Origin: Lepidodermella squamata
Taxonomy: Eukaryota > Animalia > Gastrotricha
NCBI GenBank assembly: GCA_047495785.1
Contig: JBLDXI010000054.1
Location: forward strand, 2,666,001-2,730,000
Reading direction: 5' to 3'
DNA length: 64,000 nt
The notes under the pieces are model-generated. The model ran no database searches and had not been told where the DNA came from. It saw only the letters and a list, made by a program, of their open reading frames with translations. A program made the position numbers and the translations under genes. This document shows, one piece after another, positions 1-64,000 of the stretch (within the stretch, counting starts at the first letter, position 1; each line of letters opens with the position of its first letter).

Positions 1-362
1 AACTTTTTGAGCCGCACACTGCACATAATAATTTTGAAAAATCCAGCTTAATATCGAGAGGAACAGGTTTTTCTAAATCCGGCCCAAAAACGGCCTCTTC
101 GCAATATTTCAGCCGATGAAATCGACATTTCGACCCGTCTTCTGTGCCACAGGTACAGGGTAGCTGCTTGCCGCGATTTCTCGATAAAAATTTCTGAAAA
201 GCAACAACAAATTAGGAATTAGATTAACATAAAAACGGTAATTCGTACCCGACACGCTTCACAGATTACATTATTGGACGGAGATGAATCATCTGCCGAT
301 TTATTGTCGTTACTCGCCAATAATGAGCACGCATAACAGTTTTGGCCCAAATGAGACATCAT
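1..362 (-). CDS. Two-DBD nuclear receptor, copy A (5' part; continues beyond the window start)
   Basis: Exon 1 MSHLGQNCYAC...VICEACR, then a GT-AG intron. Exon 2 KFLSRNRGKQLPCTCGTEDGSKCRFHRLKYC...IMCSVCGSK. Exon structure matches copies B-D. Confidence 0.85.
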
Positions 363-457
363 TAAAAATTCTATAACAAAATTAATTAATTAATTAAAAA
401 ACTATTTTATGCCATTTTACAAAATTTTAGAACCGTGAGCATTAAATTAATCTCAGA

Positions 458-2623
458 TCATGTTGAGATATTAAGCAGCTTTTGAGTGAATTCGGTTACC
501 AGTTGCGTATACAAAGGTCTCAATTCTGGAAATCGCGTCATTATCAAATTGAAAAAATCTTGAAATATCGTCGTTGCCCGCCGAAGTACAGGTAATAATT
601 GGTACAGCGAGGCTATTTTCGACTCGGCATCAGCCCCGTAATTTTTCAAAAAATCGTCAAAAATTGCATTTTCGTAACGGCGGCGCCATTTAGTAACAAC
701 ATCAACGCTTTGTAAATTTGGCAAACCTAAAACGAAAAAAAATCATAATTTTCCGAGAAATTTAATTATAGACAAATTACCGTTGTTAAATAGCAGTAAG
801 GCACATAGAATTGCGAATTCTCGTAAGTTGGTTATTACAGGCGACTGAGCGTTGCCGGCTTCGATCATGAAAGAGCGAAGTTGAGCTGCAAATTGCGGTA
901 GCTCGCTTTCACTGACCTCCCACGCCTCGCCCTCTAGAGAGAAGACGTTCGCTTTTTGATTCACAACATCAAACTGCAGCGACAGCTGAGCCACTATGAC
1001 CGGGAAAAGGCCTTGAGTGAATAACACAACACGGTCGGGAAATGAAATTTCTTGAAAGCCTGTTATAATAAAATACGATTAGTCGCTAATAGAAAAACAG
1101 AGAAAATATTTAAATAACCTGGTAGATATTGGAAAAAACCAGCTACGCATCTCACATACGTATCTGTGGCCCGAATTCTTATAGCTGTTGCTTCAGCTTT
1201 ACTCATATTAAAGCGAACCGGTTGCTCAACCTAAAAAATTCAAAAATGTAAGAATGCATAAATTAATAAAAGGGGTAAAAATTTGCGCCACTATAATTTG
1301 GTTCCAGCTCACTAAATTTATCGGTTTTTTTGCGATTTCCGAATATTTCCTTTCCTGTCCCTATTAGCACATCCAGGAAAATAATTTTAGGAAATTTGGC
1401 CATCGAATGGGGCTCACTTCGCCGGGTCCACCTGTTATATTTCATAATATTTTTGTATAATTTTGAAATTCCTTATAGCGATTTTCATAACTAAACGCAA
1501 ATAGCAATTTTTGCATGCATATAGTTGACCCTATAAAAAATCGATACCGGAAATCGATATCAGCACAGCGGACTGAAATCCAACGTTTAATTAGACCACT
1601 CTTCGTGCGAAGAGTGAGATCTATTGCCTTATAGGCTGGATAATAAAAATAATTGGGACGTGAAACTCGAAAAACTGCAATTTAGCGATGGAACCCTATA
1701 TTTAACGTGGGCCCTCAATAAAAAATTACCAGAGCTATTTCCGACAATTTTACAGCCGACTTGACTGCCTCGGCTACAACGTCTAGCTCGATAATAATTT
1801 CTGGGACGTTATAAATGACGCTTTCATTGCTAGCCGATACAATAACACCGCTGTCGACTGATGAGTTTTCAACTCGTTGATTTTCGATCGACGACGAGAT
1901 GGATTCATTTTCCAGCGAAGCCGCTGCTGCTTTTCTAACGATATCCGATCGCCGTTGCATGGAATGCCGGCCAACTGTGGCCTTATCGAAAGACATGCCA
2001 AGGGCGAGACATTTCGCAAATCGGCAGTTGCGGCATTTAAAGGCGCGCAATTATTGGTATTCGATTCGCATTCGTATTGATTTAAATAATCAGCGTTCGC
2101 CATCGAACGGCGGAAGAAGCTTTTACAAGCTTGGCAAGAGATCACGCCAAAGTGATACCCACTACCTAAAATTAAATAAATTCAATGAAAAGTTGAAAAA
2201 TGGTTAAATTATTTGTGGATCAGAAAATTCCACCTTAAAATTACTTTTTTGGCCGCAAATTTCACACGGCATTTCCGAAAAGTTGAGCCTGATATTTCTC
2301 GGGCGCATTCCACCGGCCGTATTGTCGCCGCCGATAGTGATCTCCTCACATTTTTGAAGCCGATGGAACCGGCATTTGAATTTGCGCTCATCATCGCCAC
2401 AACTGCATGGTAGCGTTTTACCTCGATTTCGCGCTAGAAATTTCTAAAAAGAAATTAAAAACATTTAATTAAATTTATTTAGCAAATGTTTTACCCGACA
2501 AGCTTCGCATAGACCTGGCGAAGGGTTGCTGCGGTTGACGAATTTTCCGGTTTCATTTTCGAATCCTGCGGCCGTGAAAAATTCGTTGCAGGCGTCGCAA
2601 CGAAACCGCGTGGATTTACTCAT
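458..2623 (-). CDS. Two-DBD nuclear receptor, copy B, with a 1-nt frameshift in DBD2 (pseudogene or homopolymer error)
   Basis: DBD1 CDAC...GLCEACR|KFLARNRGKTLPCSC...CRFHRLQKC. DBD2 CEICGQK|SSGYHFGVISCQACKSFFRR...CAPL/KCRNCRFAKC, with the frame change at ~2036-2041. LBD exons contain FFQYLP|GFQEISFPDRVVLF and a C-terminal helix LVTEFTQKLL. Confidence 0.85.
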
Positions 2624-2868
2624 CAATTTTCCATAAAATCTAAAACAAAAAAATTTAAATTGTTTAAACAAATAATTTAATCTCAAAAACGTTTAAACAG
2701 CACTTACACCGGTATAAAAAATCACTATAATAATACTGGTAAAGATTCAGTCAACAAGATTTTAAAAGTCGTGGTCAGAGTTACAAGAAAGCTCCATATA
2801 AAATTGCATTTTCAACAGCCAAGAAGATAAAAAATACGGAAATTCCGAGTTCACGATATTGCATCTTG

Positions 2869-4697
2869 TCAATTGATAGACGGATTTTTCATAAGTTGCT
2901 CAGTAAATTCAGTTGCTAATTTCGACCAAAACAGCTTACTCTCCGGCGATCGGGCCGAAATCGCGGCAAAAAGTGCCTGGAAAATTGTCGTAGCACGGCG
3001 TAAAATCGGCAACAAGCGATAAAAAGCTGCAATTTTCGTCTCCAATTTATGACCGTAATTTCTAGCAAAGTCTTCAAAAAGCGCATTTTCATATCGGCGT
3101 CGAATTTTATAAACAATTTCAGGATATTGAAGATTCGGAGTATCTAGATTAAAAAAATTAAATTGCTGCAATAAAAATAGATTTTTTCTCTCACTATTGT
3201 TGAATAGCAAAATTGCGCATAAAACTGAGAATTCGGCGAAACTCGCAATAGATTGAAATTGCGTATTTCCAACTTCGATCATGTAATCTCGAAGTTTGAC
3301 GGCGAATTCCGGCATTTGTTGGGCACCCATTTGAAAGGTTGTTTCATCCATTGCAAACATTTTCGGCCGCTGATTTTCAACGTCAAACTGAAGCGACATT
3401 TGAGCGGCCATTATCGGGTGAAAACCCTGCGTGAATAACAAAACTCTATCCGGCATAGCCAGTTCTTTAATACCTAGGATAAAAACATGTGAAAATTCGT
3501 AGAAAAAATGTAACTTGAGTAAATTTAAACAAATTTACCAGGTAGGTCATGGAAAAAGGCCGCGACGCTTCTCACAAAAATTTCCAAGGACTGAACTCGT
3601 AGAGCAGTAGATTCAGCCTTAGACATACCAGGTCGAATTTGCGTTTGGACCTGAAAAAAAGTTCATTTAAATTTTTCAGTGGAAATTTAAAAATTCAAAA
3701 TTTTACCAAATTATCTTGTTTACGAAAAAATTAACCTAGAATTTTATGGAAATTTATTCACATTTTTTCTAAAATTAAAAATGTCTAGAATTTTCGGGAA
3801 TATTTAGGAGAATTAATTTTTTTGGTGCTGGAATTATAAAAATACTTACCGAAGCTATATCAGCTAATTTCGCAGCCGCATGAGTAGCTGCCGATATCAA
3901 GTCGATTTCAACTGTAATTTCCGAATAACTACTTTCAGGGCCGTTTGAATGAACATTGCCCACACCAGAATCAGTTTCACTAGCATTTCGGCTCGAATCT
4001 TCATCCAACTGATAACTCGTCTCTTCATTCTCCGAATCATCTAAACCGCGATGTTGCGATTTGTTGATGATCGCAATTTTTCGCTGGGAATTATGCCGGC
4101 CGACAGTTGCTTTACTCAGCGACATGCCAGCACGGAGGCATTTCGCAAATCGGCACTGGCGGCATCGCAAATTCGCGCATTTCGCCGCATTCGATTTGCA
4201 CTTGTATTTCGTCCAAAAATCATCCAACATCGACCGGCGGAAAAAACTTTTACAACCCTGACACGAAATAGCGCCGAAATGATATCCGTTACCTAATATT
4301 AAAATTTTAATAAAAAATCATAAAAAAAAGATAAAATTACTTTCAAGACCGCAAATTTCGCACTGCATGAGTGAAAAATCCAGCTTAATTTCTTGAGGTT
4401 TCGGAGCTAACGGATCTTCACGCATTTCCTCGCAGTATTTCAGACGATGAAAACGGCATTTAGCCTTCTGATCGATATCGCAAGTGCAGGGTAAATCTTT
4501 TCCGCGATTTCGTGATAAAAATTTCTAAAAATAACTCGTTATAAAAATTCCACCTTAAAATTAATAAAATGTACCCGGCACGCTTCGCATAATCCGGCAG
4601 CGGAAACTAAGCCACTTGATTCGATGGGTGAGCTGCCATTTAATTTGCTGCAAACTCGACATTGATAGGCAGCATTTGATAAATTATCCGACGACAT
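2869..4697 (-). CDS. Two-DBD nuclear receptor, copy C
   Basis: DBD1 CRVC...GLCEACR|KFLSRNRGKDLPCTC...CRFHRLKYC. DBD2 CEICGLE|SNGYHFGAISCQGCKSFFRR...CRQCRFAKC. LBD signature FFHDLP|GIKELAMPDRVLLF. Confidence 0.9.
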
Positions 4698-4740
4698 AAT
4701 AAAAAAATCTACAAATAAAAAATTAAATTTAAATTTAAAA

Positions 4741-6379
4741 TCACGAAGCTTTGAGTAGCTCTTGCATGAAATCAAACGTCAATTTCGAAGTAATATCTCT
4801 AAATTCAGGATAAATCATTTTGATAGTAGCAAACAATTCTTGAAAAAAATTTGTTGCACGGCGTAATATTGGCAAGAGTTGATAGAAAGCTGCAGTTTTG
4901 ACCTCGGCCTCAATGCCGTGGTGCAATAAAAAATCATCACATATTGCTTGTTCGTAGCGACGACGAATTTTGAGCACAACATCAGCATTCTCAAGCCCAG
5001 GCGTGCCTGTTAAAAATGAGTCAGAACACAATTTAAATTAAAATTCATCGTCATCTCACAACTGTTGAAGAGCAACAAGACGCATAACACAGCGAACTCT
5101 CGAATGCTGCTAATAGCTTGGCATTGCGCGTTGCCGGTTTCGATCATATAAGACATGAGTTTTGAAGTCAATTGCGGCAGTTCGTCAACGCTGACTCGCC
5201 AAGCTTCGTCGTCCATCGAAAAGAGATTCGGTCGTTGATTAACCACATCGAAATGAAGTGATAATTGGGCTGCGATCACCGGGTAACAGCCTTGGGTAAA
5301 TAATGCAATTCTATCCTTCATGGTAATTTCCTTCACCCCTACAATAAATCGGTAGAAATTCCTAAAGAATTAAAAAAAATCGAATTCAAAATACCAGGTA
5401 GATCTTGAAAAAATGAAGCGACACATTGAAGATAAACTGATGTTGCCTCGTCGCGAATAGCTGCCGCTTCAGGAATAGTCATATGCGACCGCACAGATAC
5501 TTGAACCTATAATTAAAAAATTAAATTAATCTTGGATTTAAAAAAAATGATTACCGATGAAATGCCAGCTAATTTTGTTGCTGCAATGGCAGCGGCTTGA
5601 ATAATGTCATGATTGTTCACCGTCGAAAATTCGCTGAATTTTGGCTGAAAACTGCTCGAGTTCGAGGAGCCAAGTTCGCTTGGCGCTGATTCAACCGGTT
5701 TTTCAATAGCCTTTTTGACAATTTTGGCTCTTAGCTCCATATTATGCCGACCAACAGCGGCCTTGTCGGCGGACATACCAACTTGAAGGCATTTATTATA
5801 ACGGCATTTCCGGCATTTTAAAACTGAGCAATCGCTTGATTGATTGCATGCGTATTGCTTCCAAAATTCCTTCGCGATAGATCGACGAAAAAAACTTTTA
5901 CAGCCTTGGCATGCGATTGCACCGAAATGGTAACCATTGCCTATTTTTACAGCGTTAAAAACAAGGTCAAACCAAGGCGATGAAAAAAACAGACTTTTTC
6001 CACCACAGACTTCACATGACATCATGGAAAAATTCAGCTTCAAATTGCGAGGCCTGGTTTTTCCCGGATTTTCCCTGCTCAGATTTAAGGTAGATTCGCG
6101 GCATTTTAGCAGGCGGTGATAACGGCACTGAAGTTTTCGTTTGCTGCCGCAGCTGCATGTAAAATCTCTATCGCGATTTCTCGAATAAAATTTCTAGGCG
6201 ATAAAAAAAACCATTTAACCTAGAAAAATAGAAAAAATTGGAAAAATCACCCTGCAAGCCTCGCATAGACCAGGCGATGAGCTGACCAGAAATTTGCCAG
6301 GAATTTCTGACTTATTATCAGTTTTAAATAATTCGTTGCAAGCCTCGCAACATTTTGACCCGTCGGAAGACGAGGTCAT
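4741..6379 (-). CDS. Two-DBD nuclear receptor, copy D
   Basis: DBD1 CEAC...GLCEACR|KFYSRNRDRDFTCSC...CRYHRLLKC. DBD2 CEVCGGK|SNGYHFGAIACQGCKSFFRR...CRKCRYNKC. LBD FFQDLP|GVKEITMKDRIALF, with an AF-2-like end FDFMQELL. Confidence 0.9.
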
Positions 6380-7891
6380 TCTATAAAAAATTTAAATTTA
6401 AATAAATAGGACAGACCTAAAAAGAGCTGAAAAATAATCGGAAATTTAGATGATTTTCCGAAAATAGTACCGGCAGGGTAAAATGACAATTTTAACGATG
6501 AAGTTTTGTAGAAACTTGAAAGATATTTACCGCATATTCTGGTGAATATGTACCTTTGCATCGATGGCATATAAAATACTAGCGTTAAATAGAAAGCATC
6601 GAGCTTACACTGCGTAGAATATCGCATATAGTATAGTGAAGCCACGGTAGTGTTATTTATTGTAAAACGCGCTCTCGTATAAGCCCAGTACTACGGCTAG
6701 TACTGCCAAGTAATAGCAGAGCATTGGCAATAGTCCCTGAAAACAAGGCCACAATGCCGTAGAAGACATAAATTCATTCATCATCAGAGTATTGCGCGTA
6801 CTGAAAAGCCAGTTCAAGACTTGGGCGGAAAAACACAATTTACCACGATTTCTTCAATGACTTTTTTCGGTAATTATCTTCGATTCGGAAATGGGTTAAT
6901 TGCAGTAGGCACCCCTTTTTATTTGACAACCGCCGCCGTGCTGCATAGCACTGCATTACTAATAATAACGCAAGTGCCGCACGCAGATATGTAATAAAGA
7001 GAAATAACGCAGGCCCTATAATAATGACACGCTAGTAAAATTTTGTCGACATTGAGGAGCAAGGCTAAATTTTGATGTTAATTAGAATTAAAACCTCTCA
7101 CAGTCATGTACTGCGCTTTCAAAGCAAACGAGACTTCACGGTTCATCGGCGTGGTTGAAGAGATGATCATCATTAATGGCTTGCGACACTTTGTGCTAAT
7201 CAACACACCTCGTATAACGGCTAGCTTGATACAGTTATCTCAAAGCCGAATGAATAACTGGCTCGAAATCGTCTGGCTGAGATGCTTAAAAGCGGCAATT
7301 TTTTATTGAAAAATTGAAAAAATTAAATTGCCAAGATATGATGGCAAGGCATCGATATAATTTTTGTTATACAAAAATCCACCTTAATAATATTATTGTT
7401 TTGAAACGCACAAGGTCAATATAATTGTGAATTGCTTCTATCTTTTTTTCGAGTTCAGCAATCGTGTGCCGCTTGGTTTTAGTGGACGTGTGCGCAAGGA
7501 ATCGCGCGTCTTTTGTATTATTTTATTAGCTTCAATGAAACGAGAACAAATTAGTAGATTTGCAAAAAACCTCGGAGGCAAAATCACTGTGAGCGTAAAT
7601 AGGAAATTCAATTTTTTGCATCATCCTATCTGCGCTATATTCAGCGTAGCCCATCCCGATCGATTTATTTTTTATTTCAGCGATAAAAAATGGCTTTTCC
7701 AGTGGCTTTTCTCGGAAAAAAGGCGTGGTAAGAGATATTAAAATGGGCGGAAAACAGAGGAAGAGATATCTCATGGGAATGTTATCTGGGGCGAGAAGAG
7801 TTGTGCGGTATCTCAACCGCCCTTTGGAACTTCACTTACCACTTACCATGGTAGCTCTCTAGAAAATACTTAATAAAACCAACACTGATAA

Positions 7892-10432
7892 ATGGAGGAG
7901 ACACATGAAATTTCGGTAATTTCACGCTTAAAAAATCATGTATTTCAATCATAAATTTTATTTAAGGTGGATGAATTTGACTCGAACGCGAGTTTGTTGA
8001 GTGCTGCAGCTAGCGGAGATGTCGATGAGCTGAGGCAATTATTAATAGACGGCGCTGACCCGAATTCAGCTGATGAGCAGGGTGTCACAGCGTTGATGGT
8101 CTGCGCCAAAGAGGGACATGTCGAAGCGTTTCAACTGCTGCTTGAAAATGGCGCCGATGTAGCGGCGGAAGATGAGGACAAATGGACGGCGCTGATCTAC
8201 GCGGCGTACAACGGCGAACTGGCCTGCCTTGATCTAGCCATCCAAAACGGAGCTAATGTTAACGCTGTTGATGCTAAGGGCAAGTTGGCGCTGATGTCGG
8301 CGGTTCAAAACGAAACTTCGGCATGTGCTGCTAGAATCTTGGAACATTGCGACCAATGTTTGACGGCGAAAGATAATGACGGATGGACAGCTTTGTTCTA
8401 CGCGGCGATGGCTGGTTCTGTGCAAAACATCGATTTCCTAGTGGCTAATAGCCAAGATCCTAATGCTAAGGATAACAATGGCCAAAGCCCGCTGATGATC
8501 GCAGCACATGAGGGTCATGTCGAGGCGACTCTTTCATTGATCAAAAACGGCTCAGACCTTAATTTAACCGACTCTTTGGGGCAAACAGCTTTATTCTATG
8601 CAGTCACGGCTGGCAAGACTGAAGCCGCGGAAGTTCTGCTACAGAAAGGGATCAATTTAGAGGTTGTCGCAAATGACGGGAAAACTGCGTTGCTATGGGC
8701 TGTTCAGAACAATCACCTTGAAACGCTTGAGGTCCTGCTGAGCCATGGGGCAAGTATCCATGTTGCTGATAATGAAGGCTGGAATGCATTGCTTTACGCA
8801 GTTGGTTGTGGGCATTCGGCTATTGTCGATCGTTTATTGAAAGTTGAAGGTGTCCAACTTGATTCGGTAACTTCGGAAGGCGAAAGTGCTGTTACTATCG
8901 CAGTTTTGAACAAGCATTCCGAAATATTACGACAATTACTAGAACACGGGGCTGATCTTGAAATAGCAGACGAAAATGGCTTTACCCCGGTTTTCCATGC
9001 AGTAGCTAATAGCGATGAAGAAATGGTGCGAAATTTGCTAGAAAAGGGGGAAAACATTAACGCGAAATGCAACAATGGTCGAATTCCATTGATGTACGCC
9101 CTAGAAAACAGAAGCACGATGATTGATACCCTGTTAGACTACGGGAGCGATGTTAACACGACTGATTCAGAGGGCTTTACAGCTCTTCATTACGCTGTCC
9201 TTCATGGGAATGACGAGGTTATTAGAATTGTTCTGGAAAGCCAAGAAGACGCTTCAACAGAAGTTCTAATGAATTCAATTTCATCAGCCTTCCAGTTGAA
9301 AAGAGAAGATATAATTGAGAAGCTGGTGGCAAGTTTAGACGTGCATGCAAGGTTAGACTCTAAGAACGGAGCGACCCCTTTAATCTTCGCTGCTGCATCC
9401 GGTGATCTCGAAACAGTGGATCTATTGCTGAAAAACGGGGCTGACATACATGCGAAAGACCACGCAGGATTGACTGCGTTGATTAGGGCTGTTTTGAATG
9501 AGCACCTTGATGTTTCCATATATCTGCTCCATTCTGGCGCTGGCGTTGACGACGCTATGCCTGACGGGAAAACTCCGGTATTCATTGCATCAGATCTCGG
9601 TAACCTGGCGATGGTCGAACTTATGATTAAACATGGTGCCCAAGTAAACATAGCCCTGAATGGAAAGGGGGAGACGCCGTTGATAACCGCTGCATACCAT
9701 GGCTTTATCGACATCATGAAATTACTCTTGGCATCTGGAGCTGATCTTCAGCGAAGAGTTAATGGTTGGCAGGTGGTTCATTTCGCAGCATTCTCAGGTC
9801 AGTTGGAAGTTTTGCGGTATCTCCTTCAAATTCAACCGAATTTCCGCGAGGCTGTTGATTTGAATGACAATACAGCAGTGATGATCAGCGTATTTCGGGG
9901 CCACGTCGATTGCGTGAAACTTCTTTGCGATTTGGGGGCTAGCCTTGAGTGGCGCAACAAAGACGGTGCGACCTGCCTGATCCTAGCTATCAAATCTGGC
10001 AAGGTCGAAATGGTTAAACTTCTACTGGACCGTGGTGTTAGTATGACTGGAGATGCAATACACCACGCTGCATTTGTTGGCTCACCCCAAATTATCAGTT
10101 TCTTATTGCTGAACTGCGCATTTGTTAACACGAAGAACGTTGATGGAATGACTCCTCTCATGATCGCTTGCATGCAGGGCCACTCTGAAACAGCTCAACT
10201 TCTGATCGAGAACGGGGCTGATAAGTATGAGAAGAATAATAATGGGTTATCTGCTATTCAATTGGCGGCTTCCCGCGGCCACACAGAGACGGTTCGAACT
10301 CTGGTTGAGTGTGGCACGATTCGAGGGATGAAACGGGCGAAGAAATACGCTAAACAGAACGGTTACATTGAAACTGTGGAACTAATCAAGAAAAATAAGA
10401 AAACTTGTTTTACAGCTTGCAATATTTCATAG
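7892..10432 (+). CDS. Ankyrin-repeat protein (over 20 repeats) with a C-terminal polybasic region and CaaX motif
   Basis: Short exon 1 (MEETHEIS, 7892-7915), intron 7916-7966, then a long ORF of GxTALxxA/GxTPLxxA repeats ending KKNKKTCFTACNIS*. Confidence 0.93.
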
Positions 10433-10776
10433 TTGGGCGAGAGAGGCTTTCAAAGTATTATAGGAGTGACATCGTTTGCTAAACTAGGCATGATTCATTA
10501 TTAAAATATTCTAAATTCTATAAACTTCGAGGCATGTATTCCATGTATATTTTTCATTTTCCAACGTCTGTGCCAAGTCTTCTATGGAAATTCCTCTTAG
10601 GACGTATTTATTGTCAATCTAATGTTCGCTCACTACTTGAGTAGGCGAACTTGAGGTACTTCCGATGTTAACTGTCGTAGCTGCTATCAGAGATCACGTT
10701 CAATCCTACAGAGCACGAATAATTGTTCCATTGAAAGCATTGCAGGCGTGTCAGAGAACTCATCTATTTTGAATCA

Positions 10777-13137
10777 ATGATGAAACTCTTCCTTGCCATA
10801 ACTTTCCTGCTGTCTTTCTTACCAAACAGTAACGCTACGACAAAGTCGATGCTGGCTTTTATTCCATTTACCAGCAAACATGACCTGGACGATGACGCCA
10901 TCTGTCGAGCTTCTATGGCTGTTGCCGTTGACTATACCAACAGAAAGATTAACCCAACCATTGTCAACGCAACATTTCTTTTCGAAGACACAGACCATCG
11001 GGAGACAATGAGTCGAATAATCGATTTTTATGAAAGAGGAGAGCACAAATCTTCATTTAACAAGAGATTCTTGATCGCCCCTTCGCGAGTCGTCAACGAT
11101 TATCCCTATTTCGAAACTTTGCTGAAAAATATCGACGTGCATGCGTACACAGCTGCGACGACTACCCACAATGAAAATTCATATCTCAGGGGTACCGGAC
11201 CTCCTGCTCACTTGGTCGCTGATTTTATCGTCGAGTTCGTGGTTAAAATTGGTCAGTGGTCAAAAGTTGCACTATTGAGAAGTGGAGGCGGCCTCGGATT
11301 GCTTGATAAGCTTCGGGAGCGCAACGTAACCGTAAGATGGTTTGCTGCTATCGAATTTCTTGAAGACTATGCCGAGGATGCATTTTTTGAAAGCAACCTT
11401 CGTGTGTTTGTAGTGGATGCTACTAGCATCACACCTTTGCTGCTAGAATTTATGTGCGAGTTTTTCACTAAACTCAGCAACTCAAGCAGACCTTTCGCTG
11501 TTGTACTTCCGTCTGCAATATTTTTTGATTCCGGACACCACGCAGTCTCAGACGATTCGCGATGCGATCTGAATGGGATGATGACTCGATTTACCGAGCG
11601 GATCTATTGGGTCGGGGAGAACATTTATGCTCAAAACGTGACCGTTAAACCGGAGATAGCAGCCTTCGATTCTGAGCTCGGTGAGAAAATAACTGGACTA
11701 GTTAGGGTAACATCGTACGACATTGTTCACCCTTATCAATGCCGCGATTTAATGATGAACGGTTTAAGATCGGCAGTGAAAGCAAACTTAGATTCTAGCT
11801 TCGATGCCCCGTTTTTCAATCAGCTTAACCTGGGAGTATTTCGATGGCTTCCCTCAGATGCAACCGAAACTCTGTTGCAAATAAATTTCTCGCAATGGCC
11901 GAGTGGTGTCACACTCAACAGGTCAATAGACTGGCAAGACACATCGCATTCCATCCCTAAAGATTTTCCCGATGTAGTCCTCTTCTACAAATCTTACGAC
12001 ATGCAAGACCGTGTTTTCGAAGTATCAGGTGGATTCATTATGGTTTCAGATCTGATTATGGCTTTACTGTATGTCATAAAATATCGACGTTCGGGAGATC
12101 AGAAAGCAGCTGACTTTGTCGCTCTTTTAGGCTGTATCTGCCTAAATCTATATATTCATTGCTCCTTGGAAATGGATCACCATCGCAGTGATTTTTTGTG
12201 CAAAGCAGGTTTCATATTCGCTTTCATTGGACTAGCATTCATTAATGGCTCGCTGACAGGGAGGATTTTCAGCGTTAGAAGACTGGTCATCAAACAGCAC
12301 ATGGACGATTTGAAGAATTCGCAACTCCAGAGGAAGATGCGAAAGAACAGGAGAGTCAATAAAGTTGCTTTACCGAATCGATTTCGCCTAATCGATGAGT
12401 CATTTCACACCGTTCAATCGTCTTCACTGACGGGCTCAAACAATACTGAAAATAGGTCAGCATTATCTCTGAGATCATCCCTCAAGCCGTCGCCTAGCCC
12501 TGGTTGGAAGAAAGCGCCGAGAAAAAGCACAATTAGCGCCAGTTCAATGGCCCGCTTCACACTAGTCGAGCCGCCTCAAGCCTCACCGATTGCTCCCCAA
12601 ATTAACGAAAAAGATGTCTTAATTGCTCTGCTTTTAGTTTCTCTTTTAAATGCTCTAATTCTAGCTGCTTGGTATTACTTGGAGCCGCCAACCCATTTGC
12701 ACTTCACAAATACTTCATTCGATGAAATGACGTATAAGCTCGAGACTGACACGTATTACTACACAGCGGAGGACATTTGTTACTCGGATAATCTTGGGGA
12801 GTGGTTACTAGGAATCAGCACGTTCCATGCGATTGTCCTACTTCTCGGGCTATCTTCCATCATGGCAATCAGGCGTAGTTTGATTTTCAAATCAATACCC
12901 AGTGTAGCGAGAGCCTCATACGCCGTCAAATATTGCTCAAGCTTGTTTGCTGGGATAATCCTGACACAACTAATCGCATTCACTAACGAGTATGGGAAAG
13001 CTATCCTTTGCATTTTGATACTTTTGTACACATCGCTTGCCAGCTGTGTGGTATTTTGGCCAACTTTAAGAAGAATAGCAGTCGTCTTTAAAGCGGTTTT
13101 TTGCAGTAGATCCGACATTTCTACGACAACCATTTAA
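10777..13137 (+). CDS. Class C GPCR-like receptor (GABA-B-type Venus flytrap plus 7TM), intronless
   Basis: Signal peptide, a periplasmic-binding-fold-like ectodomain (C..SMAVAVD..N, GQWSKVALL), seven hydrophobic segments, and Cys at TM3 and ECL2. Confidence 0.8.
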   Translation: MMKLFLAITFLLSFLPNSNATTKSMLAFIPFTSKHDLDDDAICRASMAVAVDYTNRKINPTIVNATFLFEDTDHRETMSRIIDFYERGEHKSSFNKRFLIAPSRVVNDYPYFETLLKNIDVHAYTAATTTHNENSYLRGTGPPAHLVADFIVEFVVKIGQWSKVALLRSGGGLGLLDKLRERNVTVRWFAAIEFLEDYAEDAFFESNLRVFVVDATSITPLLLEFMCEFFTKLSNSSRPFAVVLPSAIFFDSGHHAVSDDSRCDLNGMMTRFTERIYWVGENIYAQNVTVKPEIAAFDSELGEKITGLVRVTSYDIVHPYQCRDLMMNGLRSAVKANLDSSFDAPFFNQLNLGVFRWLPSDATETLLQINFSQWPSGVTLNRSIDWQDTSHSIPKDFPDVVLFYKSYDMQDRVFEVSGGFIMVSDLIMALLYVIKYRRSGDQKAADFVALLGCICLNLYIHCSLEMDHHRSDFLCKAGFIFAFIGLAFINGSLTGRIFSVRRLVIKQHMDDLKNSQLQRKMRKNRRVNKVALPNRFRLIDESFHTVQSSSLTGSNNTENRSALSLRSSLKPSPSPGWKKAPRKSTISASSMARFTLVEPPQASPIAPQINEKDVLIALLLVSLLNALILAAWYYLEPPTHLHFTNTSFDEMTYKLETDTYYYTAEDICYSDNLGEWLLGISTFHAIVLLLGLSSIMAIRRSLIFKSIPSVARASYAVKYCSSLFAGIILTQLIAFTNEYGKAILCILILLYTSLASCVVFWPTLRRIAVVFKAVFCSRSDISTTTI

Positions 13138-13539
13138 TAAATTCGATTTTTCTAAAAATAAAGCTGAAGTTAGTTCCGATGTTTCCGATTTTTCCCGCTT
13201 CCAAACGTGAATGAACTTAATGACTCTGGACTATTGCTGTCTGAAACTCATGTCTGAAACCGGTGACCCATTATTTTTAGGACCAGACATGATTGATAAA
13301 CCTTTCGAACCCGTTTCAGTCACGTCTGTTGAGAAATTTAAACAATGCTGAGATGCATGATACGGCGGCTCTTCCGTCCTGATCTTTTGACACTTTCCTG
13401 AAAAGGCTACAAATGGCGAAGTTGTCGCCACTCTCTTCACATAAATCTCGGATGCCCACAAGAGGAAGCTCAACTTTACGTCATTAAGCTTTTAACTGCA
13501 GTTGTATCTGTTGTCATTAAACTTAAAATAATCAAAAAC

Positions 13540-15909
13540 ATGAATCTGAATTTGACTTTTGCTTTACTGTATTTACTCTCAAATATCGTTGGTTCTAGGC
13601 CAACGAAAGTCAAAACATCATCGCTACTGGCGTTCGTGCCATACACCGGCTTGACTGATATGGATGACGATGCGATTTGCGAAGCCTCAATGAAGGTCGC
13701 CGTGGATTCTGTAAACGAGCGATCAGCACCACTCAACTTGAATGCGACAATTTTGTTTGAAGCGAGCGATCTGAAAGATTCGGTGGCAGAAATAGTCAAT
13801 TTTTACAGCAATTCTCCTTTCGATAAAAACCCGTTGATAGCACCGTCCAGGCTTGTAAACGACTATCGCTATTTTGAAGCCCTACTTCGGAATTTGAACG
13901 TTACAGCCTACACTACCGCTACTACTAAGCACAACAGCAATTCTAGCCTTCGAGGAACAGGTCCGCCAGCTGATCTGGTCGCCGAGCTCATGGTCGAATT
14001 TGTCGTCAAAATAGGCCAATGGTCTCAGGTTGCGTTGTTGCGAAGTGGGAGTGGCCTTGGTTTATTAGAACGGTTCCGAGAGCGGAATGTCCACGTTAAA
14101 TGGTTTGCTGCAGTTGAATATTTGGAAGAAAATGCGCAGGCGTCGTTTTTCGCGAGCAATCTTCGAATAGTTGTGATCGATGCAACCAGCATTACCCCGT
14201 TACTTCTGGGGTTTATGTGTGAATTCTTTATGAATATTAGCGACTCTCGTAAGCCTTACGTTGTAGTCCTGCCGTCCGCAATTTACATCGACCCTGAGCA
14301 AGGTTTGGTGTCGAATGAAAGTTCGTGCAATTTCAATTCAATGATGGTGAAATTTTCATCGAGAATCTTCTGGGTCGGAGAAAATATCTACGCGCAAAAT
14401 TCAGCGAACTCGAAAGAAGTTTCATCTTTTGACATATCATTGGGCGAGAAAATTACTGGCCTTGACCGTGTCACATCCTATGACATGGTTCATCCTTACC
14501 AATGCCGAGATTTGATGATGGCTGGTCTTCGTTTTACGTTGCGAGCAAACTATAATATGAGTTTCGATGTCCCAACGCTGAATCAGCAGAACCTAGGAGT
14601 TTTTCAGTGGGGTCATCCAGACTCCCCTTCAACAGTTCTGCAAATCAATGTAACACAATGGCCGGAAAAAATCTCTTTAAATTGGTCTTTGTTGACCACA
14701 AACGTCAATCTACAGATCCAGAGAGATTTCCCTGCAGTACTTTTGAATCACAGGACTTATGATCCTTCAGATCGCGTCCTCGAGTCAGCTGCAGGGATAG
14801 TAATAATTATCGCATCTGTCATTGGTTTGTCACACTTGACCAAATTAGGGCGCAAATGTGAACAGCAGCTTGTTGACATAGCTCTTCTTCTCGGCTGTGT
14901 ATTCTTCAATTTTTATGTTTTCTTATCACTCGAAATGGATCACCATAAGAGCGATTTCCTTTGCAAAGCGGGATTCGTTTTCGTTTTTACAGGTCTATCA
15001 TTGATCAACGGAACACTTCTTGGCAAGATTCTCAGTGTACGTAGCCTTGTTATCAGGCAGAATATGGACGATTTGAAAAGGGCTCTCCTCAGAAAAATGA
15101 GATCGAAATCGCGAAAACTAAAAAAGGCTGAAAGTAAAGCGAAACTGTTCAACGCTGGATCTTCCCTGCAATCAGGAATGTCATCACGAGGAATATCCCG
15201 CAGAACGTCAGTTGCTCCCGTTTCATCTCGCAGATCATCCTTAATGCCGCCATTCGTGGTTGGATTAACCAAATCGATACGAAAAAGTACGATTAGTTCC
15301 AACTCCGTGAATCCCGATTTCATCTTGACTGTCCCTCCACAAAACACACCGCCCGTTGCCAAATCAAGTAGCTTCAGCGCTATTGCCACGGTGATATGCA
15401 TAACAATTTTAAATTCTTGCATCATGGCTGCATGGTATTACGTGGAACCGCCCACTCATTTAAACTTCAAGAATGCATCCTTCGATGACATGACTTATGA
15501 CCTCGAGAAGGACACATATTTCTTCACGGAGGTAGATATTTGCTACTCAGAAAATCTGGACAGTCTGCTGTTAGGCGTAAGCATTCTCCATTCCGTCGTC
15601 CTACTTGTCGCAGTCGCATCGTTCATGTCTATCCGGCGAAGTGAGATCGCGAAGTCTATGCCCAGCGTAGGAAGGGCGGCTAATGCACTTATATACTGTT
15701 CGAGTCTATTCGCTTGCATGTTGTTGACGCAACTAGTAACTTTTGACACTGAGACCGGAAAAGCCATTCTATGCGTGCTCATCATCCTGTACTCTTCTCT
15801 AGCTTGTTGTCTCGTTTCCTGGCCAACCATCAAAACGGCATTTTCATATTTTCGCAGTCGTTTATATATCAGACATTCGCAAAATTCATCACTGACAAAT
15901 AATATCTGA
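13540..15909 (+). CDS. Class C GPCR-like receptor, tandem paralogue of 10777-13137
   Basis: Shares many identical blocks (LRGTGPPA, DATSITPLLL, HPYQCRDLMM, SLEMDHH.SDFLCKAGF). Confidence 0.8.
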   Translation: MNLNLTFALLYLLSNIVGSRPTKVKTSSLLAFVPYTGLTDMDDDAICEASMKVAVDSVNERSAPLNLNATILFEASDLKDSVAEIVNFYSNSPFDKNPLIAPSRLVNDYRYFEALLRNLNVTAYTTATTKHNSNSSLRGTGPPADLVAELMVEFVVKIGQWSQVALLRSGSGLGLLERFRERNVHVKWFAAVEYLEENAQASFFASNLRIVVIDATSITPLLLGFMCEFFMNISDSRKPYVVVLPSAIYIDPEQGLVSNESSCNFNSMMVKFSSRIFWVGENIYAQNSANSKEVSSFDISLGEKITGLDRVTSYDMVHPYQCRDLMMAGLRFTLRANYNMSFDVPTLNQQNLGVFQWGHPDSPSTVLQINVTQWPEKISLNWSLLTTNVNLQIQRDFPAVLLNHRTYDPSDRVLESAAGIVIIIASVIGLSHLTKLGRKCEQQLVDIALLLGCVFFNFYVFLSLEMDHHKSDFLCKAGFVFVFTGLSLINGTLLGKILSVRSLVIRQNMDDLKRALLRKMRSKSRKLKKAESKAKLFNAGSSLQSGMSSRGISRRTSVAPVSSRRSSLMPPFVVGLTKSIRKSTISSNSVNPDFILTVPPQNTPPVAKSSSFSAIATVICITILNSCIMAAWYYVEPPTHLNFKNASFDDMTYDLEKDTYFFTEVDICYSENLDSLLLGVSILHSVVLLVAVASFMSIRRSEIAKSMPSVGRAANALIYCSSLFACMLLTQLVTFDTETGKAILCVLIILYSSLACCLVSWPTIKTAFSYFRSRLYIRHSQNSSLTNNI

Positions 15910-16166
15910 ATGGCATTGTTGGGCATTGTTTTGATCATTTTTACTACGCAAATAAAGGGAAAGGTGTTTCCATGAAACTGTTGTATGAAGGATAGTGGGC
16001 GACTACAGAAAAACAATCGAAAATAGCGTTGTAGTCAAAGAAATGGCGATCGATTCAAGCCAATCTTTACTTCTGCGGAAACACCGACCAAACAGTTGGA
16101 GGCTCTGTAGTATGCTGCCGGCGCCTAATGATTATATTAGGTATGCGGAAGGTTTGGAAAGGCTGA

Positions 16167-16760
16167 TCAGGTTGCATGAATCGTGGCGGTGGCAAAAGAG
16201 GTTGATACTCCGGCATATCGCCTAAAAACGGCATCAGTGCACTCAAGGAATTTAGGATAAAATGTCAAACCAGTGGTTATTCGAACTTCCCGTGGCTGTT
16301 GACGGCCGAAAGCTAGTGCAAAACTGACAGCAATCACAGCCCCCGCAACAATGGCTACACTAGCAAATAAGATAGCGACTCCGAAGCGGTGTTTAATTTC
16401 TCGCGGAGTTGCTCCTTGAACTGCCCGTGTGGCCTTGAAAAATGCAATGCACGAAAGTCCGGGCAGGCCAGCTATTAGCGAGTACGTTGACAGGAATAGC
16501 GCAGCGAATTGCAGACGTCTCAATTTACGCGTCTCTCTTTCAACGGCTGCTGGCGGCTGTTCGATGACACGAAACGACTCGGCACTGTCTAAGCGATGGC
16601 CTGAGGTTCGAATTTCAGGCGTATCGCGCGAGAAGATAATGGTGACGTGCTCTAATCCACTAGCACCTCCGGCTCCATCGGCTTGCGCGTTCGTAAGCTT
16701 CGCGAGATATCGCATCGTTTCCGCATAGCTTGGCGGAAGCTCGTCATCACCTTCACGCAT
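16167..16760 (-). CDS. Small membrane protein with a PPSY motif, CD225/dispanin-like
   Basis: MREGDDELPPSYAE, then two hydrophobic segments separated by a short basic linker (CIAFFKATRA...HRFGVAILFASVAIVAG). Confidence 0.5.
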   Translation of the reverse strand: MREGDDELPPSYAETMRYLAKLTNAQADGAGGASGLEHVTIIFSRDTPEIRTSGHRLDSAESFRVIEQPPAAVERETRKLRRLQFAALFLSTYSLIAGLPGLSCIAFFKATRAVQGATPREIKHRFGVAILFASVAIVAGAVIAVSFALAFGRQQPREVRITTGLTFYPKFLECTDAVFRRYAGVSTSFATATIHAT

Positions 16761-16866
16761 CTTGAATTTGAACTCTGAAAATGTACCTTTCAAATATAGG
16801 GTAAAATAAGCTGAATACGACACGCTCTTTTCAAAGGAGTATTTATTTCGGCAAAAAAACGTCGCA

Positions 16867-17811
16867 TCAAAAATAGCCGCAATTGAAGTCGGCGCTGGAT
16901 AATGAATTATTTTTTAGAAATAAAGAAGTTTGAATGGCAGCCAAGTTCAATGAAAGCTTTTTTGTGAAGTTGCCTTGCCACCACTGCGATAGCTGTGATT
17001 CAACAATGTCAGCAGGTGATAATTTCTTGTGGAAAAATATTTCCATTTTGATTATTGAAAGGTCTGCAGATAATGAGATGGGATGATCCATCAAAAACCA
17101 GTCATAAATGTAGCCGAGAAGTACTCGCTCCATAAAAACATCGACTAGAGACGAGTCGGCTAAATTATCAGCATTCAATGGCCATAACGCATCATGCCTA
17201 AATCGATTAGTACGCGGTATATCAGTGGAAACAGTAACATCCCATTTGTTCCTCAACTCCAGAGCGTCGTGCATCTTATCTTCGTTGAAACCTTGAAGAA
17301 TCCGATCATCGTCTAGATCCAGAGCCATAATGTAATCGAAGTCGAATAAAGTTTCCAACGCAAAAGTTAACAAAGTATTTTCAGCATGCTTTCGTTTTAT
17401 GGAGATCCCGAGATCGCCTTGTGATAAAATAGTGATGGTACCTGATTTGAGCAATTTTTCGGTTTTGACGTAATTCAAAAAATCGAGCGAATGGTCATTT
17501 GAGTTGTAAACGTAGACTACTACATGGCACTGCCTGAAAAAGCTGCACAATTGATCCAAGGTCTTCAATCGGCAGCCTATTCCAGCTCGGATGTTGCTTG
17601 CAGTTGCCAATATAACGGCTCGCTCGGGAATTGCATCTGGGTTTGCGACCAAAGATCGATCCAAGGTATAATTCATGGAGGCCTCAGCCAATAGCCGTTT
17701 TCCGCTGAATATGAGTTTTGCCTCATTGGTAAAATCGATCGTGAATAAGATGCTTCCAACCCAAAGGAGAACTATTGAAACAACTAACAAATAGTGCCTT
17801 CTAAGTTTCAT
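16867..17811 (-). CDS. Type II membrane GT-A-fold glycosyltransferase-like protein (CAP59/GT69-like pattern), intronless
   Basis: N-terminal TM anchor; motifs VILATASNI, VVVYVYNSND.S, AENTLL and FDYIMALDLDDD (DxD). Confidence 0.6.
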   Translation of the reverse strand: MKLRRHYLLVVSIVLLWVGSILFTIDFTNEAKLIFSGKRLLAEASMNYTLDRSLVANPDAIPERAVILATASNIRAGIGCRLKTLDQLCSFFRQCHVVVYVYNSNDHSLDFLNYVKTEKLLKSGTITILSQGDLGISIKRKHAENTLLTFALETLFDFDYIMALDLDDDRILQGFNEDKMHDALELRNKWDVTVSTDIPRTNRFRHDALWPLNADNLADSSLVDVFMERVLLGYIYDWFLMDHPISLSADLSIIKMEIFFHKKLSPADIVESQLSQWWQGNFTKKLSLNLAAIQTSLFLKNNSLSSADFNCGYF

Positions 17812-18233
17812 TTGTTGGCGTAGCTAATACGACCATATTCTTTGCTACAATGCTAGAGCGCTTAATGTTTTTAACCACCAATCCTTCATCCAGCGTGTCG
17901 GGCTGATGAAAGCGTCATCAAGCTTGAACAACATTTTTCATGCATTTTGTTGTTGACTACATCTCACGCTCCTCGTAACTTATAATGTTTATATCTAGGA
18001 TTTCACAGCTCACCCTCCCGAGTGTCCATTTAGTGACCTGACCTTGAACTGAACATAAAAAGGAGATGTTTTGTTCGCGCGTAATTAAAAATCGACAAAA
18101 AGTGAAAAGCACCCAATATATCGAGGCCAAGATCATGTCCTCGAGGCTAATTTAAGGCGGGTTGATCCAGAGCATTGTATCATAACTTAGTTAACGGCTC
18201 ATTCTCTGTTGGTACTTTTTCTTCAGTTTTAAA

Positions 18234-18686
18234 ATGCTCGATAAACCTAAGCCGGTTGTTAGCTTATCTCTGCTACCATTCCATCTGTCGATCTGCATCA
18301 ACAGCCTGGACGAAGCTCGTCGATTCTACGGAGAAATTCTCGGCCTGGAAGAGCGCCGAGCAACTGAGACCTCGATTCACTTCGACGTTTACGGCTCACA
18401 GCTGACCCTGCATGCCGTCGATGGTTACAGCGCGTTGAATATCCAACGAGAAGTCGACGCTGAAGACGTACCAGTCCCGCATTTCGGATTCGCTCTGCCG
18501 GATGCTGATTCTTTCTATCAAATCGCCCAGCGGCTTAGAGAAGCTGGTGTTAAATTCGTCAAAGAGCCGGCGAAACGATTCTTGGGGAAGAAGCATGAAC
18601 AGTACGTGCTTTTCGTCCTGGACCCGGCTGGTAACGGAATCGAGATCAAAGCTTTCATTCATGCTGCACCAGGCGAATGGCTGTGA
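18234..18686 (+). CDS. VOC/glyoxalase family protein of the bacterial predicted extradiol-dioxygenase type
   Basis: PFHLSI, ARRFYGEILG, VDAEDVPVPHFG, EP..RF.G...EQ...FVLDPAGNGIEIKAF; His/His/Glu metal ligands retained; intronless. Confidence 0.9.
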   Translation: MLDKPKPVVSLSLLPFHLSICINSLDEARRFYGEILGLEERRATETSIHFDVYGSQLTLHAVDGYSALNIQREVDAEDVPVPHFGFALPDADSFYQIAQRLREAGVKFVKEPAKRFLGKKHEQYVLFVLDPAGNGIEIKAFIHAAPGEWL

Positions 18687-18877
18687 CAAGATTACTTCCA
18701 GTTCAAGGACATCTTGCGTAATCTTTTCGCTACTAAATATTATATCAGCAGCTACGCACCATAGAATTTTATCTCGAATAATAATAGAGATGATATACTC
18801 ACTAGCCGCATATAAGATAAAACTGAGAATAAAAGTTATTTACTTCGTCCTCATTTTGTCCTCTCAAAGAAGTAAAC

Positions 18878-21093
18878 ATGAATCGCTTAGCGTGGAAGCT
18901 ATTGGCTATATCCGTTTGTCTTGCTGCGATCTCAATCGCCCTTGCGCCAAGAATACCGAGAGTTGGTGAAAAATGGCCACCGAGGCAGAAATTTATGCTG
19001 CGATTAGCTGCTGTGGCAATCGTTGTAGCACTATCGGGCCTTTCTCTGACATCATTCATCATAGCCTGGCTACCAGTTTCGCGTCACCACGGCATTATCT
19101 CCGCAATCGCCCATTTTTTCAATCTTCTGATGCTGCGAATCATCGGACCAGGGTGTTGTAGCTTGCTGGACGAAGCAATTGAAAATCCTAGAAAAACTCA
19201 AGAGGAGTTGCTTAAAAAGATTCTGATGGACAATGCATTCACAGTTTACGGCAACGAAAGGAATTTCGCAGCGATGATCAATCGTGAAGATTTCAAAAGA
19301 ATGCACCCACTTACCGACTACGAATGGTTCAGGCCATACATTGAACGAATCATTGATAGAGGTCAGTGAATTCGAAATTCGAATATAACTAATTGATTTG
19401 TTTGGGTTCGCCAATTTCAGGTGAGCAGAATGTGCTAACGCGTGACCCAGTCATTAGACTCAACGTAACCTCGGGAACTGGCGGGAAATCGAAAATGATA
19501 CCAAGCACTGCTGAGTATTTCGCCCATGCTCAAAGGTTAGAATACCTAAACACTTTTTCGTTAAGCTGGATGTTTGATAACGCAGGAATTTCTACATCCC
19601 CTATTATTACCACCTCGGCCAAACAAAACGCGCACCATTTTTGGCTCCGTTGAAACAGTCTTTCATGACCTTCGTTCCCCGTTGGCGGTTCACGGGTGAG
19701 AAATTGCCAATCGGCCCTCTTTCAGCGAATACTCGCAAACACCAGAAAATGTGGAAGTACAGCCGAACGCTGCCTGTCGAGGCTGAGGCATACATGAGTG
19801 AACCAGCTCAATGTTACCTGCACTGGCTCTTTGCACTCATGGACCCAGAGATGACCCGAATAGATGGCGCGTTTGCTGGCACTGTTTTGGCATCGATTGA
19901 ACAGCTTAGATTGAAATGGCGGAAATTGGTCGTCGATATTAAGAATGGGAAGCTGTCACGTGACGAGGACATACCCTCATCAGTAATTGATCGCATAGAG
20001 AAGTCAGGGAAACTGTTTGCGGACGAACATCGTGCGGAACAATTGAATCGCGAGTTCAGCAAAGGATTTGAAGGCGTTATGGGTCGTATCTGGCCAAGAA
20101 TGAGTACGTAGATTTTTCAGTAATTTTCTTGAACTTCATTCTATTTCTAGACGTTTTGGTCTGCTTTACAACTGGTACGCAATGTATTTATCGCGAAAGG
20201 CTTCAATGGTTTTGCGGGCCAAGCATCGACATCGTTTCGCCATTTTACACGGCCAGTGAGGGCGCTTTCGGTCTAAACCTAGAGCTCTCAAGTGGGGAAC
20301 AGCTCTTCACCCTACAACCTCAAATGACATTCATGGAATTCATCCCCGAGGCTAATATCGATGACGAAGAGCCTTGTACGTTGTTCATGGATCAAATTCA
20401 ATGTGGCAGGCGGTATGAATTGGTGATTACCAGTATGTTGGGCCTATATCGGTACCGCATGGGAGATATAGCTGAGGTTGTTCGTCTACGGCACTGTACA
20501 CCCGTTGTCCGATTTTGCGGCCGAGTTGGCAGCATCCTTGATTTGAGAGGCGAGAAAACTACCGAGGTAAGATCTGCCTAAGGATAAGTTCAAGATTTGC
20601 TGAAATATCGCTCTTTAGGAAATGATTTTAACAGCCCTATTAGCAAGTGTCCCGAAATGGAAAGGTAGCGGTTATATGCGAGGTTACACAACAACAGAAG
20701 GCGTCAGTCTGTCCAAAGTTATCGAACCCATTTACCAAGGGGAATTCGGTCTCCACTACGTCCTATTTGTCGAGGTTGAAGGCATCGAAAGGCGATTAAC
20801 TCACGACGAAGTGACAGTTTTCGATGAAAACCTGTCGAAAGTTAGCTATCCATATCACTCATTCCGTAAAAAGTTGTCCATCGTTCGACCAAAGGTATAA
20901 CATTCTTAGTACAAAGGCTTTGATTAATTCTGCTGTTTTTTTGTTTCAGATTTTTATTGTTAGGCCTGGAACATTCATAGCTATGAAAGAATTCACGCTT
21001 CGAAAAACTCAAGGAGCCCCATCACAGTACAAAACTCCGAAATACGTTACGGACGAAGAACGCCTTGCTTTCCTTGTTAATTCTTCATACTAA
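18878..21093 (+). CDS. GH3 domain-containing protein (acyl-adenylate-forming fold) with N-terminal TM segments, GHDC-like
   Basis: HPLTDYEWFRPYIERI, TSGTGGKSKMIP, FYTASEG, YELVIT...GLYRYRMGD and SQYKTPK motifs. Five short introns restore the reading frame. Confidence 0.92.
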
Positions 21094-21139
21094 ATAAAAC
21101 AATCCATTTTATTCAATGTACTCAAAACATCTAAACGAG

Positions 21140-23398
21140 TCAAAGTTGTAGTGACTTGGTGAAAACAGGGTAGAAAATTATTGCTGATACTGAGACTGAT
21201 ACTAGCAAGCAAGCAACAGAGAGTGTTACTTGGACCGCTACCATGGATGATTGCACCAAGAGGATGATAAAAATGGACGCGATGGAGATAGTCGTCAAAT
21301 TTGTCAGAGTAATGCTGAAAACTCGATCTTTCAAATTTAACACCACAGCCCGAAGTTTGAACGCTAGAAGACATCCAGCGAACTGAATGAATAGATGGAT
21401 GGCTGTCAGTGCGAGGATATAATATTGAAACTCGCTGTGTGTCTTGCACACCGGTTCTAGGAACACGGTCACAGTATCGCTTGCATTGTCATAAAACATA
21501 CGTTTATTCTCCACCATCATAAAATGAGCTGGGTCCGATGCCATGCAGATGACGGCAACCAACAAGTTCAACGCAGTCCAGGTGATTGCTGCCACTACGG
21601 GTTTGGTACTTGGTTTAGTGTCATCGTTTGCATTTCGATCATTTCTGCTCCTCGTTCTGGATCTCGATCTCGGAATAGGTGACATCTCAAAGAGATTTGA
21701 GGGACCTGCAGCTCTCGAGGCATACCTGAATGTTTTCACGTGAAGAGCTCGAAAAGCTAGCTTAAAGAATATCGTCCCATCTAACGCTGAAATTCCTAGA
21801 ATGACGAGAATCGGTCTGACGTTGCAAAGATCCCCGGTTAGAGCATAACATATCGCTGCGGAGTCAAGCAGCAAACATCCTATTAAAATTATTCTGTGCT
21901 CCACGCCTCCACGGAAACGTGACTGTTCGTTCAGTTTCGGGCTGAAAAATATGACTAAATTAGCTATTGCAATTAGTGACGCGCAAACAATCAATGCAAT
22001 CGAAGCAGGTGGGCTGAGACGTATTTCGACTATCGAAAGCAATGCCGAGTCTCTTGGAGGGCCTGCGTCATCCGTAGCCCAATCGATACGTTGCAGCTCT
22101 TTCAGGTTAATCTGTGAGTCTGAGCTGTTGGCCCACTCGTAGTTTGCCTGGAATCCACGGTTTGGGTACCATGATTGAATTAAGATAGGTTCATCGTCGA
22201 ATTCTAAACGCTTCGAGTACTTCACGCGTCCGGCCCTCAGACCATTGAAGTCTGTCTCTGCCACACTTTGGTTAACGATCTTCATAACCATTTCGGGCTC
22301 CGTTTTGAAATCTCGTAGGGATTTTCCAATGGTGGACAGTTGCTTTTCGGACTTGTCCAAAGCTAAAACAGCCATAAGCATCATATCATGACACGGGTAT
22401 TTTTCAGCATAGTCTTGCCGGTATGGGGAATACTTGATTTCAAAAGCTGCCCGGCTCATGTTTAGCAATGAAGTATTCGGGTAATTTTTCATAGGAGCCA
22501 CAGGCGGACCGAATAGAAGCGATTGCCGATATTGAGCAACTATCATTGACCTGAAGCAGCCAGGACTTATCATATCAGGCAAAGTTAGAGGATCCGTGGT
22601 AGCGGATGTGAAAAACATGAAGACGTATCGATTGCCTCGAATGCCAGAAACGTATGCAAAGCAGAGAAAGTCGAATAGAACTTGAACCTCCGCACTGTGA
22701 AAAATGAATATTCTGGCGTCACTCCGTTTCATCGACTCTACCGTTGCGAGACTGATTTGCGGCCCGATATCAAACCAGGCAAAGCTTACTCCAAATTGAC
22801 CAGCTATTGAATATAAATAAGTCGCCATCATAGTGTTAAACGTATTCTCCGCGTTTGCATACATTGCTATCTTCTTCCAGCCCATGCGTTTTACAAATGC
22901 GAGAGTTACAAAATTGCTGATTTCAGCCGGACTTCGCGTGCGATACAAATTAGGATAAATTCTGCGATTTCCTGTAAAAACTGGACTCAGACATGCAGAG
23001 GCTATGGCAACACTGTGGATCTGGTGGACCATTGCTCCGTAAGCTTTACAACCTGTTGTAAAGGTGCCACCTAGTATGATAGGCGACTGGTAGGTCGAAA
23101 CCGCCCCTTTCGGATTGTAAAAATGTTCATCCATTTCGCGGGAAAAAGTAACAGCCAGTTTGGTGTCGAACGCCCCACCGGGGCCGTCGTCCTCCGCCCG
23201 AACGAGCAGGTGATAGTCGGGTAAGATATCTGTTCTGCGGTTGATTTCGTCCGCCACAAACTGACCGGCGGCAGCGCAAGCCTTTTGTTCGACCGGAAAT
23301 TGCACCACATTCATTTGCAATATTGTAAGATTGTAAGGTTTTGACCAAACTGCTTTGAACATTTGGATGAGAAGATAAATGTGAAAGAAGTTCTGCAT
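21140..23398 (-). CDS. Class C GPCR-like receptor (GABA-B-like), intronless
   Basis: Likely start MQNFF (signal peptide); ADEINRRTDILPDYHL, YPNLYRT, MGWKKIA, SDARIFI, W..D..PPRD; 7TM region. Confidence 0.88.
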   Translation of the reverse strand: MQNFFHIYLLIQMFKAVWSKPYNLTILQMNVVQFPVEQKACAAAGQFVADEINRRTDILPDYHLLVRAEDDGPGGAFDTKLAVTFSREMDEHFYNPKGAVSTYQSPIILGGTFTTGCKAYGAMVHQIHSVAIASACLSPVFTGNRRIYPNLYRTRSPAEISNFVTLAFVKRMGWKKIAMYANAENTFNTMMATYLYSIAGQFGVSFAWFDIGPQISLATVESMKRSDARIFIFHSAEVQVLFDFLCFAYVSGIRGNRYVFMFFTSATTDPLTLPDMISPGCFRSMIVAQYRQSLLFGPPVAPMKNYPNTSLLNMSRAAFEIKYSPYRQDYAEKYPCHDMMLMAVLALDKSEKQLSTIGKSLRDFKTEPEMVMKIVNQSVAETDFNGLRAGRVKYSKRLEFDDEPILIQSWYPNRGFQANYEWANSSDSQINLKELQRIDWATDDAGPPRDSALLSIVEIRLSPPASIALIVCASLIAIANLVIFFSPKLNEQSRFRGGVEHRIILIGCLLLDSAAICYALTGDLCNVRPILVILGISALDGTIFFKLAFRALHVKTFRYASRAAGPSNLFEMSPIPRSRSRTRSRNDRNANDDTKPSTKPVVAAITWTALNLLVAVICMASDPAHFMMVENKRMFYDNASDTVTVFLEPVCKTHSEFQYYILALTAIHLFIQFAGCLLAFKLRAVVLNLKDRVFSITLTNLTTISIASIFIILLVQSSMVAVQVTLSVACLLVSVSVSAIIFYPVFTKSLQL

Positions 23399-23840
23399 TT
23401 TTAATTCGAAAAGGGTAAAGGATATGCTTTTCGGAAAAGGAGGAGCATGAATTCGTTTAAGACGGTTTTCCTCCCAGCTAATTAGAGATCGTAACCTGAT
23501 ATCAAGCTCACCCAGTAGCGCATAGACCGTATTAGCGCCTATGTACGTTGTGTATTCACCCCGCACGCTTGTCGTTACGCACGTTCCCATGCCGTTATTT
23601 CATGAGCTGCTGATAGAGAGGTGCTTAAAACTGGCTTAACTGGCTGATAACAAGTATTCAGTTGGCGGTTATCTTTCGATCACATTCACTTACGTGTTAA
23701 GTTCTTTCCCGGCTCTGTCTGGGGGAAGAGTAAATTAATACCTTCCCAGTTGCCAGACTATCGTCTCCTCCTTCAGGCGGTTGTCGGTGGGGGTAGTCGG
23801 TGGGGAGCGATATTGGAAGAGATTGTTTCTGATGTTCAAA

Positions 23841-23978
23841 AGCCCCTCGTGGGGCTCCAGAAAGTGCTACAGTGGACCCGTAGGTCCTCAGAGCGGGTAA
23901 TTGGGGTAGTTTTCAATTAGCAATTTCCACCTCTCGGTTTGCACCTCACTGAGTATGGAACTGCCACTGCGCAAAGCT
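23841..23978 (-). ncRNA. U4: U4 spliceosomal snRNA, copy 1
   Basis: Starts AGCTTTGCGCAGTGGCAGT (U4/U6 stem II). Has a K-turn 5' stem-loop, TTGCTAATTGAAAACT (stem I), an Sm-site position and a terminal hairpin; 138 nt. Confidence 0.93.
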
Positions 23979-24096
23979 AAGGATTGTCTAACATCGAAGC
24001 AGGAGCCGATCTCTAAAGAAGGGAACAACAGCCAGTGTAATAATTTGAATACGCAGTGAGGTAACAAAATATCAAAAAAGAAGTCAGAAAAAATGA

Positions 24097-24168
24097 AGGT
24101 CCCATCGAGATTTGAACTCGAGTCGCAGGATTCAGAGTCCTGAGTGCTAACCGCTACACCATGGGACC
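24097..24168 (-). tRNA. tRNA-Gln(CUG)
   Basis: Acceptor stem GGTCCCA/TGGGACC, anticodon arm CAGGA-CTCTGAA-TCCTG, T arm TCGAG-TTCAAAT-CTCGA, followed by a T-run. Confidence 0.97.
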
Positions 24169-24501
24169 TTGATGAAATAAGGGATAAAACTTTCAACTTT
24201 CAACCTGTTTGGACTTCCCTGAGTATTGGAAACTGCTTCAACGTGAAAATTAAAGATTGCTTGAAATAAATCTGCCCATCATTTTACGAGGCTCTCAACT
24301 GTGGGTGGGTGACTTTGTTGGTTTTGCTTTTGCCGTGTCTTCGATTCCTCAAAATGGTTCGGACGGTAGGACGCGTGACGCGGGGAAGAGAAATACAACT
24401 TTCAATTTCAATTTCAATATGACGATAAATACATATTTCATAAGCAAAACACCTCATAACGAAATCCAAAAGTCTCAACTTTTATCAATCGATTTTGATA
24501 A

Positions 24502-25443
24502 CTATTCTTTAGCGTTAGCATCATGCGCCTCAATTATGACAAATTTTTCCAGGACTTGGACAAACTCTTGGAGCAGATGGTCTTCGTCGATTGTATCCAC
24601 TTTAATACCTTCACCAGAAGACAGAGCGGTAAGCAAAGACACCTACGAATACAAGAAATGATGACGGAGATGATGAAAATAAGTAATCAATACGACGAGA
24701 CTCACATTTTCAGCAATTTTCCTTCCTTCCTTAGCTAAATCTTTCAAATCGGTAAGCGGCAAATGTTCAGCCAAGTATTTTTCATCCGCTCTGGTCGACA
24801 TTTCGACAAATGAGATCCACTTCCGAACTTCTTTGTATTTCAAATTTTCAAGGCCTGCTAGCATTTCCTCTTCCTTAGAGTCCAATTCTTCTACCATACG
24901 GGCTCTGAAACCTGCGATCTCATGGTTTACCTTGTCCTGAATGCTATCGATAGCAGTAAGTAACTTGTCGCGAGCAATTGTGGCATTCTCCTTTATCGCG
25001 AGACTAGCTGGAAGATTCCCGTGATACTCGTCACCAGCTAAAAAACCAATGTCGAACAGAACTTTGAATCTTTCGAAGTAACATTCGATCTGCGAGACTA
25101 ACTCCGTTCTTTTTGCTGGTAAACATGTTTCACATAGGTTAGATCCACCATTGCTAGACAGACTCGTACAACCTCGACTCTCGCATTGCAATTCGCCTGC
25201 CCACGTCACTCTTCTTTGATTCAGCGGCTTTCTGCTCGATAGCGACGGCTTGATTTTGGCATCGCAAATCGGGCATTTCGGAGGCGCCTGAGTAGTCGAG
25301 GGGCGCTGCCCTTCGTAGCCGATAAGGCAGCTGAAGCATATGACATGTTTGCAGTCGAGAACTTTCGGAAATCGGAAGACCTTTTTGCACAAGTCACACG
25401 CGACATCTTGTGGGGAATCGGAATTGTTCACTCCTGATGCCAT
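24502..25443 (-). CDS. RING-HC (C3HC4) finger protein, TRIM-like (degenerate B-box, coiled coil)
   Basis: CDLC...PKVLDCKHVICFSC...CPIC, then a Cys cluster and a helical heptad region. One intron ~24643-24704; stop at 24502. Confidence 0.8.
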
Positions 25444-26307
25444 TTTTATTGGAAACGAAGAAAGTGAGAGTGAGAATAAATTAGTAAATTGGAACCTCTT
25501 ATATTAGAAAAGAAGGCGTCTGGTTGAGTAATCAAGCGTTTTATTGCTAAGCCACTCGGTGGCTGATTAAGTCCACCTATAAATCTTGATGAATAACTCC
25601 ATCAAGGGCTTTCCATCATAAGTTCCAATCATTCCTTTCTTTATGACACGGAAAGGATTCGGCATTAATTTTCTTCGCGGGCAAATAATTGTCTGCAAAC
25701 TCATCATCGCTGCTGCAATTCACTCTGGAGAGAAGAATATGGCAATCATTTTTGCTTTCATTTAGCGTCATAGATTGAGTTCATGCAAAACTGAGGTGTG
25801 CAGCCTACACAGTCTTATCAGCGTCGCATCTATCAGATAGGAGCCGTGACTGTAATTCGGGTCAATGTGTTCCTCGAAGCTTCAACGATAGGCCAAAACT
25901 TCTGCGAGAGATTCTACGGAGTAGCTTACAAATAGAAAGCCAATCAATCCCACCAGTTTGACAGGTTACATGTGTTTAAGTTAAAATTGTATTGACAATA
26001 CACAAGTGCGCAGATTGGCGGAAATCCGCCGTTAAAAATGCCTAAAATAGGTTTTCGCAACAGAGTACTAAAGAGTTTAGAGTTTAGACTCTGAGTGCCT
26101 TTTCCTAAGCCTGTTTTGTCCCATATCTCAGGTCACATAAAACATCAATCTTGACATTCGCTTGAATCAATATAATATGTCAAGTTTGAAACAAAAAGTT
26201 CCGCGTATGATATTTAAAAATAAAAAGTGACACGTCTTGTTTAGTCTGATGATCTCATCAAAATTACTTACAAAGCGATATAAATAAATTGAAGAAATAA
26301 ATGGAAA

Positions 26308-28596
26308 TCAGTCCTGTTGCTCTGCAGCCAAGTGACCTGATCCCACTGAAGGATTATGGAACATTACTCTTTTAGTTTTGTAGCAATTAATGGACGAAAT
26401 GGTCACTGAGTGAAGCAGAGCAAAAATTGATAGAACCATCTGCCTATCGACTGGCGAATAAGTCACTAACATTATGAGGAATCCTCCGATGAAAAGCGAG
26501 GCTAAATTAGCCACGGAAAATCGTGTTAGTTTTACATCCAGCCACCCGTTAGGGATTACCAGCTTTTTGGAGAAAACTCTCAATGAAAAGGCGTAATAGC
26601 TTCCGAGGGCTAAAAGGTTAAGATAGATGAATGAGAGTGAAAGCAGCCACGGCGAACTATCTTGAGCGTGGCAAACAGTGACTTGGATGAAAGTTGCTAC
26701 ATCACTAGCTGAATCATAAATCACCCCGTCCCCAGGATACAGCTGATCCAACTGAATAGCAGGAGTCCAGATTGAGATGCAAATGAGTGGAACTGTCAGT
26801 GAGAAACCAAGCGAAATCAATGCTCCGTTAGTAAACCATTTTCCAAGGGCTGCGCTGGGTACCTTAATTTTAAGAGCTGATCTACGCTTTTTCCGGCACA
26901 AGCGTTCCAAATAAACTAATTTGGAGTTTGTCATGCCTGCTGTGACAACCAGAGCGATCGGAACAAGGATATGCTGAGCTGTACAAGCTGCTTCGCTATC
27001 TGTTGCCATCGAAGTAACAACAGCAGTAGCGTTAAATGCCATGCAAGTAAGGGTAAATGCTGCTTTTTCCCACTCGAAGGATCCACATCGAATGGAAATA
27101 CCGTAACCAAAAGCTATGATCTGCAGAAGTGTTGTTAAAATCGCAATCGTTGCTACAGACCAGAAAAATTCCTTGGTAATCCCAATCGATAAATTTAAAC
27201 TTCTGCGCTCATCCAAAGGTGGCTTCCCATCTGGAGTAAACCATGTTGCCGTGCCGAGAATTTCTGTGTAGTAGCTAGAAAAATTATTCAGTGGCGCGTT
27301 TACTTTGCGCCGAACTTTGATGATAGTTGTCAAATTATCTGGCGGTGTCCATTGAACGACTACCTGAGGGTCATCATCCATTTCGCCCCGTGATGAATAC
27401 TTGTTAAGATCTGTCCTAAGACCATAAAATTCTAAATTCGCCATTGTCTGATTAGTAATTCTCCCAATCAACCTTGAGTGAGTTCGGTATGACGAGAAAG
27501 ATAAGTTTTGCTTCAAAAGTGACTTCTCAGATCTGTCAAGGGCTAAAATTGCTTGTAGAGTTGCATCGAAACATGCAACACGTTTGTCGTAATCTGCAGG
27601 TCTTGTGTTATTCGTGTATTTAACCATCATCCGTTCGAAGTCACGCAAGTTTATCCCGAGTGAGGACGGCCTTGTATAGTTGTCAAAGATTGAAGCCGAT
27701 GAAGACCAAAAGGTTATTTTAAGCTGTTCCTGCAGTTGCTTCTTCGTACAATCTCCCCATACCACCTCAGGCAAACCTACCGAGTCGATGTAAGACCCCA
27801 AATAGATGAAAAACGCGTATCTAGCGCCGGCCAGACCATGTTTATAGGCCAGACAGAGAAACTGGGTTATAAGCAATGAATTAGCTGCTTCCAACACAAT
27901 GATTCTGGAGTCACTCTGCTTCAAATTGTCGATCAGTTGGTCACTAATCTCAGGTACAACGTCCAGAAAATTGACCTCAAAACCGTTTTTAATAGCTTCA
28001 TTCAATAGAGCTGTTCCGATCAATACGTCGAAAAAATTGTTAGCGTTGATAACAATCGCCATTCGTTTCCAGCCACCGATAATTTGCATGAATTTCACCT
28101 GTGGGAAGGAGACTAGCTCGACGGGTAGCCGAATTCTGTACAGATTCGGGAATAATTTCCGATTGGCTGTGAAAATCGGCGCGCCACAAGCTGTACCAAT
28201 GCCTACCAAGTCGAGCTCATGCAAAATTGATGCTATCGCCTTGCAACCTACGCTGTAATAAGGACCGATGACGACAGGAGCTGGAACAATTTTCTCATCA
28301 GGGTTGTTCTCAAACATGCGGCGAAAAGCAATAGCTTCTTTATGCGATTGCATCGAGTTGAATCCTTCGTCTCGATAAAGAGGTTTGAGGACATATCCGG
28401 GCAGAATGTCAGGCCTAGAATTCGCCAATTCAATGGCGATATCTGTTGCAGCTTTGCATGCTATACCGACTTTAGGCTCTTCGCCGGTGAATGGCATTAG
28501 AATGAGCATCGATAAAGTTTTGGTATCGGTTAAGATCTCCCATGAATCAATGAAATAGAAAGTAATTAGGTACGTTAAGCCAGTTAAACGAGTCAT
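26308..28596 (-). CDS. Class C GPCR-like receptor (GABA-B-like), intronless
   Basis: CKAATDIAIELANSRPDILPGYVL, VVIGPYYSVGC, FPNLYRI, LKQSDSRII, WFTPDGKPPLD; 7TM region. Confidence 0.88.
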   Translation of the reverse strand: MTRLTGLTYLITFYFIDSWEILTDTKTLSMLILMPFTGEEPKVGIACKAATDIAIELANSRPDILPGYVLKPLYRDEGFNSMQSHKEAIAFRRMFENNPDEKIVPAPVVIGPYYSVGCKAIASILHELDLVGIGTACGAPIFTANRKLFPNLYRIRLPVELVSFPQVKFMQIIGGWKRMAIVINANNFFDVLIGTALLNEAIKNGFEVNFLDVVPEISDQLIDNLKQSDSRIIVLEAANSLLITQFLCLAYKHGLAGARYAFFIYLGSYIDSVGLPEVVWGDCTKKQLQEQLKITFWSSSASIFDNYTRPSSLGINLRDFERMMVKYTNNTRPADYDKRVACFDATLQAILALDRSEKSLLKQNLSFSSYRTHSRLIGRITNQTMANLEFYGLRTDLNKYSSRGEMDDDPQVVVQWTPPDNLTTIIKVRRKVNAPLNNFSSYYTEILGTATWFTPDGKPPLDERRSLNLSIGITKEFFWSVATIAILTTLLQIIAFGYGISIRCGSFEWEKAAFTLTCMAFNATAVVTSMATDSEAACTAQHILVPIALVVTAGMTNSKLVYLERLCRKKRRSALKIKVPSAALGKWFTNGALISLGFSLTVPLICISIWTPAIQLDQLYPGDGVIYDSASDVATFIQVTVCHAQDSSPWLLSLSFIYLNLLALGSYYAFSLRVFSKKLVIPNGWLDVKLTRFSVANLASLFIGGFLIMLVTYSPVDRQMVLSIFALLHSVTISSINCYKTKRVMFHNPSVGSGHLAAEQQD

Positions 28597-29040
28597 TTTC
28601 GACAAGTTTGGAAAAAGTACTCGCTTAATGATTTTTTTAGACTCGCCATTGCTCTTCTTTAAAAAAGAGTCCCTTGAAGAAATGCATTAACGTCTAGTTT
28701 TACACTTCAGGAAGTAAGCGGGCAAATTTTAATTCGAGGAATATGTAGAATCCTGCCAAAAAGCAACTGTCGTTCGCCAAATAAGTGCTTCCGCTCGAAT
28801 CTACATTCAAAGTTGAGAAGGAATTGCTCCCCACCGATGACTGAGACTAAGCAATAAAAAACCCACCTTAACTTGGTTTTATACTTTACATCTGCTCTCC
28901 AAACACGCGCCGCCAGCTGTTAATCTTCAAATTATATAATCATAACTTATGCATGCTTGCACCTTGATGACTTGAAATAACTACTGCAAAAAACCGTGAA
29001 CGACAAAAAATAAGCAGTCATTATTAGTTTGAAGCTACCC

Positions 29041-30881
29041 ATGAGTAAAACTCGACAAAGTTACATTGATAGGAAATCATGGCAAGAAAATTACTTGCTC
29101 GAGCTCACTATCAGCTGTCGAGAGCTGAAAAACATGGACATTTTGTCGAAGACGGATGCTTTCGTCATTGTTTACCTTGAACAGCTGGGCGAAACATCAG
29201 AAAGGTGGAAAGAACTCGGTAGGACCGAGGTTGTCTGGAACAATCTTAACCCAGAGTTTTCTCGGAAGATTCATCTGAGCTACATTCCCGGAGAACGGCA
29301 ACGCCTTCAGTTCTGTGTCTATGACGTTGATGAATGGAAGCCATTTCAGTCCAGAACGCCGAAACCCAAGGACAAAGACTTGGTTGGAAAAATCGAAGTA
29401 ATGCTGAGCCGCCTTATCGAATTCAACGCCTATCAGGAGTATGAAGAAAATCTCTTTGTTGAAGGTGAGGCGAAACCACGAGGGACTGTCATCATTTCGG
29501 CAGAATGCATTCAAAATAGAACAGAGTCATTTTCAATGGTACAGTTCGGATGCGAAAAACTACCTGCTCCTAAATTCTCTCTCAGCATGGAGACTGAGGA
29601 ATATTTTTTCGAAATTCGGAAAGAGATGAATGGGAAGCAATTGTTGGTCTACCGCAGCGAGAATATCACAAATGTAAATGCTGACGCCTTGAAGCCATGG
29701 AAACCGTTTGAAATCACACGCTATTCGCTCTGCTCATGTGATGACTCGAAAATCATTCAATTATCGCTATGGAAATATTCGGAAGACGGCAAAAACAAAA
29801 TGATAGGCTCCAAAGAGACAACTGTGAGCCGCTTATTGAAAGGAGAGGAGGAGAATGTCTATGAGATGTCCATTCACGGAACTACTATTCGGCTGATAAG
29901 TCTTGAAAAGGATGCCCATCAAACTTTTCATGACTTGTTGCTCTACCGAGGAACGTTTCTTCATTACTTTGTTGCTATCGACTTTTCAATGTCCAACGGG
30001 AACCTGGTATCGCCTGATTCGTTGCACTATCTTGACAACACAGACATTCAAGCTACCAACCCATATCTGGATGCACTTAGAGCAGTTATGGATGTTGTTG
30101 AGGTTCAGAAAGAATCGGATAGCCTCGGCATTCCTGTTTTTGGCCTTGGGGCTGAGATAGCACCTAGTTGGAAAATGCCGGATTACTTTGCGCTGGTATG
30201 ACCATTATCTGCCATTTTTCTCTAGTGATCAGAGAAGCCATTTCATTTGCGTAGAATGGGAATCCAGAGAATCCTATCTGTTATGGGGTTCAGGAAGTCA
30301 TTTCGGCCTACAGAAGTGCGGTAAAAGAGCGCATTAGACCACATGAGCCAACTCATATAGCGCCTATCCTCAACTCTATTACCAAGTTATTTTCACCGCT
30401 TGTTTTTCTTCCCGATTTGTTTTTTGCATTTTAGCTTGGCTCGGTTCCATGACGATGATGGACATTATTTTGTCCTAATAATTTTTACCGACGGGCAAAT
30501 CACTGATATGTCGAATACAGTCAACGCGATAGTAGAAGCCAGTTCTTATCCGATATCAATAATTTTCATCGGGATTGGGCCGGGCCCTTTTCCTAAACTG
30601 GTAAAACTTGACGCTGATAACCGAAAGTTGGTCGATACCACAGGAAAAGCAATGCAGCGTGATATCGTTCAATTTGTTGACTTTGGCCACATCAACGCTT
30701 CGAGTTCCGGAAAGTTGGGCATGTCTCAAGTGATGTTGGCGAGGTATGTCAGAAAAAACAGCCAGAATATCGGCATTTAACACAATTTTGCAGAGAGCTG
30801 TTTTATGAGGCAACTCCTCAGTTCCTGGAAGCTCGAAGACCATCAAAAGACGAACATGAAAACGCCAATTTATCATTTTAA
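29041..30881 (+). CDS. Copine (C2-C2-vWA)
   Basis: ELTISCRELKNMDILSKTDAF, GRTEVVWNNLNPEF, VAIDFSMSNG...SLHY, LIIFTDGQITD, RDIVQFV; three short introns. Confidence 0.93.
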
Positions 30882-31310
30882 CATGTTTAAGAAATTGTTT
30901 GCCAAAGTGTTGTAACTTCCTGCAAATTCAGATGAAAATACGCATCAGCGCCTGTGAGATATTATTATGTCTGTTCTGCTTTAAGTCAAAGAATTAAAAT
31001 GTCGCTCTAATTGTTCAAGAAACACTCTGGAACATGTCACAGCTCACAGCTAATTACCTAGTAAAAAATAATCGAAACTTTGACTTCACTATAAACTACT
31101 AAGTGGGCTCGAAAATGGCATTAAATTCCGGTTTAATTCGCAAAAAACATGAACGTGAGTAATCATTGAATCACAAAATACTTTACAGTAAGATAATTTT
31201 CAGCTCGTTTCATTTCACCAAAATAGACAGATAAATCGAAAAAATGAAGATAAATCACATAATTCAGCAGGATTGTTTTCCGACTTGCCACGCTCCGCCG
31301 CACTCCAAGC

Positions 31311-34300
31311 TTAGTTATTAGCAAAGCAGCTGCCAGGGGTCCCAAATGGCCCCACAGGGCTCTGAAAACACAATAAAATCAAAATTGCTACATAGATAGA
31401 GAAGGTCATCGGTTTCTCACCTCATCATCATGACATTTATCACGTCGACAGTCGACAAAGGTAGATGAGCCTTTCTTGAAGCATTGATAATACTTCTGCA
31501 AAATATCTAAACTTAAACGAGCAACTTGTGTTCAAGTTCAAGCGTACCATGCCATCGACGTGTTGACAGTCGAGCCAATTGCGAGCGAAATAGCGGAACC
31601 CGTTGAATGGCCCAGTTACGGTGCTCTATCTCGAAAACTGAGAGCATTCTGCTTTGCAATGCATCAAACTACTCACCTCAGTTTCGCCGGGCTTGTCGCA
31701 CTTCATGTCATTCGCAACACAACGGAATGTTTTTCCTGTGTAGCACCGCTTCGCAACCTAAATTGGGTTACGAATAAGCATTCAATTAAATCAGAAAAGG
31801 TCACTTGTCCCACCCGGACATCCGAAATCTCAAGGAACAATACAAAAGTTTGATTCTTTACCTATGACTGACCTAGACCCCTAGGCAATGCAAGAAAGCC
31901 AGGAAGCAGGAGGTATATTAGCGTATCGCACCAGTTCCAGAAAAGAAAACCTTAAAGCTACAACCGCTGATTTGAATTACCCGAAACATAAAAAACTCCC
32001 AATCTCGAGGATTCTCGTTCGCACACTACTGCCCTGAAATCTATAGGGCCGAGCTACAAATTTATTCTAGCCAGAGCTTGATTTGAGATAGCAAAGCCGG
32101 AGGCGATAGAACATTCTAATCTCCGCTTGAAACTTACGCCTTGGTTGCATGTTTTCACATCAGCTTTCCCGGTGAGAGTGGTCTCGCCCGCTTGGCACGT
32201 AGTCTGGCGACAGCTAACGAATTCGTTAGTCTGAGTGTTGATGCAGCGAACAAAGCGAACTGCTGGCTTAGTTTCATTTGTCACCGCTGCAGCTGCCCGT
32301 GAAACACATCTTATTTTTCAAGAAATGCGGAAAACTATGTGTCAGAGCTTACTCATGGAGCAGTTTGACAGCGTAGTCGAATTTCCAACAAAACAAGAGA
32401 GACCAGGTCCTGAGTTGGGATTGCGACATGCATTCTGCGACGCGTTGAGGCTGCCGCCTGGGAGGTCCAGATCAGCGTAAACAGATTGCTCTGTCCACGG
32501 GCTGCACGTTTCATTCGAGTTGGTTTTTGTCACGGCGGTGCCTTCGTAGTCGTAACCGGTTGAGGTGAGGATGATCTCCTTGGACAGGTTAGAAGCTTTC
32601 ACGCCCTTGCAAGTTGCGTACACTACAAGTTTGAATCCCTGATCCGGTGACTGTTGCCCGACAATCGCCTGCATGTGCACCATAGCTTGAGATTTGTCTG
32701 TGACAAAAGGTCGACCGCTACTGATGCCACAGGAGCAAAATCTGTAGAACGAATGACCTGATACAACTTTGTTGAACAATGTTTACCAGATCCTCCACAA
32801 CTCATGCATTTTAACAGTCTCATAAATGTTATCACTTTGGATGAAAATTGAATTTGAATAAACTCACTTTAATCCAGGATAGCCACCCGCACCAAGATCG
32901 CGAATAAGGACGAAGTCGTCGCAAACGTTAAACCCTGTTGAAGAGAAAAGAATTAGGCAGGGCCGATATATTAGCATTGCGCTTACTTTCTGAGCATTGC
33001 ATGTTGGGTCTTTTCTCAAATACGAACACTAAACCGCTGTCAGCTTCCTGTGAAAAGATAAATAGGTCATATGAACTGCCGCAGAAATCGTGAAGACTAC
33101 ATACCTATGCTCAAGTTTCATTCAATTCAATATAAATTAGAAATTAATGTAGGTATTAGATTTTCAAGAATGGAGTCATCTCCTACATCTCCTACATTAG
33201 AACCTACATTTTAAAGCAACGTTTTATATAACTTCTCGAAATAGTTTTTCAAATAGCCTGGCTGTGCAAATATCTATGCAAATCTGAATGCGAATTCAAG
33301 TTGTTAAGAAAAAGTATAACACACTGTTGAAACGAGCCACGAACAGCTGCTACCAGCGGTGTATGTAGCTGGAGATTCGATAATGGTTTTGTTGCAAGGC
33401 GAGACTGTAACACGGCCACCACAGCTGCCAGGCGGTACAGCCGGCGCGAAGGTTTCGCACAGCGGACCTCCAAATCCGAACGGACACTGGCATAAGGTAC
33501 AGTTTTTAGCAGGATTAGGGAAGCCATCGTTCTCGCATTTTGTGGCGTTGCAAATCGGATCGACTGGAAAAAAAACAAAAAAAACCATGACAATTATTGT
33601 CCCATGTCTCGAGTAATCGAATGGCACTTGACAAGTAACAAACTAAGTCATGGGTCTGGCCCATTCGGAAATCAGTAGACCTACAACTGAAAGCCTGATC
33701 GCATCAAGACCAATCCGCTACATTCTGCCATGACAAATCACAATATTCTGAGTCAGCTATGTATTAGCTCACTCAAGACGCAAGAGAAGCAAGAGCTCGA
33801 AGTTAGCAGACAGATCTATAGGCACGAGCTATACAGGGCCACCCAAAATAAGCCGAGTAGGTCAAGCCTGGGTCTATTTTTTTCCGCCTGGGGAATCTAT
33901 GAAATTTGGCATTTTTCGAATGATGAATTGATTTCGAAAATGTGTACCGATCAAAATATGGGGGTTCCAGATCTAAAGCAGCGTCAAAGCGATCGTCTGG
34001 ACCCGATGATTAACTTAGCATCAAAAAGTCGTTCAATTTCACAGATCCAGGTGTGGACCGCCTCAAAGGTCAAAGGTCGAAAGTGGATGTTGACTTCTCG
34101 GTCACCTGTCGACCACTTCTAAAAATGCTACCCGGGCAAATTTCAAAAAATCAAAAAATCAAAAAATCGGCCGTCTCTCAGCTTAGCGATGACCCGAAGG
34201 GGAATCATATCGACTTTTTGCAAAACCCCCAGGAGCCAGTGTGTTAAATTGATTAATGATTGCTTCAAACAAATTGTGGACGTGAAACTAACAATGGGCC

Positions 34301-36001
34301 GATGAAACGATACCGTGCTAAACTATTTCCGAAGAAAACATACCGAAGCAATTGTAAAGATAGTTCATTTTCAGCACATCGTAGTGGGACATGTAATTGT
34401 GATGACCAATAGTTGACAGGTATCGCAAGTCGTATGGTTGCATCTCCGATCGTGTTTCATTGACATTCATTGTCACCAAACTCCCCGCATCGTAATCAAA
34501 TGGCAAGCCGAACGTCATGTCAGGAAGAGACTCTAAAAGAGTGTCAAAGCTAAAAAGTACACGATAGATCAATGTGAGTCAGGCTCAGATAAACTAACGT
34601 TTTTTGAAATGCTGCGCTCACCCATAGGTAATCGCGGTAGTCAGGTCGCAAAAATTCTGCTACAAATCCCGATAATGCGAAGAACGTGTAGGGAACAAGA
34701 TTTCTCTAGAAGAATAATAAAGTGTTGCAAGTAAATTTCCAGAATTCTGCTTATGAAAATAGCTGGATGAGACCTATTATTTTTCCTATTAGGCAGAAAA
34801 TAGAAAATGTGAGGAATTTCGGAAATCAGAAGTAAATAGTAAATATCCTAATTGTATGTGAACGGTCCTGATCTAACCTTATTTAACTTTACTTAGGAAG
34901 GCAAAGTGAAAGAAGACAAGTAATGCAAGACAAGTACCACGGTTTCATTGGAATTAATTTTTTCATCTCCAATGGCTAGCAGCTGTGTGTCATTGATTAC
35001 AGGATTCCCGGAACTGCGAGTTGGGAGAAAAATTAGGCTTGAATTTTTGTTCATTAAACGTCATACAGTGAATTCGTTTGGGCAAAAATAACCAGACCAG
35101 CTTGACCAGGAGTGAAGGATGTTGGGTTTTCGAATTTAATGCACGTAACACTGGACAGGTAGGCTTGCAACTTTATGAATTCTGCTCGCACCAGAGGACC
35201 TGTGAAGAATTATAATAGATATACCTATAATTAAATTTGTGTTTCATATTGAAAAAAATTTCAAAAAATTCACTGACTAATCAGAGTTTCCCAATATGTT
35301 TATATCATAGAGAAAAAAATGACCAGAGTAAGCACTCAAGCTAAAAAATTGATCTCCGATATTATAGAAGTGCGTTCTCAAAACGGATATCTCCGTTTTC
35401 TACCAAATTTTGCATGCCTATAGAACGCGAGCTGCTCTTTCACGTGGTATAAGATTTGAGGTGGGCAATTGCTGCTCAGTCTTGATCTCATCAAAATAAG
35501 TAAAACCATAGTGAAAACGAGGTTTTTGTATCGTAACAACGGTTGGGTTGCCCACCTCAAATCGTATACCACGTGAAAGAGCAGCTCGCGTTCTATAGGC
35601 ATGCAAAATTTGGTAGAAAACGGAGATATCCGTTTTGAGAACGCACTTCTATAATATCGGAGATCAATTTTTTAGCTTGAGTGCTTACTCTGGTCATTTT
35701 TTTCTCTATGTTTTATATCTATTATAATTATTGTACCTGCTTCGACATAGCCAGGATCAGTCCATCCAGGATGAGACGTGTTGCCGAACCACAGTTTGAT
35801 CGGCGAAGCAAGAGACGTTGAAGGCGTGGGGGTGTTACGAAGAAGTGGCGCGGCATCGTCGTCTGCCGTTATTGCCGCTCCCGTGCTCTCCAGCATTGCG
35901 GTTAAACTTCGAAAATCCCGAAAATCAGTTACGGAAGGGACGAAAGCCGAACCTGCCATGTCGACAACGAGTAAAAGAGCAATGACCGAGCTACTTAACA
36001 T
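31311..36001 (-). CDS. Secreted astacin-like protein (catalytic motif lost) with EGF, CUB, kringle and Cys-rich modules; 3' exons approximate
   Basis: Signal peptide; VTCIKF; GFVAEFLRPDYRDY; FGLPFDY...IGHHNYMSHYDVLKMNYLYNC. EGF CENDGFPNPAKNCTLCQCPFGFGGPLC; CUB CGG...CSWL; kringle GYDYEGT...TCSPW...NACRNP...CF. Confidence 0.78.
35306..35710. mobile_element. MITE/foldback element with ~163-bp terminal inverted repeats in astacin intron 1
   Basis: 35306-35468 is a near-perfect reverse complement of 35548-35710, with a 79-bp spacer. Flanks gtttatat/ttttatat suggest an imperfect 8-bp TSD. Confidence 0.85.
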
Positions 36002-36173
36002 CTACTTAACAACAACAAAAAGAGAAAAAAAGAGAGAAATACGAATATTAAACGCTTTTTTAAATCCATAAATTGTTATCAAATTTGAAGTTTCGCTATT
36101 GAAAAATAAGGAAATAGTAAGAAATAGCATTTTATCAGGCCTAATTGTTTGAATGGAATTTTCGTAAATAGTG

Positions 36174-36232
36174 AATAGTCGTCACGGAAATAGTCGTCAC
36201 GGAAATAGTCGTCACGGAAATAGTCGTCACGG
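36174..36232. repeat. 15-bp tandem repeat (AATAGTCGTCACGGA) x4
   Basis: Read directly from the sequence. Confidence 0.95.
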
Positions 36233-36244
36233 GAGAGCCTCGTG

Positions 36245-36317
36245 ATGGCTGTGTCCAAATACACTGGTTGATCATCACGAGCTGGGTTACTCAACCAGTG
36301 TATTTGGACACAGCCAT
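36245..36317. repeat. Perfect 27-bp inverted repeat with a 19-nt loop (mini-MITE or hairpin)
   Basis: ATGGCTGTGTCCAAATACACTGGTTGA ... TCAACCAGTGTATTTGGACACAGCCAT. Confidence 0.85.
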
Positions 36318-37735
36318 TTTCATCACGGACAACAATTAGGCCATGGGCGCCAGATGTTGTGATAAATCAACTTCGAGTGGTTGGAAAAGTAAACAAATCA
36401 GCTCATTATTCTTGAACGATAATAACTGTCAATAATTTTCGGCGGTTCGAATAGCTCTTGAAACACATTGATTTTTTCGAAATTTTCAATGGTTTTTGAA
36501 ATGGGGAAAATCTTAAAAAATGAAATTGATCAAACATCACAACTGCCAAAATGACAGCGAAATTGAGGAGTATTTTTAATGGGCCAGGTAACTATGATAA
36601 ATCTCTACATTTCCATGCTTGGAGCGAGCTTGGACAACTATCTATATAATATTTTCGGGAATTGTTTTATGCCTTGAATTAATGACTTTTCACCATATTC
36701 CATGAATACTAATACAAATTATGCTAATGATAATTTCCAGCACGGAAATTCTTTATTCATACACGAAAGCTAAGAAACATGCTAACTGCAGTGGTTTCCA
36801 CTAAAATTCAACGAATTAACGAAGGCGCAAACTTTTTGAGAAGATGCGTTTGGTGATTTTCCTGTGTTCGAATATAGCGAGCCAGAATCGATAATCACAC
36901 AGTAACGTTATTGATTAATGACTCATGTTGCATCCCTTGGATATATTTGCTGTGGAGATTACTTAGAGTGTAACCATCTCATCTTAAGTTTCTAAGATAC
37001 TGAACTCTATTTAAACCGAGTGAAATCTTAATAAATATCCTTGTGTGAAACTTGTAATTTTATCATCCTGGAAATTTCCAATTTTAAAAAATGCAAGTTT
37101 TGAGTCCGATATCGACAAGAACCGATCATTACCTTGCCGAGGATTGTCACTCATCACGCCTTGAGCTATTTTGCCGTTCAAAATCTTGAACGCGCTGTGA
37201 ACATGACGCTATATAACATTTCGTTACCAAGGCGTTACATTGCCATGATACGACATTATTTCATTATTTCACCGAAATTTCTGGGTAAATCGTGAAAGCT
37301 AATAACACAGCTAGTAACGGCTATTAACGCTTATAATTATTATTACGAGCGAACAAACTCTTCGGCTTGTTTACGCGATGATCACGGCTTATCCGTGTTT
37401 TATCCGTCACATGCCATCGCAAGCCGTCCGATTTATCAACGAGACGCGTTACGTGGCTCGGAGTGAAGTATCGCGCATTTTCCCCGTTTGAATGGGAAAT
37501 TTAAGGACAAATAAAATGATTTTCGGATAAGCTATGGTATGGCTAATGAATTCTGGATTAAATAAATAAATAGATAATTGAAAATCTTGATTCAGAAAGG
37601 GCTGTTGTTACCTTTATTTCGAAAATATACTGTTGTATAAAAATCTGGTATAAAAAATTCGTGGTTTCAAAATGGCACGCAGGCCGCTAACTTTGAACCA
37701 ATGTTTGATGAAAACCTAAGCATTCAATTCATCAC

Positions 37736-37807
37736 GGTCCCATGGTGTAGCGGTTAGCACTCAGGACTCTGAATCCTGCGACTCGAGTTCAAATCTCGAT
37801 GGGACCT
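37736..37807 (+). tRNA. tRNA-Gln(CUG)
   Basis: Same 72-nt cloverleaf sequence as the other four copies. Confidence 0.97.
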
Positions 37808-37920
37808 TCATTTTTTCAACCTCCTTTTGCTATTTTTCAACGCAAGCGTATTCAAATTATTTCCCTTTTTGCGACTCTCTGCATCGGAGAACGGCTTCAA
37901 ATCGAGTTTAGTTGATATTT

Positions 37921-38058
37921 AGCTTTGCGCAGTGGCAGTTCCATACTCAGTGAGGTGCAAACCGAGAGGTGGAAATTGCTAATTGAAAACTACCCCAATT
38001 ACCCGCTCTGAGGACCTACGGGTCCGCTGCAGCACTTTCTGGAGCCCCACAAGGGGCT
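37921..38058 (+). ncRNA. U4: U4 spliceosomal snRNA, copy 2
   Basis: Same U4 hallmarks as copy 1. Confidence 0.93.
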
Positions 38059-38431
38059 TTTGAATATCAGAAACAAATGTCAACTAACCATGCACTCAAT
38101 GTTGTCTTTAGCGTAAACTCGCACTGAAATAGTCATTTTTAAATAAACATGCAAATTCAAATTTACGAAAAATGTGTCCTACTTTTTTACCGCCACCTCA
38201 ATTCGTGGTTGTGGTAAATAATAACATTGCGTAGGAGCCAACAACTTTTTCTTGTGCGTCATTGTAGTCAACATGATGCGCATCTCACATCACCTCGCCC
38301 AATTAAAACGCCACGCAAAAACATTACGTTAATGTTTACCAAACCGAATGTTGTACTAGTGCATAGTAGAACCCAGCCCTGATGCTAGTTCGATTGGCGC
38401 TCAAGTGCGTCAATTTTTGTTTAGTCAAAGA

Positions 38432-41400
38432 ATGGGATTTTTTCTGAAATGCGCGTTCATTCTCAGCTTGGCATCAATTTCAACAGCAGTTAGGCCTCGA
38501 GCGAAGAATGTTAGGAAGGAACCGTCAATGTTTTATAGCTTCATCCGCGTTCCTCAAGTCGCTGCTAATACGGAGAATGGTCCTATAAAAAGGATTTTTA
38601 AATCAGCTCAGACAACTCGGGAGCCAACTTCACTGGAAAACTTGGTGAAAAATGCCTATGAAAAACTGCCGGAAATAGACATGCTTAAATTATGGCTGCA
38701 ATCTCAACCGAACGCAGCGTATCGCCGCAATACCTACGACTACTACCAATCCTCTGGAATGATCTATCAACCTGTAGATTATGGCGGTTTTATGATCGGA
38801 ATCGACGAGGAAGGACTCGCCGAACATTTGAGTAGCAGTGATGGCCCTCTGACTTTGAGTCGCTTGCTTAAAAACGCAATGGGCAATAAGGAATTCGAGC
38901 CCTCGCCACAACAGCAGGATTTCGGTAGGGAAATGGATGAGCTGATAACGGTCTTAAGTGGGTTACTTAAAGGAGGGGACGAAGATACATTAAAAAAAGT
39001 TATAGAAATAATGTACCCTCGAAAAGATTCAAACGGATCGGCAAAACCTTCGATTATCCCGCAAAATATGGAGCAAATCGTCGAAGACTTGGCTGTTCTA
39101 CTTAGGGATGATAGCTCTCCAAAGGCTAAGGAGCTTTACGAACTGCTTTCCCGTTTATACCCTGGCTCTGTTAAGCAAATAGCCATACCTGGAATTGATT
39201 ATGACACGCCTTCCTCTACAAATCGCCCCCCACACAATTTGCAGCAAGCGGTTAAGACTATGTTGGATAACATTAGGATCATAGTTCAGTTTGTGGATGA
39301 CACAACGCCAAAGCCGAAACCGACAAAGGCGAGTTCAGTAACAACTCCGATTACAGAGGCAACCACCCCTACTCCTCCGACAACATTGATTGGGCCTGTT
39401 TCTAGCTCGACTACTCAAACTACTCCGACATCTACAACTATTGAAATAACTACAACTACGACAGCCACGACTCCGACTACGCCGACCACAACTGTTTTAA
39501 CGTCGACAACTCAGACTACTCCTACACCTCCCACCACAGAAGTTGAGCTGGTTACAACTACGACTTCGACGACTACGACAACGTCGACTGAGGCGGCTAC
39601 TAGCCCTATCCCTACCCCTCCTACCACCAGGATTGAACTGACTACAACTACGACTACACCAACTGAACCTGTTACCACCTCAACAACTCAAACTACCCCT
39701 ATTCCTCCAACTACCAAAATCGAGCTGACTACGACCACTTCTACAATGGCTGCGACTATGCCTACTGAGCCGGCTACTAGCTCAACCCCTACCCCTCCTA
39801 CAACAAGGATCGAGGTGACTACAACTACGACTACGGCGGCTATGACTACGCCAACTGAGCCTACTACTGTCTCAACTACTCAAACTACTCCTATCCCTCC
39901 AACCACAAAAATCGAGCTGACTACGACTACGACTACTGCAGCTACTACTTCGACAACTCAAGCCACCCCTACCCCCCCTACCACTGTAATAGAGGTGATT
40001 ACAACTACGACACCTACGACTACTACGACTACCACAACCACTACGATTCCGGCCACAACCACTACCGGGCCTGTTCTAACCTCAACTACTCAATCTACTC
40101 CTACCCCTCCTACTACAGTAATCGAACAGGCCACGACTGCAACTACGACAGCTCTGACTACGACTACAGGGGCTGCTAGTAGTATCACTACTACCCCCGC
40201 TGATGTTATCACCTCAGCAAGTTCCATTTCAACCAATGCAACTACGATCCAGTCAACAACGGCACCTGTTGTTACTACAACGGCTGATTCAGCCACCACG
40301 ACCGGGGCGGCTACGACGACGAAATCGTTCACTACTATGATCTCATCCACAGAAGTTCCAACCACTATTGCCATCGTTACCACGGGTACTCCTCCAAATG
40401 CGACCAACTCCACAGAGACAACTATTGCCATTGTAAGTGAAACAACAACAGCGCCGGTTACTACCCCTCCAACAACAACAATAGTTGTAGAAAGTACAAC
40501 AACCCCAGTCACCGTAGCCGCTAATATAACTACAACAGAGGCGGCCAGGACAACATCGACTACGGCTTTACCCATCTCAACAACCGCCAATTTAACGACC
40601 ATAGCAAGTACTGTTGTGACTACGACAGCTCCCACGACTACATCGATGCGAAATATTGGTAACAGGACCAATATTTTGGAAGTACCCGGTTGCTTTGCCT
40701 CGGATAAGGGTGGTTTTGAAGTTAAATGTTCTCGAAATTCCACGGTTGATTTCAGCCGTGTTTATGTGAGTCTCTATCATAAATGTTCCAGCCAAGATAA
40801 TCTATCTCTGATTTATAGCTTCCGATTGGTGCATTTATGTTCACCTGTGATGAGTGTACAGTAGTTCCGGGAAAGCTGGACCAGTCATTCTGTGAATTCG
40901 TCGATACCGCAGCTTATGGACTCTATTCTGCAGTGTTCAACAACGTGAGTTTATCCGAAATCAGTACGAACGCTCTCGGTTGTCTGCAACGTCCAACTGG
41001 TGAAAATTCGTCGGATGCTTTTGTCAAAAAGTTAACTCGCTTAGTCATCAAAGGGACGCCGAACAATAACCTAACTCTGGCACCTAGGATGTGTGGACCT
41101 TACGCGGAGATCAATACAGTCTATTTATTGGAGATCAGATACTTGCAGATGAATTACGAATCGTTCAGAAACTGTTCATTTCGTTGGTTAACTATAGAGA
41201 GGGCAGATTTTACAGCATCAGGCTTCTCTCCGGAATATCTGCTAAGCATGGCGAAGGTGCCTGTTCATTTAAAGCTGCTCCGCGTTAGAATGGATACGGT
41301 CGAGCGAACGTGGGAGAATGTTTATCGGCGATCTGCTATGGACAACGGATGTGTGGCTGATTTCGACCTGGGTGGTGGCGGGACGGTCTCCTTGAACTGC

Positions 41401-41592
41401 GACTATCGGGCAGCCTGGGTGAAAGAGCGGGATGAAATGGAGAGGAAGTTGAAAATCGGCGATGCCTTGTGCAGATGGCCGCCGCAGTACTCGACTAGAA
41501 ATCTTGCTGGCATTCGATGGGAATTTATAGCCGCTATCTCGACTCAAGTACCTACAACAACGGAAAATCATCACCCAGACTATATCTATTAG
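38432..41592 (+). CDS. Secreted mucin-like protein: helical N-domain, Thr/Pro-rich repeats, C-terminal LRR/LRRCT-like domain
   Basis: Signal peptide MGFFLKCAFILSLASISTA; imperfect TTQTTPTPPTTxIELTTTT repeats; in-frame intron 40766-40818; LNCDYRAAW...ALCRWPP resembles an LRR C-terminal cap. Confidence 0.8.
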
Positions 41593-41722
41593 TTTTTAAA
41601 TGATTGATTTATCGTATTTTGCCCCGTTTGATGAAGCTGGCATGGCCAATGATTTCTGGAATAAATACACTTAATTTGTTAGAACGGCTTTTTGATGAAG
41701 TCCTTAGCATTCATTTCATCAC

Positions 41723-41794
41723 GGTCCCATGGTGTAGCGGTTAGCACTCAGGACTCTGAATCCTGCGACTCGAGTTCAAATCTCGATGGGACCT
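41723..41794 (+). tRNA. tRNA-Gln(CUG)
   Basis: Identical cloverleaf. Confidence 0.97.
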
Positions 41795-41911
41795 TCATTT
41801 TTTCTGACTTCTTTTTTGATATTTTTTACCTCGCCGCATATTCAAATTATTGCACTGGTTGTTGTTCCCTTCTTTATAGAACGGCTCCTGCTTCGATGTT
41901 AGACAATCCTT

Positions 41912-42049
41912 AGCTTTGCGCAGTGGCAGTTCCATACTCAGTGAGGTGCAAACCGAGAGGTGGAAATTGCTAATTGAAAACTACCCCAATTACCCGCTCT
42001 GAGGACCCACGGGTCCGCTGTAGCACTTTCTGGAGCCTCACGAGAGGCT
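41912..42049 (+). ncRNA. U4: U4 spliceosomal snRNA, copy 3
   Basis: U4 hallmarks. Terminal hairpin AGCCTC/GAGGCT versus AGCCCC/GGGGCT in the other copies is a compensatory change. Confidence 0.93.
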
Positions 42050-42422
42050 TTTGAACATCAGAAATAAACTTATCCAGCAGCTATTCTAAGATTGACCTTA
42101 TTTCAAGCCGACTAATTAATTCACATGTATTAACAAATTATGGTCTTGGCGCGAACCTTTGGCATTATTTTCAAAGCCTTATGATACAGCAAATTCATCG
42201 TGTAGCATGTGAATAATTGAAAGACAGAAGATGTAGAACACGAGTTATATCATGTTACTTGCTGAACGTCTGTGATTGTCGGTGAGTTACTGTTTCTACG
42301 CCTATCTATGCGTGCTTGATATCATGTTACGACCTCCAATTAGCTGGGGGAACGCCCACGTCTGAGCTTCTCCTTAAGAAACAGCCTTCCTTTATGTTTC
42401 TTCAGCAAACAGTGATTTAGAA

Positions 42423-44702
42423 ATGCAGAGGATCGTTTGCTTGTTTCTTGCCCAGATCATTACCATCGCCTGGTCAAAACCTTACAATCTTACAATTTTG
42501 CAATTGACTGTGGTGCAAAATGTACCGATCAATCAACTGGCTTGCTCTATTGCGGCTCAGTTCGTGGCGGACGAAATCAACCGCAGATCTGATATCTTGC
42601 CCGACTATCACCTCCTCGTTCGTGCGGTAGACGACGGCCCAGGTGGGGTTTTCGACACCAAACTAGCTGTTACTTTTTCTCGTGAAATGGATGAACATTT
42701 TTACAATCCAAGTGGTGTAGTTTCGACCTTCCAGTCACCTATCATAATCGGTGGCACTTTTACCACGGGTTGTAAGTCTTACGGAGCAATGATTCACCAC
42801 ATTCACAGTGTTGCAATAGCTTATGCGTGTTTAAGTCCTATTTTTACAGAGAATCGCAGAACATATCCTAATTTGTATCGCACGAAAGGCCCGGCTGAAA
42901 TCAGCAACTTCGTAACTCTCGCATTTCTACAACGCATGGGCTGGACAAAGATAGCAATGTATGCAAACGTGGAAAATTTATTCAACGCTATGATGGCCAC
43001 GCATTTGTACTCTATGGTTGATACATTCGGGGTTAGCCTTGTTTGGTTTGATATCGGGCCGCAAATTGCCCTCTCAACGGTCGAATCGATGAAGCAGAGT
43101 GATGCGAGAATATTCATTATCCATGCAGCGGAACTTCCAGTTATACTTAACTTTCTCTGCTTTGCTTATGTATCAGGTATTCGAGGCAATCGATACGTTT
43201 TCATGTTTTTCACTTCCGCAACAGCTGATCCTCTGGCTTTGCCGGATTTGATAAGTCCTGGTTGTTTCAGGTCGATGATCATTGCTCAATTTCGGCAAAC
43301 GTTTCTATTTGGTCCGCCTCTGACACCTATGGAGAATTACCCAAATACTTCACTATTAAACATGAGCCGGGCAGCTTTTGAATCAAAGTTTCTTTCTTAT
43401 CGGCAATCAACAACGAATGCAACGACAGATTTCTTTGAACAATATTCATGCCATGATATGATGCTTATGGCTGTTTTAGCTTTGGACAAGTCCGAAAAGC
43501 AACTGTCGACCATTGGAAAATCCCTGCGCGATTTCAAAATCGAGCCTGAAATGGTTATGAAGATCGTCAATCGAAGTGTTGCGGATACCGATTTCATTGG
43601 CCTGAGGGCCGGGCGATTGAAGTACTCGAGGCGATTAGAATTCGATGATGAACCGTTATTCATTCAATCATGGGACCCGAATCGTGGATTTCAGGCGCGC
43701 TACAAATGGTTTAACGTCTCAGGCACACAATTTAACCTCAAAGAGCTGCAACGTATCGATTGGGCTACGGGTGACGCAGGGCCCCCACGAGACTCAGCAT
43801 CGCTTTCGATAGTCGAAATATGCCTCAGCCCACTTGCTTCGATGGCTCTGATTGTTTGGGCGTCATTAATTGCATTAGCTAATTTAGCAACATTTTTCAG
43901 CCCGAAACTGAACGATGAAAAGACACGTTTCCGTGGAGGCGTTGATTACAGAATAATTTTAATAGGTTGCGTGCTGCTTGACTCCGCGGCGATATGTTAT
44001 GCTCTAACCGGGGATCTTTGCAACGTCAGACTGATTCTCGTCATTCTAGGAATTTCAGCGTTAGATGGGACGATATTCTTTAAGCTTGCTTTTTTGGCTC
44101 TGGGCGTAAACAAATCTAGGTATGTCTCATCGAGAGCAGGCCGCTCCGATGTCTTTGAAATGTCTCCTCTTCCGAGATCGAGATCGAGAACGAGAACGAT
44201 CAGCAGAAACGATGGAACTTTTAACAATGAAAATAAACCAAATACCAAAACCGTAATGGCAGCAATCATCTGGATTGCACCGAATTTTGTGGCCGCCGTC
44301 GTCTACATAGCGTCGGACCCATCCCATATGATTATGGTGGAGCATAAACAGCAGTATTATGACCGAGCGCTGGATTCTGTCACCGTGTTCCTAGAACCGG
44401 TGTGTAAATCACAGGACACTTTTACCTTCGCAATTACAGCCATTCATTTATTTCTTCAATGCGCAGGATGTCTCTTTGCGTTCAAGCTTCGAGCTGTTGT
44501 GTTACATCGGAGAGATCGGGTTTTCAGCATTGCTATTGCAAATTTGGCGACAATCTCAATCGCTTCAATGTTTATCATCATTTTGGTGCAATCATCTATG
44601 ATAGCGGGCCAAGTAACGTTTTCTGTTGCTTGTTTGCTTATATCGACGTCAGTATCAACAATCATCTTTTACCCCCTATTCACCAAGTCGCCACAGCTTT
44701 GA
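42423..44702 (+). CDS. Class C GPCR-like receptor, close paralogue of 21140-23398 in inverted orientation
   Basis: Long identical peptide blocks with the 21-23 kb gene; signal peptide, VFT-like ectodomain, 7TM. Confidence 0.88.
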   Translation: MQRIVCLFLAQIITIAWSKPYNLTILQLTVVQNVPINQLACSIAAQFVADEINRRSDILPDYHLLVRAVDDGPGGVFDTKLAVTFSREMDEHFYNPSGVVSTFQSPIIIGGTFTTGCKSYGAMIHHIHSVAIAYACLSPIFTENRRTYPNLYRTKGPAEISNFVTLAFLQRMGWTKIAMYANVENLFNAMMATHLYSMVDTFGVSLVWFDIGPQIALSTVESMKQSDARIFIIHAAELPVILNFLCFAYVSGIRGNRYVFMFFTSATADPLALPDLISPGCFRSMIIAQFRQTFLFGPPLTPMENYPNTSLLNMSRAAFESKFLSYRQSTTNATTDFFEQYSCHDMMLMAVLALDKSEKQLSTIGKSLRDFKIEPEMVMKIVNRSVADTDFIGLRAGRLKYSRRLEFDDEPLFIQSWDPNRGFQARYKWFNVSGTQFNLKELQRIDWATGDAGPPRDSASLSIVEICLSPLASMALIVWASLIALANLATFFSPKLNDEKTRFRGGVDYRIILIGCVLLDSAAICYALTGDLCNVRLILVILGISALDGTIFFKLAFLALGVNKSRYVSSRAGRSDVFEMSPLPRSRSRTRTISRNDGTFNNENKPNTKTVMAAIIWIAPNFVAAVVYIASDPSHMIMVEHKQQYYDRALDSVTVFLEPVCKSQDTFTFAITAIHLFLQCAGCLFAFKLRAVVLHRRDRVFSIAIANLATISIASMFIIILVQSSMIAGQVTFSVACLLISTSVSTIIFYPLFTKSPQL

Positions 44703-45083
44703 CTAACTATTCGGTACTCGATGTGTCATACCTTTTTCATTCCTTTTTTAATGGCTTAAGAATAAGGATATTATTGCCCACTGAGATTGATATGTGCTTA
44801 CCTTCTAAATGTGTCCAGTTTGATTTTATCCGGAGTTTGATAAATAATAATAGTTAATAATAATTTCTGTTTCAAGGCGAGCTTTGAGGACTAGAAGGGC
44901 ATGCCACTTACTCTAGCCCTAGGTCTTATCGTAAGTGAGTGAGATTTCCGTACGATGGGATTTGACTGGTGCAGCTGACACTTCTAGTCTCCCAATTTTC
45001 TATTTTGTAACGCGATGGATTAATGGACAAATGGACAAATAAAGCGGGTCTGTTAGATAAAACCTAAGCACTCAATTCATCAA

Positions 45084-45155
45084 GGTCCCATGGTGTAGCG
45101 GTTAGCACTCAGGACTCTGAATCCTGCGACTCGAGTTCAAATCTCGATGGGACCT
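45084..45155 (+). tRNA. tRNA-Gln(CUG), followed by a cassette spacer but only the first 5 nt of U4
   Basis: Identical cloverleaf. The downstream spacer is homologous to the other cassettes and ends AGCTT at 45279-45283. Confidence 0.97.
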
Positions 45156-45316
45156 TCACTTTTTCATACTTCTTTTTAGATATTTTTACCTCACGGAGTA
45201 TTCAAAATTCAAAGTATTACACTGGCTGTTGATCCCTTTCGCATAGAAAGGCCAATGCTTCGAGGTCAGACTATCTTTAGCTTGAAAGTTGAAAGTCGTA
45301 TCCCTAATTTCATCAC

Positions 45317-45388
45317 GGTCCCATGGTGTAGCGGTTAGCACTCAGGACTCTGAATCCTGCGACTCGAGTTCAAATCTCGATGGGACCT
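45317..45388 (+). tRNA. tRNA-Gln(CUG)
   Basis: Identical cloverleaf. Confidence 0.97.
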
Positions 45389-45508
45389 TCATTTTTTGAC
45401 GATTTTTTTGTTACTTTTCAGGTTCAGAGCAAGTATATTCAAATTACGCTACTTTCTGCAAGTTCCTTCATAATAGAAAGGCTTCTCATTTGATTTTAGT
45501 TGATCTTT

Positions 45509-45646
45509 AGCTTTGCGCAGTGGCAGTTCCATACTCAGTGAGGTGCAAACCGAGAGGTGGAAATTGCTAATTGAAAACTACCCCAATTACCCGCTCTGAG
45601 GACCTCCGGGTCCGCTGTAGCACTTTCTGGAGCCCCACAAGGGGCT
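45509..45646 (+). ncRNA. U4: U4 spliceosomal snRNA, copy 4
   Basis: U4 hallmarks; ends 44 nt from the stop codon of the convergent Cys-loop gene. Confidence 0.93.
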
Positions 45647-45690
45647 ATGAATCCTTAACAAACAATTATGTAATGAGTTCTAGCTTTATT

Positions 45691-47254
45691 TCAAACATGG
45701 GCAAATTGATCATCGGGTGGCATGTTGTATTCAGCGACCTCCGGCTGCCCTTTCAAAAGCTTATTCGGTAGGACAAGAATAATGATCCAGAAAGCACATG
45801 CCAAGAAGCCGAAAATGTCAAGAAATAGGTAAACTGACATTCGGCTGACTTTAACTGCTAACTTTGTCGAGCAGCATTTCTTGCAACAGGATTGATCTTC
45901 CTGTACCGCCTCTTCTTCTTCATCTGATGGTGGAGACACTCTATTACGCCCGCTCTTAGGTTTACCCTGCTGCGGTTTGATCTCGACAACTTCATTGAGA
46001 TCTGAATCTCGCTCGACAGGGCGGTTAAGGCAGCAACAGCAGTAGGCACTGCAGCAGACCTTCAGCTGTTTGAAAACGTTCGGAAAATCGCAAATCTTGA
46101 GCCGCGGGAACAGCCGTCTGATCATCGACATCACCCCGACATAAACAATCGCAGTTCCGCAAATGATGACACGAACATTCAGCGCCTTTACAAGCCATAT
46201 GATGCCAGAGACCTTGGGCAAATCAGTCGCGACTGTCACTTCAAACACCACAAAGGTTAGAAACAGAGTAATAGCAAAACTCTGCCGATCCGTGTAGTTG
46301 AAGTTAGTCACAGGATTGCCGTCTTCATCTTCATTTTCATCCTTCCCAGGCGGGATGATGAATATAGCTGGCACTAAGCATGATACAATGGTATAGGGCG
46401 TCAGAACTCCCCAATAGTAGTAGGTCAAAACTCGGCAGAAGTTGAGTGAAACTTTCAGTTCATCTTTGCAAAGTTTCCCACCCGCGAAGCATTCGATTTG
46501 CTGCTTCGTGAACGACATGTCTTCGCGCAGTCGTGTTTGCTTACTTGGACATTTCGTCGGCTGGCACCACAGATCGAATTCGGTCATAAAGCCGTCCATA
46601 ATTTCTACTGAAGTGATGTTGAAGTTGACCTCAGGAAAAGGTGTGTTCGACTGTAAGATGAAGTCGCAAGTTTGGCAGTCGTAGGGATAGTTGAAGAAGT
46701 TAATTGAACACCCTGTCTTGATTATCCCCGTCACAGGCCATACGATTCTTCCGTTAGGAAACAGGAATCCTGACTTTTGCTTCCATCTAAAAGGAAATAG
46801 TCATTAATACGGGATGAATTACCAAGAAATCCTTACTCTTCAACCACCCATTTGTTTTCGACGTGATCGGGTACAACAATGATAGGATGCCAGCTTTCTT
46901 TGTATAGGTCTATTTCTAGGAAACGATTGTCGGAAGTTGTCCAAGGAATGCAAGGTATCTTCCAGGACAATTCAAACTCTACTTCGAGACTCAAACTGCG
47001 GGAAAATCAAGATACACCTAGAATTTTCTTGAGATGGACTGTATTTACCTTTGCTCGTTATCAACAATGCCTCCGAATTGGATGAACTGAAGCGATAGGT
47101 TAACACTTGTTACGTTTGATGGCTGTTCGGTATTGTTGAGTATCCCATCGCAATTACGGAAAGCCTGCTGCTTCAGAAGGTAATTTTGGCTTTGTACAGC
47201 ACAAATTTCCCTACTAAGGAAAATGACGGAAAAAGAAAGTAGAAGGTAGACCAT
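45691..47254 (-). CDS. Divergent Cys-loop ligand-gated ion channel subunit (nAChR/5-HT3-like, non-alpha)
   Basis: Signal peptide, VNLSLQFIQF..IVDNEQ, Cys-loop CSINFFNYPYDCQTC, four TM segments (M2 DRQSFAITLFLTFVVF...DLP); two introns. Confidence 0.88.
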
Positions 47255-48380
47255 GCTTTGTAAACTGACAAACCGGGACACGTTTCTTACAGCTTTTTGT
47301 TCAGCCAGCTTCGATCCATCGCACAAGCGCCAACTTGCTTGGATACCACAAGCTATGAATCGATTTTTACAGGTTACGGTAGTCATAATACAGCCATACA
47401 CTTCCTAGAAATACTGTTTGAAGTTTTGCTGTTCTTTTATGATTGATCTTTCATTTCACAGTTCTGACATGATTTCTTTGGTCGCTTGGCAGCAACTTAT
47501 TTTAAATCATGTTGATGATGTTGTTCTTCATTCATCCGTTCAGAGTTCACGAAAACAACGAAAGCTGAAGATCAGGAGTCTTATGTTAAGAAAACCCCAA
47601 GCATGATGCTTTATAATACAAAAATTGCAGTCGGAAAATGTTAAGCTGAATTGTTAATGGCATGATGTAAACATCTTGAAGAATCGGACCCTTATTGCTT
47701 CAGACTTCGGAGTTTCCAAAGGTCCAATTGATTACCGAAATAACTTGTATTTGTGTTGATAGTCCTGAAGGTTGTCCAATCTCCAATAGGCTAAGCCCGT
47801 AACCTGGTCCCCCCACATTTAGTTCGATGACGTGAACATCTTAAGCACAGGGACGGCGGACTTAAGTAAACCGAGATTGAACATGAAGAGTTCTCTCAAG
47901 TGGCTGTTATCATCAGCAAAAACTGGGAATTTGCTAGCTGTACGGGCTAAGGAATTTGTGTTGCAGCCTTTCGGACACTTTCGGCTTTAAACTCGAATTG
48001 CTCATGAATCGTAAGTGCAGTAGAGTGTGATAGAGCCTTAACTGCCTACTCGGTGAATAAAACTGGGTGAAACTCGGGATCTCTCAAAATGTAAAGAATC
48101 GATAAAGGTTCTTATAGCATCTCGAATTACTTGACTCGATGTGAACAGCAAAGAGTTGAATTAAGAACTGACTTCAGTATTTAGGATTCATATCCCTGAC
48201 AACGAGTATGGTTTTCTTTTAAATTGTTAACCTTTTTATAATTTTTGTTGCTATTCGCCTCGAATTTTAACTCGCTTTGATGAGAACTGAACCTTGTAAC
48301 AGGTACTTCTCCCCTTAATTGATAGACTCCATAGAGAACGAATTGACCTAATCACTGAGCTGTTGTGATTTGCTCTCCTA

Positions 48381-48537
48381 CACGGTGGTCACAAATAGCC
48401 GCACGGGGCGAAGTTCATCGATTGGACCGCGTATTGGTTTAATGAGGCTTTTCCCGATGAAATTATTTAATTTCTTAAAACTAAATTGGCCAATCAACGA
48501 ACTTCGCCTTCTGCGGCTTTTTTGTGATCGCACACTG
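48381..48537. mobile_element. Degenerate MITE related to the element at 58337
   Basis: Imperfect inverted arms (tcacaaatagccgca..ggcgaagttc / gaacttcgccttctgcggcttttttgtga). Shares ttcgccttctgcgg, ttaatgagg and ttcttaaaac with the 58337 element. Confidence 0.6.
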
Positions 48538-49042
48538 ATAAATACATAACCGAAAACACTCCAGCTTATGCTTAGGCCAGCCGAATTTTATCTCGCAGAT
48601 ATTTTTCGACTTTCTAGACGCCATCTACTATAAAACAGAGTGTTGGCAGTTTGAGAAAATCTAGCGCAATAAAATGTCTAGCTTATATAGGTAATGTGAG
48701 CTATGATTAGCGTTGAGACACGCGTACGTGCGAGCGCGTGAAATAGTTTGTAACAGCGACAACACGTATAGTATTAAGGCGACGAAAAAAAGCGCAACTT
48801 AGGATACGCGTAGACACACAAACACACACTACTCGCAGTGGAAAAAAGAAAGAAGCCGGCTGTTGACTCAAGTACCGCTCTATACCGTAGCCGTGGTTAT
48901 ACATTCATATTCGCGTGAAATTTGTACAGTGATGCACTAGTGGTCAAATTTACAGCCATGAAATAACACGACGTGTGATTTTTTTATACCGTATATTCTG
49001 CTGCAGTCAGTCATTATTTTATATACGCTGATCCGCAAGTTT

Positions 49043-50597
49043 ATGAACCCTCGCATCGTGCGCATGATAAAACTAAGCTCATGGCTAATTACTCCAATAT
49101 TGCTGCTACTCGCATTTATTTACCTCGACTCGGCAACCAGAATTTCGGTTGGAAAAATGATCAGCCATTTGAGAAATCGGCATCTCGTCCACCTTAAAAT
49201 TCTCGAACCTAACAAAGTCAAATCTATGCGGCAATTTGAAACCATAGTCGTATGGACAAATTAGTAAGTTGGAATAATTTATTCAAATTCGAAAATTCAA
49301 ATTCAAAAAATTATTCAAGAACAATTTTAATTTGAAAAAATTGCAATATTTTCCGACAGCTTTGGAAATTCGTTATGGGTTGATATGGTCGATGTGCCCG
49401 AGGATAATATTCAAATTGCAATGGGCGAAAATCAAAAATGTTTATTTACAAAAAATCGGAGCGAAATTCACTTCGCTTCTGGCGTTATGTTCCATGCGAA
49501 TGACGTCAGAGCGTATGACCTACCTCCTATTCGAGCTCCATGGCAACGTTACATGCTTTACAATGCTGAGCCGCCTTTCCAACTGCTTCGAGTCAACTTG
49601 GATTGGGACGCTATTTCAAGCGTTGCTTTCAACTGGTCGGTTAGCTTTTCAAGCAAATCTGATGTTCCAGTGCCGTATTGGAGTGTTGAGAGATTTCCGG
49701 ATTTTATCAAATTCGAAAGCGGTTTCCAAGGTTTTACAACTGGGAAAATCGCAAAATTCGCCGAAAATTTTTCAAAACGACCCAAAGATGCTGTCTGGAT
49801 TGTCAGTGATTGCCAGTAATAATTCTTGAAATTTAATCGTTAATTTTTTTTAAATAATTTGAAAATCAAGGACTGATGGAAATCGAGAATCAATCGTTGC
49901 GAAGCTAATCGAACTTGGTCTGACAATCGATGTTTTCGGCCACTGCAACGAAATTCCGCCGATTGAAGAGGACGGTTACTATGATAAATACCGATTTTAC
50001 TTATCCCTCGAAAATTCAGTCTGCACGGATTATTCAACGGAAAAAATTGAACGTGGCCTGAGATTCAGCCAACGTTTAGGTCTTATTCCTATCGTGTACG
50101 GTGGGGATAATTACGAAGCGAATATGCCGATGAATTCTTACATCGATCTCTTGCAGTACCGAAATTTGGAAGATTTAGTCAAATATCTGCGATTTTTAGC
50201 AGATCCTATGAACAAGCATTTGGTACGGCAGTTTTACGAGTGGCATCTTGAGTATCGAATTTCAGACCTCGCGTTTCCTCAAACTTATCGAGCTATGCGA
50301 GCGATTTGTTCGGCGATTTGGACGTCAAAAACGGGAGAAAGTCATTCCTATTCGAAAATAACGCCTCATTCCTTTACCAACTGTTCTCGGCCGTACAAAG
50401 AAATTCCTTCTTATTTCAAATTTTATTCAAGATGGACTAATTTTTACATCGCCTTTGGGTGGAGCCCTGGCTATTTGATTGCTTTGTTGGTTATAGTATT
50501 ATTATTATTTATTGCATTTTTCAGCTTCAGATCAAGGAGCTGCTCGGCAGTTGCTCATGAGATGAAATACGGTGCTAATAATAAAAATTGGAAATGA
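49043..50597 (+). CDS. Alpha-1,3-fucosyltransferase (GT10) with an extra C-terminal hydrophobic segment
   Basis: N-terminal TM; FNWSVSFSSKSDVPVPY, AVWIVSDC, YRFYLSLENSVCTDYSTEKI, IPIVYGG; two introns. Confidence 0.93.
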
Positions 50598-52747
50598 ATC
50601 ACGCCGTTTAAGGTGGATTTTTTTATATCAATCAGGTAAAAAAATGCTCGTATTCTCACTCAGTCTGGGACGCGTTATTTTCTTGGGAAAAAAAAACGGA
50701 GCGGATCTCGCACCATGCATAGCCTTAATTAAATTTCCTGTGCGAATACATGCGCCACTTCGCAATTCGCAGAAAAAAATTCAGTTTAGAGATCTAAAAA
50801 AGCACTTTAAAGTGGATTTTTTTCTCGCAAATATGCACATTTTTCACATCATTTAATCGATCCATCAAGTTGTTTGTTTAATCAAGCGTTTTTTTTACCG
50901 CAAATTATCTCATTAATATTCATTATTTTACTTTTATTGTCCACATTTATTTGGTTTAAATTCATGAGCTTAAAATGTTCTATTTTCCTGAAATTTTTGT
51001 TGAAATTTATTCGGTGCAACGTATAAATAGCGCCAATCCATATCATCATTTGTGCGATAATTTCGATAATTTTTTGAGCCGTGACGAACAAAGAAAAAAA
51101 TAGCTCCCACAAGTGCAAACAATTACTATTTTTTTATCATTTTTTCCTCCTTCCGCTATTGTTCAAGACACGCTACGCATGTGAAAGCGATCGCTGCTGA
51201 ATTACAATAATATATTACAAAAATTACACTGTAATCGGTGTATAATAAAAAATGTTGTAAAAAAAGCGTGTCAAATGCGCAGAAGTGAGTGTATGAAGTT
51301 CGGCGTATATGCTTCCGGCCTGCTGGCGTGTCGCGCGAAGTGTCATTTTGACTCGCATTTTGCATAATACAATCAGAATCACATTTTTATCACCCGTCAC
51401 CATCATCGCATATACGCCCTCGACACTAATATCGAGTATATTATAGAGACGCTGGAGTGCGCTCGCCCCGATATATTATATTCTCGCGTTAAAATCGTTA
51501 TTAGGATCGCGCGCATTTTTCGCCTAATAATAATAGCGATATAGCGATATATATATAAGGAGGATGGCTCTCCGGCGGCGAATAAAGCTAAAAGGCATTG
51601 GCGGCTTATCGCGCGATGAAGAGCGGGCCGATTTCTTGTGAAAAAGCGCGTATATATATATATATATATTCATCGCGTAATCAGAGTAGACTGCTGCGAT
51701 ATTCATGCGATATAGGGCCAGCGCTCTTTAATCCCCTTATAGTGGCGCGCGTGCGCCGATCGATGACTTTTTGCGCATTATTTTGCGCGCTATGACATTC
51801 GCGCGTCTTGAGCCGCCACTCTTTATACTATATACTTACGCGTTATTCATTGTATTACATTTTCGAAAAATTAATAGTAGAAATATTATAAGCCCCGCCC
51901 GGTGACTGAGTGACGGGAACTGCGTGTCGTAATATTATTATTATTATCGAGGGCAGACGGAGCAGATTTCAGCCGCCGCGAATGCTATCGATCGCTTTTC
52001 CAATGACGCGACCGACGCTTCGGCAGCACAAACAGGCGATGATGATTATTATATATACTATACAGTGTGGCATGAATAAAATTTTATATACACAGTGAAT
52101 ACATGTGTGTATGTGTGTATCGCGAAAGCAGGGCGTATAAGAATAATAATATAAAAGAAAAGACTACTATTACCAAGTATATTTACGTCCGCTGCTGAAA
52201 CTTGCATTTAATGCATGCCGTTCGTTCGGTCGGCCGTTCGTTCGCTTGTGACTCCCTCAATCTTTTGGTCGTGCGTCGCGCGCGCTCGTTCGATTTTGGG
52301 CCGCGCGCATATATTTATCGAACGCAAGGGTGTTTGTTGTGCTGTGTATATATTCCGGCTCTGAAACACACGCGCGCCGCACCATGTCATAGTAGCAGTC
52401 ATAGTAGTAGTAGTCGCCGTCGTAGTAGTAGTCGTAGTAAAAGGCGAACAGATAGGCACGATGGCCGTCATCGATAAATTTTATACACACATTTTTATTA
52501 TCACGTATAAAATTCGCTGCGGGCTGCTATATATGCATTCATATTATCGAATATTTTTCGCCCGCTCTCCATCCCTCCCTCTCACTCACTCTTTTTACGA
52601 TAGCGCGTCGCTTGTGTCTCTTTCTTTCTTTCTCGCTCGCTCGATTGTTGTATATTATTATAATAATATCGCCAGCCTGTTCTCGTAATATAGATCGGCG
52701 CCGATATTGGCCAATAAATGTTGGCGCGCACATCACGACCGGCTATT

Positions 52748-52775
52748 TTATTATTATTATTATTATTATTATTAT
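52748..52775. repeat. (ATT)n microsatellite
   Basis: Read directly; a (TA)n run also lies at ~51650-51670. Confidence 0.85.
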
Positions 52776-53179
52776 CAACGCCGGTTTTTATTTACGCGAC
52801 AACATTATTTTTGCGGCCAACAAATGACCTATAGACCTAACTGGCTATTAGCTCTGTGTCGGTAATGCGCGCTTTTATCGACTTTATTACCGAGCATCAA
52901 TAAAAAAATCAAACCTCTATTACACGCCCCAGTGACCTCGATGTGATTTTTTGCGACTTTTCTCCCCACTCTAGATGTTACTTTATTAAATTGATATTCG
53001 TCGAAAAAAATTGTTTAAATAAATTTTAATTATTTATTCCGTGATTTTGTATCGTGCGGCAATGTTTGATCGAGGACGATGAAATCGCGTAAAAAGAAGG
53101 CAGCTTATGATATTACTAAGCTGATGTTACGCCACCATCGGAGAACGGCCGATTTTTCGATTACAACGCGGTCTTAATC

Positions 53180-56100
53180 ATGTTTGGATTTAATTTAAAC
53201 AAGTTCGTCGACAAAATCCAGCAACAGGTGCCTGTTGCGAAAATGGCCGTGTCGACGCTGGTCGGCGATGCGCCGAGTGCGTCGCCGCCGCCCTCGCCGC
53301 GCCCGGGTGCAGCGCCCAGGGCGCCGGGGCCTAACAGCAACCGGCCATCGACGGGTTCGATGTCGACGTCGGCGAGTTCAAGCAGCGGCCAGTTCGCCTC
53401 GGCGCCACGCCCGATCGCGCCCAGCGGGCCCGGGATGCGCCAGCCGTCGCCCGGGCCCAGCGCGAGCCCGGACCGTTTCGGGTCGCCGCAACACCAGTCG
53501 CGGCTGGCGAGCGGTAACGCGTCGCCTCGCATGTCGATGAGCCCGCCAGCGCCGCCGATGCCGCCACCTGGTGGCGACATGTTCGGCGACATGGCCGGGC
53601 TGAGTGAGGAAGAACGGCTGCACATCGCGGCGGTTCTACAACGGGCTCAGATGGAGATGGAGGCGCAGATAGATACTCCGCCGCCGGCTCAGCGAAAATC
53701 TGTTATTGCTCAACAACCTAGTCCTGCTCCAGTTATTCCTACTACACCTCAACCTCAACCGGTACCTACTGTGACTATTAACCAGCCGAGTTCGCCTGAA
53801 AAGCCGTCACGCTTAGTTGGCGAGCCAGGTGCGACACGGCACCACGGCGCCGATCCTGAGCATGAATCGTCGCCGGAGGAGGACGAGGACGCGAGTAATG
53901 AGCCTCAACTGCTGCAGGCCAATCGTGAGCAACGGCGGCTGCTGTTCGGCAGCTCCGATGAGGGAAGTTCCGATCACGACTCGGAGCTGAGTAGAAATTA
54001 TTACAGCGATGCACATGTTCCTACTACGGCCGGTCAAAGGTTCGCAACACCGATTTTATTATATTTTTCTAGAATCAAAATTTTTCGGAAACAAATCGGG
54101 AATTTTTGTATTGAATTGATTTTTTTTAGGAATTTTCGAAAATTGAGTTCCGAACCCCGTTTTTAATCCCCAAATTTTGAGCTTTTTTCCTAGATTAAAG
54201 CCATGGATATAGGAACATTTAAAAATTAAAGCTACCTTAAAATTGAGGAATGACCTTCCCATTTTTAATTACACTTCGCCTCGATTAGGCGTTTTACCCG
54301 GAATAGTTTGAGGTTAAATTGATCGGAAATTGTTTATTATGCAATTTGCGTGAATTCTAGCGAAAATCCTACCTTCTCCAAAGTTCGGCATCCATTTTTC
54401 AGCATTCAGCATTCGGCCAATGACATTTTAGTGCAGCTTTTAATTTTTTCAATTTCTTTCATAAATTTTGTCGCGTAAATTAGCCAAATAGGAAATTTTA
54501 AGCCATATTTCGGCGCAAAAATTCCAATATTTATGGTAGAATTCAATATTTGAGACGATTACCACTGATTTTTTCAATTCGATACACTCAGAATTCAGGA
54601 TCAATTCTTTAAGGAGGCATTTTTCGCAGGATTTTCTCAGAATTTGTTTTCGTAAATGTGCTGTATTTATGTTCTGGTTTCGAAGTAATTTTTAGGCATT
54701 TTATGCGTGCATTATTTTTTAGGATTTTTATTCAGAGCAATCATGCATGCGTTGACATTATTATTGCGTTGGTCTCGATTTACAACTCGTTAGCATCGAC
54801 CACAGCGGCTGTCACAGCCTGTTATGTCCACAACTGTTGGTACTTGGCGTCATCACCATTGCCCAGCATCATCATTATTTGCTCACTTGATTGCGCCTAA
54901 TTCATATTATACAATAACAGCGCGCGGCAAAGATTTCCGATTTCCGAATAAGCAATCGCGCACATGACCTCGTAAATATATATTGTAATATTATAACGCA
55001 TTTAATACATTAATTTTGTTGATCAAACCGCGCGATGAGCCACCCTGCTGTGTCTCGTTTAACTTTTGGCGTCGCCCCGCCATGTGGCCTTTCGCCTCGT
55101 GTTATCATTAATATTGGCCATGCCATCATTAAGGAGGGCGCGCTGGCCAACAGCACTGTGTGGCCTTTTTCAAGCTACTCCTGTATTCATAATATCGATC
55201 GATTTTCCTGTATAGCAAAGCAGCGGATAGAGTGCCTCGACGTATACCGCGACGGTCGCACTTGAAAATGTGTCGCGCCGTGTGTTATGAAATATGTATC
55301 ACTAGACTATAAGCTCGCGCGCGTGAAGCAAGCAAGACAAGACTAAAACATTTAGGATGGATTTTGTCGCCGCCCGGGCGCGTTGTTGTCGCGGATGTGA
55401 TGTGAGCGCGGCTAACAGCGGGGCTATTACAAGTAATTTTTTGCTGTTTGTTATCACCCTGCCGCAATGTAATTAGCATGTGTGTGACAAGAGAATTAAA
55501 AAGGCTGCGAAAAACAACAAGGATAATGAAGATGCGAAAAAACAAACAACTGAGGTCAAGCGATTATGGCTATATCAAAATCGGAGAACAACAAAACAAT
55601 TATAGGAAAATATCAAGAAATAAGCGTAATTAGTACTGGGATAACAATTTTGAGAAAAATCACTGTCCAAATTCGGAAGCGTCACCAAAAATATCGGAAC
55701 TAATCAACGGGTTTTAATGATTGAAAATCGAAGAATCAATTTTGAGGATTCCACGCAGTGTGATTTTCAGAATTTGCAGTATTTCTTAGGATCTCAATTT
55801 TACTCAATTTTTATGACCAAATGATAGATCTCAGTATTACGCCCATTTTTAGCTATTGGTTGTCATTTTGCGAATTATACTTCAGCCGGCATAGCCGATA
55901 TCGATTCCAAGTATCGATTTTACTAATCAGTGATTTTTCCGATATCATAAGCTTGGGAAGCTAAGATTGAAAATTACTCTGAGTACCTGAGGCTACCAGA
56001 AAGCAAAAATAAAAAAATCGGACGGTCCGAAGTCCTAAGTTTAGCGATCATTAAAGGGAAAGGTCGAAATCGCAAAAACCGGAATTTTTCTGAACTTGAT

Positions 56101-59100
56101 TGCTCTGACCCTCAATCTTCAGTCTTTGGACCCAAGAATATTTCATTTTTTTTGTGGATATTTTAAAATTATTAGAGGTAGACGTAGTTTTTCCTAAAAA
56201 CTTTCCTAACGAATTTGGGAAGCTGACAAATTTCTGAAAATTTCTAGCAAGAATGGCCCATTTCTTTTCTTATTTTTTTCGATATTTGATTGAAAAATTT
56301 TGTGTGAGAATTTTTTTTTCGAATTTTCTTTCATTATTTTTTATTTTTTTTTAGGTACGATGATTTTGCTGATAGCCGGCAAATGGTTCACGAGGAAGAA
56401 GAGCCGTTGCCGGAACTCGAGCTGGAACCGGAACACGAGTTCGAACCGGAACCAGAACCGGAACCCGAACTGGAACCGGAACCTGAACCTGAACCTCTCG
56501 ATCACCAGTACCAAGACCGGTACGATCATCAAGACTTCGAGATGGAGCTCGACCATCACCAGCAGGATGAACAACAACAACAGCATTACCAGGGTGACCA
56601 AGATCATCAGCTTGGTGATCTTAGTCAAGTTGATGCTGAACTTGAACCGGTTTCTTACGCGACGCAGCAGCAGCATAGTGATGATAATTATTACCCAGAA
56701 AACGAAGAGGAAGAAGAACTGGCGATAACTTACACGGACGAGCAACTCGCCGAGGAAGAGTTCATGCGGCAAGAAATTTTGAGCCCGACCGGGGTGGAGG
56801 GCGAGGAAGAGGGGGACATTATCGAAGACACCCCGCCACCGCCTGCTGAAGAGTTGATGATCGAAGAGCAGGAACAGCCGATTTCTTACTCGATAACTCG
56901 CCGGTCTTCCTCGACGCATTCGCAACAATTCCAGCAGCAAATGGAGGAAGCTATGGACTTTACGCCTTATCAGCAGCAGATTTTAATACCTCGAAATGAA
57001 GATTACTACCACCAGTCAACGGCTAGGACTAGCCGGAGTAGTTTAAGCGACCATTTGCTGGAACCAGCCGAGCCTGAGCCCGAACCTGAGCCGGTGGAGG
57101 AGGAGGAGTTTGAGTTTAATCAAAGCCATCACGGCCAGAATGATGACGATGTTCAAATCGAGTTGTGCCCGATTTGCCGCGACGCTGCGTTGGATATTGA
57201 TTTGGATACGTCTAAGGTATGCGCCGATTGCGAGCGGTACGTCTGCAAGAACTGCGGGTCTTACGAACAGCCCGGGCAGCCGGACAGCCAGCAGCGGTTG
57301 AAGCAGTGGCTATGCATGGAGTGCGAGGCGAGGCGGCAGTTGGAGCTGAGGCGGACGTTGACCGAAAAATGGGCCGTTACGTCGTCGCAGTCGTCGAAAA
57401 AAGACCGCAACCGGCTGGCGAAAGCGGCGACGATTAGCACGGAACTGGCGCATGACATGCCGCAGCCGCACCCGGTCGCCCAGGTGGCGTCGAGCGGCGC
57501 CAGTTCCGCGTCGCCGACGAAATCCGACTCGGCGATAACCACGCGCCGGCAGTCACTGCCCGACGCGTTCGACCTGGAACAGGGTGATGTTGACGTCACG
57601 GTTCAGGAGATCCTGGCCGAGGATGCGGATCTGCAGCAGCACCGTAAACAGCAGCAGTTTGATATTGAAAGGTCGATATCGATCGGGCCATCTGCGAGTG
57701 AGGTCAACCGTGACGTTACGTCCCAGCCTGTGTTAGCCGATGATATTGAGATGGATGATGAGGAGCCGCTGTCGCATAGCACTTACCAACCGCCTGAATC
57801 GGTTGAATCGCCGTCTTTCACCCAGGAGCAACAGCTACAACCGCAACAACCAGAGCCTTATCAACAAACTTTAGATGACGCTATCGAGGAGGAGTATGGC
57901 TTCACGCAGCATCAGGAGCCTGAGCCAGTTCCGGAGCCGGAGTTGGACCAGGAGCAGTACGAAGAGTACGAACCTGCCGCTCAAGTTGTACCCAGCCAGC
58001 CGGTTAGGGGTGACGACCAAATGTCGGGCAGTGATGGGTTGATCCCTGAGACTGAGTTCGAGTACCAAGAAGTTCGGTGGTATTCAAAGTATTCCGATGA
58101 GAATTTGCAGCAGTCGGCTGCTGGTGGGGTGCCGATTGAGGCGGTGGATTCTGCGTCTGCTGCTTCCAGTTCGGCGGCGGCAGTGGTGCCTAGTGATGCG
58201 TCAGCAGCTGTGATACCTCCTCTTCCTTTCGACGGTGATAGCCCGGCCGAGGCCGAGTTCTACACAACTCAAGGCGAAACGCAACGGCAGTCGGTTGACA
58301 GTCAACTATCGGTAAATTTTGGTCTCTTCTTTTATACAGGGTGGCCAAAAAAGTCGGCAGATGGCGAATTCGACGGGCATCATTTTAATGAGGAGATTCG
58401 AGAAATTGAGGAGTTCCATTGGCCAAAGAATGCTTGAACTTCTTAAAACCCCTCATTGAATTGATGCGCATCGAATTCGCCTTCTGCGGAATTTGTTGGC
58501 CACCCTGTAGAGAGAATATTGCCCCTGATTATAGGACTTGGTTAGGCTCACAAACTTGAAATTTGTGAGAAATTTTCCAAATTTGGGAAATTATAATTTG
58601 CGAATACACACCCTAAATTTAGGCGACCAGCACTAAAATTTTCCAAAATATTAAACTTTGCCTAACTTTGCGCTACTTTGCCTAACCCTCAGATCTCTCT
58701 TTTCGCGTATTTGGGGTCAGTTTTCGACTTATTCTTTACTTCAGAGCCGATATCGATTCCAAGTATCGATTTTACAAATCAGTGATTTTTCGAAAATCGA
58801 AAATTATCCTACAATACTTTAGGACAGCAGGTCGCTCTAATAAGAAAAAAAAATCAGAGAAAAGAAAGGAAAAATTCGAAACCGCAATTATAAATCGGAA
58901 AATTTTAGTTCTAGGATGCTGAAATGTACTGCTATAATTTTAGACCGATTAACAGCCAATTTTTATAATCTTATCCATAATAAAATACGCTGCAATTTTC
59001 CGCGATTTTAGGCCTCGTAGCTATAAGTATTTGGCAAAAATTACAGTCGTTCCCATTTCTGGGACATTCATTAGAAAAAAACATATTTTCTCACGGTTTC

Positions 59101-62100
59101 TCGAGGCTGTTAGGTGAAAATACAAAGTTTAAACTCAATTTTGCCTATAAACTATCCACCGTAATTTGTTTATATTATTAAAATTATTAAAAAAGAATGA
59201 CCTGAATATTTTCAGAAATAATTTAATTTCGTGTGAATTCTAGCCTATAAAAATATCAAATTGTCAAAAATGCCACGAATTCCCGTTGAATCAGCTCAAT
59301 TTTTTACCTTGCATTGATAGTTGTCTTTTCCTTTTTTTCGTGTAAATTATTAAACGATATTGAACTGAAGCTATTTTCGCCAGACCTCATTAAGGCCGCA
59401 CTCTTGTTTTTTTTTCCATGCGCAGCCACTGCACAAAATCGGCGTTATAGTAGTAGTCGTAGTAGAATGCGTAATTGATCTCATTTTTCACCGCAGCAGC
59501 GCTGGTACTTTTTTTAAGACGTCTGGTGGGAAAACTATCGCTTCCGGTCGAAAAATGTGGCGCTTGATTAATTCTCACTCAAGTAAGTATGATATAATAC
59601 AAATAATATGAAATCAATCAATTGCGGTGATGAAAAACCGCCAGGGAACACGGGCACAGGTTGTTTTTTCCTGCGCGTATATTATAGCGATTTTTTTTCT
59701 ATACCCATAATCACTACAAAACCGCGACTATTAAATCAGCTCAGTGTAGCGGAACATTTTTGCCACCTAAAAATAATTGATTTTCGGTATTATACTACTT
59801 CATGTTTACAGCAATACTCGGCGATGACTGTCGAGGAGATGACGAACCAGCTGACGGGCGAGCTGCTCGCCGACGACCACCACGAGTTCGGCGTCGTCAT
59901 CCGCGGCGACGCGCCCGTCGACTTCAGCCGCGCGCCTGCTGAGCCGCCCAGTGCGGACGCCACCGGCGCCGAGCTGCCCCCGGCTGATCTCCAACAGCAA
60001 TGGCTACAACAGTTTCAGGGCTCGACAGATTTTGCCTACTTCTCCGCCCCGCCTTCTCAGCCCCCGCCGCCTCCACCGGTCCCGCCGAGGCAGTCGCAGC
60101 CGCAGCAGCAGCAACAGCAGAATCAAAACTGGGCGCCGGCCTCTGCGACACCCGGGCTCCCCTCGGATCTGTCACCCATTCTCGACGTGTCACCCTCGAT
60201 CGAAGAGTTCGAGGAGGAGCTTATGATCGAACAGCAGAAGCAGTTGAGAGAGGCTGAAGAGCAGGAGGAGGAGGAAGAGTTTCTGCCTGAGGAGCAAGTT
60301 GAGTCACCCTACTCGTCGCCGCCCCAACAACAGCCGTTGCAACAGCAATTATCAGCCGGGCAGGTGGTGCCTCGCCTCAGTGAAGAGGAGATGAGTTCGT
60401 TTTACAAATGCGACGATTTATCGTCGTCATTTTCCCGCCTTAAAAAGTCGCCGAAATTTGAGTTCGGATTGTCGGATCTTGTGACGGCTGAGCAGGAACA
60501 ACAGGGCGACTCAATTGATGAGGCGAGTATGGACGCTGATGCGAGTATGGACATGCCGCGGTCGGATTCTGGGGACATTCAAATGGAGACACTGGGCAGT
60601 TTTAATATTGTCGTGAAACCAACTCAGCAACCAGCTAAGCCGGCTCAAGTTCAGCAGCAACAGCAGCAGCATCAACAACAGCAGCAACATAGCAAGCAGA
60701 ATTTCAATGCTCACCAAGCTCAAGATATCGAATATCATGACAAGCGGCAAGGTTTGTCTCTATAACTATAGTCCTAAATTTCCCAAATCATTTCAGGCTT
60801 ATTCTAACAACTTGAAAAGGATCTAACCCCTATCCTATCTACCTATGCCATTTTTTAAGAACTTCCAAACCAATTTAATAATTAATTAATTTTTAGAAAG
60901 TTAAGAGGATCTATCCTAATCTAACCTAATTCATTTTTTAACAATTTCTAACACATTAAAATTAAATTACATTCAAATTTTTTTGAAATTTTGAAATTTA
61001 TTGGTATGGTATCAACTTCCAGCATGGATCGGCGAAACTTCAGATGGCTCCATGAATACTAATTTAGACCTGCCTGAAAGTAAGGAAGGTGATCATTTAG
61101 GACAATATGCATGCATTATTCATTCCATTCATGCACTTTCCGGCTTCTGCAAATAATTGCAAAATTTTCATGAATTTTATTTCAAGCATTCGCTTTCCAT
61201 TGACATGCTTGAGGCTTGGAAATTTCATTTCTGCTGAAATCGCTAGTTAATGGAATGTTCCCACCTGGCCTCTAGTAACCTAACTCGGAATCACACAAAG
61301 AGGAGGAGGGAAATTTGAACCAAACCATTCTTTTCAAAAAACAAAGATCAAAATAATATTTTAATATTTTAATTTTAGGGATCCTTGATTTTCTTGCAAA
61401 TTTTGAGAATTTTATTTTCTTTTTACCTGATTTTTTGGCAATTTAAAAATGGTTTGCTTAATTTGGGACCCTTATTATGGTTGTTAATTTCGGCTGCTCA
61501 TGTGCATATTCAATGGCCTTGTTAGATCTCAAATTAAGATTCGCCTAATAAATGGTTGCAATATCCAAAAAATTGATCGTTTTCTCAAACACCTTGAGTT
61601 TCATGTCAAGCGAATGTTGATGAGACAGGAAAGTGTAGACAAAAATCTCACGTTCTAGCTTGGGAATCTAAAGTTCAAGCCTGTTCACGATTACCCCGCG
61701 TTCTGCAGTCAATCTTTACATTTAGTTTCATTTAATTTCATGAATGGAAGCCACTATTCTCTCTTTATTCGGATCCAATATAATATTTCGATCCTTTTCC
61801 AAGCCATGTTAACAATTTTCTTTCTTTTGCAGATGATTCCTACGAGCCGAACTACGAAAGCGTGCATTCAATCAGCGAAGATATTGTCAAAAGCTTCTCG
61901 CTCGACGCTTCATCGTTCGACCGCGATTCACTCGTCAGTCTCGGTGGGAAGAAGCCTGCGGCCCAGCCGCAGCCTGTCGCCCCGCCGAAACCACCCCCGC
62001 CTGCCCAGCCCATTCCGCCGCCTAAACCGGCTGCAGTTGCTCAGAAGCCTTTGCCTCCACCGCCAGCTCCAACACTGCCGCCTAAACCTCAACAGGTGGC

Positions 62101-62811
62101 GCCGCCAGCGCCGCCAGCGCCGCCCCCGAAACCGGTTCCACCCCAGCCACCGCCGAAACCTGCCGCGCCACTACCTCAAAAGGCACCATCAGTCCAGCCA
62201 GCTAAGCCGGTTCCAAAACCGGAACCAGTTCCGGCACCAGCTCCAGTGTCGGTTCCAGCGCCGGTGCCGGTTCCAGCACCAGTCCCGGCTCCGAAAACCC
62301 CAGCAGCTCCAGCTCCTCAACCTCAAAAGGCCGCTGCTCCAACAACCCGGGCGCCAACTTCCCCTCAACAACCGGCGCCGAAAGCAGTACCAATTAGTAG
62401 TACCACTCCGGCTCCGATAACAGTTGATACCAAATCTCAGGCATCACCTGTTAGACCTGTCGCGCCTGTATCTCCAGCCGGTTCCGCGTCCCCGGCGACT
62501 CGTCGCCAGGTACAGCAGGCGCAAGCGGCTCAGTACCAAGTAACCTTAGCCAGCCAAGTCGAGCGACGCGATGCTTTCCTTCGCGGAACCGCCGACCAGC
62601 CTCAGCAAGAACCGCAACCAGCAGCTGCGGCGAAAAGCGCAGTTTCGCCGAAAACTGGGGCGAAGCCACAACCGCAGCAACAACAGCCGCAGCCTGCTCA
62701 GCCACGCGTGACCTTTCAAACTTCGCTTCCAGACTCTTCGACGACATCCAGTGGGGATTCACATCCAGCGACACGAACACCTGTCCCTGGGCCGGCAACT
62801 GCGCCGAAAAG
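53180..62811 (+). CDS. Piccolo/Bassoon-like presynaptic active-zone scaffold, 5' exons (gene probably continues past the window)
   Basis: Exons at ~53180-54035, ~56356-58311, ~59811-60751 and ~61833-62811. Motifs GLSEEERLHIAAVLQRAQ, zinc finger CPIC..CADCERYVCKNCG...KQWLCMEC and LSPILDVSPSIEE; Pro/Gln/Glu-rich linkers. Confidence 0.78.
55893..55940. repeat. Short dispersed intronic repeat (GCCGATATCGATTCCAAGTATCGATTTTAC.AATCAGTGATTTTTC)
   Basis: Near-identical copy at ~58745-58791 and a related reverse copy at ~1537-1564. Confidence 0.7.
58337..58507. mobile_element. Tc1/mariner-type MITE with TA target-site duplication
   Basis: ta|CAGGGTGGCCAA...TTGGCCACCCTG|ta with long imperfect inverted arms, just inside an intron. 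Confidence 0.85.
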
Positions 62812-64000
62812 AGTGAGTTTAAAAAAATCCTCCTTAATTATTTATGATGAAAGCTGATTGCTGATTTTTCTCCTACTTTTTTTTGCCCGGGAAAAAAATC
62901 TGGCGTTCTTAGTTACTCGCGTCGCTAAGGCCGAGCACTTGAGAATTTTTTGCGTCTGCTCCTGATTTATGCAAAACTTGAAGATGATTATGCATTCTGA
63001 AATCGATCTTCAATAAGTTCGCCGCCGCCTTTTCGCCTTCTTTTTCTCTCCCTCGCTTTTTGTACTACACTAATCTATGTTGTATTAAAAATGCATTATT
63101 ACGCGAAAGAAACGCGTTCGATTTTATAGCGGCCTCTAAATGGTAAGTAAGTTTCGTTATTTTAGCTGGACTGCACCTTTTTTACTAATACATACTACCA
63201 ACTGATAAAAGGAAATACGAGAGACACACACAGGCCTGGATGTGTGTTTAGCATATATACACTTATTGTCGTTTCGCGACAAAGTTTCAAACAAAATATT
63301 AGTTCATTATTTTTCGGCCACGGATAATGTCATCGATTTCGGAAGCGGCGGCGGTGGTGGTAGTGGTGATGATATGCGTGGTTATTATATTCAACACTGA
63401 TCTCTTCGCGTGCGCGCGTGAAAATTATTTGTAAATATTTTAGCGCGAGCGCGCGCAATAAAAATGCGCGCCCGCAGAGAGAGCGCGATTTGTTGTGCGC
63501 AAACACGTTGCGCGTGCGCGACATGGTTTTTCGCTAAATATAGAAACTGGGGTGCGGTATAGATGTAAGTATATTTTATTTACGCCTCGTTATACTCGAT
63601 ACGCCGATTACACCGCAATTATAAGCCAGAGGCGTGACATTTCGAATTCAGCAAGCAGCGCCGCTTGGTCTCAATCAAAATAACACGTAAATAATAAAAA
63701 CTCCACATTATATGCAACCGATGAAAGACATACTCGCTAATATTGGATTCAGTAGAAAAATAAAACCCGAATCGCCAATAAAAAGTTGTGTCCCCCTCGC
63801 ATTCATGCATCTACTGGCCTAGTTTTTATTAGTGATCTCGACACAAAAAAATGACGCTTTATTCCAAGTTATCTTATCGAAATCGATTGAAGCAACTGCG
63901 AGGTCAGGTGATGCGAATTTTGCGATAATTTGAGCGATTATCATGTCGCCGTGATGAAGGCGATGATGACAGCCATAGCTTCGGCTCGACAATCAACGGC

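What the first reader, a model, noticed from the sequence alone, without database searches (positions are those of the whole stretch)
1..6379. Tandem array of two-DBD nuclear receptors with a remodelled first DBD
Seen: at least four paralogues carry an extra N-terminal DBD that the ORF track misses because introns split it. Finger 1 is CxxC-x(~21-25)-CEAC with P-box CEACRK. Finger 2 is conserved as CxC-x(7-8)-CR[FY]H-RL.[KY]C, so the D-box is collapsed to one residue and His replaces the last Cys ligand. DBD2 has P-box CQ[GA]CKS and a shortened second finger. Known: flatworm 2DBD receptors have a first P-box CEACKK, and canonical fingers are Cx2Cx13Cx2C and Cx5Cx9Cx2C. Inference: a lineage-specific receptor subfamily with a C3H zinc module retained under selection.
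Basis: partly seen in the sequence, partly recalled or inferred. Interest (0 to 1): 0.82.

Follow-up and report, generated by a model that had tools for sequence, protein, structure and literature searches.

The report
Two-DBD nuclear receptors, remodelled first DBD
The window's left end holds four tandem, expressed genes for hormone-receptor-type transcription factors that carry an extra, strongly remodelled zinc module in front of the normal DNA-binding domain. This is a real and apparently undescribed offshoot of the rare "two-DBD" receptor class, but its zinc and DNA binding are untested.

Summary
On the minus strand of 1-6379 lie three complete six-exon genes (A 4741-6379, B 2869-4697, C 458-2623) and the first two exons of a fourth (D, cut by the window start).

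After splicing, each encodes:
- DBD1: CxxC-x20..26-CEACRKF[LY]xRNR-...-CxC-x7/8-CR[FY]HRLxxC.
- A linker with a [KR]L[DN]FS motif.
- DBD2: a Pfam zf-C4 domain with P-box CQ[GA]CKS and second finger Cx5-6Cx4Cx2C.
- A divergent ligand-binding domain (LBD).

cDNA-like contigs of a public run skip every predicted intron shown, including intron 1 of A and C. The DBD1 exons are therefore in the mRNA.

A DBD1 profile matches the first DBD of canonical 2DBD receptors (hhalign score 42.9; shuffles reach at most 14.1), and His aligns with the eighth zinc Cys. The best database matches include 2DBD receptors of bdelloid rotifers and an acanthocephalan. None of the top 150 hits has the CxC..CxxH pattern.

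A syntenic metagenomic relative has CEACKK with CxC-x7-CxxC, so the D-box collapse looks older than the Cys-to-His change. Selection is purifying.

Verdict: a new variant of the known 2DBD-NR (NR7) kind. Zinc and DNA binding are inferred only. Copy C is frameshifted in this genome. The scan already reported this array on adjoining DNA.

The parts
4741..6379 (-). Gene A, complete, 6 exons, 456 aa: DBD1 - linker - DBD2 - hinge - LBD
   Evidence: Model. All five introns are skipped by X1 cDNA-like contigs (6193>6251, 5939>5994, 5504>5553, 5337>5394, 5005>5059).
6251..6379 (-). Gene A exon 1: start codon and DBD1 finger 1 (CEAC-x24-CEACR)
   Evidence: Joined to exon 2 in X1.
5995..6193 (-). Gene A exon 2: end of the DBD1 recognition helix (KFYSRNR), finger 2 (CSC-x7-CRYH-RLLKC), linker (..LKLNFS..), and first CxxC of DBD2
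   Evidence: An AF2 model of the equivalent exon-2 peptide of gene B (not of A itself) gives helices at KFLSRN and from the Cys-x2-His onward.
5555..5940 (-). Gene A exon 3: rest of DBD2 (P-box CQGCKS, FFRRS, finger 2 Cx5Cx4Cx2C) and hinge
   Evidence: Pfam zf-C4 E 2.3e-16.
4741..5506 (-). Gene A exons 4-6: divergent ligand-binding domain
   Evidence: An HMM of the A/B/C C-terminal regions hits NR LBDs: P0153 91 bits, 2DBD-NR P0061 45 bits, Rev-erb-type about 28-33 bits. Pfam Hormone_recep is not detected on single-exon pieces.
2869..4697 (-). Gene B, complete, 6 exons, 471 aa. DBD1 is CRVC-x20-CEACRKFLSRNR..CTC-x7-CRFH-RLKYC. DBD2 has P-box CQGCKS.
   Evidence: Introns 2-5 are skipped in X1. 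The intron 1 joint is not among the rows shown. 19 synonymous against 3 non-synonymous differences to X1.
458..2623 (-). Gene C, 6 exons. DBD1 is CDAC-x26-CEACRKFLARNR..CSC-x8-CRFH-RLQKC. DBD2 has P-box CQACKS. It carries a 1-nt frameshift in this genome.
   Evidence: Introns 2-5 are skipped in X1, and intron 1 is shown by an 11-nt loose end identical to the exon 1 end.
2035..2036 (-). Frameshift site in gene C (one base missing in an A run inside DBD2 finger 2)
   Evidence: X1 has a T inserted behind 2035 and X2 does not (table 4).
4..362 (-). Gene D, first two exons only (window edge). DBD1 is CYAC-x21-CEACRKFLSRNR..CTC-x7-CRFH-RLKYC, followed by the linker and the first CxxC of DBD2.
   Evidence: Not covered by the laid stretch.

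Best explanation
These are tandemly duplicated, transcribed genes of a lineage-specific offshoot of the two-DBD nuclear receptors (2DBD-NR, NR7). The organism is a small-intron invertebrate, probably of the rotifer/acanthocephalan lineage.

Each protein has the architecture DBD1 - conserved linker - DBD2 - hinge - LBD.

DBD2 is a recognisable but modified zf-C4 domain. It has Gln instead of Glu at the first P-box position, and its second-finger loop is cut from 9 to 4 residues. It is the likely main DNA reader.

DBD1 keeps the four Cys of zinc site I and the recognition helix with the 2DBD-type P-box (CEAC[R]K F-x-x-R). Its finger-1 loop has expanded to 20-26 variable residues. Its second zinc module is reduced to a minimal knuckle plus helix (CxC-x7/8-C-x2-H), with His in the place of the eighth Cys and no D-box.

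Inferred mechanism, not shown: DBD1 still folds around two zinc ions (C4 and C3H) and provides a second, D-box-independent DNA contact next to DBD2. The receptor would then read a bipartite site without DBD1-mediated dimerisation. The array diversifies by birth-and-death duplication.

Shown here: gene structure, splicing into one mRNA, homology of DBD1 to canonical first DBDs, purifying selection, and absence from the searched protein collections and literature.

Inferred only: zinc ligation by His, DNA binding by DBD1, and any ligand.
For: - Gene models with consensus GT..AG introns.
- X1 contigs skip the predicted introns while X2 DNA contigs run through them. The loose end at 2444 equals the exon 1 end of C.
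- Pfam zf-C4 on DBD2.
- DBD1 profile against the canonical 2DBD first-DBD profile: hhalign probability 92.9, score 42.9, with all eight ligand positions aligned and H on Cys8. 150 column-shuffled controls give mean 3.9 and maximum 14.1.
- An HMM of canonical first DBDs scores the DBD1s at 6.6-12.6 bits and the CEACKK relative at 16.8 bits. It scores them higher than the generic DBD HMM does.
- HMMER against 1.84 billion representatives: many of the best 150 hits are canonical CEACKK 2DBD-NRs, including Pomphorhynchus, Rotaria and Adineta proteins of 466-471 aa. None has CxC..CxxH.
- The exon-2 profile against PDB sequences: 16 of 17 weak hits are NR DBDs, aligned on finger II.
- AF2 of the exon-2 peptide gives the expected helices (mean pLDDT 72). 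All 39 weak Foldseek hits are NR DBDs.
- Relative P0144/L001 has CKGC-x15-CEACKK..CSC-x7-CRIC. It lies head-to-head with an ankyrin gene that is colinear with the window's ankyrin gene (34% identity, E 6e-140), so the loci are syntenic.
- Selection.
- LBD.
Against: - No zinc, DNA-binding or structural data exist. The full spliced DBD1 could not be folded here.
- Pfam does not detect DBD1. Its scores against canonical DBD HMMs are far below any database-level threshold.
- The finger-1 loop has lost the conserved G-x-H-Y-G hairpin and is variable and low in complexity, as expected of a decaying module.
- The DBD2 tree is an unresolved polytomy. A clade with second DBDs of 2DBD-NRs (p-AU 0.83) and a clade with NR1 (p-AU 0.67) are both acceptable.
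- Only four copies could be examined, one is frameshifted, and the organism is not identified.
Confidence: 0.75

Rival explanations
1. DBD1 is a relic of the first DBD that no longer binds DNA. It would be kept as a small zinc-stabilised structural, protein-interaction or nuclear-localisation module, or as an autoinhibitory lid on DBD2, while DBD2 alone reads DNA.
For: - The finger-1 loop is expanded to 20-26 variable residues and the GxHYG hairpin is lost.
- The D-box is lost and finger II is shortened. Pfam is blind to the module.
- Single-DBD relatives that keep only the linker motif exist (the L001 gene at 7246 and P0153). The family therefore tolerates loss of DBD1.
- No DNA binding by any 2DBD-NR first DBD is cited in the papers read.
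Against: - The recognition helix is the best-conserved part of DBD1. CEACRKF-x-x-RNR is invariant or conservative in all four copies at 48-58% overall DBD1 identity with saturated dS.
- Every Cys and His ligand is kept.
- P-box residues would not need conservation in a purely structural role.
Confidence: 0.3
2. The His is not a zinc ligand. Zinc site II would be formed by Cys only (CxC, the Cys before R[FY]H, and the invariant Cys four residues after the His). That makes it a C4 site with shifted register and an incidental His.
For: - A fifth candidate ligand (HRLxxC) is invariant in all four copies and in the relative.
- The relative has Cys at the His position, showing that the position can change.
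- The alternative register seen in the PDB alignment shows that residue-by-residue homology is uncertain.
Against: - In canonical DBDs the equivalent ninth Cys is conserved but is not a ligand (established NR DBD structures; my knowledge).
- The His sits exactly where Cys8 aligns, at the start of the predicted helix.
- Cys-to-His exchange at a ligand position has a precedent in NR finger II: the CHC2 motif of flatworm HR96b.
Confidence: 0.3
3. The N-terminal module is not derived from the 2DBD-NR first DBD. It would be an independently acquired or duplicated zinc finger placed in front of an NR1-like receptor.
For: The DBD2 phylogeny cannot exclude an NR1 affinity. Nematode two-DBD receptors are thought to be separate and highly divergent.
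Against: - CEAC[KR]K is the signature first-DBD P-box of 2DBD-NRs, and it is exact in the syntenic relative.
- The DBD1 profile aligns end to end with canonical first DBDs.
- The hydrophobic linker motif just before DBD2 resembles that of the rotifer and acanthocephalan 2DBD-NRs among the hits.
- The best full-library hits are 2DBD-NRs.
Confidence: 0.07
4. Annotation artefact: the upstream Cys-rich exons belong to separate short transcripts or are untranslated, and the receptors start at DBD2.
For: The ORF list alone shows only separate short ORFs.
Against: cDNA-like contigs join exon 1 to exon 2 in A and C, in frame. The reading frame is open from the ATG through all six exons in A and B. The same exon 1/exon 2 split is present in the metagenomic relative.
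Confidence: 0.02

Closest known systems
2DBD-NR group A (NR7A) of Syndermata: bdelloid rotifer and acanthocephalan proteins such as P0021 (Rotaria sp. Silwood1), P0022 (Adineta vaga) and P0008 (Pomphorhynchus laevis)
   Same: - Architecture of two DBDs, hinge and LBD in about 460-470 aa.
- A CEAC-type first P-box followed by K-F.
- A second DBD followed by FFRRS.
- A hydrophobic motif in the inter-DBD linker just before DBD2.
- They are the best named matches in the full-library search.
   Different: - Canonical members have Cx2Cx13Cx2C and Cx5Cx9Cx2C in both DBDs and a P-P module of CEACKK-CEGCKG or CEACKG, with 4-6 genes per rotifer species.
- Here DBD1 is Cx2C-x20..26-Cx2C plus CxC-x7/8-Cx2H.
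- The P-P module here is CEACRK-CQ[GA]CKS.
- DBD2 finger II has a 4-residue loop.
- The genes sit in a tandem array.
Unnamed metagenomic relatives P0144 (locus L001) and P0153
   Same: - Same exon 1/exon 2 split and the CxC-x7 second finger in DBD1.
- Same linker motif ([KR]-x-[DN]-F-S..C) and a short DBD2 second-finger loop.
- A related LBD (91 bits).
- The same head-to-head neighbourhood with a colinear 813-821 aa ankyrin gene.
   Different: - P0144 keeps CEACKK and Cys, not His, at ligand 8, and its finger-1 loop is x15.
- Its neighbour gene and P0153 have no DBD1 in the sequence held. P0153's contig is only 2858 bp and was not inspected.
- Identity is only about 31-40%.
CHC2 second zinc finger of parasitic flatworm HR96b (Wu and LoVerde 2021, PMC8363021)
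   Same: A natural, conserved Cys-to-His replacement at a ligand position of NR zinc finger II.
   Different: - There the His replaces the second Cys of finger II (C-X6-C... written CHC2), in a single-DBD NR1J receptor with otherwise normal spacing.
- Here the His is at the fourth position, in the first DBD of a two-DBD receptor with a collapsed D-box.
- The 2023 review states that CHC2 occurs in no 2DBD-NR.
Nematode two-DBD receptors (2DBD-NRC; for example Aphelenchus avenae 'NHR-1 d', P0010/P0011) and nematode NHR expansions
   Same: Lineage-specific, rapidly diverging receptors with variable P-boxes. Genes are in tandem with about 50-nt introns and short intergenic spacers.
   Different: - The A. 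avenae proteins have two canonical, mutually similar DBDs that cluster together apart from this family.
- They have no CEAC[KR]K first P-box and no CxC or His.

Membership tests
Nuclear receptor superfamily | zf-C4 DNA-binding domain | tested here: met
   Pfam PF00105 on the DBD2 exons of A (E 2.3e-16, 60 bits) and B (E 4.7e-14), against a cut-off of 21.1 bits.
Nuclear receptor superfamily | C-terminal ligand-binding domain of the NR fold | tested here: met
   An HMM of the A/B/C C-terminal 236-239 aa hits NR LBD-containing proteins (P0153 91 bits; 2DBD-NR P0061 45 bits; Rev-erb-type 28-33 bits). Pfam PF00104 is not detected on single-exon pieces. The fold was not modelled.
2DBD-NR (NR7) | Two DBDs in tandem plus one LBD in a single polypeptide | tested here: met
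   Open frames run through six exons. cDNA-like contigs join the DBD1 exons to the rest. DBD1 is homologous to canonical first DBDs.
2DBD-NR (NR7) | First-DBD P-box CEACKK (group A) or CLPCKS/CEACKS (group B) | tested here: inconclusive
   The P-box here is CEACRK in all four copies, a conservative K-to-R change. It is exactly CEACKK in the syntenic relative L001. Definition.
2DBD-NR (NR7) | Second-DBD P-box CEGCKG, CEACKG or CEGCKK followed by FFRR | tested here: not met
   The P-box here is CQGCKS or CQACKS followed by FFRRS. No CQ[GA]CKS P-box occurs among the roughly 470 NR proteins fetched.
2DBD-NR (NR7) | Canonical zinc spacing Cx2Cx13Cx2C and Cx5Cx9Cx2C in both DBDs (stated for most members) | tested here: not met
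   DBD1 is Cx2C-x20..26-Cx2C and CxC-x7/8-Cx2H. DBD2 finger II is Cx5-6Cx4Cx2C. Among fetched NRs the (5,9) geometry dominates (316 cases) and (1,7) is absent.
2DBD-NR (NR7) | Phylogenetic placement of the second DBD within the 2DBD-NR clade | tested here: inconclusive
   In the quick IQ-TREE of 118 DBDs these sequences lie in the second-DBD/NR1 half (SH-aLRT 99) in a polytomy. AU tests accept both a clade with 2DBD second DBDs (p 0.83, lnL +26 over the free tree) and a clade with NR1 (p 0.67, lnL +10).
CHC2-type NR finger (flatworm HR96b) | His replacing the second Cys of finger II in an HR96b orthologue | tested here: not met
   The His here aligns with the fourth ligand (Cys8), and the protein is not HR96-like.

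The most novel reading that the evidence does not exclude
The compact CxC-x7-Cx2H module would be a functional new type of nuclear-receptor zinc module. DBD1 would still bind two zinc ions and DNA but without a D-box, so these receptors would read bipartite sites as monomers through two different DBDs. The family, reported elsewhere in this scan as at least 41 tandem genes, would be a new NR7 group whose expansion parallels the nematode NHR radiation.
Probability: 0.35. Interest if true: 0.7.

Novelty: new variant of a known kind. Interest (0 to 1): 0.55.

Why it matters
Two-DBD nuclear receptors are a rare and functionally almost unstudied class. No DNA target or ligand is established, and published counts are a few genes per species.

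This locus matters for three reasons:
- The class has given rise to an expressed, selectively maintained tandem family.
- The first DBD has been rebuilt: an expanded finger I loop, loss of the D-box, and Cys-to-His at a ligand position.
- An intermediate form (CEACKK, CxC, CxxC) in a syntenic relative gives an order of events.

It therefore offers natural variants for asking what the first DBD of 2DBD receptors does, and how far the otherwise highly conserved NR zinc scaffold can be reduced. For a nuclear-receptor specialist it is a notable new subfamily. It does not change the general picture of lineage-specific receptor expansions.

Tried and rejected
1. Pfam on single exons. DBD1 pieces and LBD pieces give no hit. 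This is uninformative because the domains are split by introns.

2. Word-index protein search with the 226-aa read-through ORF. Only two weak hits, because the length window excludes roughly 460-aa proteins.

3. Profile search (A1). It found only P0144 and P0153 as family members, and otherwise generic NR1 receptors.

4. Metagenome pattern scan with KCRFHRL[KQ] and KFL[SA]RNRGK. The one 'relative' (L002) is a 62% GC bacterial contig with a chance match in a non-coding frame. I rejected it.

5. Organism identification. A copine fragment gives only about 32% identity to vertebrate copines, and the Atlas taxa are uninformative. The organism stays unidentified. 'Probably a rotifer' comes from other agents' notes plus my finding that the nearest named 2DBD-NRs are from Syndermata.

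6. Supplement search of the 2DBD review for CEACRK, CRFHRL, CRYHRL and FHRL. No occurrences.

7. Foldseek of the exon-2 peptide model. Nothing is significant (best E 2.4), though all 39 weak hits are NR DBDs.

8. Folding of the complete spliced DBD1-DBD2 or the whole protein. This was left out. Only the contiguous exon-2 peptide alignment was folded.

9. The third AU test (these sequences with first DBDs) was not finished.


Full report
**What is there.**
The left 6.4 kb of the window is AT-rich (GC 0.37-0.40). On the minus strand it carries a series of short ORFs with nuclear-receptor motifs. I joined them through GT..AG introns of 48-79 nt, plus one of 199 and one of 499. This gives three complete six-exon genes and the first two exons of a fourth, which is cut by the window start:
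- A: 4741-6379, 456 aa.
- B: 2869-4697, 471 aa.
- C: 458-2623.
- D: 4-362.

All four genes have the same exon plan:
- Exon 1 ends exactly after CEACR.
- Exon 2 starts with K-F and ends one base into a codon inside the first finger of the second DBD.
- Exon 3 carries the rest of that DBD and the hinge.
- Exons 4-6 carry the C-terminal domain.

**The observation.**
After splicing, the N-terminal module reads CxxC-x20..26-CEACRKF[LY]xRNR-(5 residues)-CxC-x7/8-CR[FY]H-RLxxC in all four copies.

The second DBD is Cx2Cx13Cx2C with P-box CQGCKS (A, B) or CQACKS (C), followed by FFRRS. Its second finger is Cx5-6-C-x4-C-x2-C instead of Cx5Cx9Cx2C. Pfam recognises it as zf-C4 (E 2e-16 and 5e-14).

A six-frame motif scan of the whole window finds the CR[FYW]HR[LIM] and CEAC[RK] strings nowhere else. 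The corrections are:
- The finger-1 loop spans 20-26 residues.
- The count is three complete copies plus one truncated copy.
- Copy C has a one-base frameshift at 2035/2036, inside the second finger of DBD2.

**Transcription and splicing.**
Two public runs hold the stretch. X2 is DNA-like: its contigs run through the introns and agree with the window. X1 comes from an organism about 97% identical.

X1 gives contigs that skip the predicted introns with CT..AC ends on the plus strand, which is GT..AG on the gene strand. Specifically:
- All five introns of A, including intron 1 (6193>6251).
- Introns 2-5 of B.
- Introns 2-5 of C.

For C, the contig that ends at 2444 continues with 11 letters identical to the end of exon 1 (2496-2506).

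These forms are absent from X2, so X1 behaves as cDNA, although its record only guesses 'RNA'.

X1 also has the extra base at the frameshift site of C. Copy C is thus intact in that organism and broken, or mis-called in both assembly and contigs, in this one.

**Is the N-terminal module a nuclear-receptor DBD?**
Pfam sees nothing in the separate exons. An HMM built from 51 canonical first DBDs scores the spliced modules at only 6.6-12.6 bits.

Profile against profile, however, the five-sequence DBD1 alignment aligns end to end with the canonical first DBD of 2DBD receptors. hhalign gives probability 92.9 and score 42.9. 150 column-shuffled controls give mean 3.9 and maximum 14.1.

In that alignment the two CxxC pairs of finger I match, CEAC matches CEAC, and the His lies on the eighth zinc Cys (C-x2-C-R-[FYL]-x-K-C against C-R-[FY]-H-R-L-x-x-C).

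Further support comes from the exon-2 peptides:
- A profile searched against all PDB sequences returns 17 weak hits (E 0.08-6), of which 16 are NR DBDs aligned on finger II.
- An AF2 model of the exon-2 peptide (mean pLDDT 72) has a helix at KFLSRN and a helix starting at the C-x2-H, as in helix 3 of NR DBDs.
- All 39 weak Foldseek hits of that model are NR DBDs, none significant.

The PDB alignment uses a different register. It places the first Cys of CxC on canonical Cys6 with the canonical x9 spacing. So 'D-box collapsed to one residue' and 'Cys5 plus D-box deleted, new Cys at +2' cannot be told apart from sequence alone.

**Relatives.**
HMMER of the exon 2-3 region against 1.84 billion cluster representatives gives no hit below 1e-30. 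Many of the best 150 hits are canonical CEACKK 2DBD receptors. The named hits of similar size are from Pomphorhynchus laevis, Rotaria sp. and Adineta vaga. None of the 150 has the CxC..CxxH pattern.

One hit, P0144, aligns from the first residue of the query. It comes from a 22-kb metagenome scaffold (L001), where an upstream exon supplies CKGC-x15-CEACK. The spliced module there is CEACKK-FYTRN..CSC-x7-CRIC. That is the canonical 2DBD P-box and the collapsed CxC, but with Cys rather than His.

This scaffold is syntenic with the window. The receptor genes lie head to head with an 813-aa ankyrin gene that is colinear over its whole length with the window's 821-aa ankyrin gene at 7967-10432 (34% identity, E 6e-140).

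The gene next to the ankyrin gene in L001 (checked upstream) and P0153 as predicted keep the linker motif and DBD2 but show no DBD1. P0153's contig is only 2858 bp and I did not inspect its upstream DNA.

Reading these together, the CxC contraction is older than the Cys-to-His change, and the family can lose DBD1.

A word-index profile search and a peptide-pattern scan of JGI metagenomes added no further members.

**Selection.**
The four copies are 48-58% identical in DBD1, 61-68% in DBD2 and 49-54% in the C-terminal domain. Synonymous sites are saturated (pS 0.74-0.84), while pN is 0.28-0.39 in DBD1 and 0.18-0.23 in DBD2.

All Cys, the His and the helix CEACRKF-x-x-RNR are invariant or conservative. 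The finger-1 loop and the hinge are free to vary.

Among the differences between X1 and the window that the tool listed, 29 are synonymous and 8 non-synonymous in B and C. Only 40 of 155 differences were shown.

**The rest of the protein.**
An HMM of the three C-terminal regions finds NR ligand-binding domains in the fetched proteins. It scores 91 bits on P0153, which carries precomputed PF00104. It scores 45 bits on a flatworm-size 2DBD receptor and about 30 bits on Rev-erb-type receptors.

A tree of 118 DBDs puts the DBD2s in the second-DBD/NR1 half (SH-aLRT 99), but in a polytomy. AU tests accept both a clade with the second DBDs of 2DBD receptors (p 0.83) and one with NR1 (p 0.67).

Descent from NR7 therefore rests on the architecture, the first P-box, the profile match and the best-hit list, not on the tree.

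**Comparison with the literature.**
Wu and LoVerde (2023, PMC10497141) make the following statements:
- They define the P-P modules CEACKK-CEGCKG (group A), CLPCKS-CEGCKK and CEACKS-CEGCKG (group B), and 'highly variable' (nematode group C).
- They report 4-6 genes per rotifer species and at most seven in any species.
- They state that most 2DBD-NRs have C-X5-C D-boxes in both DBDs.
- They state that the His-containing CHC2 finger of flatworm HR96b is found in no 2DBD-NR.

Their text and five supplementary files contain none of the strings CEACRK, CRFHRL, CRYHRL or FHRL. The CHC2 paper (PMC8363021) shows that Cys-to-His at a ligand position of finger II has a precedent, but at another position and in a single-DBD receptor. 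A search for newer 2DBD/NR7 papers found nothing relevant.

**How it most likely works.**
*Shown:* a transcribed, spliced, selectively maintained two-DBD receptor family with a rebuilt first DBD.

*Inferred:* DBD2 is the main DNA reader, with altered specificity (Gln at the first P-box position, short finger II). DBD1 keeps zinc site I and the recognition helix, and so probably still contacts DNA. Its second zinc module is a minimal knuckle-plus-helix ligated by three Cys and the His. Without a D-box it cannot use the usual DBD dimer interface, so a bipartite, monomer-type reading by DBD1+DBD2 is the simplest model.

Odds as I see them:
- About 0.6 that the His is a ligand.
- About 0.45 that DBD1 binds DNA specifically.

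The main rival is a non-DNA-binding relic kept for structure or interaction.

**Context and limits.**
Other notes of this scan report that the array continues to the left for at least 41 genes and that the genome is probably a rotifer's. I could not check either, because the DNA is outside my window. My only support is that the nearest named 2DBD receptors are from Syndermata. The scan has thus already found this array on adjoining DNA. What this report adds is the anatomy, splicing evidence, homology test and intermediate relative for the remodelled first DBD.

Noticed in passing
window 2035-2036 (gene C): There is a one-base frameshift in an A run inside DBD2 finger II of copy C. The DNA-like run X2 agrees with the window, while the cDNA-like run X1 of a roughly 97% identical organism has the extra base and an open frame. 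This is either a very recent pseudogene or a strain difference.
   Followed up: partly
window 4698-4740, 2624-2868, 363-457 and 6380-6400: The spacers between stop and next ATG are very short (43, 245 and 95 nt). Each ATG is preceded within 1-27 nt by an unpaired polypyrimidine-AG acceptor. This is operon-like packing suggestive of spliced-leader trans-splicing. No leader sequence was seen in the rows shown.
   Followed up: partly
window 7967-10432 (+) and L001 3794-6238 (-): An intronless 821-aa ankyrin-repeat gene lies head to head with the receptor array. It is colinear (34% identity, including the C-terminal tail) with an 813-aa ankyrin gene placed in the same way next to receptor genes on a metagenome scaffold, so synteny is conserved at the array border.
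   Followed up: yes
window 21140-23590 (-), 26308-28605 (-), 42423-44702 (+): Three intronless ORFs of about 760-816 aa encode class C GPCRs (ANF_receptor plus 7tm_3). The first and third are clearly paralogous. This looks like a local expansion.
   Followed up: partly
window 10777-13137 (+) and 13540-15909 (+): Two adjacent intronless ORFs of 786 and 789 aa have no Pfam hit at E 0.001.
   Followed up: partly
window 18234-18686 (+): A single-exon 150-aa glyoxalase/VOC-superfamily ORF (Pfam E 3e-15) lies next to a GH3-domain gene (19641-20581). I did not test whether the VOC gene is of foreign origin.
   Followed up: no
window 38405-40864 (+): An 819-aa ORF carries long Thr/Pro-rich mucin-like repeats (TTTPTPPTT...IE units).
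   Followed up: no
L001 7246-8605 (+): The receptor gene nearest the ankyrin gene in the metagenomic relative keeps the linker motif (RIDFSKLPC), DBD2 and LBD, but no DBD1 exons were found in the 600 nt upstream. It is a single-DBD member of the same family. P0153 looks similar as predicted, but its upstream DNA was not inspected.
   Followed up: partly
window 3143-3197 (gene B intron 5): X1 shows two junction forms, 3143>3195 and 3143>3197 with TG between. This is probably a sequence difference at the acceptor in the X1 organism rather than alternative splicing.
   Followed up: no

What the first reader, a model, noticed from the sequence alone, without database searches (positions are those of the whole stretch)
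23841..45646. Repeated tRNA-Gln(CUG)/U4 snRNA cassette with near-fixed spacing
Seen: all four U4 genes lie 113-120 nt downstream of an identical tRNA-Gln(CUG) gene on the same strand (24097-24168/23841-23978 minus; 37736/37921; 41723/41912; 45317/45509). The RNA bodies are nearly invariant. The spacers diverge but keep their length and a TATTCAAATTA motif about 70 nt before U4. Known: animal U4 is normally a stand-alone Pol II gene driven by a PSE, whereas trypanosomatid snRNA genes depend on the A/B boxes of a neighbouring, usually divergent, tRNA gene. Inference: this may be an animal case of tRNA-coupled snRNA expression, with the tRNA acting as promoter/enhancer or as part of a dicistronic precursor. 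Three of four U4 copies end in TTTT, a possible Pol III terminator.
Basis: partly seen in the sequence, partly recalled or inferred. Interest (0 to 1): 0.88.

Follow-up and report, generated by a model that had tools for sequence, protein, structure and literature searches.

The report
tRNA-then-snRNA gene cassettes, genome-wide
In this small invertebrate genome, probably a rotifer's, most U4 and U1 spliceosomal RNA genes, and via tRNA remnants about half of the U2 genes, sit about 115 bases behind a same-strand tRNA gene while keeping their own ordinary promoter, which hints untested that tRNA-gene factors help switch on snRNA genes in an animal.

Summary
Four U4 genes lie 113-120 nt downstream of identical, co-oriented tRNA-Gln(CUG) genes.

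The pattern extends beyond this window:
- 9 of 14 U4 genes follow this private tRNA-Gln isodecoder.
- 25 of 30 U1 genes follow initiator tRNA-Met at 115-125 nt (one at 151 nt).
- 17 of 30 U2 genes follow a tRNA relic that keeps only the B-box half plus a T-run at the same distance.
- U5 and U6 are rarely linked (about 10%).

It starts at -75 in U1, U2 and U4 genes, linked or not. It comes with a non-TATA -30 element and a shared 3' box.

T6 terminators directly follow each tRNA. U2 carries internal T5 runs, and only 8 of 14 U4 genes end in TTTT. A dicistronic or Pol III reading is therefore not supported.

Best reading (about 50%): two separate transcription units, in which the TFIIIC-bound tRNA or B-box acts as an upstream activating element for weak-PSE Pol II snRNA promoters. 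Main rival (about 33%): co-amplified hitch-hikers kept alike by gene conversion.

No expression data were available. First readers of this scan noted the same theme at other loci of this genome. I found no paper describing it.

The parts
24097..24168 (-). Cassette 1: tRNA-Gln(CUG), the U4-cassette isodecoder
   Evidence: 65 bits; 100% identical to the 9 other cassette copies
24066..24093 (-). Cassette 1: three T-runs (T6, T6, T4), Pol III terminator plus back-ups
24043..24053 (-). Cassette 1: PSE core CGTATTCAAAT at -75..-65
24001..24014 (-). Cassette 1: -30 element AGAGATCGGCT (no TATA)
23843..23978 (-). Cassette 1: U4 snRNA gene
   Evidence: 102.6 bits
23814..23842 (-). Cassette 1: 3' flank with 3'-box-like CAGAAACAA
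37736..37807 (+). Cassette 2: tRNA-Gln(CUG)
37811..37837 (+). Cassette 2: T-runs T6, T4, T5
37847..37857 (+). Cassette 2: PSE core CGTATTCAAAT at -74..-64
37885..37898 (+). Cassette 2: -30 element GGAGAACGGCT
37921..38056 (+). Cassette 2: U4 snRNA gene
   Evidence: 103.9 bits
38057..38085 (+). Cassette 2: 3' flank with CAGAAACAAA
41723..41794 (+). Cassette 3: tRNA-Gln(CUG)
41798..41827 (+). Cassette 3: T-runs T6, T6, T6
41837..41847 (+). Cassette 3: PSE core CATATTCAAAT at -75..-65
41876..41889 (+). Cassette 3: -30 element ATAGAACGGCT
41912..42047 (+). Cassette 3: U4 snRNA gene, with compensatory C127U/G134A in the 3' stem
42048..42076 (+). Cassette 3: 3' flank with CAGAAATAAA
45084..45155 (+).
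45156..45283 (+). Orphan spacer. It has a cassette-type T-run, a PSE with a 7-nt ATTCAAA duplication, a -30 element and the first 5 nt of U4 (45279-45283). It is then fused to the leader of cassette 4, so its U4 was deleted
45317..45388 (+). Cassette 4: tRNA-Gln(CUG)
45392..45418 (+). Cassette 4: T-runs T6, T7, T4
45434..45444 (+). Cassette 4: PSE core TATATTCAAAT at -75..-65
45473..45486 (+). Cassette 4: -30 element ATAGAAAGGCT
45509..45644 (+). Cassette 4: U4 snRNA gene, followed by CTATG with no T4
45645..45673 (+). Cassette 4: 3' flank with TTAACAAACAA

Best explanation
Each cassette holds two separate genes. The first is a Pol III tRNA gene that ends at its own strong, redundant terminator. 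The second, about 115 nt downstream, is a conventional SNAPc-type Pol II U4 gene. It has a PSE at -75..-65, a non-TATA -30 element and a 3' box. This part is shown by sequence. The inferred part is that the tRNA gene acts as the upstream activating or chromatin-opening element for the snRNA promoter. The key piece would be its B box, the TFIIIC binding site, about 135-145 nt before the snRNA start. It would play the role of a distal sequence element and make up for a degenerate PSE. The same design has been adopted for U1 (initiator tRNA-Met), for U4 (a private tRNA-Gln isodecoder) and for U2 (tRNA-Gly or B-box-only relics).
For: 1) The linkage is genome-wide, class-specific and same-stranded. 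U4: 9 of 14. U1: 25 of 30 loci, and at least 28 of 40 identical initiator tRNA genes are followed by a U1 gene at 115-125 nt. U2: 1 intact tRNA-Gly at 112 nt plus 17 relics.
2) Three different tRNA species sit at the same distance, which argues for a spacing constraint rather than one inherited accident. The B-box core lies at -134..-150 in 46 of 74 genes, against a background of 0.5 per kb.
3) Where the tRNA is dead, the B-box half and T-run survive in place. U1 L045 has a clean deletion of tRNA nt 1-25 (the A box). L017 and about 10 U2 lineages keep a perfect GGTTCRANNCC with an unrecognisable 5' half. No converse case was seen.
4) Unlinked genes carry near-perfect PSEs (0-1 mismatch). Linked ones average about 2 mismatches (MWU p about 0.001).
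5) In a cassette pair duplicated together with a GPCR gene, 4-fold sites are 69% identical and the flanks are random. The spacer is 93%, U4 97% and the tRNA 100% identical. The conserved block has sharp edges at -205 and +160.
6) Evidence for Pol II: U2 shares the PSE, the -30 element and the 3' box and has internal T5 runs.
7) A contig from a differently labelled organism also joins the tRNA-Gln 3' end to U4 over a spacer of similar length but unlike sequence.
Against: No expression, ChIP or mutational data exist. Five U4 genes with the same mature sequence work from promoters without an adjacent tRNA, so the tRNA is dispensable given a good PSE. The link between PSE quality and linkage rests on gene families that are not phylogenetically independent. 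Gene conversion over a short block flanked by two identical genes could keep the spacer similar without selection. Relics that keep only the 3' half could partly reflect how truncations arise. U5 (5 of 48) and U6 (3 of 31) are rarely linked. The tRNA-to-PSE distance varies by about 10 nt, looser than expected for a rigid protein-protein contact.
Confidence: 0.5

Rival explanations
1. Hitch-hiking. An snRNA gene once landed next to a tRNA gene, and the pair was then amplified as a unit by segmental or tandem duplication. Gene conversion keeps the copies alike. The tRNA has no effect on snRNA transcription.
For: The snRNA promoters are complete on their own, with PSE, -30 element and 3' box. Unlinked U4, U1 and U2 genes exist with identical mature RNAs. 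Cassettes 1 and 3 were demonstrably copied together with a neighbouring GPCR gene. Each snRNA class has one partner tRNA, as expected from one founder per class. The 10 cassette tRNA-Gln copies form a private, identical isodecoder lineage typical of concerted evolution.
Against: Three independent founders (iMet-U1, Gln-U4, Gly-U2) would all have to share the same orientation and a 112-125 nt gap by accident. B-box halves persist at the same place after the tRNA is destroyed, in several unrelated U2 and U1 lineages whose other upstream sequence is randomised. Linked genes have systematically weaker PSEs.
Confidence: 0.33
2. The tRNA gene is a boundary or insulator. The TFIIIC/TFIIIB complex and the stacked terminators shield the snRNA promoter from silencing or from read-through by neighbouring or host genes. 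The benefit might also run the other way, with the snRNA promoter's open chromatin helping the tRNA isodecoder.
For: Cassettes lie among unrelated protein genes and, according to unchecked first-reader notes, inside introns. Redundant T-runs stand between the two genes. tDNAs and ETC sites are established barriers in yeast and human (own knowledge). About 70% of the listed initiator tRNA genes are in U1 cassettes, so the tRNA side may also profit.
Against: A barrier needs no fixed distance or orientation, yet both are kept. A roadblock inside a sense-oriented host intron would hurt the host gene. Nothing in the sequence tests this directly.
Confidence: 0.12
3. Trypanosomatid-like or plant-like mechanism. 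U4 is made by Pol III using the tRNA's A and B boxes, or is cut out of a tRNA-U4 dicistronic precursor.
For: tRNA proximity. 8 of 14 U4 genes are followed by TTTT, and U4 and U1 have no internal T4 run.
Against: T6 plus back-up T-runs stand directly after every tRNA. A PSE and a non-TATA -30 element sit at canonical positions and are shared with U2, which has two internal T5 runs. TTTT is absent after 6 of 14 U4 genes, including cassette 4. A shared 3'-box-like element follows U1, U2 and U4. The orientation is tandem, not divergent as in trypanosomatids (PMC4950102).
Confidence: 0.04

Closest known systems
Trypanosomatid snRNA genes with companion tRNA or tRNA-like genes (for example Leishmania major U2, PMC4950102)
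   Same: A tRNA or tRNA-like element roughly 100 nt upstream of an snRNA gene. B-box-bearing tRNA-like relics are also used. The association is found across several snRNA classes.
   Different: There the tRNA is divergently oriented. All snRNAs are Pol III products, no PSE exists, and A/B-box dependence has been shown experimentally. Here the orientation is tandem. A canonical PSE, -30 element and 3' box are present. U2 cannot be a Pol III product, and dependence is untested.
Animal Pol II snRNA promoters (PSE bound by SNAPc, vertebrate DSE enhancer, Drosophila PSEA/PSEB, 3' box with Integrator)
   Same: A PSE at a fixed distance, a second non-TATA element near -30 (PSEB-like), a 3' box a few nt past the mature end, multicopy genes and concerted evolution.
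   Different: Here the PSE core starts at -75 and reads CATATGCAAAT, which contains the octamer-like ATGCAAAT. The place of a distal enhancer is taken by a whole tRNA gene or a B-box relic. I found no paper reporting this for an animal.
tDNAs and extra-TFIIIC (ETC) B-box sites that influence neighbouring Pol II genes in yeast and human (own knowledge)
   Same: B-box-only sites conserved next to Pol II promoters. tRNA genes act as nucleosome-free or boundary elements.
   Different: Those effects are usually repressive or insulating. They are not tied to one gene class or to a fixed 135-145 nt distance and orientation.
Plant dicistronic tRNA-snoRNA genes (own knowledge)
   Same: A tRNA immediately upstream of a small nuclear or nucleolar RNA gene on the same strand.
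   Different: The plant units lack a terminator between the two genes and lack a promoter for the downstream RNA. Here both are present.
Linked multigene repeats of small RNA genes in invertebrates and fish, such as 5S rDNA with SL RNA or with U1, U2 or U5 (own knowledge; compare PMC3464664 listed)
   Same: Co-amplified cassettes that mix Pol III and Pol II small-RNA genes and evolve in concert.
   Different: Those are tandem-array neighbours without a conserved promoter-scale spacing. Here the cassettes are dispersed among protein genes, and the tRNA sits at promoter distance in three snRNA classes.

Membership tests
SNAPc/PSE-type Pol II snRNA gene (animal U1/U2/U4/U5 class) | Proximal sequence element at a fixed distance upstream, shared by all snRNA classes | tested here: met
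   The best match to CATATGCAAAT starts at -77..-74 in 69 of 73 U1, U2 and U4 genes, including all 14 U4 genes
SNAPc/PSE-type Pol II snRNA gene (animal U1/U2/U4/U5 class) | No TATA box at -30; a Pol II-specific second element instead | tested here: met
   AGAACGGCT, AAAGCGG or AGAACGCGG at about -33..-25 in U4, U1 and U2; no TATA
SNAPc/PSE-type Pol II snRNA gene (animal U1/U2/U4/U5 class) | 3' box shortly downstream of the mature 3' end | tested here: met
   An RAAAACAAA-like element lies 8-20 nt past the end of U1, U2 and U4, linked or not. Its function as an Integrator signal is inferred.
SNAPc/PSE-type Pol II snRNA gene (animal U1/U2/U4/U5 class) | Transcription by Pol II, TMG cap | not testable with these tools
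   No RNA or ChIP data for the organism. Indirect support: U2, with the same promoter type, has internal T5 runs.
Trypanosomatid-type tRNA-dependent Pol III snRNA gene | Divergently oriented companion tRNA | tested here: not met
   All linked tRNAs are on the same strand as the snRNA gene
Trypanosomatid-type tRNA-dependent Pol III snRNA gene | Pol III product: T-run terminator at the 3' end, no internal T-runs, no PSE | tested here: not met
   TTTT follows only 8 of 14 U4 genes. U2 has two internal T5 runs. A PSE is present.
Trypanosomatid-type tRNA-dependent Pol III snRNA gene | snRNA expression depends on the tRNA's A and B boxes | not testable with these tools
   Needs mutational reporters. 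The only indirect evidence is retention of B boxes in relics.
Dicistronic tRNA-small RNA precursor | No terminator between the tRNA and the downstream RNA | tested here: not met
   A T6 run 4 nt after each tRNA, plus one or two further T-runs
Dicistronic tRNA-small RNA precursor | Downstream RNA lacks its own promoter | tested here: not met
   A PSE and a -30 element lie in the spacer
ETC-like (B-box-only, TFIIIC) element next to a Pol II promoter | Consensus B box kept without a functional tRNA | tested here: met
   U2 L049, L050, L068-70, L073 and L074 have a perfect GGTTCRANNCC, yet no tRNA is found by ARAGORN even at relaxed settings, or by Rfam. U1 L045 lacks tRNA nt 1-25. This applies to the U2 and U1 relics, not to the window's intact tRNAs.
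ETC-like (B-box-only, TFIIIC) element next to a Pol II promoter | TFIIIC occupancy and an effect on the neighbouring gene | not testable with these tools
   Needs ChIP and genetics

The most novel reading that the evidence does not exclude
In this animal lineage a TFIIIC-bound tRNA gene, or a bare B box, at about -140 is a genuine and for weak-PSE copies required upstream promoter element of Pol II snRNA genes. That would be direct TFIIIC-to-SNAPc cross-talk. It would be the first animal counterpart of the trypanosomatid tRNA-assisted snRNA promoter, and it would tie the supply of initiator tRNA and a tRNA-Gln isodecoder to spliceosome production.
Probability: 0.35. Interest if true: 0.85.

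Novelty: new variant of a known kind. Interest (0 to 1): 0.72.

Why it matters
Animal snRNA genes are the textbook case of stand-alone PSE promoters. tRNA-assisted snRNA transcription has been considered a kinetoplastid oddity. This genome places most U1 and U4 genes, and about half the sampled U2 genes via B-box relics, at promoter distance behind co-oriented tRNA genes. The snRNA genes still keep a normal Pol II promoter. The genome also contains unlinked, strong-PSE copies of the same genes. Together these form a natural experiment on whether Pol III factors (TFIIIC/TFIIIB) can act as enhancers for SNAPc/Pol II promoters. Even if the coupling is only evolutionary, the finding has practical value. 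About 70% of the listed initiator tRNA genes are embedded in U1 cassettes, and a private tRNA-Gln isodecoder is tied to U4. Annotators of snRNA and tRNA genes should expect such cassettes and B-box relics.

Tried and rejected
- Dicistronic or Pol III reading: rejected on terminators, PSE, -30 element, 3' box and the U2 internal T5 runs.
- Cassette tied to the neighbouring class-C GPCR genes: rejected. Only cassettes 1 and 3 share a GPCR paralog. Cassette 2 precedes an unrelated ORF, and the five cassettes beyond the window have no GPCR.
- SINE or retroposed unit: rejected. The promoter lies upstream of the U4 start and a terminator stands in the middle. I did not search systematically for poly(A) tails or target-site duplications.
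- RNA evidence: none available. The source organism has no RNA run. 'Organism B' runs are small-RNA libraries that match only the tRNA body, and I did not use them further.
- Metagenome scans for the cassette, once specific and once generic: both blank. This is uninformative because that collection probably holds few micro-invertebrate contigs.
I redid it with the ACAGAGA region.
- Nematode SL1 search: blank and uninformative by the tool's own control.
- Organism identification: a copine search gave only about 32% identity to vertebrate proteins, so the taxon was not established here. Other agents' notes say probably rotifer.
I did not try to get round that. Only coordinate-level pattern tests were done.
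- Lineage collapsing for the PSE statistic worked poorly (66 'lineages' from 73 genes), so its p-value is only indicative.
The single read-laying run used 901 letters.
Full report
OBSERVATION.
ARAGORN and Rfam agree on the window's content. There are four U4 genes (RF00015, 102.6-104.2 bits against a cut-off of 46):
- 23843-23978(-)
- 37921-38056(+)
- 41912-42047(+)
- 45509-45644(+)

There are five tRNA-Gln(CUG) genes:
- 24097-24168(-)
- 37736-37807(+)
- 41723-41794(+)
- 45084-45155(+)
- 45317-45388(+)

Four of the tRNAs lie 118, 113, 117 and 120 nt upstream of a U4 gene on the same strand. It carries a cassette-type spacer with a T-run, a PSE holding a 7-nt duplication, and a -30 element. That spacer runs into the first 5 nt of U4 (45279-45283) and is then fused to the leader of cassette 4. 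It is therefore a cassette whose U4 was deleted.

ANATOMY OF A CASSETTE.
Each tRNA is followed after 4 nt by T6, and then by one or two further T-runs within 30 nt. A second conserved block, AGAACGGCT, lies at about -33..-25, and there is no TATA box. An AGAAACAA-type element follows 8-15 nt after the U4 end.

I aligned the nine tRNA-linked U4 cassettes of the genome. Pairwise identity is at noise level (about 0.3) in the flanks. It rises at -205, is 1.0 across the tRNA, 0.61-0.88 across the spacer and 0.92-1.0 across U4. It is back to noise by +160. The conserved unit is therefore about 370 nt long with sharp edges.

THE GENOME-WIDE PICTURE.
The window is C54:2666001-2730000 of a 121-Mb assembly in 151 contigs. 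The genome has 14 canonical U4 genes plus one weak U4-like hit.

U4. Nine genes have the tRNA-Gln ending 113-123 nt upstream: the four in the window and five others about 130-145 kb beyond the window's end. One has a tRNA-Gln about 400 nt upstream, and four have none within 1.5 kb. The exact tRNA sequence of the cassettes occurs only 10 times in the genome: the nine cassettes plus the orphan. The bulk tRNA-Gln genes, at least 25 of them in arrays, are 94% identical. They differ from the cassette form at five positions. These include a compensatory swap of pair 28:42 and two T-loop bases. The cassette tRNA is thus a private, intact isodecoder.

U1. Of 30 loci read, 25 have initiator tRNA-Met on the same strand. 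In 24 the gap is 115-125 nt and in one it is 151 nt. A tRNA-Leu(UAG) often lies just upstream. Seen from the tRNA side, at least 28 of 40 identical initiator tRNA genes are followed by a listed U1 gene at 115-125 nt.

U2. Only one locus has an intact tRNA, a tRNA-Gly(UCC) with a 112-nt gap. Seventeen others carry a T-arm or B-box-like hairpin, an acceptor-like tail and a T-run at the same place. Seven lineages have a perfect GGTTCRANNCC. Their 5' halves are unrecognisable to ARAGORN, even at relaxed settings, and to Rfam.

Across the three classes the B-box core lies at -134..-150 in 46 of 74 genes. The background rate is 0.5 per kb.

U5 and U6. A B-box at the cassette distance is found for 5 of 48 U5 genes and 3 of 31 U6 genes. 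Two of those U6 genes sit behind a 97%-identical tRNA-Gln variant.

WHAT THE MOTIF IS.
The best match to CATATGCAAAT starts at -77..-74 in 69 of 73 U1, U2 and U4 genes, whether or not they are tRNA-linked. It is the organism's ordinary PSE. Unlinked genes have it almost perfect, often as GTGTGCATATGCAAAT. Linked genes carry degenerate versions:
- U4: CATATACAAAT or CGTATTCAAAT
- U1: AATAACCAAAT and others

Mean mismatches are 2.24 for linked lineages against 1.37 for unlinked ones (Mann-Whitney p about 0.001). The gene families are not independent, so this is a trend and not proof.

WHICH POLYMERASE.
U2 shares the PSE, the -30 element and the 3' box with U4 and U1. It also contains two internal T5 runs, which Pol III could not pass. 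TTTT follows only 8 of 14 U4 genes. The others read CTTGTG, CTTATG or CTATG. With terminators directly behind every tRNA, a dicistronic precursor or Pol III transcription of U4 is very unlikely.

ARE THE LINKED COPIES REAL GENES?
Yes. The cluster beyond the window carries the covarying A23G/U50C change. Cassette 3 carries C127U/G134A in the terminal stem. Both changes preserve base pairs.

AGE AND CONSTRAINT.
Cassettes 1 and 3 were duplicated, with an inversion, together with the class-C GPCR gene that starts about 250-375 nt downstream. For that pair:
- The GPCRs are 77% identical in protein.
- Their 4-fold degenerate sites are 69% identical.
- The 300 nt upstream of the tRNA and the U4-to-ATG intergenic DNA are at shuffled-sequence level.
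- The spacer is 93%, U4 97% and the tRNA 100% identical.

The whole cassette, spacer included, is therefore held together either by selection or by gene conversion. These data cannot separate the two.

RELICS.
U1 locus L045 has a clean deletion of tRNA nucleotides 1-25, which removes the A box. It keeps the upstream leader, the B-box half, the T-run and the spacing. L017 keeps only GGATCGAAGC, the acceptor 3' strand and the T-run. Together with the U2 relics, this means the half nearest the snRNA gene survives tRNA death repeatedly. That half holds the TFIIIC-binding B box. I saw no converse case.

RELATIVES AND EXPRESSION.
No RNA run exists for the organism. Contigs from a differently labelled organism (run X20) join the tRNA-Gln 3' end and T-run to the U4 5' end. 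They skip about 90 nt of unlike spacer. Another contig shows two tRNA-Gln copies 132 nt apart, as at the orphan. This suggests, weakly, that the cassette exists in a relative. Two metagenome scans were blank.

The taxon was not established here. A copine gave only about 32% identity to named proteins. Other agents' notes on this genome say probably rotifer (unverified).

INTERPRETATION.
Shown by sequence: there are two separate transcription units, a Pol III tRNA gene with redundant terminators and a canonical PSE-type snRNA gene.

Inferred, at about 50%: the tRNA gene, and minimally its B box, acts as an upstream activating or chromatin-opening element for weak-PSE snRNA promoters. The arguments are:
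- three different tRNAs converge on the same distance and orientation;
- the B box is retained in relics;
- PSE strength trends inversely with linkage.

The main rival, at about 33%, is co-amplification with gene conversion and no functional coupling. It is supported by the complete autonomous promoters, by unlinked copies that encode the same RNA, and by the demonstrated segmental duplication. A boundary or insulator role, or a benefit running from snRNA to tRNA, gets about 12%. A Pol III or dicistronic mechanism gets about 4%.

COMPARISON WITH WHAT IS KNOWN.
The closest described system is the trypanosomatid one. There, snRNA genes depend on the A and B boxes of an upstream, divergently oriented tRNA or tRNA-like gene, and all snRNAs are Pol III products (PMC4950102). 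The present cassettes fail the defining features of that family: orientation, Pol III signatures and absence of a PSE. They meet those of ordinary animal Pol II snRNA genes. The U2 and U1 relics resemble ETC-type B-box sites.

Six full-text searches found no description of co-oriented tRNA-to-snRNA cassettes in an animal. First readers of this scan noted the same theme at other loci of this genome. I verified several of those notes independently.

VERDICT.
The 'tRNA as promoter or enhancer' half remains open and is supported by indirect evidence. I class it as a new variant of a known kind, with interest 0.72.

Noticed in passing
window 45084-45316: An orphan tRNA-Gln plus a full cassette spacer. 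The spacer ends in AGCTT, the first 5 nt of U4, and is joined to the TGAAAGTTGAAAGT... leader that also precedes the tRNA of cassette 1. This is a deletion that removed one U4 from a former tandem pair. The orphan's PSE carries a 7-nt ATTCAAA duplication.
   Followed up: partly
window 7967-15909, 21140-23590(-), 26308-28605(-), 38405-44702: A cluster of long intronless ORFs of about 760-820 aa. Three of them (21140-23590, 26308-28605, 42423-44702) are class-C GPCRs with ANF_receptor and 7tm_3 domains. The pair 21140/42423 is 77% identical. ORFs 10777 and 13540 are 53% identical to each other and have no Pfam hit. ORFs 38405-40864 and 7967-10432 match nothing here.
   Followed up: partly
L015 (G000:C1:1551066-1551228): A weak U4-like hit (51 bits, 163 nt, starts AGCTTTGCGAAG) with no PSE, -30 element or tRNA upstream. 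It could be a divergent variant, a pseudogene or a co-opted fragment.
   Followed up: no
U2 loci L052-L056, L066, L067, L071 (upstream -130..-1): The tRNA-less U2 family has a perfect GTGTGCATATGCAAAT PSE. It also has a GGGYGGAGCTT motif near -115, TGCGCR-type motifs further upstream, and an A-run/T-run (AAAAAATTTTTT) at about -20. The upstream motifs may be a conventional distal element that stands where the tRNA stands in linked genes.
   Followed up: no
G000 genome-wide: At least 28 of 40 identical initiator tRNA-Met genes are embedded in U1 cassettes, often as tRNA-Leu(UAG) - iMet - U1. Most of the organism's listed initiator tRNA genes are therefore physically tied to U1 genes.
   Followed up: partly
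G000:C3:3943012, C12:991947, C29:2487639: U6 of this organism begins GTCAATCTTCGGATTGGCATATAC..., an unusual 5' stem sequence. Only 3 of 31 U6 genes have a B box at -125..-156, and two of these sit behind a 97%-identical tRNA-Gln variant.
   Followed up: partly
G000:C25:47161-107259: About 20 identical U5 genes in a tandem array with periods of about 1.8, 2.4 and 3.4 kb. None has a B-box core at the cassette distance. A first-reader note describes this array as mixed with ten tRNA genes.
   Followed up: no
L048/L050/L075 (G000:C42:4722412-4730914): Pairs of divergently arranged U2 genes about 370 nt apart at their 5' ends. Each has a B-box-like relic, and tRNA-Ser(UGA) genes flank them.
   Followed up: no
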